Sequence record: NC_061441.1 | Length of the DNA: 64,000 nt | Reading direction: 5' to 3' (one strand) | Shown here: positions 1 through 64,000 of the stretch, one piece after another | Numbering within the stretch: the first letter of the stretch is position 1 | Layout of the letters: each line of letters starts with the position of its first letter | Notes under the pieces: generated by a model | Seen by the model: the letters and a program-made list of their open reading frames with translations, nothing else | The model's database searches: none | What the model was told of the DNA's origin: nothing | Program-made: the position numbers and the translations under genes

Positions 1-2133
1 GCCGAGTACGTTGCTGGTCAGTTGAAAACGTTCGGCGTTAAGGTCGACCCGAAAACTATCTTCGGTGTGCGTGACGATAAAGACGGTAGCTGGATCGTTA
101 AGCCTAAGATCCGTTACTACGCACCAGACAACGGTGAGCGCTTCTTCGATTATATGTCGATGCTGCGTCGTCGTCTGCCTGACAAAATCGTTGAGAAAGA
201 CGGCACCGCGTATTACATCTTTGAGAACAACAAAGAGAACGCGAAGAAGCTGGCAGGCAAGTACGATAAGAAATGGTTCAGCCGTAACAACCAGTTCAAA
301 GTACCTGCGCCAGACGGCCACATGCAGGCGATGGTTATCGTTGACTCCTATCCTGCGATGATGCCAGATCAGGTCGATGACGATGACGGCTCGAAAGCAA
401 TGGCGCTGCAAGCGCGTATGTTCTCTGACGGCATCAAACGTTTCCGTGGCGGTATGCGTCGTAAGATGATGACTATCGTTGGCGTTAACCAGTTGCGTCA
501 GAAGCCAGCAGTAATGTTCGGCAGCCCGGAGTATGAGCCTGGTGGTGATGCGTTGAAGTTCTATTGCTTCGACCGTGACACTCTGATTCGTACTGACCAC
601 GGCGTATTGACTGCACCGCAGATTAAAGCGCTGATGGACGAAGGCAAAGAAGTTGCCGTTGAGTCGTTCGATGGTTATCAGAAAATCAACGGCGCATGGC
701 TTGTCAATGACGCTCCGTTCCCGTTCGAACTGAATGCTGGTGGTCATGTGTATGTTGGCTCGGCCGAACATCGCCAGTTCACGTTCATGCACGATCTGAC
801 TGCCGAAGGTACTCCAGTTCTGCGTCCTGAATGGAACACGCTGAATCAACTGGCGCAGTACCCAGAGCAGAAAGGTCAGTACGCTGGTCTGCGTGTACCA
901 CCAGTTAAGGAACTGAAAGAGAATGTTCCTGACGCCTTCGATGAAGCCTCACAACTGGTAAGCAATCTGCTTGGAAACTGCGACCCTGTTAGCAAGCAAC
1001 TGCCGCTGGTGACTCACGGTGATACCACCTACGCTGCAAACTGTCTGTTCATCGACACTGTGGGCGAAGACACCGACACTGGTTCGTTCTCGTTCTGGGT
1101 AGAGAAGTTACTGGCCATCGGCGTATTTGCTTACGCTGACGAAAGCGGTATCTGGATTCCAGGTCTGAACAAACACGAACTGGAAGCGGCTGTAGCGCAG
1201 GACGAACTCGGTGCGTTTGCTGGTATCAGTTTTGAAGCGACCTGTCGTCAACGTCAGACTCAAATGCTGACCGTGATTGTCGATCACTTCCCTGAGCTGG
1301 TACGTTACGTTCTCGACTATCAGTTGCAGACGGGCGAAGACAAAATCTACCTGGCGCCTGAGAACGACTTCGCACAAGCGCTTGACCTGATTCTGCACAA
1401 AGAGATCGCTGGTTACGACGACTACTATGACCTGCTGATGTTCCAGCTGGCGTATGTCGATGACTGGTACAACTTCGATTCCTCAATTCTGCCTGTGCCG
1501 TTTACGCTTCGTGCGCTCAACGAACAGCGTGAGTTCTGGGACGTGAACGTTGAAGAAACGTCGGTAGTAATCACCAACGGCTTCGTCAGTCACAACAGCG
1601 ACGTGCGTGTGCGACTGGCTTCTCGTGCGGTACCAGAAGGCTGGCCGAAACTGAAAGATGCTCCTGGCATCGTCGGTGAGAAGTCGGTAACAGTTGAAGG
1701 AGGTACTGACCGCTATCGCTTCATCGCTGCTAAGACCATCAAGAACAAGATGGGCGGCATCCCTAACCAGCAGACGTGGTTACGTTTGTGGGAAGCTGAC
1801 GGTAACGGTGAAGCTCGCGGTTTCGACCCAGTGTTCGATACGTGGCACTACCTGAAAACTCTGGGTCTGGTCAATGGTAGCCGTAAGTCGTTCAAGCTGA
1901 AAGCTCCGTGCCCGCTCGCATCTGATGTTAAGATGGATTGGGATGACTTCCGTACACTCATCAACGGCAGCAAAGAACAAGTTGTTGGCGTGTGTAAGAA
2001 ACTGAAAGTCAAACCTGCGGGCCTGCGTCTGTGGTGCTTCAAGTTCGTTCAGTCCACTAAGGGCAACGAAATGTTGAAGAACGCAATCAGTAAGTCTGCC
2101 AAGAAGTCTGATGACGACGACGGCGACGAGTAA
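1..2133 (+). CDS. recA: RecA/UvsX-like recombinase, intein-containing, 5'-truncated by window edge
   Basis: Frame open from base 1. Walker B (MVIVDS), ALQARMFS, VNQLRQKPAVMFGSPEYEPGGDALKFY|SDVRVRL match the RecA core (GLQARLMS...[32 protein letters not shown]). Acidic C-terminal tail. Confidence 0.95.
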   Translation, partial: AEYVAGQLKTFGVKVDPKTIFGVRDDKDGSWIVKPKIRYYAPDNGERFFDYMSMLRRRLPDKIVEKDGTAYYIFENNKENAKKLAGKYDKKWFSRNNQFKVPAPDGHMQAMVIVDSYPAMMPDQVDDDDGSKAMALQARMFSDGIKRFRGGMRRKMMTIVGVNQLRQKPAVMFGSPEYEPGGDALKFYCFDRDTLIRTDHGVLTAPQIKALMDEGKEVAVESFDGYQKINGAWLVNDAPFPFELNAGGHVYVGSAEHRQFTFMHDLTAEGTPVLRPEWNTLNQLAQYPEQKGQYAGLRVPPVKELKENVPDAFDEASQLVSNLLGNCDPVSKQLPLVTHGDTTYAANCLFIDTVGEDTDTGSFSFWVEKLLAIGVFAYADESGIWIPGLNKHELEAAVAQDELGAFAGISFEATCRQRQTQMLTVIVDHFPELVRYVLDYQLQTGEDKIYLAPENDFAQALDLILHKEIAGYDDYYDLLMFQLAYVDDWYNFDSSILPVPFTLRALNEQREFWDVNVEETSVVITNGFVSHNSDVRVRLASRAVPEGWPKLKDAPGIVGEKSVTVEGGTDRYRFIAAKTIKNKMGGIPNQQTWLRLWEADGNGEARGFDPVFDTWHYLKTLGLVNGSRKSFKLKAPCPLASDVKMDWDDFRTLINGSKEQVVGVCKKLKVKPAGLRLWCFKFVQSTKGNEMLKNAISKSAKKSDDDDGDE
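565..1596 (+). mobile_element. Intein (344 aa) inserted in RecA after GGDALKFY
   Basis: Block A CFDRDTLIRTDHG, block B SAEH, block F WDVNVEETSVVITNG, block G FVSHN followed by Ser+1. The flanks rejoin to give ALKFY-SDVRVRL. Confidence 0.93.
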
Positions 2134-2139
2134 TAAATA

Positions 2140-2165
2140 GGCGGGCTTCGGCTCGCCCTTTCTTT
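2140..2165 (+). terminator. Intrinsic terminator
   Basis: GGCGGGC-TTCG-GCTCGCC stem followed by CTTTCTTT just after the recA stop. Confidence 0.8.
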
Positions 2166-2175
2166 GGAGAAAGAA

Positions 2176-2604
2176 ATGCGCACTCAAATCTATACGGCTG
2201 ATATCGTCAATCTGGAAACAGTGGTCGTTGACGAAGAAGGTCAAGAGACACGCAGTCCGACAATCGTTCCTAATCTCGAAGGCGAACGTGATCTGACTGT
2301 TAGCACTCTCGGTACTATCATGGCTACCGTGACCGCTGAACCAAATCCTGACGCTCGCATGATCGTTCTGGTGTCACGCGCTCTGTTCCCTGCTTTCGCA
2401 GACCCTGAAGGTGACCTGTTCGATATCTTCGATCCGATCGAACGTGTTGCTGATGTTGTTGCTGGAAACGTCGGCAGCATTCTCGGTATGCAGGTAGTAA
2501 TCAACGATAAGTCCGACGACAACGTTCTGGCTATCGCTGATGTTCTTGATACCGAAGCTGGCGTTACTATTCGCACCTTCGGCGCTGCGCTCGTTCGCGC
2601 GTAA
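2176..2604 (+). CDS. Hypothetical protein
   Basis: ORF with GGAGA SD before ATG 2176; biased codon usage. Confidence 0.8.
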   Translation: MRTQIYTADIVNLETVVVDEEGQETRSPTIVPNLEGERDLTVSTLGTIMATVTAEPNPDARMIVLVSRALFPAFADPEGDLFDIFDPIERVADVVAGNVGSILGMQVVINDKSDDNVLAIADVLDTEAGVTIRTFGAALVRA

Positions 2605-2610
2605 GTAAAC

Positions 2611-2698
2611 TTGTGCGGGATAATGCTTTCCCGCACAATCCCTCTCTCGATAGGCAATACGCCACGAGAAAACAAACCACTCGATAGGCAATACGCCA
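2611..2698 (+). repeat. 10-bp inverted repeat plus 19-bp direct repeat
   Basis: TTGTGCGGGA/TCCCGCACAA (2611-2638); CTCGATAGGCAATACGCCA at 2646-2664 and 2680-2698. Confidence 0.9.
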
Positions 2699-2708
2699 GG
2701 AGTAATGT

Positions 2709-3410
2709 ATGAAAAAGATTCAACACGTAACACTTCCGACCGATGCACTCAACGGACTCATTCATGGCTATTACCACCATAGCAAAACCACTGATGAATT
2801 TTGCAGATCGTTGATCTATATTGACGTTACCGACCGCAGCGCCTCAGATGCGCTGTATGCTATATTGAAACGTGAGCCGACAAAAGGCATTGTCCCTATG
2901 GGATATGATTGCTTACGAGAAGCACGTGGGCACACTGCTCCAGCACAACTCGCAATCGTATTGTCCAACAACCTGTTGCATATAGATAATACGAAGATGG
3001 CTGGAGGCGTACAGGCCATCTTTAACGCTCTGGCCAGAACCACGCACACCAACGATACTCAAATAACTGTGTACGGCGAGCCTGGAGTAAGTAAGATTCT
3101 CAACATAATGCGCGACATTCAATATAAAGAATATATTAACGCGCCTGAATCCGACATTGTGCTTGGCGACTTTAACCTTGAGTCGAACATGACTATAGAC
3201 CATTTCGTTCACATGGCTATCGATCCTAAGTTCGAAGAAGCTATCCGCAATTCTCCTGCCACAGAATTTAAACTGGGCAGCAGTTTCATGTTCATGCACC
3301 CAGATGAATTGACTAAGGTTGTACGCATGGTCCGCCGTTGCAGTAAAATCTGCATCATGCACCCTGACATTCATCGCTATTACTTTGAGAACGTAATCTG
3401 TAAATACTAA
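2709..3410 (+). CDS. Hypothetical protein (paralog of 4560..5327)
   Basis: AGGAG SD; N- and C-terminal similarity to 4560..5327. Confidence 0.8.
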   Translation: MKKIQHVTLPTDALNGLIHGYYHHSKTTDEFCRSLIYIDVTDRSASDALYAILKREPTKGIVPMGYDCLREARGHTAPAQLAIVLSNNLLHIDNTKMAGGVQAIFNALARTTHTNDTQITVYGEPGVSKILNIMRDIQYKEYINAPESDIVLGDFNLESNMTIDHFVHMAIDPKFEEAIRNSPATEFKLGSSFMFMHPDELTKVVRMVRRCSKICIMHPDIHRYYFENVICKY

Positions 3411-3458
3411 TCACCAAACCGAACACATTGCTGTGTGTAGTCTAGCCCGACTTGGGCA

Positions 3459-3489
3459 GGGGAGAGCCGGATGGCCTCCCCATTTTTTT
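3459..3489 (+). terminator. Terminator-like hairpin upstream of the AcrVA2-like gene
   Basis: GGGGAG-A-GCC-GGAT-GGC-CTCCCC followed by ATTTTTTT. Confidence 0.65.
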
Positions 3490-3512
3490 ATCTACACACT
3501 GCGGAGAACAGT

Positions 3513-4514
3513 ATGTCTAAAACGAAGTCAACTCCACAGACCTTCCTCGACCTATTCTTAAAGGATGTTAAGCTCTTTCTGCCAAGGTTCGACAAAGGAC
3601 TGGACGCGTACTTATTGAAGTGCAAAGGCAAGCCGGGTCCTTATGGCGTATCGCTTCATCAATACATGAAGTGGCTAAATCCTGTAGCGCGACTTCCTGC
3701 CAACGCAAGCGAAGTGTCTATCATCACATCAGGCTACCTGCATTACTTTTGGCAACTCGCTAAACCTAACTTTGTGTTGGAGCCTGTGCTTGTCAATCAT
3801 TTGGTTGAGTCTGTGTTGCCTGACGAACTCCCGGCTGAGATTCTTCAACGTCTGCCTTACTGGAGTCAGTGGATTACGTTGCCTCTGCATCTGGTAAGCA
3901 AAGACAATATTCTGGATCTGGACTTCGATGGTGCTTTCGTTGGGTATACATCAATCGACAACAGACCTGCGCTTGTCCTTGCGGCACCGTTTGTTTCCAA
4001 CAATCAAAACATGCGCTCGAACGACTTCACACCGTTCGTTACATCGCATGTATTTCTTGATGCTCCTGTACGTCCAGAGTTTTTGGTAAGGAACAGCCAC
4101 ATACTCAACGTTGATGCAGACGCAATGAGCAAAGAAGCATACACCGTATTGATAATGAACATTCACCACTTCCTGGTGAAAGTGATCAACTGTGTCATGT
4201 ATATCTGCTCGCAACAGGAAGCACTGTATCAGGAAGGTCATTCTCAACCTAAGCCGCAGCGTCTAGGTAAGAGCTATCGCATCACGCCACCGAAAGATGA
4301 TCGCATGATCACGGTGGGCGCCGAGATGACCAAGATACTCAAAGACTTCGAAGCAGAAGTCGAATCGTGTGCTCGCGCTTTCAATGGGCGTAAGCCGCAT
4401 ATACGAAAAGCGCACTACCACCACTTCTGGACAGGACCGAAAGTAGGAGTTCGTACCCTTGTCTGTAAGTGGTTGCCACCAAGTATTGTTCGCGGCACCA
4501 TCGTAGAGCAATAA
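3513..4514 (+). CDS. AcrVA2/FinQ-family protein
   Basis: GGAGA SD before ATG 3513. C-terminal RKPHIRKAHYHHFWTG...KWLPP matches the AcrVA2 motif as I recall it (KRPHIRRGHWHGYWQG...RWQP). LPDELPAEILQRLPYW matches LPDDTPTSIFLNLPDW; MYICSQ matches LWLCVA. Confidence 0.75.
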   Translation: MSKTKSTPQTFLDLFLKDVKLFLPRFDKGLDAYLLKCKGKPGPYGVSLHQYMKWLNPVARLPANASEVSIITSGYLHYFWQLAKPNFVLEPVLVNHLVESVLPDELPAEILQRLPYWSQWITLPLHLVSKDNILDLDFDGAFVGYTSIDNRPALVLAAPFVSNNQNMRSNDFTPFVTSHVFLDAPVRPEFLVRNSHILNVDADAMSKEAYTVLIMNIHHFLVKVINCVMYICSQQEALYQEGHSQPKPQRLGKSYRITPPKDDRMITVGAEMTKILKDFEAEVESCARAFNGRKPHIRKAHYHHFWTGPKVGVRTLVCKWLPPSIVRGTIVEQ

Positions 4515-4559
4515 CTTTTATCTCAACTCCACGTATGGGCGTTATGCCCGGAGGCTATT

Positions 4560-5327
4560 ATGAAATCTCGTGTACAACATGCGTATATTCCTGATATGGA
4601 ATCGTTTGACCCTTACGTCCGCTCTCTGTGCCATATGGCGCGAGCACTGGACACACCGAACTCTAACTACGGTAAGTTGAAACGTGTCGTGATCATCGGT
4701 ACGTCGAAGCGTGTGGTTGAGGCATACGTTAAGCAGTTACTCAACACAAACACGCTGCCGCACACTCTCATTTGTTTTGGCGTAGACGAACCGCCTATCA
4801 GTCACCGTGATTATACCTACGCTGGCGCCCACGTTGTGCTGATGCACGATCTGACCTACGTTGATAGCGGCACAATGGACAAGGTCGCCACGCGTGTGAT
4901 TGAAATCATCGACAGCCTCAAACAGAAGCCTGGCGAAACAGAACTTAAAAATTCCGAGCTGTCTATGGTGTATTCGAATCCTCTGCTGTGGCGATCCATT
5001 ATCGACTACGGTGCTTCCGTTTCTCTGCGCATGAATGGTAGCAATATTGAATACCGTAGCGGTCTGGTGTCGTCTATTGGCTTCGATGCGTTGTTACGTT
5101 GTGAAAGCAATGCAGACTACCATGAACTTCGCGCTGATAAGATTACGATCGGTCTGGAGTTCTTCTGCGTACACACGGACTACCTGCTGTCAAAAGTACA
5201 CAACCTGCTGTGGTCGCTCGCTTGTGACGACTGCAAATTCAAAAAGACGCACCGTATTATCTTCCATGAAGACTTCCGACGCTTATTCTTCGAAGAATAT
5301 CTCTTGAGGGACTTCCAGGGCTTTTAA
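4560..5327 (+). CDS. Hypothetical protein (paralog of 2709..3410)
   Basis: GGAGG SD; ends RIIFHEDFRRLFFEEYL versus ICIMHPDIHRYYFENVI. Confidence 0.8.
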   Translation: MKSRVQHAYIPDMESFDPYVRSLCHMARALDTPNSNYGKLKRVVIIGTSKRVVEAYVKQLLNTNTLPHTLICFGVDEPPISHRDYTYAGAHVVLMHDLTYVDSGTMDKVATRVIEIIDSLKQKPGETELKNSELSMVYSNPLLWRSIIDYGASVSLRMNGSNIEYRSGLVSSIGFDALLRCESNADYHELRADKITIGLEFFCVHTDYLLSKVHNLLWSLACDDCKFKKTHRIIFHEDFRRLFFEEYLLRDFQGF

Positions 5328-5667
5328 GATTATTCTTAGCCTGCTCTCTAATTTCAATATGTTGGCAAGTAGTGCTGACATATCGTTATTGGAGAATAAC
5401 ATGTGCGAACGTAGCCATTTGCGGTTGAAGTACCTCGCACGGTCATCTGGCTGGTGCAATAATAAAGTAAACGCTTGTAGTGAGCGGAAGGCGAAGAATG
5501 TACAATGCGAAGAATTTTTGGCTGCGACCAAAGATTGCCGCAGCGAACAGAAGTCGTCCAGTGTTGTTTCATTCTTCAAAGGTCATGAGCTGGTTGGTCA
5601 GGCTATATGGCATGAGATAGAGGGGGACAGCACACTTCAATTCCGGTTGCTACTTGCTTAACGACAG

Positions 5668-5708
5668 AGGGCCTTTCAGAGTAATATCTGGTGGGCCCTT
5701 TCTTCTTT
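5668..5708 (+). terminator. Intrinsic terminator
   Basis: AGGGCC...CAGA/TCTG...GGCCCT followed by TTCTTCTTT. Confidence 0.6.
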
Positions 5709-5759
5709 CTATGCTAATTTTTAACGTCATTACACACCAACCGACTTCGGGGTATCACT

Positions 5760-7448
5760 ATGTCTTTGATTAAGATCGAAGGCGTCCAATCATTATCTGC
5801 GCCTACCAAAGCCCAGAAAGACGCCGCAATTTATATGTTTGGTTCTAAGGGCCATTCAATCGTCGCCGTACTCGACAAGTTCAGTCGTGTAAAAGAACTG
5901 CGTACTGCCCACATTGACGGTCTGCTCAAGCTGATGAAAGAAGGTGAAGATGACGAGATCGTCAAGTTCACTGCATCGGCTGCTGGTAAGAAATCTCTGG
6001 CTGCGGCCAAGCAATTCGCTACAGCCAAAACTCTGGCTATGTCCATCAAAGCGCTGAAACTGATTCGCGTTCCGATGAAGTGGATCGCTGGTCACTCTGA
6101 TGCAGCAGCGGCCCGTATCACCGAGACGAAAGAAATTCGCGCTCGTAAGACTGCTGGCAACAAGCCAGAGAAGCCAATCAAACTCGATAATCCTCATGCG
6201 CCAGAAGCGACAACGGCCGAACAGACCAAGCAGAACTCTGCCTTGAGCAAAATCTACAAGCTGCCTAAAAACGGCAATGGTTATGACAATAAACTGTCTC
6301 CGCAGTGGAACGCCCTGATTAAAACAATCAACACTACCTTCAAAGGGATGTTCGCTGCCAAGTGGATCAAAGCCGAAGGTGCTATTCGCATCACGCCTAA
6401 AGGTCCTGGGTATCGCTCAATCCCTGAAGCCTTCTTGGGTGCTATCCCTGAAGACAATAGCTGGCAGATGTATACCGTGTCACCGCGCGGGCAGGTTGAA
6501 GGCTACGCTATCGGCAATCAACTGACTATGGCTTCTGTTGCTATATTCATGCGTGACTTCATGGCGACCAAGAAGACTCCTGATGTTGCAGCCATCAATA
6601 AGATGGTTGCTGGCGCTACTGCGTTCAACACAGAAGTCCTGCACACCGAAGAGAACAGCCCAGAACTGAAAGAACTGGGTGATGCTCAACGCAAGCTGGA
6701 CGCAGAAGGTGTAGCAAAAGGCGCCATCAACTCTGTTACCAAGATCACTTCGGCTAACGTGTCTAAGATTACACGTGGAGCGCAGATTAAGATCGAAGAA
6801 CAGTTGAACAGCAAGCTGGGGAATGTTCTGTATAACGCAAACTTCCGTGAGAAAGGCACCTACCCAGCGCTCGATGGTTACCTGTTTGAAATGACTCAGG
6901 CGACTAAGCATAGCGGTTCGGGCAACAAGTACGCAGCGTTCGCACTGATTCCTCCTCAGAAAGGTACTCAACTTGCAGGTCAGACTTGGCGTGTAGCGGC
7001 ATTTAACATGGGCCGCCAGACTGCCACTGACCTGATTGATATCGGTGCTAAGTTCTCTCTGGCGAAAGTGAAGTCTGCTATCAAACAGATTGACGGCGTT
7101 TCTTCTGCAAAGTACACACCGTCAGGTAAGTCGCCTGACTCTTTGGTGGATGAAATCGCAGAAACCCCTGCTCGTAAAATCGCAGCAATGCCTTTACAGG
7201 GACGCGAAGAATACTTCAACGCCCTGAACGCTGTCATTCAGCGTAACATGCCTCACGCAAACGTGATTGTGTCTTCTGATGGCCTGACGATAACAAAAGG
7301 CAGTAAGATGCACACCGTGAGCCTGACTGATAAAGGCTGGTTCATTAAGACTGGCGCCACAGGCAAACCAAAACGTATCGGCGTAACGTTCGATATTGTT
7401 GACCTGCTCGGCATGATCGACAAGAGCATTCTCAAACCTAAAGCGTAA
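5760..7448 (+). CDS. Lys/Ala-rich hypothetical protein, possibly virion-associated
   Basis: 562-aa ORF, strong high-expression codon bias, bracketed by terminators. Confidence 0.85.
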   Translation: MSLIKIEGVQSLSAPTKAQKDAAIYMFGSKGHSIVAVLDKFSRVKELRTAHIDGLLKLMKEGEDDEIVKFTASAAGKKSLAAAKQFATAKTLAMSIKALKLIRVPMKWIAGHSDAAAARITETKEIRARKTAGNKPEKPIKLDNPHAPEATTAEQTKQNSALSKIYKLPKNGNGYDNKLSPQWNALIKTINTTFKGMFAAKWIKAEGAIRITPKGPGYRSIPEAFLGAIPEDNSWQMYTVSPRGQVEGYAIGNQLTMASVAIFMRDFMATKKTPDVAAINKMVAGATAFNTEVLHTEENSPELKELGDAQRKLDAEGVAKGAINSVTKITSANVSKITRGAQIKIEEQLNSKLGNVLYNANFREKGTYPALDGYLFEMTQATKHSGSGNKYAAFALIPPQKGTQLAGQTWRVAAFNMGRQTATDLIDIGAKFSLAKVKSAIKQIDGVSSAKYTPSGKSPDSLVDEIAETPARKIAAMPLQGREEYFNALNAVIQRNMPHANVIVSSDGLTITKGSKMHTVSLTDKGWFIKTGATGKPKRIGVTFDIVDLLGMIDKSILKPKA

Positions 7449-7450
7449 TC

Positions 7451-7479
7451 AAAAGGGGTGGCTTCGGCTGCCCCTTTTT
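7451..7479 (+). terminator. Intrinsic terminator
   Basis: AAAAGGGGTGGC-TTCG-GCTGCCCCTTTTT. Confidence 0.9.
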
Positions 7480-7505
7480 GCGTCTATATGCGCCACAAAT
7501 CTGAT

Positions 7506-7565
7506 GAACTCTGCACATAATAGGATGAAATCGCCATGTACGCGCCCGTGCGCCCGTGATACAAT
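7506..7565 (+). promoter_or_regulatory. Promoter cassette copy 1
   Basis: GAACTCTGCACATAATAGGATGAAAT; TG-A-TACAAT at 7557-7565; GG 37 nt before the -10. Confidence 0.8.
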
Positions 7566-7618
7566 ACACGTAGACGCTACATGTCGTAGCGCATACAACT
7601 ACTGCCGAGGGGCACACA

Positions 7619-7993
7619 ATGACTGCTATCAAATTTGATTCTGTTTACGACATTCTTACCGAGATGGACGAATGCGCCAGAGATGTTGACTTCACCAAGA
7701 CTCTTGGCTTCGACCCAATCAAAGTAGAAATTCTGCAATGCGGTCTGCAAGAAGATCTCGGCGTGTACGCGTGTTTGCCGAACGCCACAAACATTCTGAT
7801 TGCCGATTCGACTGACCTGTTCTCTGAGCACCTTAAAGGTGACGGCGAAATCACAGTCTGCCGAATCTTAACGCCTAACGGCGAGATGTTCGATGAGCCA
7901 GAAGTCGAAGTCAAACAGCTTGGCACGTTCAATGATTTTGATTCAGCTTATGCTGCATGGTTAGCGGCGATTAACGAAGAAATCGACAAATAA
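7619..7993 (+). CDS. Acidic hypothetical protein
   Basis: GAGGGG SD; downstream of cassette 1. Confidence 0.8.
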   Translation: MTAIKFDSVYDILTEMDECARDVDFTKTLGFDPIKVEILQCGLQEDLGVYACLPNATNILIADSTDLFSEHLKGDGEITVCRILTPNGEMFDEPEVEVKQLGTFNDFDSAYAAWLAAINEEIDK

Positions 7994-8038
7994 TAGGTCA
8001 AAAGCGCTGTAGCAATGCAGCGCTATTTATCGTACTAT
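7991..8038 (+). promoter_or_regulatory. Promoter cassette copy 2
   Basis: AAATAATAGGTCAAAA; TACTAT at 8033, GG 37 nt upstream. Confidence 0.65.
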
Positions 8039-8090
8039 GTAATCTCTGGCGCAATGATGCGCACATACAACACTTGCCGAGGGGCACACA

Positions 8091-8792
8091 ATGAAAGCAG
8101 CAAACTTTGACGTAGCATTTAACGCGAAAGACGAAGCAACCTTAAACGCATACGCAGCGAAAATTCTCGAAGCGCTTAACGCTCTGGGGCGTTATGACCT
8201 GAAGATCAATATCATCTTCGGCACTGACCCGTTCGGCGAACGCCCTGATTTTGTGAATGACCCGAACGGTTTTCGCGTTACACAGAACGGCGAAGAAATT
8301 TTTGATATCTACACGCCGACAGAAAAACAGATTGAAGGCGATGCGTCAGATGCTTTCATCTACGCTTCATGGGCCGACGGCGAAGCGCCGTGGGGTAAAG
8401 ACGTGTCAGACAATGACATTGCAGAAATCGCCGAACACCTGAACGCTGCAATCCCGCGTGTCGGCCGTGTGTTCAACGAATCTGATCGTCAGATGCTGCA
8501 AAAACTCGCCGACACTTTGAACGCTCGTATGGATCGTACCGATGCGCGAGTGATCGTAACGAACGGTGCCGAAGACGATCTGATTCTTATGGTAGTTGGC
8601 TATGACGCCGAAGAAGATGAAGTCAGTGATGAATACGGCTTCTTCTTGAGCCTGCCGTACACAGATGAAGACGGCACCGACGAGAAATACAGTCTGCACT
8701 ACGCTGGCTATCCCGGCGTGAACGACCACTCATATAGCTCTGCTGACCTCGACGAAATTTCAGAAGAAATCGAGTCACTCGACCTGCTCTAA
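8091..8792 (+). CDS. Acidic hypothetical protein
   Basis: Shares a 20-bp leader TGCCGAGGGGCACACAATGA with gene 7619. Confidence 0.85.
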   Translation: MKAANFDVAFNAKDEATLNAYAAKILEALNALGRYDLKINIIFGTDPFGERPDFVNDPNGFRVTQNGEEIFDIYTPTEKQIEGDASDAFIYASWADGEAPWGKDVSDNDIAEIAEHLNAAIPRVGRVFNESDRQMLQKLADTLNARMDRTDARVIVTNGAEDDLILMVVGYDAEEDEVSDEYGFFLSLPYTDEDGTDEKYSLHYAGYPGVNDHSYSSADLDEISEEIESLDLL

Positions 8793-8854
8793 TCACTAAC
8801 TAACTGCGGGGTTACGGCCCCGCTTACTTCACAATCTAATTGAGAGAACATGCC

Positions 8855-9469
8855 ATGAACCTTATCAATACTTTCTTCGTCAAACGCTCTTACGCTTCTC
8901 TGGCCGCAGGTAACTTTGCAATCGACGCCAAGCACGTACAAGAGCTGGTGGAATGTGAGTGTATGATCGTACACGTAGACACCGGCCACCGTAATGCGTT
9001 CGCATTAAAGAACATCTCTATCACGCCTATCGACGAACACAACGTTCGCATTACGTTCGACCCGCTGACCGACGCACACGCGATGCCTGTGACTGTCATG
9101 CCGAAAGATCTGAAAGGTAGCATTGAAGTCTACGGCATGTATGTAGAAGACCTGAAAGACGTGCCACGTTTCAGCGTGTCGAATGACGCATCAGGCAACA
9201 ATCCAAATCTGCTGTCACTTGATCTCGAAAGCCGCCAGCGCTTCGTTCAATACTTCGGTGGCATGTGTACGCTGACTGACCTGTGCCTGACGCTGCATGA
9301 GAAAGGCATTCACGTTGTCGATATCCACAACAACGTTAAGCAGCACGATCACGGCGTTGGCGTTTTCACTCAGCGTTATCGCACCGCATTCGAACTGAAC
9401 AAAGACAATGGCGTTAAGCGCCACAACGACGACTATCCTGTTTTGGCGCGCATGACCGTTTTAATGTAA
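8855..9469 (+). CDS. Hypothetical protein
   Basis: GAGAG SD; ORF. Confidence 0.8.
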   Translation: MNLINTFFVKRSYASLAAGNFAIDAKHVQELVECECMIVHVDTGHRNAFALKNISITPIDEHNVRITFDPLTDAHAMPVTVMPKDLKGSIEVYGMYVEDLKDVPRFSVSNDASGNNPNLLSLDLESRQRFVQYFGGMCTLTDLCLTLHEKGIHVVDIHNNVKQHDHGVGVFTQRYRTAFELNKDNGVKRHNDDYPVLARMTVLM

Positions 9470-9517
9470 ACACACCTTGCCTCGCATACCGCGGGGCTTT
9501 TCTATTTGGAGAATGCT

Positions 9518-9778
9518 ATGTACCACTATACGCGTGAAGAACTGGAAGAAATGAACTGCATCGAACTGGACCAGCTTGCAAACGAGCGCGGTCTGCTGGA
9601 AGATAAAGACGATGACGACGATCTGGACAATGACCTGCTCATCGGCATGATTCTTGACGACCAGAACGAACAGCAACTGGCAGACGAAGAAGCCGAAGAT
9701 AAGCAACGCGCCGAAGATGATCGCGACCCACGTATTAATCGCCGTGACGGCCAAGACGGTTCAGACGACTATTGCTGA
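9518..9778 (+). CDS. Acidic protein with HeH/Rho_N-like motif
   Basis: GGAGA SD; LEEMNCIELDQLANERGL...DNDLLIGMIL. Confidence 0.75.
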   Translation: MYHYTREELEEMNCIELDQLANERGLLEDKDDDDDLDNDLLIGMILDDQNEQQLADEEAEDKQRAEDDRDPRINRRDGQDGSDDYC

Positions 9779-9835
9779 TTAAGTAAACCAAGAGGCTGCC
9801 AGCGCTGGTGGCCTCACTCACAAGAAGGAGCAATA

Positions 9836-10183
9836 ATGAAGCGCAAAGTAATATTGATAGACACGGCAGAGTTTCACAACCAACCCATCTCGTTTCCATC
9901 GATCATTGATTTTGACGGCATAGACACGGTGGTGTTTGTTGTGAAGTCAAATGGTGAGCACGGAGGCATTGATTATCTTGGTGCGTACTGTGCAACACAA
10001 ATGACAGTTGGCTATACGAAAGCGCCTATGGCGCAGACGTTGAACATCGACGAATATGGCGTTGTGCCTCTCGAAGATGATATGAAGGCCAAGCTACTCC
10101 ACACCAACCAGTACGTTGACGAAGTGCCTGAGCAACATCAAAGCATCTACAGCACGAAGACTGAAATCCTCTTCGCTGAGTAA
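9836..10183 (+). CDS. Hypothetical protein
   Basis: AGGAG SD; ORF. Confidence 0.8.
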   Translation: MKRKVILIDTAEFHNQPISFPSIIDFDGIDTVVFVVKSNGEHGGIDYLGAYCATQMTVGYTKAPMAQTLNIDEYGVVPLEDDMKAKLLHTNQYVDEVPEQHQSIYSTKTEILFAE

Positions 10184-10187
10184 CCAC

Positions 10188-10216
10188 AAGGGCTGCCATT
10201 ATTGGTGGCCCTTTTT
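10188..10216 (+). terminator. Intrinsic terminator
   Basis: AAGGGCTGCCA/TGGTGGCCCTT followed by TTT. Confidence 0.8.
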
Positions 10217-10260
10217 CATTTCTGTAAATACCTCGTACATTCACTGATGCGAGAAACACA

Positions 10261-10632
10261 ATGCGCCGCTTTCTGACAGTCTTCAATGTCACTCAACAGG
10301 AGTTTGACGAACTACGCTTCTACCGCCACAAGCTCAACATCGTAACCACTTTGCGCCGCACTCACGGCATACTGCTGGTGGTACGTGAGACAGGCCGTGT
10401 GTTCAATGCCTCAACCGCCCTGTATCAACAAGCCGAAGAATACGACTTGCGCCGCGTAGACTTCACTGGTCCTGTCGAAGTGACCAAAGAGTTAGGCGAA
10501 CGCTTCTCTGAACTCAAGCAGGCAATCGCAAACAACCGGCAGGATAAAAGCATCAACTACTTTGGCCGCACTCTCTCGCTCGACGAAACTCAAGAGCGAT
10601 TGTACGCCACTAAACTGGAGATACTCGTATGA
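10261..10632 (+). CDS. Hypothetical protein
   Basis: ORF downstream of a TCTGTAAATA motif. Confidence 0.75.
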   Translation: MRRFLTVFNVTQQEFDELRFYRHKLNIVTTLRRTHGILLVVRETGRVFNASTALYQQAEEYDLRRVDFTGPVEVTKELGERFSELKQAIANNRQDKSINYFGRTLSLDETQERLYATKLEILV

Positions 10633-10871
10633 CAACAATCGGTGCCTCGCTTGGTGCTCGCTTCGCTGCCACATCTTCGGAGCGTTGTTCTTCCCGCAAG
10701 AAAGCCAAGCCGCGCAACAAGACGCTGACTGCCGCAACAACTGCCGACATTCATAGCGCTGTCGAACGCCTGGCAATCAAGCTGGACACAACACGCTCGA
10801 ACGTAATCGAGATCGCACTCAAAGAACTGTGCGCGAAACATGGCATAGCGATAGGCGATACCGATGAGTAA
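10629..10871 (+). CDS. Ribbon-helix-helix (CopG-like) DNA-binding protein
   Basis: TADIHSAVERLAIKLDTTRSNVIEIALKELC fits the RHH helix A-turn-helix B pattern; ATGA overlap with the previous gene. Confidence 0.6.
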   Translation: MTTIGASLGARFAATSSERCSSRKKAKPRNKTLTAATTADIHSAVERLAIKLDTTRSNVIEIALKELCAKHGIAIGDTDE

Positions 10872-11211
10872 CTTTATCTACTGTAGGCTGTACGGCGTTC
10901 AACATCGCCTGAATGTAGAAGGCATCGACTTCTCACAACAGACCGTATCGTATATGGTATCTGCCTCTGATGTGCTGCGCATGATGCCGCGCATTCAGGT
11001 AGGTGCGGCCTATGACACGTACACGCCATACAATGTGCTTAAGGCAGGACGTGCTGACTTCAAGATCAAAAAGATTGAGAAGATAAGCGCCGACGAGTGG
11101 CGCTATTCGTTTGTTGATTATGCTGATAGACCGTTCAACACAATTCTTAAACGGAGGTCGTATGTCGATAGGACTAGTGAAAGTCGTCGGCTTAAAAGAC
11201 AAAGCGCCTAA
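10864..11211 (+). CDS. Hypothetical protein
   Basis: ORF translationally coupled to 10629..10871. Confidence 0.7.
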   Translation: MSNFIYCRLYGVQHRLNVEGIDFSQQTVSYMVSASDVLRMMPRIQVGAAYDTYTPYNVLKAGRADFKIKKIEKISADEWRYSFVDYADRPFNTILKRRSYVDRTSESRRLKRQSA

Positions 11212-11794
11212 GGGATTTGATTTAGATATCTGCCCTGTGTCGCGTGATGACGATTGGTGGTCATTGAGTCCATTCTACCTAGGGCCTTGTCGTACACCGA
11301 GCGGCATTATGTTCCACAACATGGAGAACATGTGGCAGTATAGCAAGGTGTACGAAGAACACCTAGTCAACTCGAATGATTTGTTTCATGGTGAAGTATC
11401 TGCCGAGTGGTGGGAATGGCATTTGAAAGGCAGTACAACCGAACAGGCGCATCGCTATCCAGCGGGGAAGGGTCGAAAGGCCCTGTTCTCGAAATGGGGC
11501 GACTTGCGCCTTTCGTACATTCCCGCACGAAAACAAATCTACGTGCCCGAATATGCGAAGCTGGTAATCCACAAGCCGAAGTTTAAACGCCTGCTTAAGG
11601 ATTATAAGAAAGGTGCCAAGATAGTCCTCAGAGATTATGACACCTACGATATTCAAAAGGCCTATCCAGATTCTCGTAGTCCGTGGCTGTCGGCCATTCA
11701 AAACGAGAACGCAAAATTCGGCCATGCGTTTGTCATTGCATTGGCCTTGATGTTCCACGAACGACCACTATGGTACAATCAATGGGTAATCTGA
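11162..11794 (+). CDS. NADAR-superfamily-like (DUF6939-like) protein
   Basis: GGAGG SD before ATG 11162; LSPF...NMENMWQYSKVY...RYP...ARKQIYVPEY...LRDYD...GHA pattern. Confidence 0.5.
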   Translation: MSIGLVKVVGLKDKAPKGFDLDICPVSRDDDWWSLSPFYLGPCRTPSGIMFHNMENMWQYSKVYEEHLVNSNDLFHGEVSAEWWEWHLKGSTTEQAHRYPAGKGRKALFSKWGDLRLSYIPARKQIYVPEYAKLVIHKPKFKRLLKDYKKGAKIVLRDYDTYDIQKAYPDSRSPWLSAIQNENAKFGHAFVIALALMFHERPLWYNQWVI

Positions 11795-11838
11795 CCAGAT
11801 ACGTAGCCTGCATTGAGTTGTCTACGCGCGAAGGAAAT

Positions 11839-12102
11839 ATGAATCTGCCGATTCTACCTCGCTGTGAACTACAAGCATTTGTTCTTGACGGACACACGCA
11901 AACTAAAGTGCCTATCAAACTTAATGTCACAAACGTCATCAATGTGATGGGCAAAACGTGTGGTAGTCTGCAATGGTTTGATTGTGTGAATCTGCTCATA
12001 TGGTCATCGTTTGAGCCAGGCAGGTTCACGCTGTATATTGAACGTGCTTGCAAAACAGACGAGACTACAGACGACCAGCAATCTGCTGAACTCTGCAAAT
12101 AA
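11839..12102 (+). CDS. Hypothetical protein
   Basis: AAGGA SD; the C-terminus AELCK* is encoded by promoter cassette 3. Confidence 0.55.
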   Translation: MNLPILPRCELQAFVLDGHTQTKVPIKLNVTNVINVMGKTCGSLQWFDCVNLLIWSSFEPGRFTLYIERACKTDETTDDQQSAELCK

Positions 12103-12148
12103 TAGGCTGAAATAGCCATTCAGTCAGATACGCTTCCTATGCTATACT
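12088..12148 (+). promoter_or_regulatory. Promoter cassette copy 3
   Basis: GAACTCTGCAAATAATAGGCTGAAATAG; TG-C-TATACT at 12140-12148. Confidence 0.85.
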
Positions 12149-12193
12149 ATACGTGAGCGCAGTGCTCATAAAACTAACGCTGAGGAGCGTATC

Positions 12194-12643
12194 ATGACTA
12201 CTTTATCTATCGTTGATTTGAAGACCCCTGCGGAATTTACTACCCACCTGACTTTCGGTCACATGGAAGAACTGCGAGCCAGCCTTGAGCGCGCCTTGAA
12301 TCGTTCTGATCTCGAGGTGTATGTTGAATGCGATTCGAACTACACACTCGAAGAAGCAAACACCGACGGCCCTGACCAGCTGGTGGGCGATCATGAATGT
12401 ATTAACGTTCACGTTCGTTATGCGGGAATGTCGTTCGATGAAGCGACGGCGAAAGGCGTGTGGGATATTTTACTGCAAACCCCGCACGAAGATAATAGCA
12501 TGTCCGAGTGGTCTAACTCATACATCATGTATGTGGCCGATGAAAACCTCGACGCGCTGGAAGAAGTGACGATAGAAAACGGGAATCCTCGTATGATGGA
12601 AACTCTCGTTGATCGTATTAACTACTGGCTGCCAAAACTCTAA
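12194..12643 (+). CDS. Acidic hypothetical protein
   Basis: GAGGAG SD. Confidence 0.85.
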   Translation: MTTLSIVDLKTPAEFTTHLTFGHMEELRASLERALNRSDLEVYVECDSNYTLEEANTDGPDQLVGDHECINVHVRYAGMSFDEATAKGVWDILLQTPHEDNSMSEWSNSYIMYVADENLDALEEVTIENGNPRMMETLVDRINYWLPKL

Positions 12644-12709
12644 GCGATTTGTGAAGGGCATTTGCGAGTGCCCTTTGAAAATCAAACACCATAAGCTGAG
12701 GAGCTTAAC

Positions 12710-13027
12710 ATGTCATCTTCTACTACTCTGACTTTCATCTTCCCAGAAATGACCACTCTGGAAGTATCTATCGGTAATGGCATTGTGCCTGCGTATCTGG
12801 GTCTCGCAGAAAATAGAGACATAACATTCAGCGACGTTAAGGCGCTGCGTCTGATGGGTGACTCAAACATCGTGGGTGCCATGTCACGCTTCGACCAGTC
12901 GATGTTGAATCTGCTGATCGACCGTCACATGTCACATGAGAATGTTCGCTGCCGTGACGCCATCGACGCGGGCACCGAGCACTTCCCGTCTACTTGTCTT
13001 TATCTGAAAGTAGCGCACCACCGCTAA
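12710..13027 (+). CDS. Hypothetical protein
   Basis: GAGGAG SD. Confidence 0.8.
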   Translation: MSSSTTLTFIFPEMTTLEVSIGNGIVPAYLGLAENRDITFSDVKALRLMGDSNIVGAMSRFDQSMLNLLIDRHMSHENVRCRDAIDAGTEHFPSTCLYLKVAHHR

Positions 13028-13092
13028 GATTTGTGAAGGGCATTCCAACGAGTGCCCTTTGAAAATCACAACCTGTTCTGAGGAGAACAACA

Positions 13093-13446
13093 ATGCCAGC
13101 AACTGAACTGCCTATCGACGCTCGCGCTTTTGACGACCTGAGCAATAACAACTTCCTGCAAGTGTGCAACGCGATCTCTTTCTGCGTGTCTCGCGGTGAC
13201 CTTGAGTTTCGTCATCATATCAAAGGTCGCCACATCGACGTTGCGTATCGCGCTGGTGGTAACAACGTTTTTGGTATCAGCACCGTTCGCATCCTGATGC
13301 CGTCCGAAGTCCTGCGTGAAGATATCGTAGAAGACTTCGAGATCATTCACGGCGATGCAGTCATTCAGATTGAACGCCAGAAAGATTCGTTCTCGACGTT
13401 GCAACGTATCGCAGGTGCAGTCGAAGCGTGTATGCCTAAACGGTGA
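13093..13446 (+). CDS. Hypothetical protein
   Basis: GAGGAG SD. Confidence 0.8.
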   Translation: MPATELPIDARAFDDLSNNNFLQVCNAISFCVSRGDLEFRHHIKGRHIDVAYRAGGNNVFGISTVRILMPSEVLREDIVEDFEIIHGDAVIQIERQKDSFSTLQRIAGAVEACMPKR

Positions 13447-13511
13447 TTGTTGCTCGCAGGTTCTTACGAGAGCCTGCTGTCAACATAACCCCATAAGCTG
13501 AGGAGCTTAAC

Positions 13512-13919
13512 ATGAAACAATATCCACAACGCGGCCGTGTGTACACGCTGAAAGAAATCGAAAACGAACTGGAACTGCGTGACAGTCCGTTTCTGCGTTT
13601 CTGCCCGCAGAAAGTTCGTCTGCTGGGCGAGAAAGAAGCAGGCATTCAGGTAATCCAGCAATCGCATATCGCCAACCTGTCTGACGTTGAAGGTTGGGCA
13701 GACACCGAGTGGTCATATGTGCGCGAGACCGAAGAGTGGATTCCGCTTTTCCGTGCAGTTGACGACGCTGAGATTGAGGCGCTCTGCGTTATCGAGCCTG
13801 ACACGTCTGAGTTTCGTTCATGTGATGGTATGTTCATCTACCCGAAAGGCGCGGTGTGCAAGCAGTACACGCCTTATGACAAAAAGATTCACGGCGAACT
13901 GCTGGTGGCAGTAGAATAA
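13512..13919 (+). CDS. Hypothetical protein
   Basis: GAGGAG SD. Confidence 0.8.
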   Translation: MKQYPQRGRVYTLKEIENELELRDSPFLRFCPQKVRLLGEKEAGIQVIQQSHIANLSDVEGWADTEWSYVRETEEWIPLFRAVDDAEIEALCVIEPDTSEFRSCDGMFIYPKGAVCKQYTPYDKKIHGELLVAVE

Positions 13920-13978
13920 CAAAAACAGGGACGCTCACGAAGGTGTGCGCGTCCCATTTCTCATTTAAGGACAAATCT

Positions 13979-14488
13979 ATGATTCCCGAAATCACCCACA
14001 TCTTCAACGTAATGATGACCAGCCTGAAAGACGTTCGCAGTGTTGAGCGTCTGCATCTCATTAACAAGAGTGCCGTGCGCTTTCATCTCAAAGGCAAACA
14101 TTTCGACGTGCGTGGTCAGTACCCGCTGTTCTCTGTCCACGAAATCGAAGGCTCCACTATGGCTTACTCACGGGCAGCCAAAGAGATTGAATCCCAACTC
14201 AATGGTGAACCTATCGAAGAAGTCGAAGATAACACGCATGACGCAGCACTGGACGATGTGCTGATCGCTCATGTTGACAACATGGCCGAAGATCGTGTTC
14301 GCGCATACAACGAAGAATGCGGCGGCCCTGACTTAGACCCAATCAATATGCAGCGCACTTGGCTAAAGACCCACTTCCTGCATATAGGCCACAACACGCC
14401 TGACCTGTTAGAGACTGTGCTCTACATGGAAGGGAAAGAACGGAGAGAAGAACTGGCGAAAGCCATTAAGGGGGTATTATGTTTTTAG
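13979..14488 (+). CDS. Hypothetical protein
   Basis: AAGGA SD after a GGGACGC/GCGTCCC hairpin. Confidence 0.75.
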   Translation: MIPEITHIFNVMMTSLKDVRSVERLHLINKSAVRFHLKGKHFDVRGQYPLFSVHEIEGSTMAYSRAAKEIESQLNGEPIEEVEDNTHDAALDDVLIAHVDNMAEDRVRAYNEECGGPDLDPINMQRTWLKTHFLHIGHNTPDLLETVLYMEGKERREELAKAIKGVLCF

Positions 14489-14760
14489 CGTGGTTTAAAT
14501 ATCGGCGCGCCAAGAAACGTAACGAGTTCATGGCAGAAGTCGTATCTGCAATAGCAAAACTGAATCAGCGTGATCGCGACCTGTTGTGTCGTGCAATCAG
14601 TTTGCCTGCAACTGCTGACGGTCTGTTTGCGTTAACTAACATGCCGCGTAAAGAGCTGGCTGCACAATGCAATCAGTATTACGCCCATGTGTCGGGCAAT
14701 AAATGGAACGTGTACGATGCGTTCTGCAAAGTCATTCATACCGCAAGAAAAGGAAAGTAA
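14479..14760 (+). CDS. Hypothetical protein
   Basis: GGGG SD; overlaps the previous stop. Confidence 0.7.
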   Translation: MFLAWFKYRRAKKRNEFMAEVVSAIAKLNQRDRDLLCRAISLPATADGLFALTNMPRKELAAQCNQYYAHVSGNKWNVYDAFCKVIHTARKGK

Positions 14761-14762
14761 CC

Positions 14763-15203
14763 ATGAACGAAATAGATATTCTGATCCGTGAGTTCTCTCG
14801 GGCGTATCTGAAAGCAGAAGCATCACCTTTCGGTAACGTCGCATATCACGTACAAGACCAAACAGACGGCCTGAAAAACATTGCACTCTATCTGCGTTTT
14901 CGTTCTGGTCCGCAAGCTCTTTGGCAGCGACCGTGTTTGGTGCTCGCCACAATTGATGTTCGTGACTCGGGTAAAGGTACATTCAGTGAGTTGCTTCGTC
15001 GCACAAAAGACCTGTGCCGCGAACGTGACTGGATTCTTCAAATTGAAAACGTCCTGACACCGCAGTTCAGGAAGTTCTTGCAGCGTGGTGGCTTCAAGCC
15101 GTTCGGTGTAGACAAAGACGTACCGTTCGGCAGTCTCTATTGGTTCTACGACGAGACAATCCCTCAGCAATGTGCGATGTACCCAGAGAGGGCACACCCA
15201 TGA
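14763..15203 (+). CDS. GNAT-like acetyltransferase
   Basis: LVLATIDVRDSGKGTFSELL (motif A-like)...LQIENVLTPQFRKFLQRGGF (motif B-like). Confidence 0.5.
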   Translation: MNEIDILIREFSRAYLKAEASPFGNVAYHVQDQTDGLKNIALYLRFRSGPQALWQRPCLVLATIDVRDSGKGTFSELLRRTKDLCRERDWILQIENVLTPQFRKFLQRGGFKPFGVDKDVPFGSLYWFYDETIPQQCAMYPERAHP

Positions 15204-15640
15204 TTAACTGGCCTGTAGTTCTCTGTGGATTCTTTCCACTGATCGCTTGCTATATAACAATTCCGTGGTTCCGTGCTGCTGTTAACCGTAGACTGACGTT
15301 CAAGCCGTTCGACTATGATGCGCTTGACGAGATACTGACTGACGGCATGCCTGAGAAGTTGACGATCTCCTGTCTACAGGCTACGTACCGCGTCAACTCA
15401 CCTGCGCATTCGCATATTGATATTTACGCACACAAGGACAATGTTGCTGTTGTTCGAATGTTGGTGGACCCTAACTTCCCGATAGCACGTTGTTTCCATG
15501 ACGTGTTGAACGCGAACATAAACGCATTCGCTGTGAAGTCACATAGACCACCGACACTCATAATCAATCAGTGTCTCTATCCTGTTGTTGAGTATGAGTA
15601 CGACGATACGTACCTGTTGATTTACCTTAAACATAAGTAA
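15200..15640 (+). CDS. Hypothetical protein with N-terminal membrane anchor
   Basis: GAGAGGG SD; hydrophobic WPVVLCGFFPLIACYITIPWF. Confidence 0.7.
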   Translation: MINWPVVLCGFFPLIACYITIPWFRAAVNRRLTFKPFDYDALDEILTDGMPEKLTISCLQATYRVNSPAHSHIDIYAHKDNVAVVRMLVDPNFPIARCFHDVLNANINAFAVKSHRPPTLIINQCLYPVVEYEYDDTYLLIYLKHK

Positions 15641-15649
15641 GGGACTATC

Positions 15650-15949
15650 ATGGTCACCCAACAACAACTATCAGAGTTTGCGCGACTGCCTACACTGCAC
15701 CGTAAAGTGATACTTCGCAGTATGCAGGTTGAGATGTTGGGTGCCTTGCCTGAGCTTACTGACATTGTGCGTGAAATGCTTTATCGTGCAATTGTCGTGG
15801 ATGTGGCTCAAGCAGAAATGGCACTCCTTGCTGCCCGTCAAATGTGTGACAACAAAGACGTCCGTAGAAGTATTGACGATCTGCTGCAATTCGTTGCTCG
15901 TCTTCATGACGTTGCAACTGATAACTTTCTTTCTGGAGATTTACTATGA
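15650..15949 (+). CDS. Hypothetical protein
   Basis: AAGGG SD. Confidence 0.75.
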   Translation: MVTQQQLSEFARLPTLHRKVILRSMQVEMLGALPELTDIVREMLYRAIVVDVAQAEMALLAARQMCDNKDVRRSIDDLLQFVARLHDVATDNFLSGDLL

Positions 15950-17010
15950 ATAAGACCGTTGGCCTGATGATTGATGAAGACGTAATGAACTGGCTGGACA
16001 TGCTGCTTGCGGGCGAACTGAGCAACGTCTTAGGTGCGTTGAACAATATCGTGTATGCCCGCCGTCAGGAGCTGTCTGTTGAACGTCTGACCGAAGACGA
16101 AGACATTGGTGCGCTCTCTCATAAAGAGCTGGAGATCATTCTGCGCTACGCCGCTCCTAATCATGAGTACGATACGACGGTGCTGTCGAACGAACAACTG
16201 CTTCGTCTGGCGATGGATGCACAAGGGATCATCTCGTACACACTGCCATGCCATTGCTCTCCTATCATGGTTAAACGTGCTTTCGCTAACGGCAACGTGT
16301 GCTCACTGCTTGGCAGTTTTTCGAATCGTGCTGATATCGTCATGGCTGTACATCACTGGGAATGTGGTCTGTCCAACATCTCGCTCGACGGTGTGACTGG
16401 TAACGACGAACGCCCAGACGAACAAGGCATGTACCTGTGCTACGATGAGCACAAGCAAGTTCGTTATGGCCGACTGTTCAAGAACGCCAACGACGGCTGG
16501 ACATTCAGCGAGTATTATTCTGCTGGTGGATCTACTACGTGGCTTGAAGCGAGTCCAAACAATGCGCTTGATGGTGACGACCTGCCGATCAGCCTGCTGA
16601 CTAACTGGGTATTCGTTGTTCCAGATCGTTCGCCGTCTATTCTCAAACCTGCTGAGGGATTCAAGCGTCTGTCCGACACACAACGCATCTTCCTGTATCT
16701 GCGTAGCCTGAGTCCTCACGTTAAAGCTGAGATCGTCGCACACTTCGACGGCGTTCTGGACAATCGATCATTCACCTCTGTCGATCAGATTGGTCGCCTG
16801 ACTGAAAAAGACTGGCGCGATGCTGCGATTGCTATCGGTGAAGAAGAAAGTGGCCAAGAAGGTCCTCACTACTGGGATGATCGTAGTGCGTGGGCTTGCT
16901 TCGTCGCTGTGCTCAACTCTCTGTGCTTCGACATGGACACACGCGACTTCCAACCGCAGTATGAGTACCAGGCCAACGACGACACTATGGAAGAAGACAA
17001 CAATGGCTAA
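15946..17010 (+). CDS. Hypothetical protein with HeH-like motif
   Basis: 354-aa ORF; LSHKELEIILRYAAP...LSNEQLLRLAM. Confidence 0.85.
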   Translation: MNKTVGLMIDEDVMNWLDMLLAGELSNVLGALNNIVYARRQELSVERLTEDEDIGALSHKELEIILRYAAPNHEYDTTVLSNEQLLRLAMDAQGIISYTLPCHCSPIMVKRAFANGNVCSLLGSFSNRADIVMAVHHWECGLSNISLDGVTGNDERPDEQGMYLCYDEHKQVRYGRLFKNANDGWTFSEYYSAGGSTTWLEASPNNALDGDDLPISLLTNWVFVVPDRSPSILKPAEGFKRLSDTQRIFLYLRSLSPHVKAEIVAHFDGVLDNRSFTSVDQIGRLTEKDWRDAAIAIGEEESGQEGPHYWDDRSAWACFVAVLNSLCFDMDTRDFQPQYEYQANDDTMEEDNNG

Positions 17011-17536
17011 ATCACTCGGCGTATACATGACTTACATTCTGCGTCACAAGCCGCAGGATATCGGAATCGCAATGGACACCCAGGGTTGGGTGTCTGTTCT
17101 GGACTTCTTGCAGAAAGCAAAGTATGTCAAACAGGTCACTCTCGAAATGCTGATTGCAGAAGTTGAGGCGGACGAGAAAGGCCGTTTCGAGTTCAACTCT
17201 AACCGCTCCAAGATTCGTTGTGTGCAAGGCCATTCGGTTGAGAACGTTATTCTGCATCTTGAACCGTTCACTGACCTTGCGCCTTTGTATCACGGTACGG
17301 CAGATAAGAACGTGGCATCAATCATGCACGAAGGTATCACGAAGCGGAAACGCAAACACGTCCACATCAGCCGTGAAATAGAAACAGCCGAGAACGTTGG
17401 TCGTCGTCACGGTGCACCTGTTGTGTTTCAGATTGATACACAGGCAATGATCACTCACGGCTATAAGTTCTACCGAGCCGAGAATGGAGTCATCCTGACC
17501 GATCACGTACCGTCCAGATATATCAAGTTGGTGTGA
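17003..17536 (+). CDS. kptA: RNA 2'-phosphotransferase Tpt1/KptA
   Basis: ILRH, GWV, IRCVQGHS, LYHGT, GITKRKRKHVHIS, VGRRHG, FYRAENGVILTDHVP motifs. Confidence 0.95.
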   Translation: MAKSLGVYMTYILRHKPQDIGIAMDTQGWVSVLDFLQKAKYVKQVTLEMLIAEVEADEKGRFEFNSNRSKIRCVQGHSVENVILHLEPFTDLAPLYHGTADKNVASIMHEGITKRKRKHVHISREIETAENVGRRHGAPVVFQIDTQAMITHGYKFYRAENGVILTDHVPSRYIKLV

Positions 17537-17537
17537 T

Positions 17538-17939
17538 ATGGAAAAGACGTACATGACACATTGGGGATCGCGCTACGTGCGGTCCTCCTCCGGCAAGTGG
17601 TATTCAGTTCATGGACGTGAAGGTACTTGGGTAACTAATCGCTACGGTACCTCATTCTATCGTAGCGGTTCAGAGGTATGGCGGGACATAACTCTTGCCG
17701 ACCGAGAGTCATTAGAACGCGAATTACTCAAACGCACCCGCAATGACTTCAAGGAAAATAAGCTCAAGTATAACCACTGGGGCAAAGTGGTGTTGACCAT
17801 AGCTCGCCAGTCAGAAGATGAAAAGAATGAGCACACGGCAGAACTTGCTGTGATGCTTGAAGCGCTTAGACAGACTTTCTATGGACAGAAGGTACAGCAA
17901 CTAAGCACAATTCTGGATGAAATAGCCGTTAAAGACTAA
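17538..17939 (+). CDS. Hypothetical protein
   Basis: ORF coupled to kptA. Confidence 0.7.
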   Translation: MEKTYMTHWGSRYVRSSSGKWYSVHGREGTWVTNRYGTSFYRSGSEVWRDITLADRESLERELLKRTRNDFKENKLKYNHWGKVVLTIARQSEDEKNEHTAELAVMLEALRQTFYGQKVQQLSTILDEIAVKD

Positions 17940-17957
17940 GCTCGTTTGTGATATAAT
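17901..17957 (+). promoter_or_regulatory. Promoter cassette copy 4
   Basis: CTAAGCACAATTCTGGATGAAATAG; TG-A-TATAAT at 17949-17957; GG 37 nt upstream. Confidence 0.8.
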
Positions 17958-18000
17958 AGAGATCAACGCTAGACACTCGTTTAGCTACTTACATGAGGAT

Positions 18001-18342
18001 ATGTATATGAAAAAGTCAAAAGTTAAAGCAGAAGTTGTTGCACCTACTATCGAAGGTCGTTCATTCACGTTATATAACGCCTCGCCTGTTCCCGAATTGT
18101 CCGTAACACCGTTTGCAGGCCGTGATGCGTTTTTACCTCTACTGCGTAAAGTTCAGGATGCTGCTCAACTGGAGCGTATTCGTGGTATGTCCTGTTGTCC
18201 GTACTGCCGTGAAACAATGATGTTAGGCGAGTACACCAAAGACAACTGGCTGTGGTCATATTCATATCAGCACATGATCGAACACCACAACGTAACGCCG
18301 TCCGCAGAATTTATTGCATACGTCGAAGCCGCTTCTAAATAA
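18001..18342 (+). CDS. Small Cys/His protein (possible Zn-binding)
   Basis: RGMSCCPYC...HMIEHHNVTPSAEFI. Confidence 0.75.
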   Translation: MYMKKSKVKAEVVAPTIEGRSFTLYNASPVPELSVTPFAGRDAFLPLLRKVQDAAQLERIRGMSCCPYCRETMMLGEYTKDNWLWSYSYQHMIEHHNVTPSAEFIAYVEAASK

Positions 18343-18362
18343 TCCGAACTGCACCATAGGAC

Positions 18363-19889
18363 ATGAACATGAAAAAGATTAAACACACTTTCCGCCTGAC
18401 CGATTTGGTACACATCGCAAAACTTCCTGCAGGTATGTCCAAATTCCACGAAGGCTCGGATGCTATTGTTGTCGGCCGCAACGAAGATAGCGACCAATAT
18501 ATTCTGCACGTTAAAAACGTTGGTGAGCTTTCGTGGTACGAAGGTAAATCACTGACGTTGATCAGTCACAACAACGGCGAACTGCTTGACCAGTGGGAAG
18601 CAGGTGACTACGGTCGTGATAAGAAAAAGAAACGCAAGATCCCAAAAGAACTGCGTAACTTCACGGCTATCTTGCCTGTGACCTGCAACGCCGATTGTTC
18701 GTTCTGCCCTGAGAAAGAAATGGAGCAGAAAGCCAACCAGAAAGAATGGCAAGATGGTTTGATTGCAGAGATCAAACGCATGTACAAGAAAACGAAGTTC
18801 GACCACGTATCAATCAGCGGCGGCGAACCGACGTTGCGTACAAAGTTCCTGTTCGAAACGATCGACCGTATTCAGAAAGAAACGCCGATCAAGAAAGTCG
18901 GTCTGACTTCTAACGGTCAGTTCCTTGAGAAACCAAACAGTACGTTCGACTTCTTAGACCGTAACACTACGCCTGAGATGACCAGCAAGCTGTCGCATCT
19001 GAATATCAGTATGCACTCGTTCAACCGCGACCTTGCGAACAAGATCATGGGCGTGAACTACAAACAGACTCTGGAAGATTTAGTTCGCTTCCGCCGTCAG
19101 CTCGGCCGTGACGTTAGCTTCCACATTAACTTCGTGATCAATGACCAGACTGGTTCGATTACGGAAGAGTTCAAGAGGGCCGCAAACTTCATGCGCGCCA
19201 ATCCATTTATCGACGTTGTGTTCCGTGTTGATTACAACGACGTTGAACTGTCGAAAGCTCTGCGTGACTACGCTATGGAATATGAAGCGTGGCAGGAAGC
19301 AAGTCGCATCGCTGTGGCTACTCGCAAGAAGTGCAAAGTGAAAGAGCCTCGCGCACCTCACATTGTTCAGAAGTTTGATCGCTTCTTCGGCGGCCAGAAT
19401 CTCGATGACGTTGAAAGCGCTTGGACTACAGGTTGCCCGTCGTGCTTCACTCATGCGTCGAACCCTATCAATAACAGCCGCGCATATCTGAAAGCGTCTT
19501 CCTACGAACCTAATGAAGACGAAGCGGAGTACACTGAGCTGGTGTATCACATGGACGGTGCTCTGTATTGGGACTGGACTCGTAATGACCCTGTACCAGC
19601 TCCGCGTAGCAAGCGTTTTGACTTCGAGATGAAAGAAGAAGAAGACAAGGCGTGGGAACATGGTTCTGTGGCCGAAGCGATTAACGCGAATCGCTGTTCA
19701 TTTGGACCTGCTGCACCGCATCACTGCTCTTACGATTCTACTGGCACAACGGTCGCACCGAAAGCTGCGAAGAAACCTAAGAAAGTGACACCCGCCAAGA
19801 AAACGAAGAAGGTGGGTGGAAAAGTTTCGAGCGTTCCTGGTGCTGCTCCTGGTGTTTGTGGCTACGGCAATAGTCGTTGTGGCTATTAA
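18363..19889 (+). CDS. Radical SAM enzyme with N- and C-terminal extensions
   Basis: CNADCSFC (CxxxCxxC), SISGGEPT, LTSNG, LNISMHS; later CPSC; Lys-rich and Cys-aromatic tail. Confidence 0.92.
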   Translation: MNMKKIKHTFRLTDLVHIAKLPAGMSKFHEGSDAIVVGRNEDSDQYILHVKNVGELSWYEGKSLTLISHNNGELLDQWEAGDYGRDKKKKRKIPKELRNFTAILPVTCNADCSFCPEKEMEQKANQKEWQDGLIAEIKRMYKKTKFDHVSISGGEPTLRTKFLFETIDRIQKETPIKKVGLTSNGQFLEKPNSTFDFLDRNTTPEMTSKLSHLNISMHSFNRDLANKIMGVNYKQTLEDLVRFRRQLGRDVSFHINFVINDQTGSITEEFKRAANFMRANPFIDVVFRVDYNDVELSKALRDYAMEYEAWQEASRIAVATRKKCKVKEPRAPHIVQKFDRFFGGQNLDDVESAWTTGCPSCFTHASNPINNSRAYLKASSYEPNEDEAEYTELVYHMDGALYWDWTRNDPVPAPRSKRFDFEMKEEEDKAWEHGSVAEAINANRCSFGPAAPHHCSYDSTGTTVAPKAAKKPKKVTPAKKTKKVGGKVSSVPGAAPGVCGYGNSRCGY

Positions 19890-19901
19890 GAGGAAAATGA
19901 A

Positions 19902-20264
19902 ATGAATGAACGTCGCAACTATTACTATGACAGTCCGTTCTACTACGGACTGATCACTTGGCGTAAACGCCTATTCATCGTCGTGGCCTTCTTTGTCTTC
20001 ATCGTGATGTTCCATGCAGACAAGCCGCACGTATCAAACCATCAGTGGGTGTGGACAGCAATCATCTTCGGCCTGTTGTTCGCTCTCTGTTATATCAAGC
20101 TGCGTGTGTACGAAACGTATTTGCTTGAAGCAATGGGTCCGCTGGACAACAACACCATTATCGGTAGTTTGTCGTTTGATCGTCTTGAACGCCAGCATGA
20201 AGTCTGGTACGAAAAGAAGTTTGGTCACAAGCCACCTAAGACTAACACATGGAGCATCGACTAA
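19902..20264 (+). CDS. Two-TM membrane protein
   Basis: Hydrophobic LFIVVAFFVFIVMF and WTAIIFGLLFALCYI; GAGG SD. Confidence 0.75.
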   Translation: MNERRNYYYDSPFYYGLITWRKRLFIVVAFFVFIVMFHADKPHVSNHQWVWTAIIFGLLFALCYIKLRVYETYLLEAMGPLDNNTIIGSLSFDRLERQHEVWYEKKFGHKPPKTNTWSID

Positions 20265-20641
20265 TGGCACTCATGTTTACTGAACGGCATCGCAAGCAGT
20301 TCGGCCGCGATAGCAGTGACCCGCAGTATCATGGCGATGCGTGTGAAGCTGTTTATAATCACGGCATGGAATTGTTGCGTGAGCATAAGCGTCTGACGTT
20401 GCTCATTGGTGCGAAGCGTAGAACACGCATGGGATGTAAAGCGCCTCTGACTAAACGTTCACGCAAACAGTGGATTGAAGATAAGACACTGGCGAACGAA
20501 GACACTCGACCGATTGCTGTACTGATTGCTCGCTTTAAAGAAGTGGCTGTGCTGTTAAAGCTGGCGCGAATGAACTATACCGACCTGCATACTCGTCGTC
20601 ACGGCTTTACTCGTCCTAGCTACTTCCACTGGAGAGACTAA
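20264..20641 (+). CDS. Hypothetical protein
   Basis: TAATG coupling. Confidence 0.7.
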   Translation: MALMFTERHRKQFGRDSSDPQYHGDACEAVYNHGMELLREHKRLTLLIGAKRRTRMGCKAPLTKRSRKQWIEDKTLANEDTRPIAVLIARFKEVAVLLKLARMNYTDLHTRRHGFTRPSYFHWRD

Positions 20642-20642
20642 C

Positions 20643-21215
20643 ATGGAAAAGAAATTCTGCAAACTGGCACACATCGGTGCTGACGTGATTATGCCTGCTA
20701 TCCTGTACGCATTGAACGAAAAGATGCAGGCAGGCGTCAAAGTAGATCTGGCCGAAGCGTATACGTTGTTGAACGATACACAGGCTGTGTATCTTACGCT
20801 GGCAAGCGGTCAGCCTGATCGCTATTACGATCAACTCACGCCAACCATTCGAGCGCTTCTGGAGAAGTATGAAATACAATGGGCCCTCGACCGAGACACG
20901 TTGACTAAATACTGTCAATCGTATATGGAGAGCAAAGGCTTCACTCCTGTTGAAGACGGTGTGTACTCATATCCAGAAGTTGTTGCGTATAACAATTACG
21001 ACCGCGTGTTCCTACGTTCGTTGATTGGTGTTGCAGACTACAATCTGCTGGAAGCTGCAATCCAGGAAGAGATGGACGTTGTGTCCGAGATGGACGAGAT
21101 TGATAAGAAACTCGACCGTGTAGAAGATGGCTGTTGTTCTGAATGCGGCAAAGAACTTGAACCCGATATTGAAGGTCCGTTCATGTGCCTAGAATGTGAC
21201 GATGACGGAGAATAA
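20643..21215 (+). CDS. Hypothetical protein with C-terminal zinc ribbon
   Basis: CSECGKEL...FMCLEC; GGAGA SD. Confidence 0.8.
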   Translation: MEKKFCKLAHIGADVIMPAILYALNEKMQAGVKVDLAEAYTLLNDTQAVYLTLASGQPDRYYDQLTPTIRALLEKYEIQWALDRDTLTKYCQSYMESKGFTPVEDGVYSYPEVVAYNNYDRVFLRSLIGVADYNLLEAAIQEEMDVVSEMDEIDKKLDRVEDGCCSECGKELEPDIEGPFMCLECDDDGE

Positions 21216-21217
21216 AA

Positions 21218-21481
21218 ATGGCTGTAGGCTTTGTAAAAGATGATGGCGTTAATGACACCATCGAAGCTAACCTGAATAACGAGATTGATCGCGCCCGTGC
21301 TGAACTGCTAGGCAAAGGCACCACGCACTGCATCAACCCTGACTGTGGCGCAGAGATTCCACTGATGCGCCGTGTCGCTATGCCGAATGCTCGTTACTGT
21401 GTGGCCTGTCAATCAAGCCACGATGGTTCGGCTGTTAGCCACTACAATCGTCGCGGTTCAAAAGATTCTCAACTGAGGTAG
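21218..21481 (+). CDS. TraR/DksA C4-type zinc-finger protein
   Basis: HCINPDCGAEIPLMRRVAMPNARYCVACQ matches the DksA/TraR signature C..CG..IP..R..A.P....C..CQ. Confidence 0.9.
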   Translation: MAVGFVKDDGVNDTIEANLNNEIDRARAELLGKGTTHCINPDCGAEIPLMRRVAMPNARYCVACQSSHDGSAVSHYNRRGSKDSQLR

Positions 21482-21483
21482 TT

Positions 21484-21708
21484 ATGAATATTAAAGCTAA
21501 CCCTGAAGTGACATACATGCTTGAAGGCTTCTTCCCTGATAGAAACATCTGGGTGATCATTCATTCAGATCTTAAAGAAAAGGTTGATATCTCTGAGTTG
21601 TTAGATCAGTTGAAGATTGACCCGAAGTGTCCACGTAGTCCTGCCACTGCGTTTCGTATGGTGCAGGTAACACGCGACGTTGTTCAATTCATGGAGGTTG
21701 TTAAATGA
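21484..21708 (+). CDS. Hypothetical protein
   Basis: GAGG SD. Confidence 0.7.
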   Translation: MNIKANPEVTYMLEGFFPDRNIWVIIHSDLKEKVDISELLDQLKIDPKCPRSPATAFRMVQVTRDVVQFMEVVK

Positions 21709-21848
21709 ATGATGAAGAACGTAAAGAACCATACTCACGCTGTACTGACTGCCGTACGCCTCTAGCAGAGGATGAAGTGTACGGCGAGTGGGATGACCTG
21801 TGCGAGAATTGCTGTGCTGACCGTGAAGATGAAGGGGAGTCTACATAA
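21705..21848 (+). CDS. 47-aa acidic zinc-finger miniprotein (not in ORF track)
   Basis: GGAGG SD; MNDEERKEPYSRCTDCRTPLAEDEVYGEWDDLCENCCADREDEGEST*; coupled on both sides. Confidence 0.75.
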   Translation: MNDEERKEPYSRCTDCRTPLAEDEVYGEWDDLCENCCADREDEGEST

Positions 21849-22165
21849 TGCTGCGTAAACTTTGGGTAGCTTTGGGATTCAAATTCCCTACTGTGGCCGA
21901 CGCCATGCGTAAGCGTCAGGCCTGCACACGCGTTGGCTATAAGAGCTACTGCGTTATGAATCGTGCTGGATTCGCAGAAGCATTTACTCACCACCTGCAT
22001 GAGTATCGTGATTCCAGCCCTTCGCTGGCTGTGCTCAATAAACACAAGCATGAAGAAGTAGCGGCCAAGGCACAGCGTATGGACTATCCGTGCGTTGTTG
22101 TTTTTGCTGACGATGGCTTCTCTGCAATTGCAATTGATGCGCCTACCATGGAGCGCCACGTATGA
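21848..22165 (+). CDS. Hypothetical protein
   Basis: GGGGAG SD; TAATG coupling. Confidence 0.7.
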   Translation: MLRKLWVALGFKFPTVADAMRKRQACTRVGYKSYCVMNRAGFAEAFTHHLHEYRDSSPSLAVLNKHKHEEVAAKAQRMDYPCVVVFADDGFSAIAIDAPTMERHV

Positions 22166-22515
22166 AACTCAAAAACACACCACGCTGGCTGTGGCTGTAC
22201 GTTAAACAACTCTACTTAATGTGTCTGTTGCTTAAGGATGAATATGACCTTATCCGACTGGAGCATGAGTCAGAAGTTCTTGACGCTCTGCAAAGATTGA
22301 CCGAACGGGACATGGCTAATAGCACAGATATAGGTGTACGCGTTCTGTTGTTCTTTAAGGAACACAAGAAACCACGTAGCGCAAAATATAACCTGCCTTA
22401 CTTGTGGCCTAAGCGCGACCTAATTCGTTTGTTCAACCAGAATGGTGTTGCAGTAGGCCCCGTGCCGAACTACTTTGTAGCACTCCATCAACTCGTCGAT
22501 AAGGGCTTCAAGTGA
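22162..22515 (+). CDS. Hypothetical protein
   Basis: ATGA overlap. Confidence 0.7.
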   Translation: MKLKNTPRWLWLYVKQLYLMCLLLKDEYDLIRLEHESEVLDALQRLTERDMANSTDIGVRVLLFFKEHKKPRSAKYNLPYLWPKRDLIRLFNQNGVAVGPVPNYFVALHQLVDKGFK

Positions 22516-22850
22516 TGAAGACAGTAATCTGTTCTGTAAATGCTGTACACGGTAAACGTGTGCTGCCAATCTTCTTTCAAGAGGAAGAAGAAAAGTTTTA
22601 TATAGGCAGTGACTTCTGGAAAAGTCTGAACCTGCGCGACGACCTGTTCATTGAACCCCAAACAGAGCAAGTCCTCCACAATGACGAGCGCGTGAATCGT
22701 ACCGAGTTCATTCGTGTCTCTACCGTGCGTGATGTTATTCATGCGCTGCATCGTTGTCGCAATTATATCCGCTACTTTGAGTATATCTCCGACGAGGAAA
22801 TTGACAGCCTCGCCGAAGCACTCGAACATTGGGAAAAACCAGAGGACTAA
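22512..22850 (+). CDS. Hypothetical protein
   Basis: GTGA overlap. Confidence 0.7.
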   Translation: MMKTVICSVNAVHGKRVLPIFFQEEEEKFYIGSDFWKSLNLRDDLFIEPQTEQVLHNDERVNRTEFIRVSTVRDVIHALHRCRNYIRYFEYISDEEIDSLAEALEHWEKPED

Positions 22851-22852
22851 CC

Positions 22853-23476
22853 ATGAACACCACAATTCAATTTCTCATGGATGAGAACGAGATAGAAGAT
22901 GCACTCACCTCGTATCACACTGACCCTACCGATGAAAATAAACGCCGTGTGATTGAAACGATTTTGAGTGAGTCTAAACACGCACCAAAACCAGACATTG
23001 AACCTGAGGCGCATCGCATTATATTTGTGCCGTCCGTAACTACACTTAGAAGTGAGCCTGCTGTTACGCAATATGCTTCTTTCAGCGGTGAGATTGACAA
23101 GATGCTTATGGCCACTGCTAAATTGGCTAAGCGCGTTGTAGACAAAATTCATGAAGCAGGTAGTTCCGCTGTGTTTGTTCGCTTCGATCCAGAAGAATGG
23201 TATTCTTATCGCATTCCTATTCTTTGGGGATTCTACGATCTGGCGTTAGAAGCGAAAACGCTGGACGGGATTGATTCATCCATGCGCGACCTCATGCGCA
23301 AGGTAGGCAATCTGCCTTTCGATGAAGATGTTGAAGACTTCTACGGAAGAATAAATCGTTATGTGACTGAGGGGGAGCATGAAGGCTGTCTGCGCTCCAT
23401 CACTCAAATGGTGGACACTAAGTTCACGCGCAACTTACCTCAAACCGAAACCGAAGAAGAAGGTGAAGAAGAATGA
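22853..23476 (+). CDS. Hypothetical protein
   Basis: GAGGA SD before ATG 22853. Confidence 0.8.
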   Translation: MNTTIQFLMDENEIEDALTSYHTDPTDENKRRVIETILSESKHAPKPDIEPEAHRIIFVPSVTTLRSEPAVTQYASFSGEIDKMLMATAKLAKRVVDKIHEAGSSAVFVRFDPEEWYSYRIPILWGFYDLALEAKTLDGIDSSMRDLMRKVGNLPFDEDVEDFYGRINRYVTEGEHEGCLRSITQMVDTKFTRNLPQTETEEEGEEE

Positions 23477-23844
23477 TTAGACAAATGCCTAGGCAGATCT
23501 CGACCAAAGACTTTAGCTACTCTATTGATGGCTTTGCGGCAAAAGTCAATCTCGAAAACTACACGGCAATCGTTCGTGGTAAGTGGCGTTTGCTTCGTGG
23601 TACAGACACAAGCGGTAACTTCACGATCGTACTCATCGGTCCGTATGCAGTGTCGCCTGACCTGACGGGTTATCAGATTCTCGTTGCTGCTGGTTATCAG
23701 CCTGTTGACGCAATGCAAGCGCTTGGTCTTGACCACAATCACCTGCGCACCATGCAGAAAGAACACCGTAAGCGCGTAGCTCAATCGAAAGCAGCACCGC
23801 GCCGGGGCAACACTAATTCACTCGACGATCTCCAGGGGAAGTAA
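23473..23844 (+). CDS. Hypothetical protein
   Basis: ATGA overlap. Confidence 0.75.
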   Translation: MIRQMPRQISTKDFSYSIDGFAAKVNLENYTAIVRGKWRLLRGTDTSGNFTIVLIGPYAVSPDLTGYQILVAAGYQPVDAMQALGLDHNHLRTMQKEHRKRVAQSKAAPRRGNTNSLDDLQGK

Positions 23845-23845
23845 C

Positions 23846-24589
23846 ATGAAACAGTTATTCGTAGGCAGTCACCCAAACACCGTTCGCTTTTCTGACCTCG
23901 ACGGTCGTGACCGTATCTGTGAGATTCGTGCCATGATCGCTGACGCGTATCGCATGTTGCGTGATTCTATTGGTGAACAGGCGAAGAACGAAACGAATAC
24001 TTTCCACGGTCCGTGGCTTGTGTTTCGTAATCTCATGAACGATCACCCTGCTGCCTGTCTGGAAGAGTTCCGCCACGCCTCTATCTACTTCGATGCAGAT
24101 ACCGAAGGTAAGGTGACTGAGATTGCTGACCTGATTGAACAGCACATCGAACTGACTCGCCAATCGATCTGTTTGAAAGGCGCTAATCAACATCAGGCCG
24201 ATGCAATGATTGGCATTGCAAGCACTGGTGGACGAATCGAAACGACTGTTATGCAGGGTCTGGGCAAAACACGCCAGAACAACCCGCACCGCACTTTAGC
24301 AGAAGACCTGCGTAAGTACCTCAACACGTTCAAAGATCATGATGGTACCTTTGAATTGTGTACGTTGTTGACTAAGCTCTACGGTAAACCGTCGTTCGAC
24401 ACGTATGCTGATAGTACGGTAGATGAGATGTTTGACGAAACGTGTCAGGCAATTCAAAGTGCGAATGAGCCTATCGACCAGGTATATGATATGGTGTGTC
24501 GTGCAATCCTTTCGTTCGGTCTGCCTGCTATGCCCGCAGACAGTGATGGCCAGGCGGCTGATGATGAAAACTTTGCTCTCCGCGGTTAA
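23846..24589 (+). CDS. Hypothetical protein
   Basis: GGGGA SD. Confidence 0.8.
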   Translation: MKQLFVGSHPNTVRFSDLDGRDRICEIRAMIADAYRMLRDSIGEQAKNETNTFHGPWLVFRNLMNDHPAACLEEFRHASIYFDADTEGKVTEIADLIEQHIELTRQSICLKGANQHQADAMIGIASTGGRIETTVMQGLGKTRQNNPHRTLAEDLRKYLNTFKDHDGTFELCTLLTKLYGKPSFDTYADSTVDEMFDETCQAIQSANEPIDQVYDMVCRAILSFGLPAMPADSDGQAADDENFALRG

Positions 24590-24767
24590 AATCTATTGGC
24601 GTGAAGCGATGATACTGGCTGTGCTTGTGGTCATCGCTGTCGCTCTCCCTTTCTTAGAAGTGCGCAACCCAGTTCTGGTGATGCTTGTTGCTGTCATCGT
24701 TGCTGCGTACTTCATTGCTACTTGGGCATGTAAGCCTGTATACGGATCAGACGATGAAAAAGAATGA
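24561..24767 (+). CDS. Small two-TM membrane protein
   Basis: ILAVLVVIAVALPFL and VLVMLVAVIVAAYFIATW. Confidence 0.65.
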   Translation: MMKTLLSAVKIYWREAMILAVLVVIAVALPFLEVRNPVLVMLVAVIVAAYFIATWACKPVYGSDDEKE

Positions 24768-25305
24768 AATCAAACTGAGTGCCGCAGACATTGCAGCAGG
24801 TATCATCTGCATTAACGAAGCTCTGGCCAAACACGGCCTGTCGTGTGCAGAAGGTGATGTTGGTTACGAAACAGTGTACACCGATGATCACGGTGAAACA
24901 CAGGGAGGCTGGTACGCCGAGTTCGATAAGAAGTCCCGCGACAAGCTGCGTGAATCAAAACAGGTGTCATGGCGTAATTGCGGTATGCTTAGTGGCGACA
25001 CGATTGATAGCATTCTACGCACAATCGACAGTCTCAAGTTCCGCAACCATGCTAAAGAGCCTACGCCGTTGCAGTTGAAAATGGCGGAGAATGTTAAGAG
25101 CAAGGTCGAAGCAACTAAGGCAGCGCTTGAAGTGTACAACTCGGCAGCGCCTCTTTCTGACTCTGACCTGCGTTTGTGTATCGAGCACTTCCGTACTCTG
25201 GATAAAGCTGTGCAGGCAGACCCGATGCTTGCTCTGTGTAAGCTACATGTAACACTCAATCTCGAAACACTCTTAGGCTACAAAGAAGCACGTAAGCGTA
25301 AGTAA
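24754..25305 (+). CDS. Hypothetical protein
   Basis: ORF from ATG 24754. Confidence 0.75.
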   Translation: MKKNEIKLSAADIAAGIICINEALAKHGLSCAEGDVGYETVYTDDHGETQGGWYAEFDKKSRDKLRESKQVSWRNCGMLSGDTIDSILRTIDSLKFRNHAKEPTPLQLKMAENVKSKVEATKAALEVYNSAAPLSDSDLRLCIEHFRTLDKAVQADPMLALCKLHVTLNLETLLGYKEARKRK

Positions 25306-25360
25306 CCAATCAGGGAGGTCCTTAGCGGGATCTCCCTATGTCATTTCTGGAGCATTTCTC

Positions 25361-26341
25361 ATGCGTTTTGGTTTCGCCTGCAAATTGCTTGACGCAAACA
25401 ACAAACAACCATTCACGAATAAGAGCCTTAGCTATAAACATTTCTCTGCGCTGTCTGCTACTGACCAACATGCAAAACTTCTGGACGTTGTTACGCACAA
25501 CCTGACTTCGTTGCTCAACATGATTAAACACGTTGGCCGACTGCGTACAGACCTACGTATGTTTCGAATCACCAGTGAGTTGCTTCCACTCTACACTCAC
25601 CCTAAAGTGTTTCACATGTACATGCGCCATGACGTTGTTACTCTTACTGAGTCGCTACTCGCCTTGTGTGGTGAAGCGGCTCGACGCCATGACGTGCGAT
25701 TATCATTTCACCCAGGTCAGTTCACGGTACTCGCATCTGACCGACCTGATGTTGTCCAGAACTCAATAGCCGAACTTGAGTACCATGCGTACTGTGCATA
25801 TCACATGGGATATGGTCGCCGCTTCCAAGACTTCAAAATCAATATTCACCTTAGCGGTAGACTTGGTGCTTCTGGTTTCAGACAAGCGCATTCGAAACTT
25901 TCTGATCGCTGCCGAAACATGTTGACCGTAGAGAACGACGAAATCACTTCCAGCCTCGAAGATGTTTTGTGTCTGGCAGACATATGCCCGATTGTCCTCG
26001 ACATTCATCATCACTGGGTAATGACCAACGAATACATACAACCGACCGACGATCGTGTTCAGCGTGTCATTGATTCTTGGCGCGGCGTAAGACCAGTAGC
26101 GCATTACTCTGTGTCGAAGCCTGAGTTCGTACCGTCGCGCGGACTCCCTGATCAGAACAAGCTGTCCGCTAATCGAATGCAGTTACGTGCTCATGCTGAT
26201 TACTACCACAACGAAGACGTAAACGAGTGGGCCACTAGTTTCACTGATTTTGACCTTATGTGTGAGTCAAAAGCGAAAAATAGGGCTAGACTGAAACTGG
26301 CGTGTTTTAGCGTCAACTCTGCAAATAATTGGACAAAATGA
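25361..26341 (+). CDS. uvsE: UV-damage endonuclease UvsE/UvdE
   Basis: MRFGFAC, FRITSELLP, RLSFHPGQFTVLAS, INIH, LTVENDE, VLDIHHHW, AHADY, MCESKAK motifs. Confidence 0.95.
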   Translation: MRFGFACKLLDANNKQPFTNKSLSYKHFSALSATDQHAKLLDVVTHNLTSLLNMIKHVGRLRTDLRMFRITSELLPLYTHPKVFHMYMRHDVVTLTESLLALCGEAARRHDVRLSFHPGQFTVLASDRPDVVQNSIAELEYHAYCAYHMGYGRRFQDFKINIHLSGRLGASGFRQAHSKLSDRCRNMLTVENDEITSSLEDVLCLADICPIVLDIHHHWVMTNEYIQPTDDRVQRVIDSWRGVRPVAHYSVSKPEFVPSRGLPDQNKLSANRMQLRAHADYYHNEDVNEWATSFTDFDLMCESKAKNRARLKLACFSVNSANNWTK

Positions 26342-26374
26342 GGCTTGTTTACGAAGGTAGCCCTGTGATACACT
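26315..26374 (+). promoter_or_regulatory. Promoter cassette copy 5
   Basis: AACTCTGCAAATAATTGGACAAAAT; TG-A-TACACT at 26366-26374. Confidence 0.8.
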
Positions 26375-26426
26375 AGATATGAGCGTTATCGCTCGTATAA
26401 CTAGACTGACACAAGGAAATAAGACA

Positions 26427-26729
26427 ATGTTCAATACTACTACCATCGTAAAGAAATCTGGTGCTGCAAACGCTACCAATCATTCGTTCGGTATTACAGG
26501 TATCACGCCAACCAATCGCATCTCCTGCATCTGGCCTGGCGCTCTGGAAGTTCCGGCTGACATTAAACGTTGGTGCCGTGCTAACGAAATCATGAATGAC
26601 CTTGACGCTTACATGCGTGTTCGTTTTAAAGGTCGTCGTGCTGATATCCTGAACTTGGTTGCTCGTCATCTGGCGCCAAACAATCCTGAACTGGCTGTGC
26701 GTATTCTTGCAACTATCACTGAGGCCTAA
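26427..26729 (+). CDS. Hypothetical protein
   Basis: AAGGA SD before ATG 26427. Confidence 0.75.
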   Translation: MFNTTTIVKKSGAANATNHSFGITGITPTNRISCIWPGALEVPADIKRWCRANEIMNDLDAYMRVRFKGRRADILNLVARHLAPNNPELAVRILATITEA

Positions 26730-26730
26730 A

Positions 26731-26994
26731 ATGAAAGTCCAATCTATGGAAGCTGTTTACGGTGCTACAAACACCAACACTCCGCTTGTGGAGAAACGCG
26801 GCTTTCGTTCTGTCGAATCGAAGTACGTCGATGGAACGGAGGTTAGATTACAACGGTTGTCGCATGACATACATGAACGTCAGGTGGTGGGCTACGATCA
26901 ATTTGGTCGGGCAGTGTACGGAACATATGTACCACCATCTACGTTCGAAGTGCGTGACAGCAAGGAAAGCGAACCGAATAAGACGGCGCCCTAG
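26731..26994 (+). CDS. Hypothetical protein
   Basis: GAGG SD. Confidence 0.7.
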   Translation: MKVQSMEAVYGATNTNTPLVEKRGFRSVESKYVDGTEVRLQRLSHDIHERQVVGYDQFGRAVYGTYVPPSTFEVRDSKESEPNKTAP

Positions 26995-27067
26995 CAAGCT
27001 CACAACCAGAAGCCATAGAATAACAAACAATAAATTCATGCGCTGACCTATCGTGGGGTGTCTTAAA

Positions 27068-27445
27068 ATGATCGTTATATGTAATAGCTCGAAAGAATTT
27101 TCAGCCGACCGTTTGGCTCATGGCGACGCATTTGTTTTTGGGAAGACTCGCATGTTGTTACGTGCGGACTTCATCGTCCTGACAGACAAAAACAATGCGG
27201 TATTCGTAATACGCAAATCTGATGTTGTTTGGTCTCCCGAGCTTACGGGCGCAACGCATGTGATTAAAATCCGGGCGTATGCCCAGGTTAGGCCGTTTGA
27301 ACTCAACGCAGCATGTCCGCAGTTTAACAGTCGTGTGTTCGGAACAATCGCGTTTCGTAACCCACACTTTGAGCACCGTCTTGGTAGCTTGAAATATGTA
27401 GAGACAATCTTCGGAGGTTTACATGGCACGGTATCATGTGTTTAG
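27068..27445 (+). CDS. Hypothetical protein
   Basis: GGGG SD. Confidence 0.6.
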   Translation: MIVICNSSKEFSADRLAHGDAFVFGKTRMLLRADFIVLTDKNNAVFVIRKSDVVWSPELTGATHVIKIRAYAQVRPFELNAACPQFNSRVFGTIAFRNPHFEHRLGSLKYVETIFGGLHGTVSCV

Positions 27446-27674
27446 TGCGACTCATAAATACTACGGTGAAGCATACGAAGGGACTTGGCTCAAAGAGATA
27501 ACTCTTAACGGGCACCAAGTCCTCAACGCAGAGTTCCCTAACTTCGAGGCCGCGAAAGAATGCGCCGACAAGTTGCATGAGGTTTGCGATATTGGGTGGA
27601 TCGTGTATAACGCTTTTTCTGAACGCGCTATGTACGATACCCGCACGGTACAAGGCGAGTCTGTAAAGAACTAA
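27423..27674 (+). CDS. Hypothetical protein
   Basis: GGAGG SD. Confidence 0.7.
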   Translation: MARYHVFSATHKYYGEAYEGTWLKEITLNGHQVLNAEFPNFEAAKECADKLHEVCDIGWIVYNAFSERAMYDTRTVQGESVKN

Positions 27675-27747
27675 CAGGCCCGCCAGTTATCCCTAAACGT
27701 GATGCTCACGGGCGTCACACAAATTTTTCACAATACGAGGCTATAAA

Positions 27748-28257
27748 ATGAAATTCACCGCAATCGCTATCGCACTGGTTATGTCTGCTTCCGCTTCCGC
27801 TGCAAACTATGTGGCACCAGCTCCTGCTGCTGGCATGAAATCTTCTGGTATGACTATCAGCGACAAGCTGGACGATAGCTGCCAGAAGAAACTTAATCAG
27901 GCGATCGACCTGCGTCATTCAGTGATTGACTTCGCTGTATCGAAAGATGCAATCGACACTGTAGCCGCTTGGCCGCTTGTGTGTTCACCGACTGTTGAGT
28001 CTGCGTCGGTTACTGTTGAACGTATCGGCAGTGACATTACGATCACCTACGTCAATAACGACAAGTCGCTGGCGAATCTTAGCCTCGTGTTGCAGCGCGT
28101 AGAATCCACTACAGAAGACGATGCACCAGCGTATCAGATCGTTCAGATTGGTGACCTGAATGCTATGGGCTATCAGGAACAAACTGACGTGAAAGACTGG
28201 CTGCTTGATTGTTATGCGGCTACTGTGCAGGACGACATGGCTGTAGTGAGGAACTGA
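27748..28257 (+). CDS. Putative secreted/periplasmic protein
   Basis: Sec-type signal peptide MKFTAIAIALVMSASASA; one Cys pair. Confidence 0.8.
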   Translation: MKFTAIAIALVMSASASAANYVAPAPAAGMKSSGMTISDKLDDSCQKKLNQAIDLRHSVIDFAVSKDAIDTVAAWPLVCSPTVESASVTVERIGSDITITYVNNDKSLANLSLVLQRVESTTEDDAPAYQIVQIGDLNAMGYQEQTDVKDWLLDCYAATVQDDMAVVRN

Positions 28258-28562
28258 TGAAAGGAAAGAAGTTAGACGTATTTTTGCAGCAACGCACGGC
28301 AATGAACAAAATCGCGTCCAGCCCGCAAGACTGGGAGACGTACAAAGATATGCTGTTGAACATACGGCTTGCCGTTGCTGTTGACCCTCGACCTGATGCT
28401 GCTGTACGCCACTTAGCGCGTACATGGCACGCCGAAAAGAAATATGCGCTCCCTGTCTGTCAGGCTACGCTTCTGAAACTGATGACGTTGAAGAAAGCAA
28501 ACCAAACGCTTGAAGAAATGATCGCGCTTTACATTGACCTTGAGGAAGGACCGAAGAAATGA
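28257..28562 (+). CDS. Hypothetical protein
   Basis: GAGGA SD; coupled. Confidence 0.7.
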   Translation: MKGKKLDVFLQQRTAMNKIASSPQDWETYKDMLLNIRLAVAVDPRPDAAVRHLARTWHAEKKYALPVCQATLLKLMTLKKANQTLEEMIALYIDLEEGPKK

Positions 28563-29752
28563 CCGAAGCTGAAATGAACATCGACCACATTCGCAACGCC
28601 ACGAAATCTATCTTCACTTCTGGCACCGTTCAGCAACGTGACGCTCTGCGTTCAATCGCTAACACTGTACTTGCACCTAACGCCATGTTTGCGTGTGAAG
28701 TCGAGGCGCCTGATGTTGAAACCGCGTATCGTCTGCTGGAAGAAATCAAATTCACTGGCGACGGCACTAACATGCTTCCGGCCGATGAAGTGTATGCGCT
28801 CGATTCCATTCTGAGTAAGAAGTGGAAGAAAGACTTCTTTGAAGCAGTGTGCAATATCGCACTGACTATGTACAGCACCGACCCGGCTACTTCGGGTAAA
28901 GGCTTTTGGCCACGCAATCACGGCGAGTTCAATCAGTTGATCACTCGTGCTTTCGTCTGGGTCTTGGCTCAAGAAGGTCTGAAAAACGTATTGAAAGATC
29001 CGACTGTCGTTAGCCATACGCGTCTTGCTCAATTCATGATCGCAACTCAACTCGTAGGTAAAGACGAAGCGAACCTGCGTCACTTCACAACGTATCGTCC
29101 TTACCAGGACACTGGCGGCGTGAACTGCGACAACATTCTGCCTGAGTCTTATCTCGAACAGATTCGCGCAGAACGCCGTGCAGGCCAGCCTCCAGAATAT
29201 GAAGCGGCCAAGAGCATGTCGTTCTCTGACCTGGCCGATCTGTGTGAGCGCCTGAACGTCATTGGTCCAGGTTCTACCAAACCAGTAACCTGTAATTGCC
29301 CTGTCGGTGAACTTTGCGAATGCGAAGAAGACGAATACCAGACGCGTGATGATTTTGACGAAGACCCGGAGGAGTTGCTGGAAGAGTTCTATCGTAAATT
29401 CGGCTTCCCTCACGATGAAGATGAAGACGAGCCCGAAGAAGAAATCTGGCGTGAAGGTATCTCGCTCATGGAAGTTGAGGTCGACCTGCCTACTGTGCGT
29501 CTGACTCTTCCAGAAGCCGGAGTCCGCAGAGACTCACGCATGAAAAAGCCGATGCAGAAATCTCGCCGTAACAAGATTCTGCTTACGGCTGAACAACAAA
29601 TCTGGCACAAGGTTGACACTGACCCTGTGTCCGCAGATCGTCGCTTCGCTATCAGCCTCGTATCTCGTCATACGTGCGGTGTTAGTCGCCCTGTCGCCAC
29701 GCAGCGTGAAGCACTGGCAATCGCCGCTGCTTTAGCTGAACTCTGCAAGTAA
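28559..29752 (+). CDS. Hypothetical protein with acidic linker
   Basis: 397-aa ORF; ends AELCK* inside cassette 6. Confidence 0.85.
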   Translation: MTEAEMNIDHIRNATKSIFTSGTVQQRDALRSIANTVLAPNAMFACEVEAPDVETAYRLLEEIKFTGDGTNMLPADEVYALDSILSKKWKKDFFEAVCNIALTMYSTDPATSGKGFWPRNHGEFNQLITRAFVWVLAQEGLKNVLKDPTVVSHTRLAQFMIATQLVGKDEANLRHFTTYRPYQDTGGVNCDNILPESYLEQIRAERRAGQPPEYEAAKSMSFSDLADLCERLNVIGPGSTKPVTCNCPVGELCECEEDEYQTRDDFDEDPEELLEEFYRKFGFPHDEDEDEPEEEIWREGISLMEVEVDLPTVRLTLPEAGVRRDSRMKKPMQKSRRNKILLTAEQQIWHKVDTDPVSADRRFAISLVSRHTCGVSRPVATQREALAIAAALAELCK

Positions 29753-29797
29753 CTGGTCAGAATAGCGCTTCTTCGTGGGGCGCTTCTATGATATAAT
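29738..29797 (+). promoter_or_regulatory. Promoter cassette copy 6
   Basis: GAACTCTGCAAGTAACTGGTCAGAATAG; TG-A-TATAAT at 29789-29797. Confidence 0.85.
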
Positions 29798-29863
29798 CAT
29801 AGATAGAGCAATATCGCTCTCAACGTTTTATCAACCATACGTTTAAACACGGGATTGTCATTT

Positions 29864-30166
29864 ATGTCACGCACTATTTCACGCAAGAAAGCCTTAGAGT
29901 TAATGTCCAAAACTTATAACGCCAAGCACCCTGAATATCTTCCACGCCTGATGGCCGAAGATATGGATTCGAAAGACCTGTTCGAATTCCGTGAAGATGT
30001 TGTTGCCCAGATTCGTGCTGGGAAAGATCCCGTTAAGGTTGTTGATGATATGATCGACAACGCAATTCGTGTGACTCTGGTTCGTCGTCGTTCGAGCAAT
30101 GATTATAATCCGAAGATTGCCGACGTACTGACTGATGAAATTCGTGACCTGCTTCGTAACCTGTAA
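29864..30166 (+). CDS. Hypothetical protein
   Basis: ORF downstream of cassette 6. Confidence 0.75.
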   Translation: MSRTISRKKALELMSKTYNAKHPEYLPRLMAEDMDSKDLFEFREDVVAQIRAGKDPVKVVDDMIDNAIRVTLVRRRSSNDYNPKIADVLTDEIRDLLRNL

Positions 30167-30174
30167 GGAATAAA

Positions 30175-30726
30175 ATGAAAAGCTACGGTTACTTCTACAT
30201 GTTGAACCATATCGCAATGGCCGTAGACGCACCCAACAAGGAAGTTGGGTTTAAATCAATGGTTGAACTGGATATGTTTAATCGCGCGTCTATTTTCACT
30301 CGACCTGATGCAGAGCCTCGTGCCGCGCAACTCGTCAAAGACCTGACTGCTGCTATCTACCCTGTCGGTGACTGTCACCCGACCGTAGAGCAACGCATGA
30401 TGCTGGTGCAAGCGCTGCATGACCAAGAGCTGGAAAAGATTCTTGGTTCGATTCGTTTCTTCGTGCCGTTCGCATACACGAAAGAAGAACTGTGCGACAC
30501 GTTCGGCTTCTTCGACAACGGTGATACGTTGAGCATTCCGTATTTTCTGCGTCACCACTTCATGGACGACCAAGCAGTCTTCTATGACGGCAAGCTGACC
30601 AGCTTCGCGTATTCGTGTACGCACGGCGAAGTGTCGCAGACTGCCCGACAGTATGGCCTGTTCCCTGCATACGCTTACGGTAAGAACGACATACCTGAGC
30701 AATTCAAACATCTGCCTCTATTCTAG
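30175..30726 (+). CDS. Hypothetical protein
   Basis: AAGGA SD. Confidence 0.8.
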   Translation: MKSYGYFYMLNHIAMAVDAPNKEVGFKSMVELDMFNRASIFTRPDAEPRAAQLVKDLTAAIYPVGDCHPTVEQRMMLVQALHDQELEKILGSIRFFVPFAYTKEELCDTFGFFDNGDTLSIPYFLRHHFMDDQAVFYDGKLTSFAYSCTHGEVSQTARQYGLFPAYAYGKNDIPEQFKHLPLF

Positions 30727-30734
30727 GAGACACT

Positions 30735-31199
30735 ATGGGAGTAGTTAAAGGCATAACCGCTACCACGTTCCCTGCACGTGGGCGTGACGAGGGCCAGAAG
30801 ATTGCTCTCAAGACTCGCTGGGGAATCTACCCAGCTGTTATCGTGCGTCAAGACAACGACAATCCGTACAACGAGATTTGGAAGATCGATGCAAAGAATC
30901 TTCCTCGTCGTTACTTTACTGAGGTCGATGACCTGTTCGTGTCTCGCAAGTTCATTGAGAACTATCCGAAGCTCTCGCCTATCTGCGAGAAAAGCGAGTA
31001 CGAAGGCAAGTTCGTTGACGTTGTGTTTGACCATGACGTCCAGAACAAATGTGAAGGGATTGTCGTCACACATCGCAATGCTCTGCTGGTCATTCTGATA
31101 ACGACAGGTCCGCATGAAGGTCGTTATGTCACAGGCAAAGAATGTCAGTACGCCGTGAAGCCGCGCACGGTTAAGGACCTGATCGATGAAAACGAATAA
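30735..31199 (+). CDS. Hypothetical protein
   Basis: AGGAG SD. Confidence 0.8.
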   Translation: MGVVKGITATTFPARGRDEGQKIALKTRWGIYPAVIVRQDNDNPYNEIWKIDAKNLPRRYFTEVDDLFVSRKFIENYPKLSPICEKSEYEGKFVDVVFDHDVQNKCEGIVVTHRNALLVILITTGPHEGRYVTGKECQYAVKPRTVKDLIDENE

Positions 31200-31467
31200 A
31201 GGTAATTTCCTTGAGCGCTTGAAGTCCGGCGAAACTTTTTACATGCACATTAGCGGTAAGAAGAAGGGCCAACCACGTCAAGGTGTTTCGTTAGGCCATG
31301 ACGCTCGATACAAAGACCTGATGATGGCTATAGGTGGTGTGGCATTCACTCACGGGTATAAGAACGTTCAGGTATCATTTAGTCGCAACATCATGGCAGA
31401 CGCTGATGGTGTTGTGGTGTTTCGTGTTAAACAATCAATCACTGTTAAAGAAGAAAGGACGTACTAA
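31186..31467 (+). CDS. Hypothetical protein
   Basis: AAGGA SD. Confidence 0.7.
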   Translation: MKTNKGNFLERLKSGETFYMHISGKKKGQPRQGVSLGHDARYKDLMMAIGGVAFTHGYKNVQVSFSRNIMADADGVVVFRVKQSITVKEERTY

Positions 31468-31994
31468 TGCAATTCTTAATCAAGCCAGAAGATCGTTTCC
31501 CGAATTTCATCCCGCCTAAACGCGCTACAGCAAAAGCTGCGGGCTTCGACCTGTTCGCGCAGGAAGATATGATCATCACGGGCGACACCGTGCTGTTCGA
31601 TCTGGGCTTCCGCACTAAAGTGCCAAAAGACCACGTTGCTATCATCTTCCCACGTAGCGGCCTGGGCGCTAAGTTCCAGGTGCAGTTGGCAAACACGAAC
31701 GGTGTTATCGACGCAGACTACACTGGCATCTGGATGGCTGCTCTGCATCTCGGCGGTAAAGGTACGCAGGTGCAACAACTCGACTGGCTGAGTGCTGCAT
31801 ACGAGCAATCCAGCTTCACCGAAATCCCTGACATTGACGACGACGAAGATCAGAAAGCGTTGTTGATTAAACGCGGTGATGCGTTTGCACAGGTGTTGTT
31901 CTTCCCTGTGCCAGAAGTCGAAGTGGTTATCACGCACGAACCTCTGCCTGAAACAGATCGTGGTGACGGCGGCTTCGGTTCCACAACGAAGTGA
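31467..31994 (+). CDS. dut: Trimeric dUTPase
   Basis: AGFDL, PRSGLG, GVIDADYTG, GDAFAQ, RGDGGFGST (motifs 1-5). Confidence 0.97.
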   Translation: MQFLIKPEDRFPNFIPPKRATAKAAGFDLFAQEDMIITGDTVLFDLGFRTKVPKDHVAIIFPRSGLGAKFQVQLANTNGVIDADYTGIWMAALHLGGKGTQVQQLDWLSAAYEQSSFTEIPDIDDDEDQKALLIKRGDAFAQVLFFPVPEVEVVITHEPLPETDRGDGGFGSTTK

Positions 31995-32206
31995 TTTACT
32001 TCTGGCTGATCTTCGCAGCGTACTACGTTGTCGGCATTGCCGTGTTTGTCCGTGACCTAAAAGAAACGTCCGACGATGTGATGCTGATGCGCCAGTTCAA
32101 TGAAGAACTGAATCACATGACCAATCTTGAACTAGTTTGGGATGCGATAAAACTTTTGCTATTCGTGGTGTTCATCCACATTCCTTGTTGGATTCTCCGC
32201 GTATAG
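31991..32206 (+). CDS. Small two-TM membrane protein
   Basis: YFWLIFAAYYVVGIAVFV and LLLFVVFIHIPCWIL. Confidence 0.65.
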   Translation: MIYFWLIFAAYYVVGIAVFVRDLKETSDDVMLMRQFNEELNHMTNLELVWDAIKLLLFVVFIHIPCWILRV

Positions 32207-32264
32207 TGACGTTACTCACACGAGGAGCCTTACGTGGGCTCCTCATTATCGTAATATAAATGCT

Positions 32265-32579
32265 ATGGGAAAGAAAACTTATCTGCTGCCTCGCGAGCGC
32301 CCTAGCCCTCTGCCGAACTTACGTGCCTATCTCGCGTATCTCGCCCGGAAGCCTAACGCTAACCGCGAAGTATTAGAAACGTATTGCAATCAGAGTCTGG
32401 CCCAAATGCGCCGTGAGCGGTTCTTTGTTGGTAAGCTCTTTGCCTATAAAGTGTATACGAAGTCGAACAAGCTCGCATACACGGTCGTATGGATTGACCC
32501 ATACAACTATGACTGCCTTGTTCTGAATCACCAAAGGAGATGCGTAGAGTTTAAAAATTTATACGGCCTGCTTTTATAG
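32265..32579 (+). CDS. Hypothetical protein
   Basis: ORF after a GAGGAGCC/GGCTCCTC hairpin. Confidence 0.6.
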   Translation: MGKKTYLLPRERPSPLPNLRAYLAYLARKPNANREVLETYCNQSLAQMRRERFFVGKLFAYKVYTKSNKLAYTVVWIDPYNYDCLVLNHQRRCVEFKNLYGLLL

Positions 32580-32616
32580 TTAGGTCCTAGCGCCTTCACA
32601 CTAGGAGATTCTTCCA

Positions 32617-33297
32617 ATGATAACTGTTCTTAACAATCGTACCGACGAGGTAATGAAACGCCTAAACGTAGCAGTATGGGTTTGTGTTGCTTTCGCATTT
32701 GCTGTTTTAATCGCAGTGTTGAATACGCCCGCTAACGCCAGCATGTCTACAGGCCCTGACAACGCCATTGATATGTCTTCAACCGTGTCACTCGATCCCT
32801 CCAATCGTGTGGCGACTAAATACAAGGAGATCGAAAAGGCAGTAGCAGTAAAAGACGAACGAAGGCCAAAACGCTATGTAACACGCGAGCGCCTCCGACA
32901 ACTCTATGCGCACTTGCCCCATCCAACAGACCTTGGCAAGCAAATTGATTTGGCCGCAGAGAAGTACGGAGTAGACGCAAAACTCGTTCTCTCCATCTGC
33001 GTTTCCGAGTCGCATCTTCGTGCAAAGGTCAGAAACAAGTCTGGCGCAACTGGCTTATGTCAGATTATGCCAGACATGCACGGCCGTTCTGTTAAAGAAC
33101 TTCTGGACTACCGAGTCAATGTTGATCAGGCAGCCCAAATCGTAGCGCTACTAAACAAGCAGTGTAAGGGGCGACGCGCTTGCGTCATTCAGGCTTACAA
33201 CACTGGTTGGGGAGCATATTTAAAAGGTGTACGTTCACCACAATACTTAGCTAAAGTTCAGACCGAGTATCGCCGCAAGCATACTCCTTCTTCCTAA
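32617..33297 (+). CDS. SLT-family lytic transglycosylase with N-terminal signal/anchor
   Basis: Catalytic VSES, GATGLCQIMP, NVDQAA, AYNTG motifs; hydrophobic N-terminal segment. Confidence 0.9.
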   Translation: MITVLNNRTDEVMKRLNVAVWVCVAFAFAVLIAVLNTPANASMSTGPDNAIDMSSTVSLDPSNRVATKYKEIEKAVAVKDERRPKRYVTRERLRQLYAHLPHPTDLGKQIDLAAEKYGVDAKLVLSICVSESHLRAKVRNKSGATGLCQIMPDMHGRSVKELLDYRVNVDQAAQIVALLNKQCKGRRACVIQAYNTGWGAYLKGVRSPQYLAKVQTEYRRKHTPSS

Positions 33298-33309
33298 GAG
33301 GATATAATA

Positions 33310-33960
33310 ATGAGCATCAATATCGCCGCGCTGTACAAAATGCAATTCCAGTTGTTGAAGCCGCTGTCTCCACGTCAAGAGTTTGCTCTCGTTGTGCTGC
33401 TCTCCGATGACCTGCGTGACGGTGATGTTAAAGCACTGGCAGAAGTAATCATCCGCGACTACCCGCATGTAGGCCGTCTGTATGACGCGTTCGCTGCGGC
33501 TAATCAGTTTGAGAATGCGGTACCGTTCATCGTACCTGTGCTGAACTCCGAAGAAGTGACAGAAGAAATCTTCTGCATTCGTGACCACGCGCTTGTCGTT
33601 GCACCTGAACTGCGTGACCTTCTGAGTCAGGCTCTGGACCGTGTCGAACAGATGCGTGAAAGTCCTGATGAACTGCGTTTCTGCGAAGGCGCCAAGCCAC
33701 TTCAACTTGGCTGGTTCATTGATTGTATGCTCGACGCATATAACTGCGGTGTGTTGCCTATGATCGTGCGACCTACGAAAGACCAGCAAGCGATGCGTGA
33801 TGACCGTCTGCTGTCTTTTGAAATGCTGCGTGATAGCAACATGTTCTCTGGAAGTCTTGACTTTACTAAGGCGCTACAGCCGAGCGAACGTGCTCGTGTT
33901 ATCGCCCAGCAGTTGTTAGCACGTCTGCGCCATAACTCGCTGCGTGTGGTGACACAATAA
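33310..33960 (+). CDS. Hypothetical protein
   Basis: GAGGA SD. Confidence 0.8.
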   Translation: MSINIAALYKMQFQLLKPLSPRQEFALVVLLSDDLRDGDVKALAEVIIRDYPHVGRLYDAFAAANQFENAVPFIVPVLNSEEVTEEIFCIRDHALVVAPELRDLLSQALDRVEQMRESPDELRFCEGAKPLQLGWFIDCMLDAYNCGVLPMIVRPTKDQQAMRDDRLLSFEMLRDSNMFSGSLDFTKALQPSERARVIAQQLLARLRHNSLRVVTQ

Positions 33961-33966
33961 AACCCA

Positions 33967-33999
33967 ACGGGAGACCTTAACTGGTTTCCCGTTTTTCAT
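33967..33999 (+). terminator. Intrinsic terminator
   Basis: ACGGGAGACC/GGTTTCCCGT followed by TTTTCATTT. Confidence 0.85.
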
Positions 34000-34028
34000 T
34001 TCTGCGCAAATTTTTAAGGACTACCACA

Positions 34029-34970
34029 ATGACTAAAATGATCAACATGCCGTTCGCCACATCTTCAATTCGTAGCTCTTTCTTCTCGGCCAAAGTTCGA
34101 GAACTCGATCTCCAGAACGTCTGGAGTCACGTTGTATCAAACAACAATCCACAATGGCACGGCGACCCGTTGCTGCACCACATGCACTATCATTCTACCG
34201 AGCACATGAAGCAAGTAACTGCTCTCGCTCTGTGGCTGCTGAACGAAGAAGCTGAACAGCCGTGGCAGTATGACTTGGGTGCGCTGCCGCTGGCTGTCGC
34301 GTGTATGTTCCACGATATGCACCACTCTCTTGGCCGCTTGAGCGATGCAGTCAACGTGCGTAATGCACAAGACGCTTTCAAACAGTATGTGGCTGTGTGT
34401 GAAGACCAACGCATTATCGACCAGCAGGAAATCATTCTCGAACTGATAGGAGTTACGGAATTCCCGTACATGAAGAATCGTCAGCCGAAGAATCTGGTTG
34501 AGCGTTGCATTCGTGATGCGGATATTCTCTACGGTATGCAGGACGATGCGCTGGACGTTGTGATGTTCGCACTACGCCGTGAGGTGAATCGTGCTGTGAA
34601 CAAGCCAACACACTTCACGTCAGAACAATGGGCAGCAGGTCGTGTTGACTTCCTCATGTCTGTTGAGATGTATACGCCTACAGCAAACGCGATCATGGAC
34701 TGGCTGTTGGCCCAAGACAACGATCACAATCATCAGTCTAAGATTGATAGCTGGATGCGGGACAACATTATCTTCCGCGATACGTCAGCACACAAGCTCC
34801 AGGCCAATGACGTGTTGTTCATCGACACTGAGGCAGATAGTGCGCCGAAGCGCCGACTGATTGAGCGTGTTGAGTCAGTACACCCTTACATCAACTTCTA
34901 TTTCCACGACGGCGAAGCTATCTCGCTGCGTGACGGCGAGAGCTGTGTCGTTTGCGAAAGACGCAAATAA
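34029..34970 (+). CDS. HD-domain phosphohydrolase
   Basis: HYHSTEH...ACMFHDMHH...IRDADIL. Confidence 0.85.
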   Translation: MTKMINMPFATSSIRSSFFSAKVRELDLQNVWSHVVSNNNPQWHGDPLLHHMHYHSTEHMKQVTALALWLLNEEAEQPWQYDLGALPLAVACMFHDMHHSLGRLSDAVNVRNAQDAFKQYVAVCEDQRIIDQQEIILELIGVTEFPYMKNRQPKNLVERCIRDADILYGMQDDALDVVMFALRREVNRAVNKPTHFTSEQWAAGRVDFLMSVEMYTPTANAIMDWLLAQDNDHNHQSKIDSWMRDNIIFRDTSAHKLQANDVLFIDTEADSAPKRRLIERVESVHPYINFYFHDGEAISLRDGESCVVCERRK

Positions 34971-35014
34971 TAGGCTGAAATAGACGTATACGAACCACGT
35001 GCCTGTGATATAAT
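34963..35014 (+). promoter_or_regulatory. Promoter cassette copy 7
   Basis: GCAAATAATAGGCTGAAATAG; TG-A-TATAAT at 35006-35014. Confidence 0.85.
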
Positions 35015-35046
35015 ACGCATAGGCACACATAATAGAGAGAACTCGA

Positions 35047-35751
35047 ATGAAATACTTGAAGCGCATTCATCCAGGTGTGGACGCAAGTCTGTTTGCGATT
35101 AACGGAATCGTAATACCGCTGGCTTTCTTCTACATGGGCGTCACCGTTCACGATCAGGAGCGCGGCGACAAAGAAATAAAAATCGGTGTGCGTATGAATC
35201 CACACGTACATACTGAGGCGCAATTACCTGGTGTGGATTACAGAACGTTTATTCCAGTGTTAGCCTGTGACCCATCTGATGATGAAGGCTTCCATACAGA
35301 GCTAGGTTACATTGACATTAAAAGTCGCTGTGTTGCCTTGCATCACCAGAAGCGAACGTATCTTGCGTATCTCGGTTCGTTGCCGGATGTTGCTGAGTCC
35401 GATATGCGTGACAAACGTTATGTATGTCCGATCGATATACGCCAAGTGCCATCACCAGTAACCATGCCTCAACGTTTCCGCAACGTGCCACGCTATGGAG
35501 CAACGATTCGAACTGACTACCTACGTACTTCTGCACTCGATCAGATTGACGATGAAACGTGGGAAGCGCTACTCACCATTGACCACGCTAAAGGCACCAC
35601 GTGGTCGCAGTTCTTAGACGCCGCAACGTCAGGGCGCTTCACGCCGCATGATGATCTGTCAGATTGTCTGGAAAGTATCGACCAAGAATACATGCCTGAG
35701 CATATCTTCAAGCGTATTCGTATTGCTCAATTCGAGAAAAGAAGGAACTGA
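35047..35751 (+). CDS. Hypothetical protein
   Basis: GAGAG SD. Confidence 0.8.
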   Translation: MKYLKRIHPGVDASLFAINGIVIPLAFFYMGVTVHDQERGDKEIKIGVRMNPHVHTEAQLPGVDYRTFIPVLACDPSDDEGFHTELGYIDIKSRCVALHHQKRTYLAYLGSLPDVAESDMRDKRYVCPIDIRQVPSPVTMPQRFRNVPRYGATIRTDYLRTSALDQIDDETWEALLTIDHAKGTTWSQFLDAATSGRFTPHDDLSDCLESIDQEYMPEHIFKRIRIAQFEKRRN

Positions 35752-35753
35752 TC

Positions 35754-35984
35754 ATGATGCACGATTTGTATAAGGTGAGTGCTATCCTGTTCTACACGCT
35801 AGGCGCTATGGCTTTCCTTGCACATATCGTAGGCTTCATGAAGAACTGGATGAAAATTCAGGAGATGCGCCAGAAGGCAAAAGCGAAAGCCGCTAAGGTG
35901 CGCTCTCCACTGCAAGACATTAAACGCCGTCTGCGTAAAGCAGAAGAACGCGCACGGCATCGCCCACGTAAACTGAGAGATTGA
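35754..35984 (+). CDS. Small membrane-anchored basic protein
   Basis: One TM helix followed by a Lys/Arg-rich tail. Confidence 0.65.
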   Translation: MMHDLYKVSAILFYTLGAMAFLAHIVGFMKNWMKIQEMRQKAKAKAAKVRSPLQDIKRRLRKAEERARHRPRKLRD

Positions 35985-35986
35985 TT

Positions 35987-36295
35987 ATGCCTACTATTAA
36001 CCGCAACGATGATCTGGAAAAGAAAGTACAACGCGCCCTTGAAATCTGCTGGAATGAAACGGCAAAGAACAACGAAGGTCCAACTACCTACGCGTTCCTT
36101 GCTTCTTCGTTTGCTGCCGATGGAAAGAATTTGTTCGAAGGCGAGTTGAAGATGATCAACGTGATGCTGCGTGATGCAGTGAACATCAACATGTACGGTC
36201 GCCACGTTGCTACTGTGTACACAAGCAATAAAGGCTTCATGGTAGCATTCCAGCCTGTTGCTGACCTCGAAGATATTGTTGAACTGGAGTTATGA
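35987..36295 (+). CDS. Hypothetical protein
   Basis: GAGAG SD. Confidence 0.75.
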   Translation: MPTINRNDDLEKKVQRALEICWNETAKNNEGPTTYAFLASSFAADGKNLFEGELKMINVMLRDAVNINMYGRHVATVYTSNKGFMVAFQPVADLEDIVELEL

Positions 36296-36870
36296 TGGAA
36301 CAGATTGATATGTTCGATACGCAGGGTGCGCATGAAATTTCTGAGTACGCAGAACTTGATCAAGACCGTTTGCATCCATCTGTGGTTACACGCAATGATC
36401 GCCGTGTGTTTGCTGCGTTTGGCGATCCTGTACTCAGTGAAGAATATCTCACTAAGTGGCCTAGTATGCGGCCAGGCAAATTGAAGTTTCGCAAGAAGCT
36501 GGTTATGGTCCAGGAGTTTGTGCTCGTCACGCACGACAAGCTCAAGGCGAGCCTGCTCAAGAAACAGGGCAACGTTCGACAGACAGGTAATATCGACCCG
36601 CAGTACCTGATCAATGTGTACAATCACACCGAGAAGGTAGCGTTGTTCATGCGTGACTTTGAAGACTTCATGGAACACTTCATGAATGCCGTTCACCTGT
36701 TTACGGTCGCAACTGTGTATGACGGTCGTCTGTTAATCTTTGCGGAGAACGGCGCTCCTGTTATTACCTCAGAAGAAACGTTGGCGATGCTCACCGAAAT
36801 CGAGCACTTCATCAACCGTAGTAAAGTGTATCGCGTACATTCACAAAACGCCATCTACCGTACAATCTAA
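36292..36870 (+). CDS. Hypothetical protein
   Basis: GGAG SD; ATGA overlap. Confidence 0.8.
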   Translation: MMEQIDMFDTQGAHEISEYAELDQDRLHPSVVTRNDRRVFAAFGDPVLSEEYLTKWPSMRPGKLKFRKKLVMVQEFVLVTHDKLKASLLKKQGNVRQTGNIDPQYLINVYNHTEKVALFMRDFEDFMEHFMNAVHLFTVATVYDGRLLIFAENGAPVITSEETLAMLTEIEHFINRSKVYRVHSQNAIYRTI

Positions 36871-36906
36871 CCTGAGCGCTTACGGGCGCTCTACTGGAGA
36901 AACATT

Positions 36907-38343
36907 ATGTCATTCGATCTTCGTCAAAACTTACTGCTTGTTCGTGACGCTGCCTTGACAGGTAAGCCGCTGTTTTATTTCTACAACGCCATGGGGCGTG
37001 AGATGGTTCTCACTGGCGATGTGCTGCGTGAAATCATTGATCGTCAGAAAGAAGGTACGCTCTGCACTAACACTTACTGGGGTTTCGCTTCTGACCCTAC
37101 GCTGGAAGTTTGGTCGTTCGATGATAACAATGACCTAATGCTTCACCATCACGTAGGCAAGTCCTGCAAAACGTTCCTGCCTTATGAGATGATTGAGAGT
37201 GCGCATGAAGGCTTCAAGCCGATCAATGGTCTGTTCATTGAAGACAGTCTGCGCCGTATCATCCGTATTCATCTCAAGGCAACGTGCCGTGAAGAACAAA
37301 AGATCACTTGGTTCGCCGATCTGCCTGAGCCTGAAATGCGTAGTATGTTGCTATCTCTCGGTGTTGGTCCTATGCGTGTATCGCGTGAAGACAAAGAAGG
37401 TCTGATCAAACTTCATGACCGCTGGCTCGAAGACTTCGACGACAAATACAAGTACACGCACAACGCAATCGGCTTGGACGACAACGAAAAAATTCCTGCT
37501 GACTATCGCCCTGAACGCATTCGTGATCTTACGAAGCGTATGATGGCTAACGGTAAGACTCAGGAAATGATGGACCAAACTCTGAATGACCTGCTGCGTC
37601 AGTGTCGTATCAGAGGCGATATCCCACATCCTGGTCGTAACTTCAATCGCTACCAGTTGACATGCTATTACGCAACGCATTTGATCTTTGCGCAAGATGC
37701 GAAAGAGAAAATGGTTGAACTGATTGATACTCCGCAATTCGTGGTCAACTTTATTTATGGTTGGTACCCGGACTACACATGGATTATGATCAACGAAGAA
37801 ACGTTCGAGTACCAGCGGTCTCTGGTACGTGCCGCGCTGATCAGTTTGCAGAGTCATGTGCAAAATGAAGTTGGCGTATACAAGATCGATCATGGTATGG
37901 TTACGTTCGCAGATAACTTTGACCCACACGCAGACGAAGAACCAGAAGATGACGGTCGGGTGGATGACGAAGAAGACGAGATTGAAAATGAACCTGAGCA
38001 GGAACGTGTGCCGCGGCCACGTAAATTCCCGGTGATGTTGCATCATAACCGCATCGACCACGATGTTATTCGTCGCTCTTTGGTTCAGATGAAGATCATT
38101 GCGAGCCAGAGCGCTCTCAATAAACTGTTTAAGAAAGACGGTTTGACCGTTGCCCAGCAACACGCAGCATATCGTACAATGCTGAAAAATGTTGTTCTGG
38201 ACCCAGCACGGGACGTACTGAGCAAGCTGTCTGATTCGTCTTTATGTGCGCTAGCCATGAGCCTGACTAAGCTGAAAGACGGTGATGGCTATCCTCGTGA
38301 CAATGCGTACCTGAAAGAACTAATTAAACACGCGGTCAAGTGA
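36907..38343 (+). CDS. Hypothetical protein with acidic linker and HeH-like segments
   Basis: 478-aa ORF; GGAGA SD. Confidence 0.85.
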   Translation: MSFDLRQNLLLVRDAALTGKPLFYFYNAMGREMVLTGDVLREIIDRQKEGTLCTNTYWGFASDPTLEVWSFDDNNDLMLHHHVGKSCKTFLPYEMIESAHEGFKPINGLFIEDSLRRIIRIHLKATCREEQKITWFADLPEPEMRSMLLSLGVGPMRVSREDKEGLIKLHDRWLEDFDDKYKYTHNAIGLDDNEKIPADYRPERIRDLTKRMMANGKTQEMMDQTLNDLLRQCRIRGDIPHPGRNFNRYQLTCYYATHLIFAQDAKEKMVELIDTPQFVVNFIYGWYPDYTWIMINEETFEYQRSLVRAALISLQSHVQNEVGVYKIDHGMVTFADNFDPHADEEPEDDGRVDDEEDEIENEPEQERVPRPRKFPVMLHHNRIDHDVIRRSLVQMKIIASQSALNKLFKKDGLTVAQQHAAYRTMLKNVVLDPARDVLSKLSDSSLCALAMSLTKLKDGDGYPRDNAYLKELIKHAVK

Positions 38344-38377
38344 ATCGTAAACATACCTATCATTGAAGGGAAACAAA

Positions 38378-38800
38378 ATGCAATTCGAACAAAACATTCT
38401 GGTAGTTAATCGTGTGGCTCTTATCATGGGCGATGACCTCGTAGCTAAATGGGGTGAGGCTGCAAACGCCAATCGTGATCAAGCTGCGTATGCGACCATC
38501 GTTATTCTGTCTCGTCTTCAACAAAAGGTTATTGCTGCCCTTGCTGCGGAAAACCCAGAAGCCTGTTGCCGTCCTGATTTGCTTTGGACCGACTACGGTT
38601 CAATCTCAACCTCAGGCCTGTTTGTCATTGCTTCCTCTGCGGACCGTGAAGTGTTGAATCACTTCGAAGACCATGACTACCTGAATCATCTGCACACAAT
38701 CAAACGTGTTGCTGAGGAGAATGGATTCACGTTAACCGTTACGCCAGTGAAGCACTTATTCCCATTCGCTAACACTGAAATTCCAGCTAACATGAAATGA
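38378..38800 (+). CDS. Hypothetical protein
   Basis: AAGGGA SD. Confidence 0.8.
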   Translation: MQFEQNILVVNRVALIMGDDLVAKWGEAANANRDQAAYATIVILSRLQQKVIAALAAENPEACCRPDLLWTDYGSISTSGLFVIASSADREVLNHFEDHDYLNHLHTIKRVAEENGFTLTVTPVKHLFPFANTEIPANMK

Positions 38801-38808
38801 GGTGACCT

Positions 38809-39108
38809 ATGCCACGCGAACAAATTCTGATGAATGACGTTGCTATCGTCCTGACCATGAGCGAACGTCGTGCGTTCTTGGGACCTAAAGCTGATGGCTT
38901 CGTGTACCTGCCGTCGAAAGAAGCTCTCACGAAGTTTGAGGCTCATATCAAACGTTATGGTAGTCGTGATGAGTATGCGTTCATTGAACACCGCGAACTG
39001 CACTCTTTGAACTCTGCTGGGATTGTGGCTATCGCTCACGCTGTCGAATCTGACTCCGAGCGCCCGTGGCTGTGGACGAAAGAAGACTTCCGCGTTAAGC
39101 TCTGGTAA
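38809..39108 (+). CDS. Hypothetical protein
   Basis: GAGGTG SD. Confidence 0.8.
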   Translation: MPREQILMNDVAIVLTMSERRAFLGPKADGFVYLPSKEALTKFEAHIKRYGSRDEYAFIEHRELHSLNSAGIVAIAHAVESDSERPWLWTKEDFRVKLW

Positions 39109-39161
39109 GCATAAAACTGGCTAAAATCGTGGTATCAATTTAAGCCCGACTGTGATATACT
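39106..39161 (+). promoter_or_regulatory. Promoter cassette copy 8
   Basis: TAAGCATAAAACTGGCTAAAATCGTGGT; TG-A-TATACT at 39153-39161. Confidence 0.85.
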
Positions 39162-39211
39162 AAAAGCGTAGCGATGCTGCGCTTTTTCACTTATGTCTGA
39201 GGAGACAACAA

Positions 39212-39676
39212 ATGATTGAAGAAATCAAACCCACCATGTCGGATATTGAATTGCAGGACCAGATGATCGATGCGGCTGCCCAGAAGCTGATTGAACTGAA
39301 ACCTGAATGGGTGGACGTTTGTGCGGCTGCACTTCGTTTATATCTGACCGTGTGTGAAGAAATTGGCGGTCCTATTCCAGAACTGCGGTTCGTCCACAAC
39401 TCCAAGCCATGCCGCCTTCAATTCAATTTGAAAGAGTCGGTGGAAGGTGCCGAGTTCGTGGCGAACGAAATCGACAAAGACAAGCAGATGGCTATTGTCG
39501 ATGAGATGTTGAAAACTGCCGAAGCGTGTCCGAACGGCCACTCGATGTTGGACTTCGCTATTTGCTCTGGACGCCTGTTCATGATTGGTTATGATGGCCT
39601 TGCTGGTACGCTCGATAAGATTTGCTTCTGTGCCAACAAGAAAAACTATTCCATGACTCTGGTTAAAGGTGAATAA
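39212..39676 (+). CDS. Hypothetical protein
   Basis: GAGGAG SD. Confidence 0.8.
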   Translation: MIEEIKPTMSDIELQDQMIDAAAQKLIELKPEWVDVCAAALRLYLTVCEEIGGPIPELRFVHNSKPCRLQFNLKESVEGAEFVANEIDKDKQMAIVDEMLKTAEACPNGHSMLDFAICSGRLFMIGYDGLAGTLDKICFCANKKNYSMTLVKGE

Positions 39677-39677
39677 C

Positions 39678-40361
39678 ATGAAACCTGACTACACTCTGCT
39701 GAAACGTAGTAAGACGCACGAAGATGTTTTCGCTTTCGTGTTTGATGGCGAGTTGCTTGTTCAATTCAAAGCTGTCCAGTTGCATAAAGCTCTGACCGAA
39801 ACGCTCAAAGCAAACTGCATCAATGAAGTCGATATCCTGTGGCGCGACGGTACGCGTACGGTCCAACAACTGGTTGTGCATCATACGCGTGAGTTCGTAC
39901 AGTTCGACACTATCGTCCACAACTACAGCGTGTGCCTGATGCTTCGCGCACAAGGCGTTGGTCATTCGCTCGCTGTGCCTGTCGATGTTCGTTCTATGTA
40001 TGATGCCGACGGCCCGATGATCAGTGAGATTCGCATTGATAGTGAAACAGTCGCTGATCTAATGCGTCACATTAAAACCACGCCATACATTGATCCAGAA
40101 GAAGATGACGATGTTGGCGATATGGACGAAGATGATGATTGGGATGACGATGATCTCGATCCGACCGAGTTCCACGATATCGAAACAGAATCTATTGCCG
40201 ATAACAAATTGCAGATTGGCGACTGGGGATATCGCGCCCACGACTGGGCGATCACTCTGACCGACGAACAGGTAGACCGCATTCACTTCCTCGAAGTCGG
40301 CATTGACCCTGACATTGAACTGCCTATTGCCGATGATGCTAAGAAGGACGCATTCTTCTAA
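39678..40361 (+). CDS. Hypothetical protein with acidic tract
   Basis: AGGTG SD; EEDDDVGDMDEDDDWDDDD. Confidence 0.8.
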   Translation: MKPDYTLLKRSKTHEDVFAFVFDGELLVQFKAVQLHKALTETLKANCINEVDILWRDGTRTVQQLVVHHTREFVQFDTIVHNYSVCLMLRAQGVGHSLAVPVDVRSMYDADGPMISEIRIDSETVADLMRHIKTTPYIDPEEDDDVGDMDEDDDWDDDDLDPTEFHDIETESIADNKLQIGDWGYRAHDWAITLTDEQVDRIHFLEVGIDPDIELPIADDAKKDAFF

Positions 40362-40552
40362 TGAAAACGATCAACGAACAAGTCAACGAATTGAAACAGC
40401 GCGGCGTGCTTATCATCGAAGAACACCAGAAGCATACGCTGCCAGATTTGACCTTCACGCTTGACTGCATGTGTCTGCCTCATACGAAGCGTGAAGTAGA
40501 GACAACCACGCGCGGCCGCGTTGTTAAGATTCGCCTGACAAACATTCACTAA
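40361..40552 (+). CDS. Hypothetical protein
   Basis: TAATG coupling. Confidence 0.65.
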   Translation: MKTINEQVNELKQRGVLIIEEHQKHTLPDLTFTLDCMCLPHTKREVETTTRGRVVKIRLTNIH

Positions 40553-40565
40553 CTTTTGTGGTCTT

Positions 40566-40640
40566 GGCCCGCCCGTCCAGAAATGCTCACCCCCAATGAG
40601 GTGTCTCGCGCATAGGCATGACGGTCACCGGGTCCTTTTT
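40566..40640 (+). other. Structured intergenic element/terminator
   Basis: Nested stems GGCCCG/CGGGTC, CCGTC/GACGG, ATGC/GCAT ending in CTTTTT. Confidence 0.45.
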
Positions 40641-40696
40641 AGAGCGCACTACAGAGTACGCTGTACAAAGTAAACAACAAAACAGGAGGCTGTTAT

Positions 40697-41041
40697 ATGC
40701 GTTTCACCGAAGTATCAAAAGACGCACAGGTTGCGTTAATGTCTAGCGCACTTGCGGGAGTAATTGAGGCATTCACCCGCGAAGAAGATGATGAAGGCCG
40801 CAAGATTCTAGTTCTGGCCCTCAAGCAAGTCGGTCTGACGGTAGATGAGTTCAGCGCACTTATCTCTGACTTGTCGCCAGAAGTTGAGCTTGAGATCGTT
40901 CGCGTTATGGAAGCTGCTGATGCCGAAGCGGATGAAGAAGACGCAGACAGCGAACTCGACACGATGGAAGAGCGCCCAGGCAACCTGAACGATGCGCCGA
41001 ACATTAATGCAGACGGCTGGGAGAATCTCAAAGATGAGTAG
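40697..41041 (+). CDS. Acidic hypothetical protein
   Basis: AGGAGG SD. Confidence 0.8.
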   Translation: MRFTEVSKDAQVALMSSALAGVIEAFTREEDDEGRKILVLALKQVGLTVDEFSALISDLSPEVELEIVRVMEAADAEADEEDADSELDTMEERPGNLNDAPNINADGWENLKDE

Positions 41042-41237
41042 TCAAGATGATGTGAATGGTAGAATTGCTGCGGCCGACGAGCAACGTCAGAAAGAGCGTG
41101 AATCACGCTATGATGATTGGTCGATTGACGACCTGCGTGATGCTCTGCTTGAGAATGGTCTTGTATTTGACGGTGAAGACGTAGACGACTACAGCCGCGC
41201 AGACTGTATCAGACTGCTACTGGCTGATGGCTTCTAA
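41034..41237 (+). CDS. Small HeH-motif protein
   Basis: YDDWSIDDLRDALLENGL...SRADCIRLLL. Confidence 0.7.
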   Translation: MSSQDDVNGRIAAADEQRQKERESRYDDWSIDDLRDALLENGLVFDGEDVDDYSRADCIRLLLADGF

Positions 41238-41290
41238 GCACAAAACTGGACAAAATCGTGGTTGTCTCAAATAGCTGCCTGAACTATACT
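41235..41290 (+). promoter_or_regulatory. Promoter cassette copy 9
   Basis: TAAGCACAAAACTGGACAAAATCGTGGTTGTCT; TATACT at 41285. Confidence 0.8.
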
Positions 41291-41338
41291 ATATAGACAG
41301 CGAGACAACTATCTCTCTGTATGCCTTTGTTATTGCTT

Positions 41339-41380
41339 GACCGTGCGTTTTTCGATTTTCCCGGACGCACGGTCCTTTTT
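41339..41380 (+). terminator. Terminator-like hairpin ending a putative small RNA
   Basis: GACCGTGCGT/ACGCACGGTC perfect 10-bp stem followed by CTTTTT. Confidence 0.7.
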
Positions 41381-41494
41381 AAAGTGGACTTCGCTGAGGT
41401 TCCTTTAAAAAGGGTTCGATACCCTTTGAGCGCGTCGGGCTTTACGCGGTTTCCGCCTTACGTGCTCTCATGCTAAACCGCAAAGGAAATTGAA

Positions 41495-42253
41495 ATGCCT
41501 ACTACTTCACGTCCTAAGACAGAAGACAAGTTTTCCCGTGCTCGCGCCGCCAAAAACTCACCTGAGCGTCAGGCCGCGGCCACCAAGAAAACGCCACGAG
41601 GTCCTTCCTCGGTTCGTCCTAAATCAACGGCAGATCGTGAGCCTAAGATTCGTGACGAGGAGCGTGTGTACAATCTCGTACATGCAATTCTGAGCGCGTG
41701 GAAAGCTGATGTGGGACATGCCGAAAACACGGCAGCCTCTGCTGGTATCATCAAAGTGTCTCGCCGTAAAATTGAAGGCTCCTTGCGTGACCTCAAGAAT
41801 ACGCGCTTCACTAAAATCCCGACGCTCATTAATGACGTCCTCGTGTATAACGAAGTCTGCAATGAGTTCGGGCAGTGGGTGTACGTTGAGCATGACAGTC
41901 CTGATTGGATTTTCGTGCGACTGCCGGATAACAGCACACCTGTGATTCGTGCTGATATCAGCTACGACAAGACAGGCAAAACTGCCGCATCTGTTTCAAC
42001 TTCAAGCGAAGTTTTGCTGGAAGACTTGGACGAAGAAGAGGAAGATGAAATCCCTGAGAACGTCGAATATGACGACGAGGACGATTCTGATGTGAATGAA
42101 GAAGAGGACGACGAGGAGGAGTACCAGTCCTGGTCCCTCAGCCAACTTCAAAACTTTGCTAAGGCCGAAGGTTACATCGGCATCAAAGATGAAGGTTGGA
42201 ACGACCGCCAGACGCTTCTTGCTCGCATCCTGAATAAGGGAGCAATCAAATGA
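41495..42253 (+). CDS. Basic N-terminus / acidic tract / HeH protein
   Basis: AAGGA SD; YQSWSLSQLQNFAKAEG...NDRQTLLARIL. Confidence 0.85.
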   Translation: MPTTSRPKTEDKFSRARAAKNSPERQAAATKKTPRGPSSVRPKSTADREPKIRDEERVYNLVHAILSAWKADVGHAENTAASAGIIKVSRRKIEGSLRDLKNTRFTKIPTLINDVLVYNEVCNEFGQWVYVEHDSPDWIFVRLPDNSTPVIRADISYDKTGKTAASVSTSSEVLLEDLDEEEEDEIPENVEYDDEDDSDVNEEEDDEEEYQSWSLSQLQNFAKAEGYIGIKDEGWNDRQTLLARILNKGAIK

Positions 42254-42699
42254 GTCTGACTATTCGCTCTGCTGCCGAAACTGCTGCAATGATCATTGAA
42301 AACGTCACTCTCTACTCTCAAGAGAAGGGGCACGAATATCCGCTGCCGCGCTTTAAGATGCCCGACAATGCGATACGTCGAATCTCTGGTCATGCTCGCG
42401 TTCTGCCTGAAAGCTATATTGAGCAACTGTCTATCGAGCTGCAACAAATCGACTGGATGATGCTGCGGTATAACGCCGGCGAGTTCTTGTTCATGCACTA
42501 CGATATCCCAAAGAACTGGACGCGACTGAGTGCGAAGCGTGTGGTCCCTAATGACGACCCTGCCGCTGAGTACGATACGTGGACGCTTCCTGAACTTCAG
42601 GGATTCGCTCAACGTAACGACTTTTTGCAGCCTGACGAAGAGGGCTTCAACGATAGAGCGTCACTGATTCGCGCTATCATGCTAGGCGAGACCCATTGA
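42250..42699 (+). CDS. Hypothetical protein with C-terminal HeH motif
   Basis: YDTWTLPELQGFAQRND...NDRASLIRAIM. Confidence 0.85.
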   Translation: MSLTIRSAAETAAMIIENVTLYSQEKGHEYPLPRFKMPDNAIRRISGHARVLPESYIEQLSIELQQIDWMMLRYNAGEFLFMHYDIPKNWTRLSAKRVVPNDDPAAEYDTWTLPELQGFAQRNDFLQPDEEGFNDRASLIRAIMLGETH

Positions 42700-42717
42700 G
42701 TAGGGGAAGATAATCGA

Positions 42718-42864
42718 ATGAACAAATCTAAGCGGGACGCAGAAGACCCCGACATTGCTAAAATGCGCAAGCGTCTGGTAGATGCGAAAATCATCAAGCC
42801 AGAAGCTGCTGTGAAGCTGTCAAGCAATGACATTGTGAAGCTGTACACTTACTACAGCGTATAA
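42718..42864 (+). CDS. 48-aa HeH-like miniprotein (not in ORF track)
   Basis: GGGGAAG SD; IAKMRKRLVDAKIIKPEAAVKLSSNDIVKLY resembles the 43030 C-terminus. Confidence 0.65.
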   Translation: MNKSKRDAEDPDIAKMRKRLVDAKIIKPEAAVKLSSNDIVKLYTYYSV

Positions 42865-42910
42865 GCAATAATGAGCAGGCAGTGAACGTGCTGCCTGCTA
42901 TCTGCGAAGT

Positions 42911-42966
42911 ATGCAGAAAACTGGACAAAATCGTGGTTGTTATCTGAAAGCAACCTATGCTATACT
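42911..42966 (+). promoter_or_regulatory. Promoter cassette copy 10
   Basis: GCAGAAAACTGGACAAAATCGTGGTTGTTA; TG-C-TATACT at 42958-42966. Confidence 0.85.
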
Positions 42967-43029
42967 TAATGCAGACGCAATATCGCGTCGGCAAGCAAAT
43001 CAAACAACAAATACTGAGGAGTATTAATC

Positions 43030-44619
43030 ATGGCACGTCTGGAAACTAACACTAACCTGGTTGGCAAAACTATCATCCTGCTGAACGGCACCAAATCTAA
43101 AATCGAAGATGCAATCGCGTCTGGCTATAAAGTGAAGGGCCAGTCAAAACGTATCGCCACCCGCTGCGTCATCAAAGAAGGTTCTCACTTCCGCGAAATT
43201 GAGCGCATGAACATGAGCCAGCTGGAAGATACTGGTGAAGGTTACGTTAAACTGAAAGATGCGAAAGCGTCTGGTAAGAAAGCTGGCGCGAAAGAGAAAG
43301 AGCCGAAAGCGTCTGGCAAGAAGACTGGCGGCAAAGCTACGGCCAAAGAGAAAGAGCCGAAAGTTCGCCGTAAGTCTTCTAAAGAGCAAGGCGATGAGTA
43401 TCAGGCTCTGGCGAAAGAAATCATCAAAGGCGGCAAACGTGCTGCGCCAGTTGAAATCGACGAGATCGATGGCGACCTGACTGATACCGTTGCTCAACGT
43501 CTGGTAGACGTACTGAACAATACCGAAATCGCCAAGCTGTGCGCTGACAACAAAACGCCGATCGCTAACGCCATCGAAGTTGCTTACGGCGCTGAGTTCG
43601 CACCTGAAACAAACGTCATGCAGATCACGCTGAGCCTGCAATACGCGAAGCCTGTTAAAACGCAGTCATCTTCTACGCTGGAAAACGCCGATGCAATCGC
43701 GGCCCGTGCTAAGAAAATGATCGCGCCGAAGCTGTCTAAGAAACTCGCTAAGGCGATTCGTGAAGCGTTCGGCCTGGAAGACGCCGCCGAGCTTGAAGCT
43801 GGTACCGTGTTGTTGTCTGACGGCGCTGAGTTCGTCTTCTGCGGCGAGAGCGCGAAGCACCTCGGCAAAGCGCTGCTGTATGTTGTAGAGACCGACAAGT
43901 TCAAATCTGTTGTAGGCTCTGCGCTGGCTGATTACGAAATTGGTCAGGAAGAAGAAGAGGAAGAAGAGGAAGACCTCGAGGAAGAGGAGTCTGAGGAAGA
44001 AGAAGAAGAGGAGGAGGAGGAGGAAGAAGAAGACGGCGAAGAAGACGACGGTGAGTCTGACGATACTGAATACCAGTATGTGGCCGTGACCAAAGATCAT
44101 ACCAACATGATCAACAAGAAAGTCACCGCTAAGTATCACGCCGCGCTGGCTGAGCGCTTCAACACAACCGAAGAAGCTCTGGTACCTGGCCTCGTGTTGA
44201 CTGACGGCGAAACAACGTTCGCTTACCTGGGCTGTGATAGCAAAGGTGGTCTGCTGGTCATCGACGTTGAAGCTGAGGAGAACGAAGAAGACGTTCTGCT
44301 GTATAGCAAAGCCGATATCAAAGAACTGACCGACTTCAATCCTGTGCTGGATGACGTAGAAGGCGCTGCCGATGATGAAGGCGAAGAAGAAGACGGTGAA
44401 GAAGACGGTGAAGAAGAAGACGGTGAAGAAGATCTGGACGAAGAAGACGGCGAAGAGGAAGAAGACGACGAAGACTTCGACTTCGATGATGTTCCTGCCG
44501 TTGACCTGAAAGATCTGTCCGAAGACGAACTGCGTGACCGTGTCGTTGAAGCCGGCCTGACCACCGTGCGTAAAGCTGACAAAATGAACGCGGCTCAACT
44601 GCGCAAGCTCCTGAAATAA
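43030..44619 (+). CDS. Poly-Glu/Asp modular protein with duplicated internal domain and C-terminal HeH
   Basis: 529 aa; basic N-terminal repeats (KASGKK...KEKEPK twice); two acidic tracts; GAGGAG SD. Confidence 0.9.
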   Translation: MARLETNTNLVGKTIILLNGTKSKIEDAIASGYKVKGQSKRIATRCVIKEGSHFREIERMNMSQLEDTGEGYVKLKDAKASGKKAGAKEKEPKASGKKTGGKATAKEKEPKVRRKSSKEQGDEYQALAKEIIKGGKRAAPVEIDEIDGDLTDTVAQRLVDVLNNTEIAKLCADNKTPIANAIEVAYGAEFAPETNVMQITLSLQYAKPVKTQSSSTLENADAIAARAKKMIAPKLSKKLAKAIREAFGLEDAAELEAGTVLLSDGAEFVFCGESAKHLGKALLYVVETDKFKSVVGSALADYEIGQEEEEEEEEDLEEEESEEEEEEEEEEEEEDGEEDDGESDDTEYQYVAVTKDHTNMINKKVTAKYHAALAERFNTTEEALVPGLVLTDGETTFAYLGCDSKGGLLVIDVEAEENEEDVLLYSKADIKELTDFNPVLDDVEGAADDEGEEEDGEEDGEEEDGEEDLDEEDGEEEEDDEDFDFDDVPAVDLKDLSEDELRDRVVEAGLTTVRKADKMNAAQLRKLLK

Positions 44620-44702
44620 ACCTGTAGTATCGCAACACTGAATAATGTACGCCTCAGACAGGGGCGTACATCTGACAACTAAGCTGATTGAGGAATCACA
44701 CT

Positions 44703-45953
44703 ATGTCAAACGCAAACAAAATTCTGCTTAACGCCCGTGTTCGTCGTACTGATGGCACCATCACTTACATCAACAAAGTAAACGCTAACGGTTATAGCAC
44801 CGACGCGAAAGGCCCGCAGATTCCTGTGAAGCGCATTGTGTTCGCAGGCAAAACGCTGAAAGAGATTGAACAGCCATTCGCAAAAGGCGAGTACGTGATT
44901 GTGCAGGGTGTCGCTGTGAAGTTGAACAAGCGCCAGCAACGTGAACTGGCTGATGGTACTCTCGACGAGAAAGCGCTGCGTCCTGAGTTTGGCCGTTTGG
45001 TTATCATCGACCCTGAAACAGGCAAAGCAACTGACGGCAAGAAAGTGAAGCCGAAAGCTGACAAGAAAGACGGTGGCCTGAAAGCTACGCGCAAGCATAG
45101 CGGCGATACCAGCACGAAGAAAGAGCGCAAAGCTGAGAAGGCGAATCTGAAAGACGACCTTGACTTCATTCAGTCTGACAAGATTGACCGTAAAGCCGAA
45201 CTCGTCAAGCTCCTCGATGGCTCTATCGCTGACGCGAATACGAAAGAGCGCCGTAAGCAATTGTCCGAAGCGTTTGACATGGACTGGAAAGATCTTAAAA
45301 AGCACGGCGGTAAAGGTGTTGTCAAACATCTCGGCCGCAAGGCAGCACAAAGCGCCGTTGACCGTCTGTCTGCTACGCTGACGCAAGACGCATTCATCAA
45401 ACAAATGCCGACTGAGTTGAAGCGCCTGATTCAAGACCGTCGTCTGGTTCTGAATAAGCGTCAGATTGAAGCTGTACTCTCTGCATTGGGTCTGGACGTT
45501 AAGTTCTACGCCATCGCAATGCAAACGCTGCTGGGTAACCTGTCGCTCGCTGTAGACGACACGGCCGTGAATCCCAAAGCAGGTAAGAAAGCAAAGAAGC
45601 GCAAACCAGCAAAGCCTGAGTATGCGTCTGATAAAGAAATAAAGCGCCGTATCAAAAAGATGAAAGTCAGTTTGATCATGCCTCCTAAGAGCGAAATCAA
45701 AACGGCTAAAGCTCACCTGAAACAAGCGAAAGCCATTCTCGCCGACAAGCTGGGTATCTCGGCGAAAGATATCAAGCGCGGTCTGATCGTGCATCATAAG
45801 AACGGCGTTGACTACATGTTCGTTGCGTGTGACCTGCGCGGACCAATCTTCATCGACAAAGATGGTGATCCGTCTGTGTATACCTACGCCAACCTCGAAT
45901 CGACTTTCGACTTCACGCTGGCGAAATCTTCTGAGCTGGATGAGGCTGTATGA
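44703..45953 (+). CDS. Basic paralog of 43030..44619
   Basis: Shares the N-terminal domain and one copy of the internal domain; Lys-rich; GAGGA SD. Confidence 0.88.
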   Translation: MSNANKILLNARVRRTDGTITYINKVNANGYSTDAKGPQIPVKRIVFAGKTLKEIEQPFAKGEYVIVQGVAVKLNKRQQRELADGTLDEKALRPEFGRLVIIDPETGKATDGKKVKPKADKKDGGLKATRKHSGDTSTKKERKAEKANLKDDLDFIQSDKIDRKAELVKLLDGSIADANTKERRKQLSEAFDMDWKDLKKHGGKGVVKHLGRKAAQSAVDRLSATLTQDAFIKQMPTELKRLIQDRRLVLNKRQIEAVLSALGLDVKFYAIAMQTLLGNLSLAVDDTAVNPKAGKKAKKRKPAKPEYASDKEIKRRIKKMKVSLIMPPKSEIKTAKAHLKQAKAILADKLGISAKDIKRGLIVHHKNGVDYMFVACDLRGPIFIDKDGDPSVYTYANLESTFDFTLAKSSELDEAV

Positions 45954-46333
45954 CAAATAACGAAATACTCCTGTCTGGTATGTTTGCTCAACTGTATGCG
46001 CGGCTGGTAACGGCCGCAATACTGAAAACGCATGTGTTCTATTCTGACTTGGCCCCGATAGTATTCGGCATCCAACTGTCCGAAGTGAGCACTGCGCAAT
46101 ATGACGCTCTGTGGGGTTTAGTAGCGACTTCTATGAGCGTCGATATCTCGCATGGAAGAGCACCGCTTGCTGCGCTCTATGTGTCGCGGTCAACTGATGA
46201 TAAGAAGCCGAGCCGCAAGTTCTTCCGTGAGTATCACAAGATTACAGGCAAGCATCTGTCGGACAAAGAGTGGCAAGCACTCGTCCAGCAGGTGTACACT
46301 CAATACGAATCAAATCTCCGAGAGCCATCATGA
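45950..46333 (+). CDS. Hypothetical protein
   Basis: GAGG SD; ATGA overlap. Confidence 0.75.
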   Translation: MTNNEILLSGMFAQLYARLVTAAILKTHVFYSDLAPIVFGIQLSEVSTAQYDALWGLVATSMSVDISHGRAPLAALYVSRSTDDKKPSRKFFREYHKITGKHLSDKEWQALVQQVYTQYESNLREPS

Positions 46334-46791
46334 AAAAAGCAAAGGTAGTAATTAGTCGTGGTGGATATCGACCGGCCTCCCACGAAGAAGCACAAAAGCT
46401 GGTGGTCGAAATGTTGTTAGCTTCAATCGGCGTTGACCCTACTATACTGAGCCAGCAAATGCTGTTGAACGTTGCGAACTATAACTTCCTGACGTCAATC
46501 GCAGATACAGGCAAAGCAAATAACGCGAACCAGACAACTCTGCATAAAACTGTAAAAGAACTTAATGCGTTTTGTAGATTGCACAAGATTCCGCTGGGCT
46601 TGCTAATTATGCCCCATACATCGGCTAGTGATTATGCTGGTGATGAGGTTGTAGCGATTCCGTGGGAGCATGTGCGTAAAAACACATTAAGCCAGAACGC
46701 TGTCAATTCCCTGTTCCAAACAGTCGAAGCTGATGGCTATCCGCAGTTTGTGACTGACGCGAAAACAGTAGAGGAATACAATGTTTTATGA
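46330..46791 (+). CDS. Hypothetical protein
   Basis: ATGA overlap. Confidence 0.75.
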   Translation: MKKAKVVISRGGYRPASHEEAQKLVVEMLLASIGVDPTILSQQMLLNVANYNFLTSIADTGKANNANQTTLHKTVKELNAFCRLHKIPLGLLIMPHTSASDYAGDEVVAIPWEHVRKNTLSQNAVNSLFQTVEADGYPQFVTDAKTVEEYNVL

Positions 46792-48061
46792 TCACGTATT
46801 CAACCACGACGAAAAGCTAACGCTCTTGTCGGTGGCTGAGTCTAAATTCCTGGTGCGGCTCGACTGCCCTGATTACTTGAAGAAGTCGAAGCACTCAATT
46901 GAGATTCGCCACACTGTAACGAACCGCGGCGAGCAACGTCGAAGCGGTGTTGTGAATACAACCTTTGTTCCGCGTATTCATACTGCAACCGTTCAGCGTT
47001 TGGTGCGTGAAGTTCGTGACAATGCTAACGTTAGTTCTGCGAACAGCCTAGCCGCGTTGTTCGAACTTGGCCTGGGTGTGCCTAAGCAAAAGGACATTGC
47101 AACGTACCTGCGAGACTACTCGCGTGATAACGATAAGAAGGGCGTGGGCATCAAATATATCCGCAAACTGATTAACGAGTATCATCGCAAGCACCGTCAT
47201 AGTTTTGCAGGAAGTCGCTGGCTGATGCCTGCTGTGTACACCGCGAACTTGCTGAACATGCAGTCATTCATTCATCTGAAAGAAGACGGTTACAGCAAGA
47301 AGGTCAAAGTGCCTGACGGTCTGCCTGTTGTTCTGATCTACCAGAACACGAACCACGCCGAAGCTGAGTTCTCTTTGTGTGACGCGTTTGCGATTAGCCC
47401 ACTGGGTTATCCGATGCCGTTCGCCCAGATTGCTCTGCGTCCTGAGTTCAAAGCTGCACCGAAGACCTTCCGCTCTAAAGCGTTACGCGGCAAAGGTATG
47501 TATAGCATGGTGATGGGCATCATGCACTGGGAGAACGGCGATGCACTGTCGAACTTCCGCGAACTGATGGCTATCGACGACGAGCCGTATCTGACTCTGC
47601 TTGGCGATGAGCAATACGCTGACCGACGCAGCCCTGAGTATCAGGCTCTGTTGGACAAACGTGCTGAGTTCCATGAGCAACGCCACGAGCATAACGAAGC
47701 GATTGCGAAGTATGGCAACACGACCCGTACGCTCAAGCCTAAGCAGGTGGAACGACTCGAACGTGCGGAAGCCTTCTTCAAAGAACGCAAGGCGTTTATG
47801 GACGAGTTTGATAAGTTCGAGAAGAAAGAGAACCATCACGCTGCGAAGAAATTCGCTGTGGCCCGAGCGCAGTTTGCTGCCGTTGATTGTGGTACCGTTA
47901 TCGACCGTTCAACCTACATGGCGGTTGCTTCCGGCCTTGATACTGTAAACAAGATTCTCACGAAGTGGGGATTTACGACGGTCGACACTGTTAATAGTAG
48001 TTTGAAGAAGTCTATCCTTACATATGACCCAACGACCGCTACTCGCGTCTGGTCTGTGTAA
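46781..48061 (+). CDS. Hypothetical protein with coiled coil
   Basis: 426-aa ORF; GAGGA SD. Confidence 0.85.
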   Translation: MFYDHVFNHDEKLTLLSVAESKFLVRLDCPDYLKKSKHSIEIRHTVTNRGEQRRSGVVNTTFVPRIHTATVQRLVREVRDNANVSSANSLAALFELGLGVPKQKDIATYLRDYSRDNDKKGVGIKYIRKLINEYHRKHRHSFAGSRWLMPAVYTANLLNMQSFIHLKEDGYSKKVKVPDGLPVVLIYQNTNHAEAEFSLCDAFAISPLGYPMPFAQIALRPEFKAAPKTFRSKALRGKGMYSMVMGIMHWENGDALSNFRELMAIDDEPYLTLLGDEQYADRRSPEYQALLDKRAEFHEQRHEHNEAIAKYGNTTRTLKPKQVERLERAEAFFKERKAFMDEFDKFEKKENHHAAKKFAVARAQFAAVDCGTVIDRSTYMAVASGLDTVNKILTKWGFTTVDTVNSSLKKSILTYDPTTATRVWSV

Positions 48062-48085
48062 ACCACTTATCTGAGGAGATAACGC

Positions 48086-51000
48086 ATGTCATCTAATACT
48101 AATAATCTGGGCGCTGCTGCAACATTCGGCTCTGAGACTCAAAAGCAATTGAACGACCAACAACGTCGTGCTCATTCTGCTGAGTCGGGCCACGTAAACA
48201 AATGTACCATCGTTGTACTGACTTCCCTGAATGCCAACAATCGTTTCTCGTACATGTCTGCCGACGAGCAACTGCGTGAACACGATATCGTGGGCAAAGT
48301 AATGGACCGTCTGCCTGGTTTGATCGAACGTGCGTCTGGCGTTTCTTCTGATCCAAACAGTGCGTACCACATTCTGCATCCGAACAACGGCGTACCGACT
48401 CGCATCGACGAGCGCATCAAAGTCGGTGAAGCTGATTCTGTCATCGTTTCATATACTGTAAATAAAGCAGTGTCAGAAATGTATGGCAGTTTGTCACTGG
48501 CTCTGTTTAGTGCTGGCGAAGGTGATATCGCAGACCTCGCGGCTGAGTATGGTATTCACTCCATCTCAATCGTTGAAGAGGCGAAAGCGCCTGACTACAT
48601 CAAAGCTCTTGCCGAACAGGTAGAAGCTCTGAAAATTGTAAATCTCACTAGCATTGACGAAGCTGATGGTGCTCTTGAGAAGCCTGTCATTAATTACAGC
48701 GCTCTGCCGGGCAATCCAATCAACGTACTGTCTGGCGCTGTTCGTACCTTCATCATGCAATCTATCAGCGGCGAAGTCTTTGCTGCAATTCCAAATAACG
48801 GAGAATTGAACGTGAAACAACCTACCAACGCAACGCCGGTTAATCTGGACGAAGACTTCGACGCAGAAGACGAAGTGGTGGACCAGCAGGGCGAAGGCGA
48901 AGAAGGCGAAGAGCCTACCGGTACTGACCTGTTCGGCTACAAAGCAGAAGCGCTGGACATTGGCCAGATGACCGAAGCGCTCGAAGCTCTGTCGTATGAC
49001 GTTAGCGCGATGGACGAAGCAGGCATTCGTGAGTCGTTCGAAACTGAGCAACAAATCTGGCTGGAAAAGAACGACAACGCCGAGTCTGATGAAGACGAAG
49101 ACGATGGCGAAGAAGTTGAAGACGACGAAGATGAAGCTGGCGACGACGAACCTCTGAACCCGGCTCTGTATCTGGCTCACCTGCTGTCTGCTGATATGCT
49201 GGATCGTCGCGCTCTGAAAACTCTGGTGCTATCGCAGGACCTGAAGGTGTACAAGTCTGACACCGAAGAAACTCTGACAACCAAGTTGTTGGAATCGGTT
49301 GAAGACGCAACCGAAGAAGAACTGGTCGAAATGCTGACCGTGTTCGTTGGCCTGCTGGACGAGAAAGAAATTGATTGTCCGAACATGCGCGCCGCTCTGG
49401 CTTCTGATGAAGATTCCGAAGAAGAAGATTCTGAGGAAGAAGAAGACGAAGAAGAGGAGGACTCCGAAGATGAGTCTGAGGAAGAAGACGAAGACGAATC
49501 TGCTGTTGCCGATGAAGACGAAGTGCAACATCAAATCGACGCCGTTGAAGATCCTCTCGACTACTTCCAGTTCCCGGGCGGCTCACTGACTGCCGAGCAA
49601 CGTATCGCTGCTGTCGAAGCGATGGGCGAAAACACCGAAGGCATGTCTATCGTGCAGGTGATGAAAGCCTTCCAGCGTATTCAAACCCAGACCAACGAAA
49701 TCGACGTTGAGTCCGAAGGCGAAAGCAACGTTGCAGAACTCGAAGCGCTGCTTGGTCAGTACGACGAAGCGACCGTTCAGCATGTAGCTGAAAGCCTGGG
49801 CATCCTCGTTGACGAATGCGAAACCGTTGACGATATGATCGAAGCGATTGCTAACGGCGGTAGCGAAGACGACTTCGCGGCTGTTGAAGAAATCGCAACC
49901 AACTACGGTATCGACCTGTCTGAAATTGCAGACGGTGATGACCTGGACTTCGTTGATGCGCTGCTGGCCGTGCTGCCTGCGTTCCTGTCTGACGACGAGC
50001 AGGAAGAAGAAGACGACGCCGAAGAAGACGAAGCGGAAGAAGTTGAAGAAGTCGCTGATGTTGACACCGACGTTGTTGAAAACGATAGCCTGCGTTTCGT
50101 CAAAGACGTTAACACCGAAAACTCTGCCGGCCCGATGCTGTCTGTTGAAATGGACCAGTCGCTGGTGATTAACTTCACTTTGACTGACGGTGATACCTAC
50201 AGCGAAATCGAATCTGAGCTGTCTGATATCAACGGCGTAAACTACCGCTATCCGTTCAACATGGGTAAAGCTGGTAAAGCACCTGGCGCGATGCTGCTGC
50301 CTGCCCAGTCTCTGATTGAGATTACTGAGCGCACTCGCACTACTCGCTTCCTGGCCGATCCGAAAACGTTCGACGTTGCACTGTGGGCGCAGAGCCTCGA
50401 AGCAACTCTGGCTGCTGAAATCGCTGCTGTCCTGTATGAAGGTCGCATCGAAGACGGTCAAGACCCAAGCGAAGCGGGCATTGTTGTCGGTGACTTCCTG
50501 GACGAAGAGGAACTGGAAGCGGCCACTGAACTCGGTCACATCGACCCTGAGCAGTTCGACGAAATGCAAGGCGACCACCTGCCTATCTCCAGCCTGTACA
50601 GCGCTCGTTCTCGTGTGCGTCCAGTGCGTGTAGATACCGCTTACGTTGCTCTGCATACCACCGTGCTGAACGTTGCAGTCCCTGGTTTCTGGGGCGATGC
50701 GCCAGTACAACGTATGGTTCAGGCCGCTGTCAACCGTGTCATTACAATGGCGCAGGACGTTGAAGGCATCAAAGTGTACGCAGGATTCACTATGGAATCT
50801 GCCGCACTGCTGAACAACGACCGCCTGTTCGAAGCGCTGTCTACGCTGCGTGAGATCGAGAACGTCCAGTCTTACTCTGCTGCTGACGCTGCGAACTTCG
50901 ACGATGCCGAAGACGTGATCGAAGTGGCAGGTGCGCTCGACTCTCGTGACCTGCCACTGTCTATCCTGTCAAGCGGTCTGGCTGCTGCGACCTTTGACAA

Positions 51001-51091
51001 CGGCGGTGACCTGACCGTTCTGGTTCCATGCTCTGTCGTCGAAGAAGAAGACGAAGTGGACGAAGACGAAGACGACGGCGAAGACGAATAA
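48086..51091 (+). CDS. 1001-aa highly acidic modular protein with several HeH-like repeats
   Basis: GAGGAG SD; acidic tracts alternate with short helical repeats; globular N- and C-terminal regions. Confidence 0.92.
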   Translation: MSSNTNNLGAAATFGSETQKQLNDQQRRAHSAESGHVNKCTIVVLTSLNANNRFSYMSADEQLREHDIVGKVMDRLPGLIERASGVSSDPNSAYHILHPNNGVPTRIDERIKVGEADSVIVSYTVNKAVSEMYGSLSLALFSAGEGDIADLAAEYGIHSISIVEEAKAPDYIKALAEQVEALKIVNLTSIDEADGALEKPVINYSALPGNPINVLSGAVRTFIMQSISGEVFAAIPNNGELNVKQPTNATPVNLDEDFDAEDEVVDQQGEGEEGEEPTGTDLFGYKAEALDIGQMTEALEALSYDVSAMDEAGIRESFETEQQIWLEKNDNAESDEDEDDGEEVEDDEDEAGDDEPLNPALYLAHLLSADMLDRRALKTLVLSQDLKVYKSDTEETLTTKLLESVEDATEEELVEMLTVFVGLLDEKEIDCPNMRAALASDEDSEEEDSEEEEDEEEEDSEDESEEEDEDESAVADEDEVQHQIDAVEDPLDYFQFPGGSLTAEQRIAAVEAMGENTEGMSIVQVMKAFQRIQTQTNEIDVESEGESNVAELEALLGQYDEATVQHVAESLGILVDECETVDDMIEAIANGGSEDDFAAVEEIATNYGIDLSEIADGDDLDFVDALLAVLPAFLSDDEQEEEDDAEEDEAEEVEEVADVDTDVVENDSLRFVKDVNTENSAGPMLSVEMDQSLVINFTLTDGDTYSEIESELSDINGVNYRYPFNMGKAGKAPGAMLLPAQSLIEITERTRTTRFLADPKTFDVALWAQSLEATLAAEIAAVLYEGRIEDGQDPSEAGIVVGDFLDEEELEAATELGHIDPEQFDEMQGDHLPISSLYSARSRVRPVRVDTAYVALHTTVLNVAVPGFWGDAPVQRMVQAAVNRVITMAQDVEGIKVYAGFTMESAALLNNDRLFEALSTLREIENVQSYSAADAANFDDAEDVIEVAGALDSRDLPLSILSSGLAAATFDNGGDLTVLVPCSVVEEEDEVDEDEDDGEDE

Positions 51092-51103
51092 TATCGTCTA
51101 AAC

Positions 51104-51132
51104 GAGTGGCTCGAAAGGGCCACTCACTTTCT
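51104..51132 (+). terminator. Intrinsic terminator
   Basis: GAGTGGCTC-GAAA-GGGCCACTC followed by ACTTTCT. Confidence 0.75.
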
Positions 51133-51147
51133 TGGGGATCTGTAAAC

Positions 51148-51969
51148 ATGACACAAGAAGTAGACCACGGAGCTAACATCGTTCAGATGATTGGTGACCG
51201 TGACGATAAAATCCGTGAACTGACCGCGAACTACCGCGAAGTGCATGGTCAGAAAGTTGATCTCGAAGCTGAGTTGAATGTCTTTGCGAATGAGAACAAA
51301 GACCTCCGCTTAACGATTCGCCGCAACGAACGTACTCATGCCGCCGAGATTGCTCTGCGTGATGAACGCATTCGTGAAGTGGTTGGTTTCTGCAACGAAG
51401 AAACTCGCGCAAAAGCTGAGTTATCCGCAGAACTTGAATCTGTAAAACAAAAGAGCGCACCGGCAATTGCCCTGCCATTCGTTTTGCAGATGATAATGTC
51501 TGCTGGCGTAGCGCACTACCACGCGATCATCGCTCAATGCGCTATCGCTGCTGTTAACCGCGCAACAAATAAAGTTGCCCGCGAGTTGCGTGAAATTTAT
51601 GATAACGATAATGTAGTGAAGCATCCTTCGCTGTATCGTGTCGCAACCCGCCTGTGTAAACAGCTCGATGTTGACCTGCCGTCTGTTCCTGAATTGCAGA
51701 AGCACCTCAAAGAACATGTGGCGCAGAACATCGACTTCTACCTGAAGGACCCGCAGTACGATCTGTCTGAATCTGCCTTGCGTCAGATTATCGCTGCGAA
51801 AAACAATGCCGCACATTATGGCTCTTATGGCCGTGACGTGTATCAGATGTTTGACTGGCTACCAGCTCTGACTGCAAGCCTGGAAGACGTTGAAGATGAC
51901 TACAACGATTTGGTGGAACAATCTGTCTATCAAGTCTGTCGTAATCTGATTAACGATAGCTTTTCATAA
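51148..51969 (+). CDS. Coiled-coil hypothetical protein
   Basis: Heptad-rich N-terminal half; start could be ATG 51148 or 51187. Confidence 0.8.
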   Translation: MTQEVDHGANIVQMIGDRDDKIRELTANYREVHGQKVDLEAELNVFANENKDLRLTIRRNERTHAAEIALRDERIREVVGFCNEETRAKAELSAELESVKQKSAPAIALPFVLQMIMSAGVAHYHAIIAQCAIAAVNRATNKVARELREIYDNDNVVKHPSLYRVATRLCKQLDVDLPSVPELQKHLKEHVAQNIDFYLKDPQYDLSESALRQIIAAKNNAAHYGSYGRDVYQMFDWLPALTASLEDVEDDYNDLVEQSVYQVCRNLINDSFS

Positions 51970-52063
51970 TCTGTAAAAGTTACCTGCAATCAAAACTGTA
52001 AACACTAATTGAAGTTCGAACCGAGCGACAAGCTCACACTTATAAAATCCCGGAGCATTAACA

Positions 52064-52615
52064 ATGGCTAAAGCACCAAAGACTTCACTGACACCTACCC
52101 TGGTTTCTCGTATCGCTAAAAAATCCGGCTCTATCGGTACTTCAAAAGTTAAGCCGTCTGACCTGCCGCACGATATCGTGATGGAAACCGTGTTGCCTGT
52201 TGAGCTGATTGGCTTCATTACCGACCGCACCGAAAACAGCGTTACCATTCGTCACAAAAAAGGTCACGGTTCTTCTGCGCAAATCGTTTCTACCTTCGGC
52301 CCGAACCAACTGCTGTCCGTGCTGGGCGAAGCTGGTTCTCACGGTAGCGTTATCGCTCTGATTAATGCGCCGGTTCGTGAGTACAAAGGCTTCAACGTTA
52401 AATACAAAGGCTCAACGCTGATCGCTACCTCTGTTGAGACTGGCGAAGTTGTTGAAGTGAACACCGCACTGCCTGGCATTACCGTTCGCGCTACTGTGAA
52501 CGAAACTGCTGCCGCTAAAAAGTACGGTACGCCGCTGCCTACCAAAGCTAAAAAGCTGGACAAAGGCGACAAAGCTGGCAAATCTGCGAAAGCGGTAAAG
52601 AAAGTAAAAAAGTAA
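52064..52615 (+). CDS. Beta-rich protein with Lys-rich termini
   Basis: GGAG SD; strong codon bias; C-tail KAKKLDKGDKAGKSAKAVKKVKK. Confidence 0.88.
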   Translation: MAKAPKTSLTPTLVSRIAKKSGSIGTSKVKPSDLPHDIVMETVLPVELIGFITDRTENSVTIRHKKGHGSSAQIVSTFGPNQLLSVLGEAGSHGSVIALINAPVREYKGFNVKYKGSTLIATSVETGEVVEVNTALPGITVRATVNETAAAKKYGTPLPTKAKKLDKGDKAGKSAKAVKKVKK

Positions 52616-52641
52616 GTAAGTCTGACGAAGACTTCTAACTT

Positions 52642-52712
52642 TCGAAATCTGTAAATATTAAGTATGCAGCGGGATAAAATGTTCCGCTGCCTGTCTCTCG
52701 AAATCTGTAAAT
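52642..52712 (+). repeat. 15-bp direct repeat containing the TCTGTAAA motif
   Basis: TCGAAATCTGTAAAT at 52642-52656 and 52698-52712. Confidence 0.85.
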
Positions 52713-52758
52713 CTTAATTGAAGCAACGTCGCTTCTAATCAAACAGGAAATAAATACC

Positions 52759-53553
52759 ATGGCTAAAGCAACCGCAAATACCGCAGCAATCGTTCTGGCT
52801 AAAATGCTGGGCGTAGTTATCGAAAACGCCGACGCGAAAGAAATCGCAGCAATCCTGAAAGAAGCCGGTCTGACTGTCTCTGGCGGTAAAGTGGTAAAAG
52901 CTGAAAAAGGCGGTAAAGCTGCTAAAGGCAAAAAGGCCAAAGCACCTACCGTTGCTGAAATCGTCGCTGCCATCAAGGACGAAGAAGAACTGGACATCTC
53001 CGGCGTAAGCGAAGATGACCTGCGCGCCGCTGTAGTTAAAGCGAAACTGTCCACCGCTAAGAAAGCAAAAGCGCTGGACGAAGATGACCTGCGCGATCTG
53101 CTGAACGAAAACCTGGGCGGCGAGTCCGATGAGGACGAAGACGAAGAAGAAGAGGACGACGAAGACGAAGACGAGGACGAAGACGACTCGGACGACGAAG
53201 ATGAAGACGGCGACGACGAAGACGACGAAGACTCTGATGAAGAAGAAGAGGACGACGAAGACGACGAAGACGGCGACGACGATGAAGAAGAAGACGAGGA
53301 CGAAGACGAGGATGAAGATGAGGACGAAGATGATGAAGATGATCTCGACCTCGACTCCCTCGACAAGAAAGAGCTGTTAGCTCTGGTCCTCGAACACAAG
53401 CTGGCGCCGGCTAAGAAAGCCAAGAAAATGGACGAAGATGAACTGCGCGAACTGTGCGAAGAACACTTCGGCGGCGAAGATGACGAAGACGAAGATGAGG
53501 ACGAAGACGACGAAGACTTCGACGATGAAGACGAAGACGAAGACGACGAATAA
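52759..53553 (+). CDS. Poly-Asp/Glu protein with two HeH repeats
   Basis: 74-residue almost pure D/E tract (53122-53343); repeats LDISGVSEDDLRAAVVKAKL...LDEDDLRDLL and LDLDSLDKKELLALVLEHKL...MDEDELRELC. Confidence 0.9.
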   Translation: MAKATANTAAIVLAKMLGVVIENADAKEIAAILKEAGLTVSGGKVVKAEKGGKAAKGKKAKAPTVAEIVAAIKDEEELDISGVSEDDLRAAVVKAKLSTAKKAKALDEDDLRDLLNENLGGESDEDEDEEEEDDEDEDEDEDDSDDEDEDGDDEDDEDSDEEEEDDEDDEDGDDDEEEDEDEDEDEDEDEDDEDDLDLDSLDKKELLALVLEHKLAPAKKAKKMDEDELRELCEEHFGGEDDEDEDEDEDDEDFDDEDEDEDDE

Positions 53554-53771
53554 GTCCTGATCTGAACCGGCCGCCCCTCTAGTTCTAACGAATGAGCGAG
53601 GGGCAAATATTCGTGTTAAAATGATGCGAATATTTTTGTAAAAAGTTTCAAAATTCCTGTTGTCGTATGTTGAACATAATAATGTATGACTACAGGAAAT
53701 CAAACCTGAATAAATTTATCTTTTCATCCAGCGGTGAAAACGCCGCATCAAATATAAAGTAAGGAACTATC

Positions 53772-54290
53772 ATGTCCAAGAAAGCAATTAGCGGCCTGAA
53801 CAAAGAAATCCGCGCAATCGAAAAATCTGAAAAAGCTCTGACCAAAACCGCTGGCGAAATCACCAAACAGTCCGAAGCGCTGGCTGCTCGTCGTGCTGGT
53901 CTGAGTGCCCAGGTCGAAGCTCTGCAAAACGACGGCGCGGCTCCTGCTGCTAAACCTGCTAAAGCGAAAGCCGCTAAAGCAGAGAAAGCTGCTAAGCCTG
54001 CCAAAGCTGAAAAAGCTGGCAAAAAAGCTAAAGCTGAAAAAGCTGAAAAACCTGCTAAGGCTAAAAAAGCCAAAGCTGAGAAAGCTGAGAAGCCTGCTAA
54101 AGCAGACAAAAAAGCAAAAGCCGCCAAAGCTGAAAAGCCGGCCAAAGCTGAAAAAGCTGGTAAGAAAGCTAAAGCAGAAAAACCTGCTAAAGCTGAAAAA
54201 GCCGGTAAGAAAGTGAAAGCAGACAAAGCTGGCAAAGCCGGTAAGAAAAGCAAAAAAGAAGCCGAAGACTTCGACTTCGATATGGAATAA
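53772..54290 (+). CDS. Histone H1-like (Hc2/AlgP-like) Lys/Ala/Pro repeat protein
   Basis: N-terminal coiled coil, then tandem KPAKAEKAGKKAKAE-type repeats, then acidic tail EAEDFDFDME; AAGGA SD. Confidence 0.85.
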   Translation: MSKKAISGLNKEIRAIEKSEKALTKTAGEITKQSEALAARRAGLSAQVEALQNDGAAPAAKPAKAKAAKAEKAAKPAKAEKAGKKAKAEKAEKPAKAKKAKAEKAEKPAKADKKAKAAKAEKPAKAEKAGKKAKAEKPAKAEKAGKKVKADKAGKAGKKSKKEAEDFDFDME

Positions 54291-54322
54291 GCAAGCGCCG
54301 CTCATTAGCGGTACTTGATTCG

Positions 54323-54354
54323 AAAGGGCAGCGCTGACGAGCGTTTGCCCTTTT
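54323..54354 (+). terminator. Intrinsic terminator
   Basis: AAAGGGCA-GCGCT-GACG-AGCGT-TTGCCCTTTT. Confidence 0.8.
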
Positions 54355-54387
54355 GTCATATCTGTGTCAATTTTCGAGGTGAATCGA

Positions 54388-54870
54388 ATGTCTGCCGAAC
54401 ATCTGCTTAACGACGACCTGCCTGACGACTCCTTAGTTGTCCCTGCCCTCAAACAGGACAAGCCTTCCTATTACGACTTGATGACGCTACGCTTAGAAGC
54501 TGGCGCACGTCTTGCTCGCTCCCTTAAAACTCTGGTCGATGCGCGTGTCATTCACGGTCCAGCGTTAAACGACCTGCTCCCAGCCGCATTGCGTATCGCT
54601 GAAACCCACTGGGCTGATATCTGCAATGGCCTAACTCCTGTTCACGACGAGAGCAATAAAATCACGCTTGTCGGTAATCTCCCTGCCTGCATCGAAGCGT
54701 TCCGCATTGTCGTCATGGAACATGCACAACGTAACGCACTGGAACTTGAGTGCCGTAACATGGTGGCACACGACGATGGCTTTAAGCTGCTGACTCGCCC
54801 ACAACTGCTGCATATTGAACCTAAACATGTCTGCGATGGAAACTGCGACCATGACTCAAAAACTGTCTGA
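54388..54870 (+). CDS. Hypothetical protein
   Basis: GAGGTG SD. Confidence 0.75.
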   Translation: MSAEHLLNDDLPDDSLVVPALKQDKPSYYDLMTLRLEAGARLARSLKTLVDARVIHGPALNDLLPAALRIAETHWADICNGLTPVHDESNKITLVGNLPACIEAFRIVVMEHAQRNALELECRNMVAHDDGFKLLTRPQLLHIEPKHVCDGNCDHDSKTV

Positions 54871-55393
54871 GCAACTCAACCGATATTTCAACCTCATGGA
54901 GAAAATCCGTGAGCAACTGTTCCGCACTCTGCCTGTGTCCGACCGTTACATGTGCATCGTAAGTTTCAGCACACAGTACCAGGCACTACAATGCGACCTC
55001 GTTAGCAAAGAGAGTCTGCTCCCTGCTAAACTTCTCGAAGGCCTGACTGGTCAAGAGCTGGTGGTGTATGGAACAATCAAAGCCCAGATTGAAAAGTGGG
55101 TTGCGGACGGTATGGTGGACGACTTCCCTATCGCACAACATGCCGACACGTATGCTCAATATCGTGTGTCTGTTGGTGATGCAGAAGCAGACCAGAGCCG
55201 TCAGACGATAGCTGATGAGGACTTGGCTGCGTATGTTGAGTCGCTTCCCAAGTCAGATGCCCTGAAATACGTTGACCCTCTGAGCAAGTATGAGCTGGCT
55301 ATTCTCTGCAAAGCATGGGGCATTCCCCAAGATGCCAGTGAGACTGTCATGCTGTCTCTCATCAAGGGTCATATTCTGCGCCGCGCTCCCTAA
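54851..55393 (+). CDS. Hypothetical protein with C-terminal HeH motif
   Basis: LSKYELAILCKAWGIPQDASETVMLSLI. Confidence 0.75.
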   Translation: MTQKLSEQLNRYFNLMEKIREQLFRTLPVSDRYMCIVSFSTQYQALQCDLVSKESLLPAKLLEGLTGQELVVYGTIKAQIEKWVADGMVDDFPIAQHADTYAQYRVSVGDAEADQSRQTIADEDLAAYVESLPKSDALKYVDPLSKYELAILCKAWGIPQDASETVMLSLIKGHILRRAP

Positions 55394-55397
55394 CTCA

Positions 55398-55456
55398 AAC
55401 TCTGCATATTTCTGGACAGAACCTGAGTAGCGTCTAATACTTTCGTATGATATAAT
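55398..55456 (+). promoter_or_regulatory. Promoter cassette copy 11 (upstream of topoisomerase operon)
   Basis: AACTCTGCATATTTCTGGACAGAA; TG-A-TATAAT at 55448-55456; GG 37 nt upstream. Confidence 0.8.
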
Positions 55457-55521
55457 AGCTTGAGACAAGTAGTGTCTGAACATGCTAATATCGAGTAGTT
55501 AAACGCTACTCATAGGAGAAC

Positions 55522-57555
55522 ATGAAAATGGCCAAAGCGCCGAAGGCTGCCAAAGTTAAAAAGAATACCGGTGACGGTTCCCAAGAAGGGTTCGTCATTG
55601 CGGAAGGACTTGACGGGATTCGTTTGAATCCGGGAATGTACATGGGTGAACGTGGCTCCGACATGGCGTACCGCGGAGTTAAGGAGCCTGTTGATAACGT
55701 CTATGACGAATTGATGGCGGGCCGCACCAAAGTTCTGGAAGTTGTGATTGACTACGACAACGACCTGAACATCGTAGCCGATATGGCGAAAGGCATTCCG
55801 ACCGACTTCAAGAAACTGAAAGACGGTTCGAAAGAAACTATCATGACCGCAGCGTTTAGCCGTGCTCATGCTGGTGGTAAGTTCAACGACCAAGCATATA
55901 AGACCTCTGCCGGTACTCACGGCGTAGGCGTTGCCGCACTGAATGCAATCTCCAGTCAGTTGCGTGTGTGGTCAATGTACAAAGGTGGCTGCGCATACCA
56001 GATGTGGGAATGCGGTGTTGCCAAGTCTGGTAAAGACCCTAAGCAGGTCAAAGCCGTAGACAAAGATGTTATGAGTCTGCTGCGTGAAAAGAAACACAGC
56101 AAGTACGGTACGATTGTCGCATGGACCCTCGACCAGACCGTTGTGTCTGCTGACGTACAGCGCGGTAAGAAGTTGCCGAAGAACTATCGTCACGCTTCGC
56201 CAGACCCAGCACGTATCGGTGAGTGGCTTCGCAACATGTCGCTGCTTAACCCAGGCTTCGAGATTCGCCTGACGCTTATCAAGAAAGGCAAGCGTAAAGA
56301 GTTCACTTTCCACAACAAGAAAGACCTTGCGTTTATCGTGAAGACGATGGTAGACGAACGCGAGTTGGAGATCGTCGGTAAGCCGTTCACGTTCCAACAT
56401 GAGAACATCACGGCAGCGCTTGCGTGGACTAACCATGCAGACACTGACAACTTCCTGTCTTTCGTTAACACCAGCCCTACAGTTGACGGCGGGTGGCACG
56501 TTGTTGGTTTCCGTGACGCGCTGTTTGAAGCTATCAAGCCTTTCATGAAAGAGCCGAAAGGTAAAGGCAAGAAGAAGCAGGGATTCAAACAAGAAGACTT
56601 GCTCATCGGCCTGACTGGTATGTTCGACTGGCGTATGCACGGTGCTCAATACACCTCACAGGTTAAAGATAAGCTGGCGAGTCGTGTTGAGAAAGAAGTG
56701 TACGAGCTGATGAAAGACCAGCTTGTGAAATACTTCAAGGACAATAAGAAAGTCGCAACGACGATCATCAAACGCGCCGAAGCAATGAACAAAGGCCGCG
56801 AAGAATTGTCCGCAGTCGTGAAGTCTATGGCAGACACGAAGAAGAAGCTGAAAGGCAACTCGCTTCCTGCTGACCTGATCTCTGCGCTCAAGTGTAAGCC
56901 GCATGAGCGCGAGCTTATCGTGGTGGAAGGTGATTCTGCTGGTGGTACTGCTAAACATGCGCGTAACCCTGACCATCAGGAAGTTATGCTCGCTGGTGGT
57001 AAGCCGCTGAATGGGCTGAAAGCAAGTCTGGCTGACGTGCTCAAGCACAAAGAAGTGCAGGGCATGTTGGTGTCTGTAGGCGCTGACCTGAAATCGCTTG
57101 ACCCGAAAGCTGAAAACCCAGTGTTGAGCACGAAAAACCTGCGTATCGGTAACTTGCTTTTCCTGATGGATGCTGACCCTGACGGCTTCCACATCGCAAC
57201 GTTGTTCTTGGGCGTTATCTATCGTCTGCTGCCTGATCTGATGAAAGAAGGTCGTGTGTGGATTGTCGATGCACCTCTGTATAACGTGATGCACAAAGGC
57301 ATTCACTATGGCGGTATGACGTTCGAAGAATGCCGCTCTAAAGCACCGTCTGCTGTAAAAGACAAAGAGATTGTACGCGCTAAAGGTTGGGGTGAAGTTG
57401 AACCTGACGTACTTGAAGCTATCGCGTTCAATCCGAAGACTCGCCGTTTGATTCGCGTTAACCCGTTCGTTAGCGTAGAGCAAGAGCGTTTCTTCCGTGG
57501 TGTTGTGGCAGAAGATGCCGTGCATCGTCGTCGTCTGCTGGGTCTGGAGGATTAA
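55522..57555 (+). CDS. gyrB: Type IIA topoisomerase subunit B (GyrB/ParE-like)
   Basis: IRLNPGMYMG, KEPVDNVYDE, HAGGKF, GTHGVGVAALNA (GHKL ATPase); EGDSAGG, DADPDGFHI, KGWGE (TOPRIM). Confidence 0.96.
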   Translation: MKMAKAPKAAKVKKNTGDGSQEGFVIAEGLDGIRLNPGMYMGERGSDMAYRGVKEPVDNVYDELMAGRTKVLEVVIDYDNDLNIVADMAKGIPTDFKKLKDGSKETIMTAAFSRAHAGGKFNDQAYKTSAGTHGVGVAALNAISSQLRVWSMYKGGCAYQMWECGVAKSGKDPKQVKAVDKDVMSLLREKKHSKYGTIVAWTLDQTVVSADVQRGKKLPKNYRHASPDPARIGEWLRNMSLLNPGFEIRLTLIKKGKRKEFTFHNKKDLAFIVKTMVDERELEIVGKPFTFQHENITAALAWTNHADTDNFLSFVNTSPTVDGGWHVVGFRDALFEAIKPFMKEPKGKGKKKQGFKQEDLLIGLTGMFDWRMHGAQYTSQVKDKLASRVEKEVYELMKDQLVKYFKDNKKVATTIIKRAEAMNKGREELSAVVKSMADTKKKLKGNSLPADLISALKCKPHERELIVVEGDSAGGTAKHARNPDHQEVMLAGGKPLNGLKASLADVLKHKEVQGMLVSVGADLKSLDPKAENPVLSTKNLRIGNLLFLMDADPDGFHIATLFLGVIYRLLPDLMKEGRVWIVDAPLYNVMHKGIHYGGMTFEECRSKAPSAVKDKEIVRAKGWGEVEPDVLEAIAFNPKTRRLIRVNPFVSVEQERFFRGVVAEDAVHRRRLLGLED

Positions 57556-57557
57556 TC

Positions 57558-57812
57558 ATGTTCAACGTTTCAAACTTACCTGACGGCACAATGGTACGTT
57601 TTCTTGATATGCCTGCTGTGCAATACCCACCACTGACTGAGGAACAAAACAGTCAGTGTGAGTCATTGTACGGGCAAGCGCGTGAACTGGCGAAGAACGT
57701 TAATGTGTCTGGGTTCACTGTCGTTGACGGCAAACTGAATGAGCGTGTGCAGGTTCAAATGAGCCGCACCCCTCTCGATAAGATCAATGCGATTGCCAAG
57801 GGAGAACAGTAA
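57558..57812 (+). CDS. Hypothetical protein between topoisomerase subunits
   Basis: GGAGG SD; TAATG-coupled to subunit A. Confidence 0.75.
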   Translation: MFNVSNLPDGTMVRFLDMPAVQYPPLTEEQNSQCESLYGQARELAKNVNVSGFTVVDGKLNERVQVQMSRTPLDKINAIAKGEQ

Positions 57813-59464
57813 TGGCAATTACGCCGAAGAAAGTAAAAAAGGTTAAAGCGACTGCGGTAGCAAAAGCCGCTAAGCCTGCAAAGCTCAAGTCGAAAGCGGT
57901 ATCTGCCGACGACATTAAGAAGAAGAAAAAGAAAAGCACCGAAACATCCGCAACAACGGCGGTCGGCATTTCTCTCTATCCGATGCTGGGACAAGATGAG
58001 TCGCTGATTCGTGACGAGAACCTCGCGGACTATACGCGCCGCGCTCTCTTCCAGTATGGCTCATACGTTGTTGAAGACCGCGCTATCGCTGACTACCGTG
58101 ACGGTCTCAAGCCTGTGCACCGTGCGCTGCTTTGGTCTCTATGTGACTTGGGCCTACGTCCCGGCGGAGCGTTCAAGAAGTCTGCGCGTACTGTTGGTGA
58201 TGCGTTAGGTAAGTATCACCCGCACGGCGATGCTGCTTGTTACGGTGCGATGGTAACGATTGCGAATACAGTGCCACCAGCCGTAGCTGGCCAAGGTAAC
58301 TGGGGAGACCCTGTAGCACCTGCTGCTGCGATGCGTTATACCGAAGCGAAGATGAGTAAGTTTGCGGGTAGCTTCCTGCTGGACCCAGACTATCTCGAAG
58401 TGACGCCGATGGTAGACAACTTCTCGAACGACATGAAGATACCTCTGTATCTGCCCGCGCTGCTGCCGTACATGTTGTTCAATGGTAGTGTGCCTGCTCC
58501 AGCGTATGGCGTTAAGTGCGGTAACCCATCGTTCAGCTTTACGTCAGTCAGTAAGGTCGTGTGTGACATGCTGGCAGGTAAAGAGTACGATGCGAAGAAG
58601 CTGGCGAAGACGCTTGAGATTAACCACGAGTACGGTTGTCTTGATGCAAGCTCCGATGCTGACTATCTCGCATTGATCGAAACAGGTCGCGGCAAAGTCA
58701 CATACGAACCTCAGATGAAGGTCGATGAGAAGACGAAGACCATCACTGTGCAAACGTATGTGCCTGGCGGTATGTCCAACAACGCAGCCATCACGAAGAA
58801 GCTGGAGAAGATTGCAGAGTGGTCTGGTGTTGTCTCTGCGTCGAACGCCAGCTCGAAGAAGAACAAAGACGCGGGCCCGTGGGGTGCAGCGTTTGCGATT
58901 CGTTGTCGTGGTAGCGAAGACCTGCTGTATGAAATTGCAGAGAAGGTGAAGAAAGAAATCACCAGCGCCATTAACTATTCTCTCGGTGTGACAGTGCGCC
59001 GCGCTGATGCCTCAAACAAGTTCATGTACCTGAGCTACGTGAAGTATTTCAAAGCGTGGATTGCGTATCGCATTAAGCTGGAAACTGCGATGCTCACCAA
59101 CAAGAAGGCGAAAGCAGAGAAAGCCCTTCATCTGCAAGAAGTCTACTTGTGGGCAGTTGACAACATGAAGCAACTGCTGGCCGCACTGCCGAAAGCCCTG
59201 ACCGCAGAAGACCCAGACAAGATGCTGGCGAAGCTGTGTAAGATTCCTGTTGAAGATGCGAAAATCATCCTCGACCGTCAAGTGCGTAAACTGGCGAAAC
59301 TTGAACGTGCTGGGCTGGTGGCCAAGATTAAGGAAATCAAGGCCGAGATTGCAGAGTATAAAGCGGGACTGAAAGAGCCTGGTAAATACGCTGCTGCTGG
59401 AACGGCTGCTAAAGTTAAGGCATACCTGAAATCGCCTGACGATAAGCTGCCTGTAGGTCTGTAA
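57812..59464 (+). CDS. gyrA: Type IIA topoisomerase subunit A (GyrA/ParC-like, no beta-pinwheel CTD)
   Basis: DGLKPVHR, KKSARTVGDALGKYHPHGD, GQGNWG, AAMRYTEAK (catalytic Tyr); 550 aa. Confidence 0.96.
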   Translation: MAITPKKVKKVKATAVAKAAKPAKLKSKAVSADDIKKKKKKSTETSATTAVGISLYPMLGQDESLIRDENLADYTRRALFQYGSYVVEDRAIADYRDGLKPVHRALLWSLCDLGLRPGGAFKKSARTVGDALGKYHPHGDAACYGAMVTIANTVPPAVAGQGNWGDPVAPAAAMRYTEAKMSKFAGSFLLDPDYLEVTPMVDNFSNDMKIPLYLPALLPYMLFNGSVPAPAYGVKCGNPSFSFTSVSKVVCDMLAGKEYDAKKLAKTLEINHEYGCLDASSDADYLALIETGRGKVTYEPQMKVDEKTKTITVQTYVPGGMSNNAAITKKLEKIAEWSGVVSASNASSKKNKDAGPWGAAFAIRCRGSEDLLYEIAEKVKKEITSAINYSLGVTVRRADASNKFMYLSYVKYFKAWIAYRIKLETAMLTNKKAKAEKALHLQEVYLWAVDNMKQLLAALPKALTAEDPDKMLAKLCKIPVEDAKIILDRQVRKLAKLERAGLVAKIKEIKAEIAEYKAGLKEPGKYAAAGTAAKVKAYLKSPDDKLPVGL

Positions 59465-59744
59465 GAAATCTGTAAATACAACTAAGCATATTCTAGGACG
59501 AAACGCGGTTGTATCTGTATGTCAATTCTGTTACAATTGACTTGTTGGGGATAGCTGATTGTTGGGAGATAATCAGCTATCCAAATCTATAACAGGAGGG
59601 CAAGGTAGCGCAGCAAATATTCACTCAGGAAAAATAAACCGAGCCTAAAAGGCCGACCGCTACGGCATACTCAGAGTGAGCACCGTACGCAATACTATTA
59701 ATCGACCCACGTAATGCTAATATGATATCGTATCGGCATTCGAA

Positions 59745-61073
59745 GTGTCGCTAGGGCCGGCAGGATATGGTCCTCAACTCTTAATGAAGTTTGGAAATCC
59801 ACAGATGAAAAATCAGGTAAACAACCTTAAAGCTGGTTTAGAGAAGGTTAATGCAGCGTTGACCTCACTCCGTTCAGGCAAGAATTTGAAACGCCAGCAT
59901 GTTGTTGATTCATTGGGAACGCCTACGGATATTTTGGCTGACCTTACAAAGGCATTAAAGAGTAATACCTACAAGTCATACCCCGATGTATTGCAGTTGC
60001 GTGATTCTGTACGCGCAACATGCACCACCTGCCTAAGCCTGTCAGAACAAGTGGCCGCTCGTCGCATCAAGCCACGCGAACTGATGGAAAAGCTCGGACA
60101 GATTGTGAAGTCGTTTGATGCCGACGCCAAGTTGGCCAAGTCGTGCTTAGGTTACCTGCCTGAGTCACGCAAAACTCTCAGTCTCGATGATCTCCCAGAA
60201 GACAGCAAAGAGCGTTTGAAAGCGCTGCAAGCTATCGACAAAGAGGTGTACGAGAACGAAGCGAACGACAAGGCTATGCGCCGTGAGCAACGTGAAGACG
60301 CAGCGACTGCTAAAACCAGCCGCGTGTTGCAGCGCCTCAAGGACTCATACGCCCACAAAGTCCCGAGAACGTTCAACAAAGCCATTCAAATAATCCAACT
60401 TCCTGTGATGGCTCGATTCGGAACACTCGCCATGAGTCCTGAATCGTTATCGCGCATGGGCTTCAAAATCGAAACCGCTGGTCTGCACTCAACCCCTAGT
60501 TCAGACTTAGGTATCATTTTCGAAAACCAACTTCTCATGTTCTTCCGCATGTCCGACGCGAAAGAGATGGCCGAAGAAGCTGCGCGTGATCACAAGATGC
60601 TTGATGGAACCCTCGTCGAACGCAAACGCCTCCAGAAAGAACGTAACGCAGAACGCCGCGATCTCAAGAAGCTGAATAAGCTCCTCGAAGAATCGAAGTC
60701 GCTCAAAGCTCGTCGTGCTATCCGCGAACAAATCGCAGACACGCAGACAGAGATTGACGACATTACGGCGAAGCTCGATGCGATGGACAGCAAAGTGCGT
60801 GAGTCAGGTTCCCGCGAGCGTGTGTATCGTCAGATGAAAACATCTAACGACCATGCGATGCTGGATTATCTTAACCCCATTGTCGATATGATTAACGAGA
60901 AGGGTAGCTCCACGTTAGGTCTGTTTACTACCATGCCGTTGCGCGGCGTGATGAAGGACGCAGACGTGTATTGTGCTTGGCTTATGGAAAAATCAGCGAT
61001 CAACTTGTTGCTCCGCCATACTGGCGGTGACGTGAAGTTGCAGAACTGGTTCTTGCCGTGGACTAATGGCTAA
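59745..61073 (+). CDS. Coiled-coil hypothetical protein
   Basis: 442-aa ORF; start uncertain (GTG 59745 or a downstream ATG). Confidence 0.8.
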   Translation: MSLGPAGYGPQLLMKFGNPQMKNQVNNLKAGLEKVNAALTSLRSGKNLKRQHVVDSLGTPTDILADLTKALKSNTYKSYPDVLQLRDSVRATCTTCLSLSEQVAARRIKPRELMEKLGQIVKSFDADAKLAKSCLGYLPESRKTLSLDDLPEDSKERLKALQAIDKEVYENEANDKAMRREQREDAATAKTSRVLQRLKDSYAHKVPRTFNKAIQIIQLPVMARFGTLAMSPESLSRMGFKIETAGLHSTPSSDLGIIFENQLLMFFRMSDAKEMAEEAARDHKMLDGTLVERKRLQKERNAERRDLKKLNKLLEESKSLKARRAIREQIADTQTEIDDITAKLDAMDSKVRESGSRERVYRQMKTSNDHAMLDYLNPIVDMINEKGSSTLGLFTTMPLRGVMKDADVYCAWLMEKSAINLLLRHTGGDVKLQNWFLPWTNG

Positions 61074-61605
61074 CGAAAACCGACTGCCGGCGGTAGTGAA
61101 AGGTGAGTTGACTCAGTGTGTGATATGCGGTAGATTTACGCGCAACATTCACTGGCACCACACGACACCTCGCTCATTGGGTGGCGAGCATATGCTCCAA
61201 ATCCCTATAGACGGTGACTGCCACACAACGCTTCACGCAAAAGCAGAAGCTGTGGTAGCGAAGTTAGCAGGCAACCGTAAGCAACCTGTTGGGACTTTCT
61301 GGGATGACCCAGAAGTAGAGCAACGGGCACAAACGTGGTTGAGTATTCTGGTCGATGCGATGCTTAATCCTCCTGTGCAGCCTGGACAGAAAGAAGTCCT
61401 GTTGCCGATGATTAAAGTCGATATGACAACCAGACATGCTCTCGAACTCTTGAAGCGCGACACGCCTGGCATTACTAATATGAGCCAAGTGTTGCGATAT
61501 TGTATTGAGACAACATTAAAATCGAAGGGGTTAAAAAATGGCGAATCAAAAAGTACGCACTCTGGACATCAAAGCAATCGTAAAAAGCGAACTGACCTGT
61601 GGTGA
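61066..61605 (+). CDS. HNH-like domain fused to a C-terminal RHH-like domain
   Basis: CVICG...HWHHTTPRSLGG...IDGDCHTTLH; then IKVDMTTRHALELLKRDTPGITNMSQVLRYCIE. Confidence 0.65.
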   Translation: MANENRLPAVVKGELTQCVICGRFTRNIHWHHTTPRSLGGEHMLQIPIDGDCHTTLHAKAEAVVAKLAGNRKQPVGTFWDDPEVEQRAQTWLSILVDAMLNPPVQPGQKEVLLPMIKVDMTTRHALELLKRDTPGITNMSQVLRYCIETTLKSKGLKNGESKSTHSGHQSNRKKRTDLW

Positions 61606-62404
61606 CTGCCGCGGACTGACTCGTGATGCACTTTTACCGACTGCCGAGAAACCATGTGCTACGCAAGGTCAGTTGGCTGATTCTAAGATCTGCAAACACT
61701 ATCGCTCTGACAGCCAATCGCTGACAGACCTGATGACCGAGCACGGTGATTCACTTGTTGGGCTTTTTAACACGTTCAAAAACTTCTCTGACAAAGACCT
61801 GCGCGTTGTCGCTGGTATGCTGCTGGCAGAGTCGAAGACACGCCGTCATGGTGTGCGTATGGGGCAAGCTGTATTCGTTCGTTATCAAGGCCGTGAGACA
61901 CGCAACTACCTGAACAACTTCATGGCAGCGCGTGTGCTTGACGTAGACGACAACACGATCCGCCTTATTTCCGAGAAAGGTGATATCGTTCTGACGTATG
62001 CGAACACTGGCTTCAATGGTCCGTCCGTGTATACCAAGAAGCAATTTGCTAAACTGCGTACCGAGATGATCAAGGCAGGCCGCCTTGTTGATCCAGAGCG
62101 CGAGATCAAAACTGCCAAACGCCTTCTCCCACAAGAAGACAATGTTAACTTCTCCGCACCAAGCGAACTCGATGGCTTCTCTGTTCCTCTAATGGAAGAC
62201 GTTGCCAAAGGTCGTGGCGGCAAGCGCAAGGGCAAGAAGACCCAGACGCTGGTTGATATTGTTAGCATGATCGAGAACGGTCATGACATGGGCGCAGAGC
62301 AAGACGAGTCAGGTGTGATGAGTCTTGGTGGTAACAGCTATCGCCACAAGAAGAAAAAACTTAACGTCGGTAAGAACGGCGTGGTTGAAATGGGCGATAT
62401 GTAA
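61538..62404 (+). CDS. Hypothetical protein with N-terminal Cys cluster
   Basis: CGDC...C...CKHY; AAGGGG SD. Confidence 0.85.
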   Translation: MANQKVRTLDIKAIVKSELTCGDCRGLTRDALLPTAEKPCATQGQLADSKICKHYRSDSQSLTDLMTEHGDSLVGLFNTFKNFSDKDLRVVAGMLLAESKTRRHGVRMGQAVFVRYQGRETRNYLNNFMAARVLDVDDNTIRLISEKGDIVLTYANTGFNGPSVYTKKQFAKLRTEMIKAGRLVDPEREIKTAKRLLPQEDNVNFSAPSELDGFSVPLMEDVAKGRGGKRKGKKTQTLVDIVSMIENGHDMGAEQDESGVMSLGGNSYRHKKKKLNVGKNGVVEMGDM

Positions 62405-62460
62405 GTTAAGGTCTACACAGCAAATTCACTTCTAACTATACGAACAGGATCTCGGAAAAA

Positions 62461-63603
62461 ATGATCACAACAGAAGAATCAGGCCTTAATGAATATCTCT
62501 CTAACCGTCTGGGCATTGAGGAAGGCTCAGAGGCGTTTCGTCGAGTATACGCTGCAACAATTCGTTATGTGGGCAGCGGGTATAAATCTATCGCGGGTTA
62601 TCACCGTGACTTGCAAGCAGCCGTTGACTTTAAGCAGTTCGAATTTACTGCTCCTGACTTGCGCATTGATATTTCTTCCGTGTGTCGTTTCACGTTGAAG
62701 ATGCGGTTCTTCGTTCTGGCCGTATGTCTGCATAAAGACCCTGTAGCAACCATTCAAAAATATGCGCTGTATGGCCTGTCGAAGCGTGAAGCTGTTCTCG
62801 CCTGGAATTTGATTCTCAAGGACGATGCGCAGCGTAAGCAGATACGCCGTATAGCTAAACAAAAATCCAAGTCAAGGGGAGGCCTTGATATTACGATGGT
62901 AAGCAGTCGTGAACTTCGTTTGCGTCTGGAGCAGACCTCAAGTCTGTTCGCCATCATCCACAGAAGTGCAAAAGGCCTTGTGCGCAAGAAGCTGAACTGG
63001 GTCTGCAAGAGTGAGAACATACCTCAGGCAGATATGACCTGCGACATTATGTGTAAGGTGTTGTTGTCGTACTATCAATCCTTACCGAATCGTTTCAGTG
63101 AGGGCCACCAGCTCAACTATCTTCGCGCTTCTCTGACGAATCGTATTAACAACATGAACAACTACTACAGTGCAGATTGCCGTAAGCGTATGCACAAGGT
63201 GGGTGAAGACAAGTATGAGATCTTGGTTATGTCTGACAATCAGATGTGGCACAACCCAGATGATGATAGTTCAAACTCATATGAAGACATGTTGGGTGAA
63301 GATGCTCGCATTCACACGGAGCAGATGGAAAACAATCTGACCATCAATCGACTTCTGGAGGAGGCCGAAGGTACCAAACGCCACAAACTGTATCAAACGG
63401 TTCTCGGTCGTGATTGTGCCGAGTTCACTGACTATCTGCGCGAGAACGGAATGCTTAAACAGACCATGACGTGTGCCACACAGTGGCTCATGGCTAAGCC
63501 TACGAAATTCATTCGCAAGACTCTGGCCAACTGGCTTGAGGTTAGCATTGATGCCGTAACAGGTGGTCTGGAAACATTACGCGGTTCATTACAGGTAGCA
63601 TGA
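62461..63603 (+). CDS. Possible phage sigma factor
   Basis: IIHRSAKGLVRKKLNW...QADMTCDIMCKVLLSYY...LNYLRASLTNRINNM resembles sigma70 region 2 in spacing and helix pattern; weak. Confidence 0.4.
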   Translation: MITTEESGLNEYLSNRLGIEEGSEAFRRVYAATIRYVGSGYKSIAGYHRDLQAAVDFKQFEFTAPDLRIDISSVCRFTLKMRFFVLAVCLHKDPVATIQKYALYGLSKREAVLAWNLILKDDAQRKQIRRIAKQKSKSRGGLDITMVSSRELRLRLEQTSSLFAIIHRSAKGLVRKKLNWVCKSENIPQADMTCDIMCKVLLSYYQSLPNRFSEGHQLNYLRASLTNRINNMNNYYSADCRKRMHKVGEDKYEILVMSDNQMWHNPDDDSSNSYEDMLGEDARIHTEQMENNLTINRLLEEAEGTKRHKLYQTVLGRDCAEFTDYLRENGMLKQTMTCATQWLMAKPTKFIRKTLANWLEVSIDAVTGGLETLRGSLQVA

Positions 63604-63992
63604 GAGGTCACCATATAGTTATGCAGCAAGCAATCATTAACACTGACGTAGAGCGCTCTGCACTTGCGCTGTTCAGCCGTCCTCAGTTGGATGAGGACTA
63701 TAAGCGTACCGTACTGTATCTCGTGTATAAGACTGTAAATCGTAATGGCATGATGCAGGTGAATCGTCTGCTGTTCGAATTGAGCCAGAAGTACGAACTC
63801 AACAAAGAAGATGTGAAGTCTGCTATCGGTGCTCTCAAAGCTCCGTACGCATTCAACGCGCTCTCTGTGTTTGTACCTCGTGCAGATACCAAAGCAAACC
63901 GTGTGTGCCGTGTGAACTCGAATACTGCAATTGAAAACTGGATTGCAGAGGTAGAGCAAACGCGTCCTCATATCACTCGCTTGTTGCAGTAG
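63600..63992 (+). CDS. Hypothetical protein
   Basis: ATGA overlap with the previous gene. Confidence 0.75.
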   Translation: MRGHHIVMQQAIINTDVERSALALFSRPQLDEDYKRTVLYLVYKTVNRNGMMQVNRLLFELSQKYELNKEDVKSAIGALKAPYAFNALSVFVPRADTKANRVCRVNSNTAIENWIAEVEQTRPHITRLLQ

Positions 63993-64000
63993 GGGCATAA

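Follow-up and report, generated by a model that had tools for sequence, protein, structure and literature searches.

Disordered acidic tails of phage replication proteins (T4 gp32, T7 gp2.5, the T7 helicase-primase) compete with DNA and dock on basic patches of replisome partners; the T7 tails end in an aromatic residue. Lys/Ala/Pro-rich tails, as in actinobacterial topoisomerase I and in HU-type and AlgP/Hc1-type proteins, raise DNA affinity or processivity. To our knowledge, the chimallin nucleus is the one case in which it is understood how jumbo phages organise their replication in space. For phage SPO1, with its transcription-switch condensates, phase separation has been proposed to organise phage development, a role called previously unclear in the same paper (PMC13401047).

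The window analysed here, a stretch of 64 kb, is the last 64 kb of the genome of Erwinia phage pEa_SNUABM_16 (Alexandravirus, 267 kb). A charge-extreme gene module in it is real and conserved; the first-pass annotation had proposed a charge-driven phage chromatin or compartment system at this place, and that interpretation as a whole is partly supported. Its gene coordinates were borne out, with every gene of the locus on the + strand; for topoB, RefSeq places the start at 55528. The features are as follows.

41034-41237, + strand: gp321, small, acidic; C-terminal HeH-like unit at 41100-41234 (Ish1 E=0.002, below cut-off).
41495-42253, + strand: gp322, basic N-terminus; acid-rich segment at about residues 175-211; C-terminal HeH-like unit at 42113-42244.
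42250-42699, + strand: gp323, C-terminal HeH-like unit at 42562-42687.
43030-44619, + strand: gp325, Lys-rich block; two poly-D/E tracts; E-D-F-D-F-D motif; C-terminal HeH-like unit.
44703-45953, + strand: gp326, basic, net +31.
46781-48061, + strand: gp329, conserved, non-repetitive; served as synteny anchor.
48086-51091, + strand: gp330, 1001 aa; net -192; acidic C-terminal tail.
51104-51125, + strand: terminator-like hairpin immediately 3' of gp330, called by consensus match alone.
51148-51969, + strand: gp331, promoter-like motif just 5' (51138) and another within the gene (51438).
51969-51977, + strand: promoter-like motif ATCTGTAAA, 5' of gp332.
52064-52615, + strand: gp332, all-beta core between Lys-rich tails.
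52647-52655 and 52703-52711, + strand: promoter-like motif in two tandem copies, 5' of gp333.
52759-53553, + strand: gp333, 264 aa; 47% D/E; net -97.
53772-54290, + strand: gp334, Lys/Ala/Pro/Glu tandem repeats; acidic Phe-x-Phe C-terminal tip.
54851-55393, + strand: gp336, C-terminal HeH-like unit at 55262-55378.
55528-57555, + strand: topo II large (GyrB-like) subunit, topoB; Lys/Ala N-terminal tail of about 18 residues.
57812-59464, + strand: topo II A-type subunit, topoA; Lys-rich N-terminal extension of about 55-60 residues including a K6 run.
59468-59476, + strand: promoter-like motif immediately 3' of topoA; position kept in Y3, Yoloswag and Yen9-02.

Every protein of the module bears the annotation hypothetical. 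No functional family was obtained for any of them in Pfam, PHROGs or NCBIfam, family-model searches gave no match to a characterised DNA-binding or chaperone family, and a literature search found no experimental data on members of the clade. Alexandravirus is placed by taxonomy outside the Chimalliviridae genera. The earlier remark that chimallin and tubulin genes are not evident extends to the whole genome, since neither appears among the 344 annotated features of the record; multisubunit RNA polymerase is likewise not annotated there, and a sigma factor is encoded (absence of chimallin, PhuZ tubulin and split multisubunit RNA polymerases as judged from annotation and taxonomy).

Near-pure D/E tracts had been ascribed to four proteins; they are present in gp325, gp330 and gp333, whereas the segment in gp322 is merely about three quarters D/E. 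Runs of at least 10 D/E codons gave 40 overlapping matches in the window versus 0 in 100 shuffles, and in pattern searches of the 267-kb genome poly-D/E runs of at least 10 occur in only five genes (gp325, gp330, gp333, the SSB gene gp246, and gp141), three of which fall in this locus. The product of gp141, which adjoins the major head gene, likewise ends in an acidic run. In gp333, helical and HeH-like units, a Lys linker, acidic tracts (residues 120-200, 81 residues; residues 237-264, 28 residues) and an invariant Phe in the acidic C-terminal tail can be distinguished; gp330 has four acidic tracts (net -192); gp325 (net -71) has tracts at residues 305-345 and 448-487, the former starting near 43948 as originally read. 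Charge blocks are strongly segregated in these three proteins (z 11-14), with z=5.3 for gp322. The tracts are codon repeats whose lengths differ between close relatives. The Prothymosin family of Pfam matched the poly-E tract of gp325 only, at 17.9 bits against a cut-off of 23.9, and the match is composition-driven.

An acidic-Phe motif of the E-D-F-D type is common to gp325, gp330, gp333, gp334 and gp332 orthologues; coding matches to E-D-F-D number five in the window versus 0.17 expected, four of the five within module proteins. Its Phe residues are invariant among orthologues, as are the flanking helical units. As to the reported HeH motifs, profile searching gave seven units resembling helix-extended-helix, distributed over six proteins (one each in gp321, gp322, gp323, gp325 and gp336, two in gp333), all within 41100-55378, the same units having seeded the profile. 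Three of the seven match Ish1 (E=0.001-0.002) or SAP (E=0.02), all under Pfam gathering scores, and the fold assignment is suggestive. The helical units of gp330 were considered as members of this family and were ruled out by the profile (hhalign probability 0.1%); in the structure model of gp330 a helix-extended-helix topology, taken as two helices with an extended stretch of about 8-10 residues between them, occurs four times (pLDDT 85-91), in units that are profile-unrelated to the seven. In that model, N- and C-terminal alpha/beta domains flank the helical modules and the acidic linkers between modules are disordered; a fold search gave no PDB match for gp330. The models of gp330 and gp332 alike consist of folded cores surrounded by disordered tails and linkers. 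Paralogy of gp325 and gp326, prompted by their like N-termini, was not supported (BLASTP E above 5).

Among the basic proteins, gp334 (30% K+R, net +27) has a conserved, predicted coiled-coil-like N-terminus of about 55 aa, followed by 5.5 imperfect tandem copies with a period of 45 nt; D/E (15% of the protein) recur with regular KAEK-type spacing amid Ala/Pro repeats. It had been termed histone H1-like. The C-terminal tail of linker histones is rich in Lys/Ala/Pro and almost free of acidic residues, and gp334 resembles it in the former respect but not in the latter; kinship in sequence with histone H1 or the Hc1/AlgP-type families is not seen. No H1 match was obtained, nor any match in Pfam, NCBIfam or PDB sequences, the bacterial H1-like Hc1/AlgP-type families in Pfam and NCBIfam included, and the winged-helix globular domain of linker histones (Pfam Linker_histone) was not found; the likeness is therefore compositional. 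For gp332 the model gives a confident all-beta core (residues 34-150) flanked by disordered Lys-rich tails, the core having no significant PDB fold match (best E 0.08, TM about 0.15); many gp332 orthologues finish in an acidic tip with a terminal Phe. Both gp332 and gp334 are polycationic, and gp326 probably is.

The Lys/Ala tails noted on both topo II subunits are present as quoted. The enzyme is a T4-type type IIA topoisomerase (DNA_gyraseB 4e-27, Toprim 8e-9, DNA_topoisoIV 8e-57); the character of its tails is conserved in five genera, the topoA tail also in locus L028, and the topoA Lys tail is missing from T4-type gp52 (gp52 homologues found by tblastn). Lys-rich disordered tails are found on both topo II subunits, the DnaB-like helicase, the clamp loader, UvsX and SSB; in pattern searches across the genome, K5 runs turn up in topoA, helicase gp001, both ends of clamp loader gp213, SSB and gp184, and nowhere else. 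UvsX combines a Lys/Ala N-tail with an acidic tip, and the gp32-type SSB (gp246) has a greatly expanded, block-charged tail of alternating poly-D and poly-K, conserved in JA13 and PaBG. The suggestion that basic tails act as address tags fits this selectivity for DNA-replication proteins. Confinement of the charge system to 41-59 kb does not hold, because SSB, UvsX, helicase and clamp loader, encoded elsewhere, share the charge-tail theme.

Strong codon bias, also remarked on in the first-pass annotation, was confirmed: Nc is 30.1 for gp334, 31.7 for gp333 and 33.3 for gp332, the lowest among 91 window genes with the exception of one 100-aa ORF (33.2); values are 38.3 for gp325 and 40.1 for gp330, with a median of 48.1 for window genes of at least 100 aa. 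In phage Y3, Nc of gp332-334 is equal to or lower than that of the major capsid gene. The motif ATCTGTAAA has 22 coding-strand sites in the genome, 7 of them in the window versus 0.53 expected; it clusters 5' of gp331-333, the copy before gp331 abutting the annotated start codon. Other sites precede genes for DNA polymerase, clamp loader, sigma factor, dCMP deaminase, a ParB-like protein and ligase; none was found before head or tail genes. ATCTGTAAA is a phage-specific motif with a putative promoter role. Codon bias and the tandem copies of the promoter-like motif, each no more than a proxy for amount and timing, speak for very high expression. A second motif, TATCTGAAA, stands before the major head gene and gp325 and has just 8 sites genome-wide. 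A scan for sigma-70 promoter and terminator consensus sequences showed no enrichment over shuffles.

Synteny of the cluster in related phages, on which the original proposal depended, is observed: the module is kept in 57 phage genomes, in five named genera and at 19 IMG/VR loci, and it persists even in metagenomic relatives whose anchor gene, gp329, has fallen to 29% identity. Gene order, architecture and net charge are conserved across relatives (net charge in orthologues, gp330 -161 to -201; gp333 -89 to -100); total net charge and protein length are near-constant to 35% identity despite varying tract lengths. A 45-kb stretch of PaBG, examined for a topo II-linked module, is non-syntenic and without topo II. 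The adjacency to topo II could be mere conserved gene order of a colinear genome.

We favour, with a probability of roughly 40%, the reading of the locus as an electrostatic accessory module of high abundance, co-expressed with replication, in a jumbo phage without a nucleus. Lys tails and basic proteins would coat or tether phage DNA non-specifically; the polyacidic proteins would act as DNA-like competitors or chaperones for the Lys tails, much as phage SSBs use their acidic tails to regulate DNA binding and to recruit partners; the shared acidic-Phe motif may be a common docking point; and multivalent opposite charges could thereby bring replication and topology factors together on phage DNA under replication and let them exchange. 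A condensate or compartment is plausible but hypothetical, as a phase-separated factory would be. In its specific form, gp333, gp325, gp330, gp332, gp334 and the SSB tail would, across this clade without a chimallin shell, build on phage DNA a replication compartment that is a membrane-less complex coacervate, and topo II, helicase, clamp loader and recombinase would be recruited to it as clients by their poly-Lys tails. We consider this unlikely; if true, it would be a second, charge-based route to spatial organisation in jumbo phages.

Host-directed DNA mimicry, a doubtful reading, would make the polyacidic proteins decoys for what binds DNA in the host, such as nucleoid proteins, nucleases of restriction or other defence systems and possibly polyamines, by which phage DNA is protected or the host nucleoid dismantled, and the basic proteins and tails unrelated DNA binders. 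Acidic DNA mimics (Ocr, ArdA, Arn) are an established phage strategy; the negative charge here is extreme and conserved, the genes lie in a non-structural + strand block amid early/middle-type genes, and a sigma-70-like match stands 5' of gp325. Known mimics, however, are small and folded with fixed charge geometry, whereas the present tracts are disordered in the models and of variable length; there is no match to Pfam or PADLOC-type families, the structured mimic families Ocr and ArdA having no Pfam match among module proteins. Further against mimicry, the promoter-like motif is common to replication genes, the codon bias is at capsid level, which suggests stoichiometric rather than catalytic use, and the basic gp334 and gp332 carry the acidic-Phe motif too, a sign of an internal network of partners.

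Packaged internal proteins are a distinctly improbable alternative, in which gp332, gp334 and gp326 would neutralise the charge of the DNA in the very large capsid or be ejected with it, and the acidic ones would serve as scaffold-like or internal proteins. Codon bias matching the major capsid gene and the terminal acidic run of gp141 beside the major head gene agree with packaging, and T4 has abundant basic internal proteins encoded apart from its head genes, and also acidic core peptides. Yet the locus lies in a replication and nucleotide-metabolism block oriented opposite to the structural block, the promoter-like motif is missing from head and tail genes, no Y3 orthologue is annotated as a virion protein (the Y3 record shows no visible mass-spectrometry flags), and Lys tails on clamp loader and helicase are hard to account for by packaging. 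Absence of any joint function, with slippage-prone low-complexity expansions merely tolerated in unrelated neighbouring proteins, would explain codon-repeat tracts that vary in length among close relatives, but is very improbable given near-constant net charge and length to 35% identity, invariant Phe residues and flanking helical units, extreme codon bias, and synteny persisting to 29% anchor-gene identity.

The clade without chimallin includes candidates for biocontrol of fire blight and soft rot, and puts capsid-level coding effort into charge-extreme disordered proteins. If the interactions of the electrostatic accessory module hold, it would offer a tractable bacterial-virus case in which charge drives the organisation of nucleoprotein, and the participating proteins could be predicted from sequence by a simple rule (Lys tail, acidic-Phe tip); if the rival readings are true, the proteins would form a new class, either of DNA mimics that are long and disordered or of proteins inside the capsid.

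With the chimallin-bounded nucleus of Chimalliviridae the locus has in common a jumbo phage that could organise replication spatially; it differs in that chimallin, tubulin and multisubunit RNA polymerase are not annotated and a sigma factor is encoded. The SPO1 condensates concern another phage, other proteins and another process. Ocr, ArdA and Arn are likewise highly acidic phage proteins, but small, folded and of defined geometry, whereas the proteins described here are long, modelled as disordered and variable in tract length. Prothymosin-alpha, or the acidic tail of HMGB1, and histone H1 are oppositely charged disordered partners in the same manner, and the eukaryotic arrangement of a DNA-binding module with an acidic tail resembles the layout of gp333; unlike in the eukaryotic chromatin pairs, there is no homology, and gp334 is without the H1 globular domain and contains about 15% Glu. 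Compared with the tails known from actinobacterial topoisomerase I and from HU-type proteins, those of the present phage stand at the N-termini of a T4-type topo II and recur across the whole phage replisome. Likeness to the phage SSB tails lies in a gp32-type SSB, here with an expanded tail, and in the acidic-Phe tips on gp332 orthologues, gp333 and gp334; in contrast to those tails, the tracts here extend to 81 residues, stand in dedicated proteins too, and are matched by poly-Lys tails on many enzymes.

A search of the window for runs of at least ten D/E codons returned 40 overlapping matches, against none in shuffled sequence. Genome-wide they occur in five genes only (gp325, gp330, gp333, the SSB gene gp246, and gp141), genome-wide statements here and below being based on codon-pattern searches and reading of selected proteins rather than on a full proteome scan. 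The long acidic tracts described in the first-pass annotation were recovered in gp325 (529 aa, net charge -71), gp330 (1001 aa, net charge -192), and gp333 (264 aa, D/E 47%, net charge -97); the near-pure D/E tract also ascribed to gp322 is an acid-rich segment of only about three quarters D/E. Charges are segregated into blocks in gp325, gp330, and gp333 (z 11–14 versus shuffles), in contrast to gp334 (net +27), a well-mixed polyampholyte. An imperfect tandem array in gp334 (period 45 nt, 5.5 copies) bears out the repeat character of what had been called an H1-like protein; the H1 likeness found no support in sequence, neither gp334 nor gp333 matching solved structures or H1 or Hc1-type families. 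Elsewhere in the genome, gp141 (L004:4183-4884, minus strand; 233 aa), encoded two genes away from the major head gene, has a terminal E8D3 run, the only poly-D/E run of the structural block. An ORF called mechanically from 51028 (51028-51147) starts with poly-Arg that corresponds to out-of-frame gp330 C-terminal acidic codons and is probably untranslated, since RefSeq places the gp331 start at 51148.

The phage, pEa_SNUABM_16 (NC_061441.1; 266,838 bp; window position = record position - 202,838), belongs to the genus Alexandravirus, and the window covers the final 64 kb of its record. All genes considered in the locus lie on the + strand and, the two topo II subunits excepted, are annotated as hypothetical in the record. 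Genome annotation includes a sigma factor, a gp32-type SSB, a UvsX-like recombinase, a clamp loader, a DnaB-type helicase, and a T4-type topo II; chimallin, tubulin, and multisubunit RNA polymerase are absent from the full annotation, which extends to the whole genome the earlier remark that no chimallin or tubulin gene is evident in the window. The genera of Chimalliviridae do not include Alexandravirus or its relatives Sasquatchvirus, Yoloswagvirus, and Salmondvirus; in the literature, Alexandra, Y3, Yoloswag, the Dickeya JA/AD1 phages, and Pseudomonas phages PaBG and Lu11 are set apart together as a lineage of "hairy" jumbo myoviruses (PMC7412058, PMC6143709). No paper treating the locus genes was found in a literature search.

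Homologues of gp330 and gp334 turn up together, with unvarying spacing, in one set of 57 phage records (Erwinia, 48; Dickeya, 8; Yersinia, 1). Synteny across related jumbo phages, proposed earlier as a check, was found: the stretch gp325 to topo II has the same gene order and gene sizes in Y3, JA29, Yoloswag, and fHe-Yen9-02, and also in L028, the sole divergent locus among 19 recovered from IMG/VR that was read ORF by ORF. The anchor gene gp329 (46781-48061) is only 29% identical in L028 and in a second metagenomic relative, L029, and L028 orthologues retain each protein architecture. Poly-D/E runs are present in every related locus, in most of them at the three corresponding genes. In searches of 5.8 billion proteins, relatives of gp332, gp330, and gp333 were confined to this clade and carried no Pfam domain. 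Orthologues of gp330 (about 1000 aa; identity as low as 35%) carry net charges of -161 to -201, those of gp333 (259–266 aa) -89 to -100; in both, single tract lengths vary while total net charge and protein length stay nearly constant, which points to selection acting on bulk charge.

Lys/Ala tails were confirmed at the N-terminus of both topo II subunits; they are variable in sequence and kept in five genera and a metagenomic relative. By alignment, the topoA extension (about 54 residues) was added in this clade, because residue 9 of gp52 of the T4-type phage PP01 aligns with topoA residue 63. A survey of the phage genome for runs of five Lys codons returned five genes only (L002, L005, and L006 are parts of the genome outside the window).

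Genes with runs of five Lys codons
57812-59464, + strand: topoA, N-terminal tail
L002:85-1506: DnaB-like helicase gp001, C-terminal tail
L005:27383-28666, minus strand: clamp loader gp213, both ends
L006:1113-2381 (record 201113-202381, just upstream of window position 1): SSB gp246, tail
L005:5162-5974, minus strand: gp184, function not assigned, N-terminal 110 residues Lys-rich

The C-terminal tail of SSB gp246 (about 150 residues) alternates poly-D/E blocks with Lys/Ser/Arg blocks, its final eight residues being Lys; Dickeya phage JA13 shares this pattern, as does Pseudomonas phage PaBG, where the SSB core is just 39% identical. The UvsX-like recombinase has an N-terminal Lys/Ala/Glu tail and an acidic C-terminal tip. 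With these runs on helicase, clamp loader, SSB, and topoA, together with the UvsX tail, Lys tails are a selective mark of replication proteins, which carries the idea of basic tails as address tags beyond topo II, from which alone it was drawn. Short acidic patches adjoin some poly-Lys tails (gp001, gp213, gp184), and the gp001 tail is shared with Yersinia phage fHe-Yen9-02 (L010 23032-23046). The recombinase, gp247 (record 202440-204971; window part 1-2133), has 843 aa, roughly double the usual size; its Pfam RecA match is confined to residues 111-192 of the part encoded in the window. A long insert with boundaries of intein-like appearance follows, but a search for intein domains gave none at E<=0.01.

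Five matches to the coding pattern for E-D-F-D lie in the window (0.17 expected), four of them, with identical codons, in gp325, gp330, gp333, and gp334; the Phe residues are invariant across orthologue alignments. An acidic tip with a final Phe is found in many gp332 orthologues, but is absent from gp332 of pEa_SNUABM_16. Acidic tails that end in an aromatic residue are known from the replisomes of T7 and T4, where they dock onto basic patches of their partners, and by this analogy a common docking mode is proposed for the acidic-Phe motif.

The gp332 model has an all-beta core (pLDDT >90 at residues 34-150) flanked by disordered Lys-rich tails, without significant match in PDB. That of gp330, also without PDB match, comprises N- and C-terminal alpha/beta domains, four high-confidence helix/extended-linker/helix units, and the following linkers.

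Disordered acidic linkers of gp330 (predicted model)
Residues 238-275
Residues 331-354
Residues 442-475
Residues 638-664
Residues 985-1001

Against a viral library (BFVD), the gp330 model matched its JA29 orthologue and, significantly and by its globular domains, three much shorter uncharacterised proteins of 289–420 aa (PaBG S5WKD4, 356 aa, E 8e-6; two further entries of 420 and 289 aa). These matches suggest that the acidic/helical array is a clade-specific elaboration, and the ancestral protein may have lacked it. The helical units of gp330 are unrelated to a HeH profile seeded with seven units chosen by eye, which recovers exactly its seeds: gp321, gp322, gp323, gp325, gp333 (two), and gp336, all at 41.1–55.4 kb. 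Ish1 and SAP are helix-extended-helix families. The HeH motifs reported earlier are borne out only in part: when units were scanned singly, three had Ish1 or SAP as best Pfam match, all under curated thresholds. A marginal acid-rich HeH-like unit lies at 9536-9664 (profile E=1.3), and gp314 (36907-38343) has a HeH-looking C-terminus and E-D-F-D within a globular context; the motif family may have members that the profile misses.

The very strong codon bias noted for several genes is reproduced: Nc is 30.1 for gp334, 31.7 for gp333, and 33.3 for gp332, the lowest of the 91 + strand genes in the window except one 100-aa ORF (33.2), against a median of 48.1 for window genes of at least 100 aa; gp325 and gp330 are likewise low. 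In Y3, bias in the gp332-334 orthologues (Nc 32.3–34.7) equals or exceeds that of the major capsid gene (35.3) and exceeds that of tail sheath (45.5). Seven copies of the 9-mer ATCTGTAAA lie in the window (0.53 expected) and 22 in the whole genome, every one on the local coding strand, preceded by A in 21/22 and followed by T in 16/22.

Window sites of ATCTGTAAA (15 more in L002-L005, other parts of the genome)
3396
51138, upstream of gp331
51438, within gp331
51969, upstream of gp332
52647 and 52703, upstream of gp333
59468, directly after topoA

Other copies precede DNA polymerase, clamp loader, sigma factor (gp245), dCMP deaminase, ParB-like, and NTP pyrophosphohydrolase genes, and a relaxed form precedes DNA ligase; none of the genome sites is upstream of major head or tail genes. 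Most locus copies are conserved in position in Y3, JA29, Yoloswag, and Yen9-02. We infer a phage-specific promoter element common to the locus and replication genes, possibly read by gp245 itself; the copy touching the gp331 start codon fits a simple promoter model poorly. A similar though distinct string, TATCTGAAA (just eight genome sites), is present ahead of the major head gene (L004:6551-6559, minus strand) and of gp325 (42941-42949).

The best-supported reading of the observed composition, conservation, selectivity, and expression proxies, to which we give a probability of roughly 0.4, is that the locus encodes an abundant electrostatic module accessory to replication. Every interaction between its components is one that we infer: polycationic proteins and Lys tails would keep factors on phage DNA, and polyanionic proteins, by way of their acidic tracts and the acidic-Phe motif, would serve these as DNA-like competitors or as chaperones. 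That such a module amounts to a condensate or compartment has a low probability. Among other explanations, mimicry of DNA directed at the host is unlikely, and packaging of the products as internal proteins, the easiest rival to test, a little less likely again. Low-complexity expansions merely tolerated, with no joint function, are improbable in view of the codon bias, the constancy of net charge, and motifs that do not vary.

In the literature searched, no conserved phage module was found that joins dedicated polyacidic and polycationic proteins to a Lys-tagged replisome. A 2026 paper on phage SPO1 (PMC13401047) states that it had not been clear what part phase separation plays as phages develop. 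For the electrostatic accessory module favoured here, each single ingredient is known elsewhere: acidic tails in SSB; Lys-repeat tails in actinobacterial topoisomerase I; H1-like proteins in bacteria; and polyacidic/polybasic disordered pairs in eukaryotic chromatin.

Follow-up and report, generated by a model that had tools for sequence, protein, structure and literature searches.

A candidate DNA-coating polycation with a zipper-like head, a lysine-rich arm and an acidic-phenylalanine tail in Erwinia phage pEa_SNUABM_16 and related jumbo phages

Lys/Ala/Pro-rich H1-like proteins are known in bacteria and include AlgP of Pseudomonas, Hc2 of Chlamydia and HBHA of mycobacteria. HBHA oligomerises through a coiled coil and binds polyanions with a C-terminal tail of Lys/Ala/Pro repeats, and PhaF, a phasin of Pseudomonas putida, is a small protein in which a short leucine zipper is joined to a Lys-rich DNA-binding tail of the AAKP type. 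Acidic tails with an aromatic residue serve to recruit partner proteins in SSB and in gp2.5 of phage T7; both proteins have an OB-fold body and end with the aromatic residue itself, which bears the free carboxylate. Polyacidic disordered partners that buffer a polybasic DNA binder are exemplified by the acidic tail of HMGB1 and by prothymosin-alpha with histone H1. We found no described phage family of Lys/Ala/Pro-rich H1-like proteins. HBHA of M. tuberculosis is reported to be a nucleoid-associated protein (PMC10665949).

The window analysed here is a stretch of 64,000 nucleotides from NC_061441.1, the genome (266.8 kb) of the fire-blight jumbo phage pEa_SNUABM_16, an Erwinia phage of the genus Alexandravirus. 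It contains a gene, gp334, whose product resembles several of these proteins in parts of its build.

The build of gp334 and its orthologues

The open reading frame of gp334 is real and is annotated as a hypothetical protein (YP_010300095.1). Its product matches the PHROG 38087 profile over its full length (E = 9.1e-39, residues 1-172 against positions 2-191 of 191). Two antisense open reading frames on the minus strand, 53690..54253 and 53748..54461, overlap it and are both longer than gp334; they are artefacts that arise from the low complexity of the sequence. The features of the gene are as follows.

53761..53766, plus strand: strong ribosome-binding site AAGGAA, ending 5 nt 5' of the ATG
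53772..54290, plus strand: gp334 open reading frame, 172 aa plus stop; member of PHROG 38087 (unknown function)
53778..53933, plus strand: N-terminal helix predicted by AlphaFold2, residues 3-54; seven-heptad leucine zipper by heptad spacing
53937..54257, plus strand: disordered Lys/Ala/Pro/Glu arm, residues 56-162; net charge +30, 15-aa (45-nt) unit
54258..54287, plus strand: acidic-Phe tail EAEDFDFDME, the last ten residues; pattern Phe-acid-Phe-acid-Met/Val/Leu

A sequence-only reading of this DNA had described a heptad head, basic repeats and an acidic-aromatic tail, and this three-part build is present and conserved well beyond pEa_SNUABM_16. We found 16 orthologues, all of them three-part, in jumbo phages of Erwinia, Dickeya, Yersinia, Pseudomonas (Lu11) and Achromobacter (Motura) and in two metagenomic contigs. 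Family searches with gp334 gave no Pfam family at E <= 0.01, no relevant NCBIfam family and no meaningful match to PDB sequences, and a homologue search with residues 1-60 was uninformative, as it returned nothing and missed gp334 itself. An exhaustive phmmer search yielded 10 matches at E <= 0.001 in a library with nameless entries; of the eight inspected, P0003 and P0007 are phage-type proteins with the full architecture, and the other six match through the repeats only. P0003 and P0007 gave no tblastn matches among isolated phages. Homology to a characterised DNA-binding protein was found in none of Pfam, NCBIfam, PDB and the inspected phmmer matches.

The proposed heptad N-terminus of about 55 residues was borne out. 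AlphaFold2 predicts one helix over residues 3-54 and no structure in the rest of gp334, and over residues 1-50 the mean pLDDT of successive 10-residue blocks is 89-95. All seven consecutive heptad d positions are Leu or Ile (L9, I16, L23, I30, L37, L44 and L51), and when residues 1-55 were shuffled 200,000 times, no shuffle produced such a run of seven L/I at heptad spacing. A mixture of residues (I, I, E, A, S, R and V) occupies the a positions, as is the case in dimeric zippers, and the f-position lysines K11, K18, K25 and K32 are invariant across eight genera. Coiled-coil families were the only Pfam matches of the head, all below threshold. Judged from its heptads, it is plausible that the head oligomerises through this zipper.

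The arm contains 42 K+R and 12 D+E, together with 37 Ala and 7 Pro in 105-107 residues, and Tandem Repeats Finder identifies the 45-nt unit in 5.5 copies at 53985-54238. Among the orthologues the sequence and repeat layout of the arm vary and its length ranges over 103-118 aa, while its net charge stays within +29 to +33 in 14 of these 16 proteins, those of Lu11 and of a metagenomic contig of 202 kb among them. Since the sequence varies and the net charge stays, this suggests that charge rather than sequence is what evolution keeps in the arm. The label 'histone H1-like' given earlier holds for the Lys/Ala/Pro composition only: no H1, Hc1, Hc2 or AlgP family is matched in Pfam or NCBIfam, and the closest family-labelled ESM Atlas cluster, which carries Pfam HC2, scores 0.77, under the 0.9 level from which a match counts as more than a lead. 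Charged low-complexity segments are common in the pEa_SNUABM_16 proteome, and part of the gp334 pattern may therefore be a habit of the lineage.

Like the arm of gp334, the C-terminal domain of H1, AlgP and Hc2 are disordered Lys/Ala/Pro repeat polycations. In contrast to these proteins, gp334 carries acidic residues scattered through the arm (11%), begins with a zipper where they have a winged-helix globular domain or no head at all, and ends in an acidic-Phe tail. HBHA shares with gp334 the order of coiled coil and Lys/Ala/Pro tail, but its Lys tail is much shorter, it lacks the acidic-Phe tail, it is a cellular surface or nucleoid protein, and no sequence relationship between the two emerged from the eight nameless phmmer matches inspected. 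PhaF also lacks an acidic-Phe tail and, unlike gp334, begins with a PHA-granule-binding domain; a PhaF-like protein, P0011, matched gp334 in phmmer via repeats only.

The tail is the third conserved part. F167 and F169 are invariant in eight phage genera, and a Phe-containing acidic run lies at the C-terminal end of 16/16 orthologues, with 1-5 residues after the last Phe in every case, so Phe is never C-terminal. The orthologues end in DME, EME, EVA, ELDD, FDV, DDFE, FTLGN, DLED or FPEE, and JA11-type phages carry the variant F-E-F-E-L-D instead of F-D-F-D-M-E. By analogy, the tail resembles the C-terminal tip of E. coli SSB and the T7 gp2.5 tail as a short acidic-aromatic end of a putative nucleic-acid-binding protein. 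Of the comparison to SSB made in the sequence-only reading, the acidic run with Phe at the end stands, but the Phe is not the last residue and the body is a helix and a disordered arm without an OB fold. 'SSB-like' is thus a loose label because Phe is never the C-terminal residue; the annotated SSB of pEa_SNUABM_16 is a separate gene, gp246.

A polyacidic neighbour and a shared motif

The genes gp332, gp333 and gp334 form a trio whose synteny extends to every Erwinia, Dickeya and Yersinia relative and to Lu11. Topoisomerase II adjoins the trio in most of these relatives, and in Motura the homologue lies directly 3' of topoisomerase II. A polyacidic gene is always found immediately upstream of the gp334 homologue, including in the distant metagenomic contig L015. 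The relevant genes of pEa_SNUABM_16 are listed here, together with a third gene that carries the tail motif.

43030..44619, plus strand: gp325, 529 aa; a Lys-rich segment and acidic runs, with EDFDFDD (residues 482-488) followed by a single 40-aa module
52064..52615, plus strand: gp332, third member of the trio; all-beta core (31-155) and Lys-rich C-terminal tail
52759..53553, plus strand: gp333, 264 aa, net charge -97; invariable upstream neighbour of gp334

gp333 consists of a Lys-rich N-terminal part, two helical modules of ~40 aa, long Asp/Glu runs and the motif DEDFDDE near the C-terminus. The net charge of the gp333-type neighbour is -84 to -106 in 12 orthologues and is -99 in Lu11, where the protein has only 159 aa; the acidic neighbour in L015 carries only -55. 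The 40-aa module is common to gp333, which has two copies, and gp325, which has one. A profile search of the PDB with this module gave no match, and a suspected SAP/HeH-like identity is left unsupported, the single indication being a 13-residue Pfam SAP match at E = 0.046. The predicted beta core of gp332 has block-mean pLDDT values of ~70-90, and Foldseek found no match for the model in the PDB at E <= 0.001.

Acidic-Phe motifs had also been pointed out in the two upstream open reading frames starting at 43030 and 52759. Both were located, EDFDFDD at the position in gp325 given above and DEDFDDE at residues 251-257 of gp333, and the motif shared with gp334 is conserved in these proteins too. 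The Phe of DEDFDDE is invariant in the same eight genera as F167 and F169 and the gp333 motif is kept in Motura as well, while gp325 retains DFDF in Y3, Yoloswag and fHe-Yen9-02. Counted across the phage proteome, the strict motif [DE]F[DE]F[DE] shows only a weak enrichment: it occurs twice where 0.28 occurrences are expected, and 300 shuffles include some that also contain two. The motif carries weight because it is conserved, not by its count.

The pairing of gp334 with a polyacidic protein resembles the HMGB1 tail and prothymosin-alpha/H1 by analogy and not by homology; a sub-threshold Pfam match to Prothymosin falls on gp325 and not on gp333 or gp334. It could mean that the two proteins form a charge-matched condensate, that is, a coacervate or scaffold that would concentrate phage DNA and Lys-tagged enzymes, with DNA coating as a secondary effect. 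In such an assembly gp334 would supply the dimeric polycation, gp333, with its charge of about -97 and its two helical modules, the polyanion, and the acidic-Phe motifs the stickers. The conserved charge of the neighbour, held in Lu11 despite the shorter protein, the arm charge kept at about +30 and the constant adjacency of the two genes, L015 included, are consistent with such a system, as are the Lys-rich tags that both topoisomerase II subunits, UvsX, the clamp loader and SSB bear at their N- or C-terminus. However, the argument is purely compositional, the charge of the L015 neighbour falls well short, and acidic and basic low-complexity segments occur proteome-wide, including in proteins encoded among the head and tail genes. 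In addition, the words histone, condensate and phase separation are absent from a 2026 review of jumbo-phage biology. We consider this explanation unlikely.

An extended version, which appears to us clearly doubtful, includes gp332 with its beta fold and Lys tail, so that the whole trio would form a charge-matched chromatin or condensate, a membrane-less and shell-less DNA compartment. Enzymes would enter it via their Lys-rich tags, while specific connections, possibly to the phage's own DnaN-like clamp, would be made by the acidic-Phe peptides. No phage of this jumbo-phage lineage is known to form a nucleus.

Expression signals and candidate roles of gp334

Two further signals flank the gp333-gp334 pair.

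52649..52657, plus strand: promoter-like motif CTGTAAATA, ~110 nt upstream of gp333
54324..54357, plus strand: terminator-like GC stem AAGGGCA...TGCCCTT followed by TTTTGT, just 3' of the gp334 stop, seen by eye

The motif CTGTAAATA matches one annotated as a putative middle/late promoter in phage Lu11 and occurs 29 times in the pEa_SNUABM_16 genome. Besides gp333, it precedes the genes for the ligase, the DNA polymerase, the DnaN-like gp175, the clamp loader and the sigma factor, and it was not found upstream of the capsid, sheath or tube genes. The promoter class of CTGTAAATA is itself predicted, and the timing of gp334 expression hangs on this motif. The codon bias of gp334 exceeds that of the major capsid gene (AAA 84%, GCT 60%, CTG 100%), and gp334 is probably very abundant.

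We tentatively favour, at a little under an even chance, a role of gp334 as an abundant dimeric polycation with a docking tail that coats or bridges DNA. In this model, gp334 would be made abundantly in the DNA-metabolism phase of infection, and the N-terminal zipper would produce a dimer that presents two flexible arms of about +30 each. The arms would bind DNA or another polyanion without sequence specificity, and such binding would lead to coating, bridging or compaction of phage DNA, as by the H1 C-terminal domain, AlgP, HBHA and PhaF. The alternating Phe/Phe/Met-Val-Leu and acidic residues at the C-terminus may form a docking peptide for a protein partner, and gp325 and gp333 would carry peptides of the same kind. 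The polyacidic gp333 (about -97) could act as counter-ion or chaperone of the arm, or compete with DNA for it. Dimerisation, DNA binding, the timing of expression and an interaction of the tail or of gp333 are what we infer from the build, the conserved charge, the synteny and the high-expression signals described above.

High abundance and a polycationic nature would also suit an internal head protein, which would be packaged with the genome, neutralise the charge of the DNA and be ejected with it, the tail or zipper targeting it to the prohead. Phage T4 has basic internal proteins that are packaged and ejected with the DNA. A genome of this size, the terminase and portal genes ~12 kb downstream on the same strand as gp334, and gp008, encoded just 3' of the portal gene with an acidic-Phe tail (...EADEEDFA) and an upstream CTGTAAATA motif, are in line with this idea. 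Against it, most of the head and tail genes are grouped in a minus-strand block that does not include gp334, and no L/I-x-E motif, the type of site cut by the T4 prohead protease, was seen by eye in the gp334 head. The earlier suggestion that gp334 is packaged in the head was left unsupported, as the gene lies beside topoisomerase II, and gp333-gp334 follow a motif of replication genes and not of the capsid or sheath. We consider packaging quite improbable; the virion study of PaBG lists only 14 proteins, from Coomassie-stained gel bands.

Little credence is given here to a host-directed effector that would compact or block the host nucleoid, or whose tail would compete for the host beta sliding clamp or SSB-binding proteins, shutting off host DNA metabolism. 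The alternating hydrophobic and acidic residues of the tail recall, by analogy, the C-terminal clamp-binding peptides of polymerases, such as the tails of RB69 polymerase and E. coli Pol III alpha. Moreover, this phage group appears to encode its own DnaN-like protein, gp175, and a paper on PaBG reports a model of a beta-subunit. However, gp175 was found only transitively, via Lu11, and has no clamp match or any other match in Pfam; a search for a T4-type clamp (Pfam DNA_PPF) found none, and a comparison of the genes around the clamp loader with PHROGs revealed no clamp. The C-terminal Phe of the SSB tip is also lacking in gp334. The tail is equally conserved across phages of Erwinia, Pseudomonas and Achromobacter, together with phage-encoded neighbours, and its conservation across such different hosts means that a phage partner fits better.

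A polycation binds any polyanion, including RNA, polyphosphate and acidic proteins, so DNA is not singled out by the charge of the arm. gp334 might accordingly bind RNA or ribosomes, polyphosphate or an acidic exopolysaccharide, a possibility that we rate as very improbable. Precedents are HBHA on heparan sulfate and AlgP on polyphosphate granules; AlgP, an H1-like protein, is reported to organise these granules (PMC9239181). In Lu11 a gene ~4 kb upstream of the trio is annotated as a putative polyphosphate kinase. The link to polyphosphate was dropped, as a PPK2 domain was detected in none of pEa_SNUABM_16, Lu11 and Motura, and gp334 keeps company with topoisomerase II and other genes of DNA metabolism.

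A gp334-type protein, invariably accompanied by a polyacidic protein whose conserved charge matches its own, is kept by a lineage of ~220-280 kb phages that infect plant and opportunistic pathogens. Should gp334 serve to organise DNA during replication or in the packaged state, it would reveal how a 0.25-Mb genome is handled by large phages that lack a protein nucleus, and the pair would offer a simple two-protein system for studies of charge-driven DNA organisation in bacteria. If it only binds polyanions non-specifically, gp334 would be an ordinary abundant accessory protein.

A conserved hairpin upstream of gp334

The region between gp333 and gp334 contains a further conserved element.

53656..53696, plus strand: conserved hairpin in the gp334 leader or promoter region; arms covary in eight genera, centre TGTTGAACATAATAATG conserved

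This hairpin had no match in Rfam and is unlike the CTGTAAATA sites, and a search of the plus strand upstream of gp334 yielded no sigma-70-type promoter. The conserved words upstream of gp334 are unique within the window. On the other side of the gene, the terminator-like stem was not flagged by a consensus scan. In the intergenic DNA of this genome as a whole, GCCCTTTT-type words are the most enriched 9-mers.

Architecture and conservation of gp334

The 52000-58000 segment of the window shows 100% identity to Erwinia phage pEa_SNUABM_16 (NC_061441.1), a 266,838-bp member of the genus Alexandravirus infecting Erwinia amylovora, and the whole window corresponds to record positions 202,839-266,838. 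This phage falls in the 'Lupandier' or 'hairy Myoviridae' group, together with Lu11, PaBG, the Dickeya JA/AD phages, Y3, Yoloswag and Alexandra (PMC7412058; PMC6143709). The open reading frame that the sequence-only reading had proposed at 53772-54290 (+ strand) is annotated in the record as gp334, a hypothetical protein, and its neighbouring genes all lie on the same strand. Two longer antisense reading frames across gp334 were rejected as a side effect of the repeats.

The 172-residue product has three parts, and the heptad N-terminus, PAKA-type repeats and acidic end that had been described from the DNA are all present. In the head (residues 1-55), Leu or Ile occupies seven consecutive heptad d positions (9, 16, 23, 30, 37, 44 and 51), a run reached by none of 200,000 shuffles of these residues. 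AlphaFold2, used without an alignment, predicts a single helix over residues 3-54 (block-mean pLDDT 89-95 across residues 1-50) and no structure beyond it (pLDDT 54-64). The f-position lysines K11, K18, K25 and K32 as well as S19 and T26 are invariant in the eight genera compared and line up as a conserved, exposed stripe on the side of the predicted helix facing away from the hydrophobic seam. Lys and Arg make up 39% of the arm (residues 56-162) and Ala 35%; it also holds 7 Pro and 12 Asp+Glu, for a net charge of +30, and is encoded by ~5.5 copies of a 45-nt unit. The last ten residues, EAEDFDFDME, form the tail.

No match to gp334 was found in Pfam or NCBIfam, and the full-length protein belongs to PHROG 38087, a family of unknown function. 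A tblastn search with the head matched 57 phage records, which cover Alexandravirus, Salmondvirus, Yoloswagvirus, Sasquatchvirus, Snuvirus and Yersinia phage fHe-Yen9-02, and a profile of eight orthologues added Pseudomonas phage Lu11 and Achromobacter phage Motura. Among 1.84 billion representative proteins searched exhaustively with phmmer, two metagenomic proteins, P0003 and P0007, show the full three-part build, the latter encoded on a 202-kb contig; the remaining matches, among those read, are similar through the repeats only. Orthologues are annotated as hypothetical throughout, with one exception in Erwinia phage pEa_SNUABM_5 (NC_061450.1, around 256151), where 'putative valyl-tRNA synthase' is taken as a spurious coiled-coil or low-complexity match.

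Head, arm and Phe-containing acidic tail are found together in 16 of 16 orthologues. Arm length (76-118 residues) and repeat layout vary, while the net charge of the arm stays between +29 and +33 in 14 orthologues and is +26 and +25 in the two shortest, which points to selection acting on charge rather than on sequence.

Gene neighbourhood and expression signals

The gene order around gp334 is identical in every Erwinia, Dickeya and Yersinia relative examined: genes for a ~1000-aa and a ~280-aa protein precede gp332, gp333 and gp334, followed by one to three small genes (mostly two) and the topoisomerase II subunits. In Lu11, the gp332-gp333-gp334 trio is kept ~13 kb downstream of the topoisomerase genes, and in Motura the homologue of gp334 comes immediately after topoisomerase II, with a polyacidic protein ending ...EEDFDDEDDDE encoded upstream of it. 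On the metagenomic contig, two polyacidic genes lie ahead of the gp334 homologue, one of them ending ...DDDDF. The genes and modules concerned in the window are:

43030-44619, + strand, gp325
44497-44616, ~40-aa module at the gp325 C-terminus
52064-52615, + strand, gp332, 183 aa, beta core plus Lys tail
52759-53553, + strand, gp333, ~260 aa, polyacidic
52987-53112, first ~40-aa module copy in gp333
53341-53466, second ~40-aa module copy in gp333
53772-54290, + strand, gp334

Foldseek found no counterpart in the PDB for the predicted all-beta core of gp332. In twelve orthologues, gp333 has a net charge between -84 and -106, and the Lu11 homologue carries -99 in just 159 residues. A reading in which gp334 belongs to a condensate pair, which overlaps with the coating and bridging of DNA discussed below, is held to be unlikely; if a condensate or chromatin role were shown, it would deserve much more interest. 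The helical module shared by gp333 and gp325 has the consensus LD..LDEDELRALV...KLA..KKAKKMDEDELRELL; an SAP/HeH-type DNA-binding motif was suspected here and found no support in profile searches.

The codon bias of gp334 runs in the same direction as that of the major capsid gene, but is stronger (AAA 84% versus 47% genome-wide, GCT 60% versus 34%, CTG 5/5, GAC 83%). The gene has a strong ribosome-binding site and, 3' of its stop codon, a GC-rich stem with TTTTGT after it. Among 9-mers in intergenic DNA of NC_061441.1, words of the GCCCTTTT type show the strongest enrichment, and CTGTAAATA occurs 29 times in the genome against an estimated expectation of roughly two. Its first base in the window lies at:

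3398, CTGTAAATA
10222, CTGTAAATA
48456, CTGTAAATA
52649, CTGTAAATA
59470, CTGTAAATA

The word is typically found 26-110 nt upstream of gene starts, many of them in DNA metabolism (DNA methyltransferase, NAD-ligase, DNA polymerase, the DnaN-like gp175, clamp loader, sigma factor), and also ~110 nt upstream of gp333, and is absent upstream of the capsid, sheath, tube, portal and terminase genes. In Lu11 it is annotated as 'putative middle/late promoter', with two copies just upstream of the gp333 homologue. This distribution and annotation suggest, as a predicted promoter class, that the gp333-gp334 pair would be expressed with the DNA-metabolism genes. Two hairpins lie between the two genes:

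53573-53604, GC hairpin
53656-53696, conserved ~17-bp hairpin, ~75-115 nt upstream of the gp334 start codon

The arms of the ~17-bp hairpin covary across eight genera, one pair being U-A in four and A-U in four, and its centre, TGTTGAACATAATAATG, is conserved across genera. It is unique within the window, has no family match in Rfam and may serve in RNA processing (by RNase III), as a translational operator or in autoregulation.

Acidic-Phe termini and likeness to known systems

The tail is acidic and contains Phe in every orthologue compared (n=16), with the variants DFDFDME, DFDFEME, DFEFEME, EFEFDV, GFEFELDD, DFDFEVA, DFDDFE, DDDDSFTLGN, NEFDLED and DDDFPEE. Most alternate hydrophobic with acidic residues, which would be compatible with a short strand-like docking peptide. 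The tail had been called SSB-like; however, the last Phe is the C-terminal residue in none of the 16 orthologues and the AlphaFold2 model has no OB-fold body, so that both defining features of SSB and T7 gp2.5 are missing. In the gp2.5 tail, the Phe is truly C-terminal, and the C-terminal Phe of some gp332 orthologues and the ...DDDDF end of the metagenomic acidic protein come nearer to this pattern than gp334 does. The Lys tail of gp332 ends ...SDENF or ...SDEDF in JA11-type and SNUABM_7-type phages.

Related motifs had been noted in two further proteins, and both EDFDFDD in gp325 and DEDFDDE in gp333 are present. Proteome-wide, the strict motif is only weakly enriched (2 observed, 0.28 expected), so the case for a shared functional peptide rests on conservation: the Phe of DEDFDDE is invariant across eight genera, and DFDF of gp325 is retained in Y3, Yoloswag and fHe-Yen9-02 and replaced by DFEDDGEDY in JA11. 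Among other termini, gp008 (record NC_061441.1 7899..8282), encoded right after the portal gene, ends ...EADEEDFA, gp216 (180060..180398) starts MSDDDFHFEFGAEDMDFD, and the primase-annotated gp023 (16717..17088) ends ...EQLLDLTLPFVRK, which we take to resemble a bacterial beta-clamp-binding motif.

The description of gp334 as H1-like stands for its polycationic character and not for homology: it may work like H1-type polycations, without detectable homology to H1, Hc1 or Hc2. In build, gp334 comes closest to HBHA, whose coiled coil is followed by a Lys/Ala/Pro tail, and to PhaF, in which a zipper is joined to an AAKP tail. An acidic-Phe tail is missing from both, and no sequence relationship of gp334 to HBHA or PhaF was found. 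HBHA is reported to be nucleoid-associated (PMC10665949). The gp334 family is undescribed, the polycationic principle of organizing DNA being itself old. We found no precedent for this combination: a predicted zipper, a charge-clamped arm, a putative docking tail and a polyacidic partner of matching charge, kept across a lineage of jumbo phages.

Proposed action on DNA and candidate partners

We tentatively hypothesize that gp334 coats and bridges DNA, which is quite possible and ranks ahead of the condensate pair; remaining readings are less likely than either. The zipper would most likely form a parallel dimer, consistent with its a positions, which are mixed and partly polar as in dimeric zippers. 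Two flexible arms of ~+30 would extend from each dimer and bind DNA and further polyanions irrespective of sequence, a property established for the H1 C-terminal domain, AlgP and Hc2, and two arms would permit bridging. The conserved charge, predicted abundance, topoisomerase II neighbours and shared promoter-like motif suggest phage DNA during the replication phase as the likeliest substrate. The tail would act as a docking peptide. It might dock onto the invariant Lys stripe of a second dimer's zipper, which would link dimers head to tail into networks; further candidate receptors are the phage DnaN-like gp175, topoisomerase II, or a common partner of gp334, gp325 and gp333. For the arm, gp333 might serve as counter-ion, chaperone or competitor.

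gp175 (record NC_061441.1 141137..142315) is probably a DnaN-like sliding clamp. Its recognition depends entirely on its Lu11 homologue (E = 2e-16), which matches the DNA polymerase III beta subunit, C-terminal domain, below threshold; gp175 itself has no Pfam match. A beta-subunit model is reported in the PaBG paper.

Charged segments also occur elsewhere. In the annotated SSB gp246 (record NC_061441.1 201113..202381, just upstream of the window start), the ~150 C-terminal residues alternate poly-Asp and poly-Lys blocks. Lys-rich terminal tags (MAKAPKAAKVKK..., ...KKKKKK) are found on both topoisomerase II subunits, UvsX and the clamp loader, and the window coordinates of the charged-tag observation are:

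55522-57555
57812-59464

A strongly basic or acidic 20-residue segment is present in ~45 predicted proteins.
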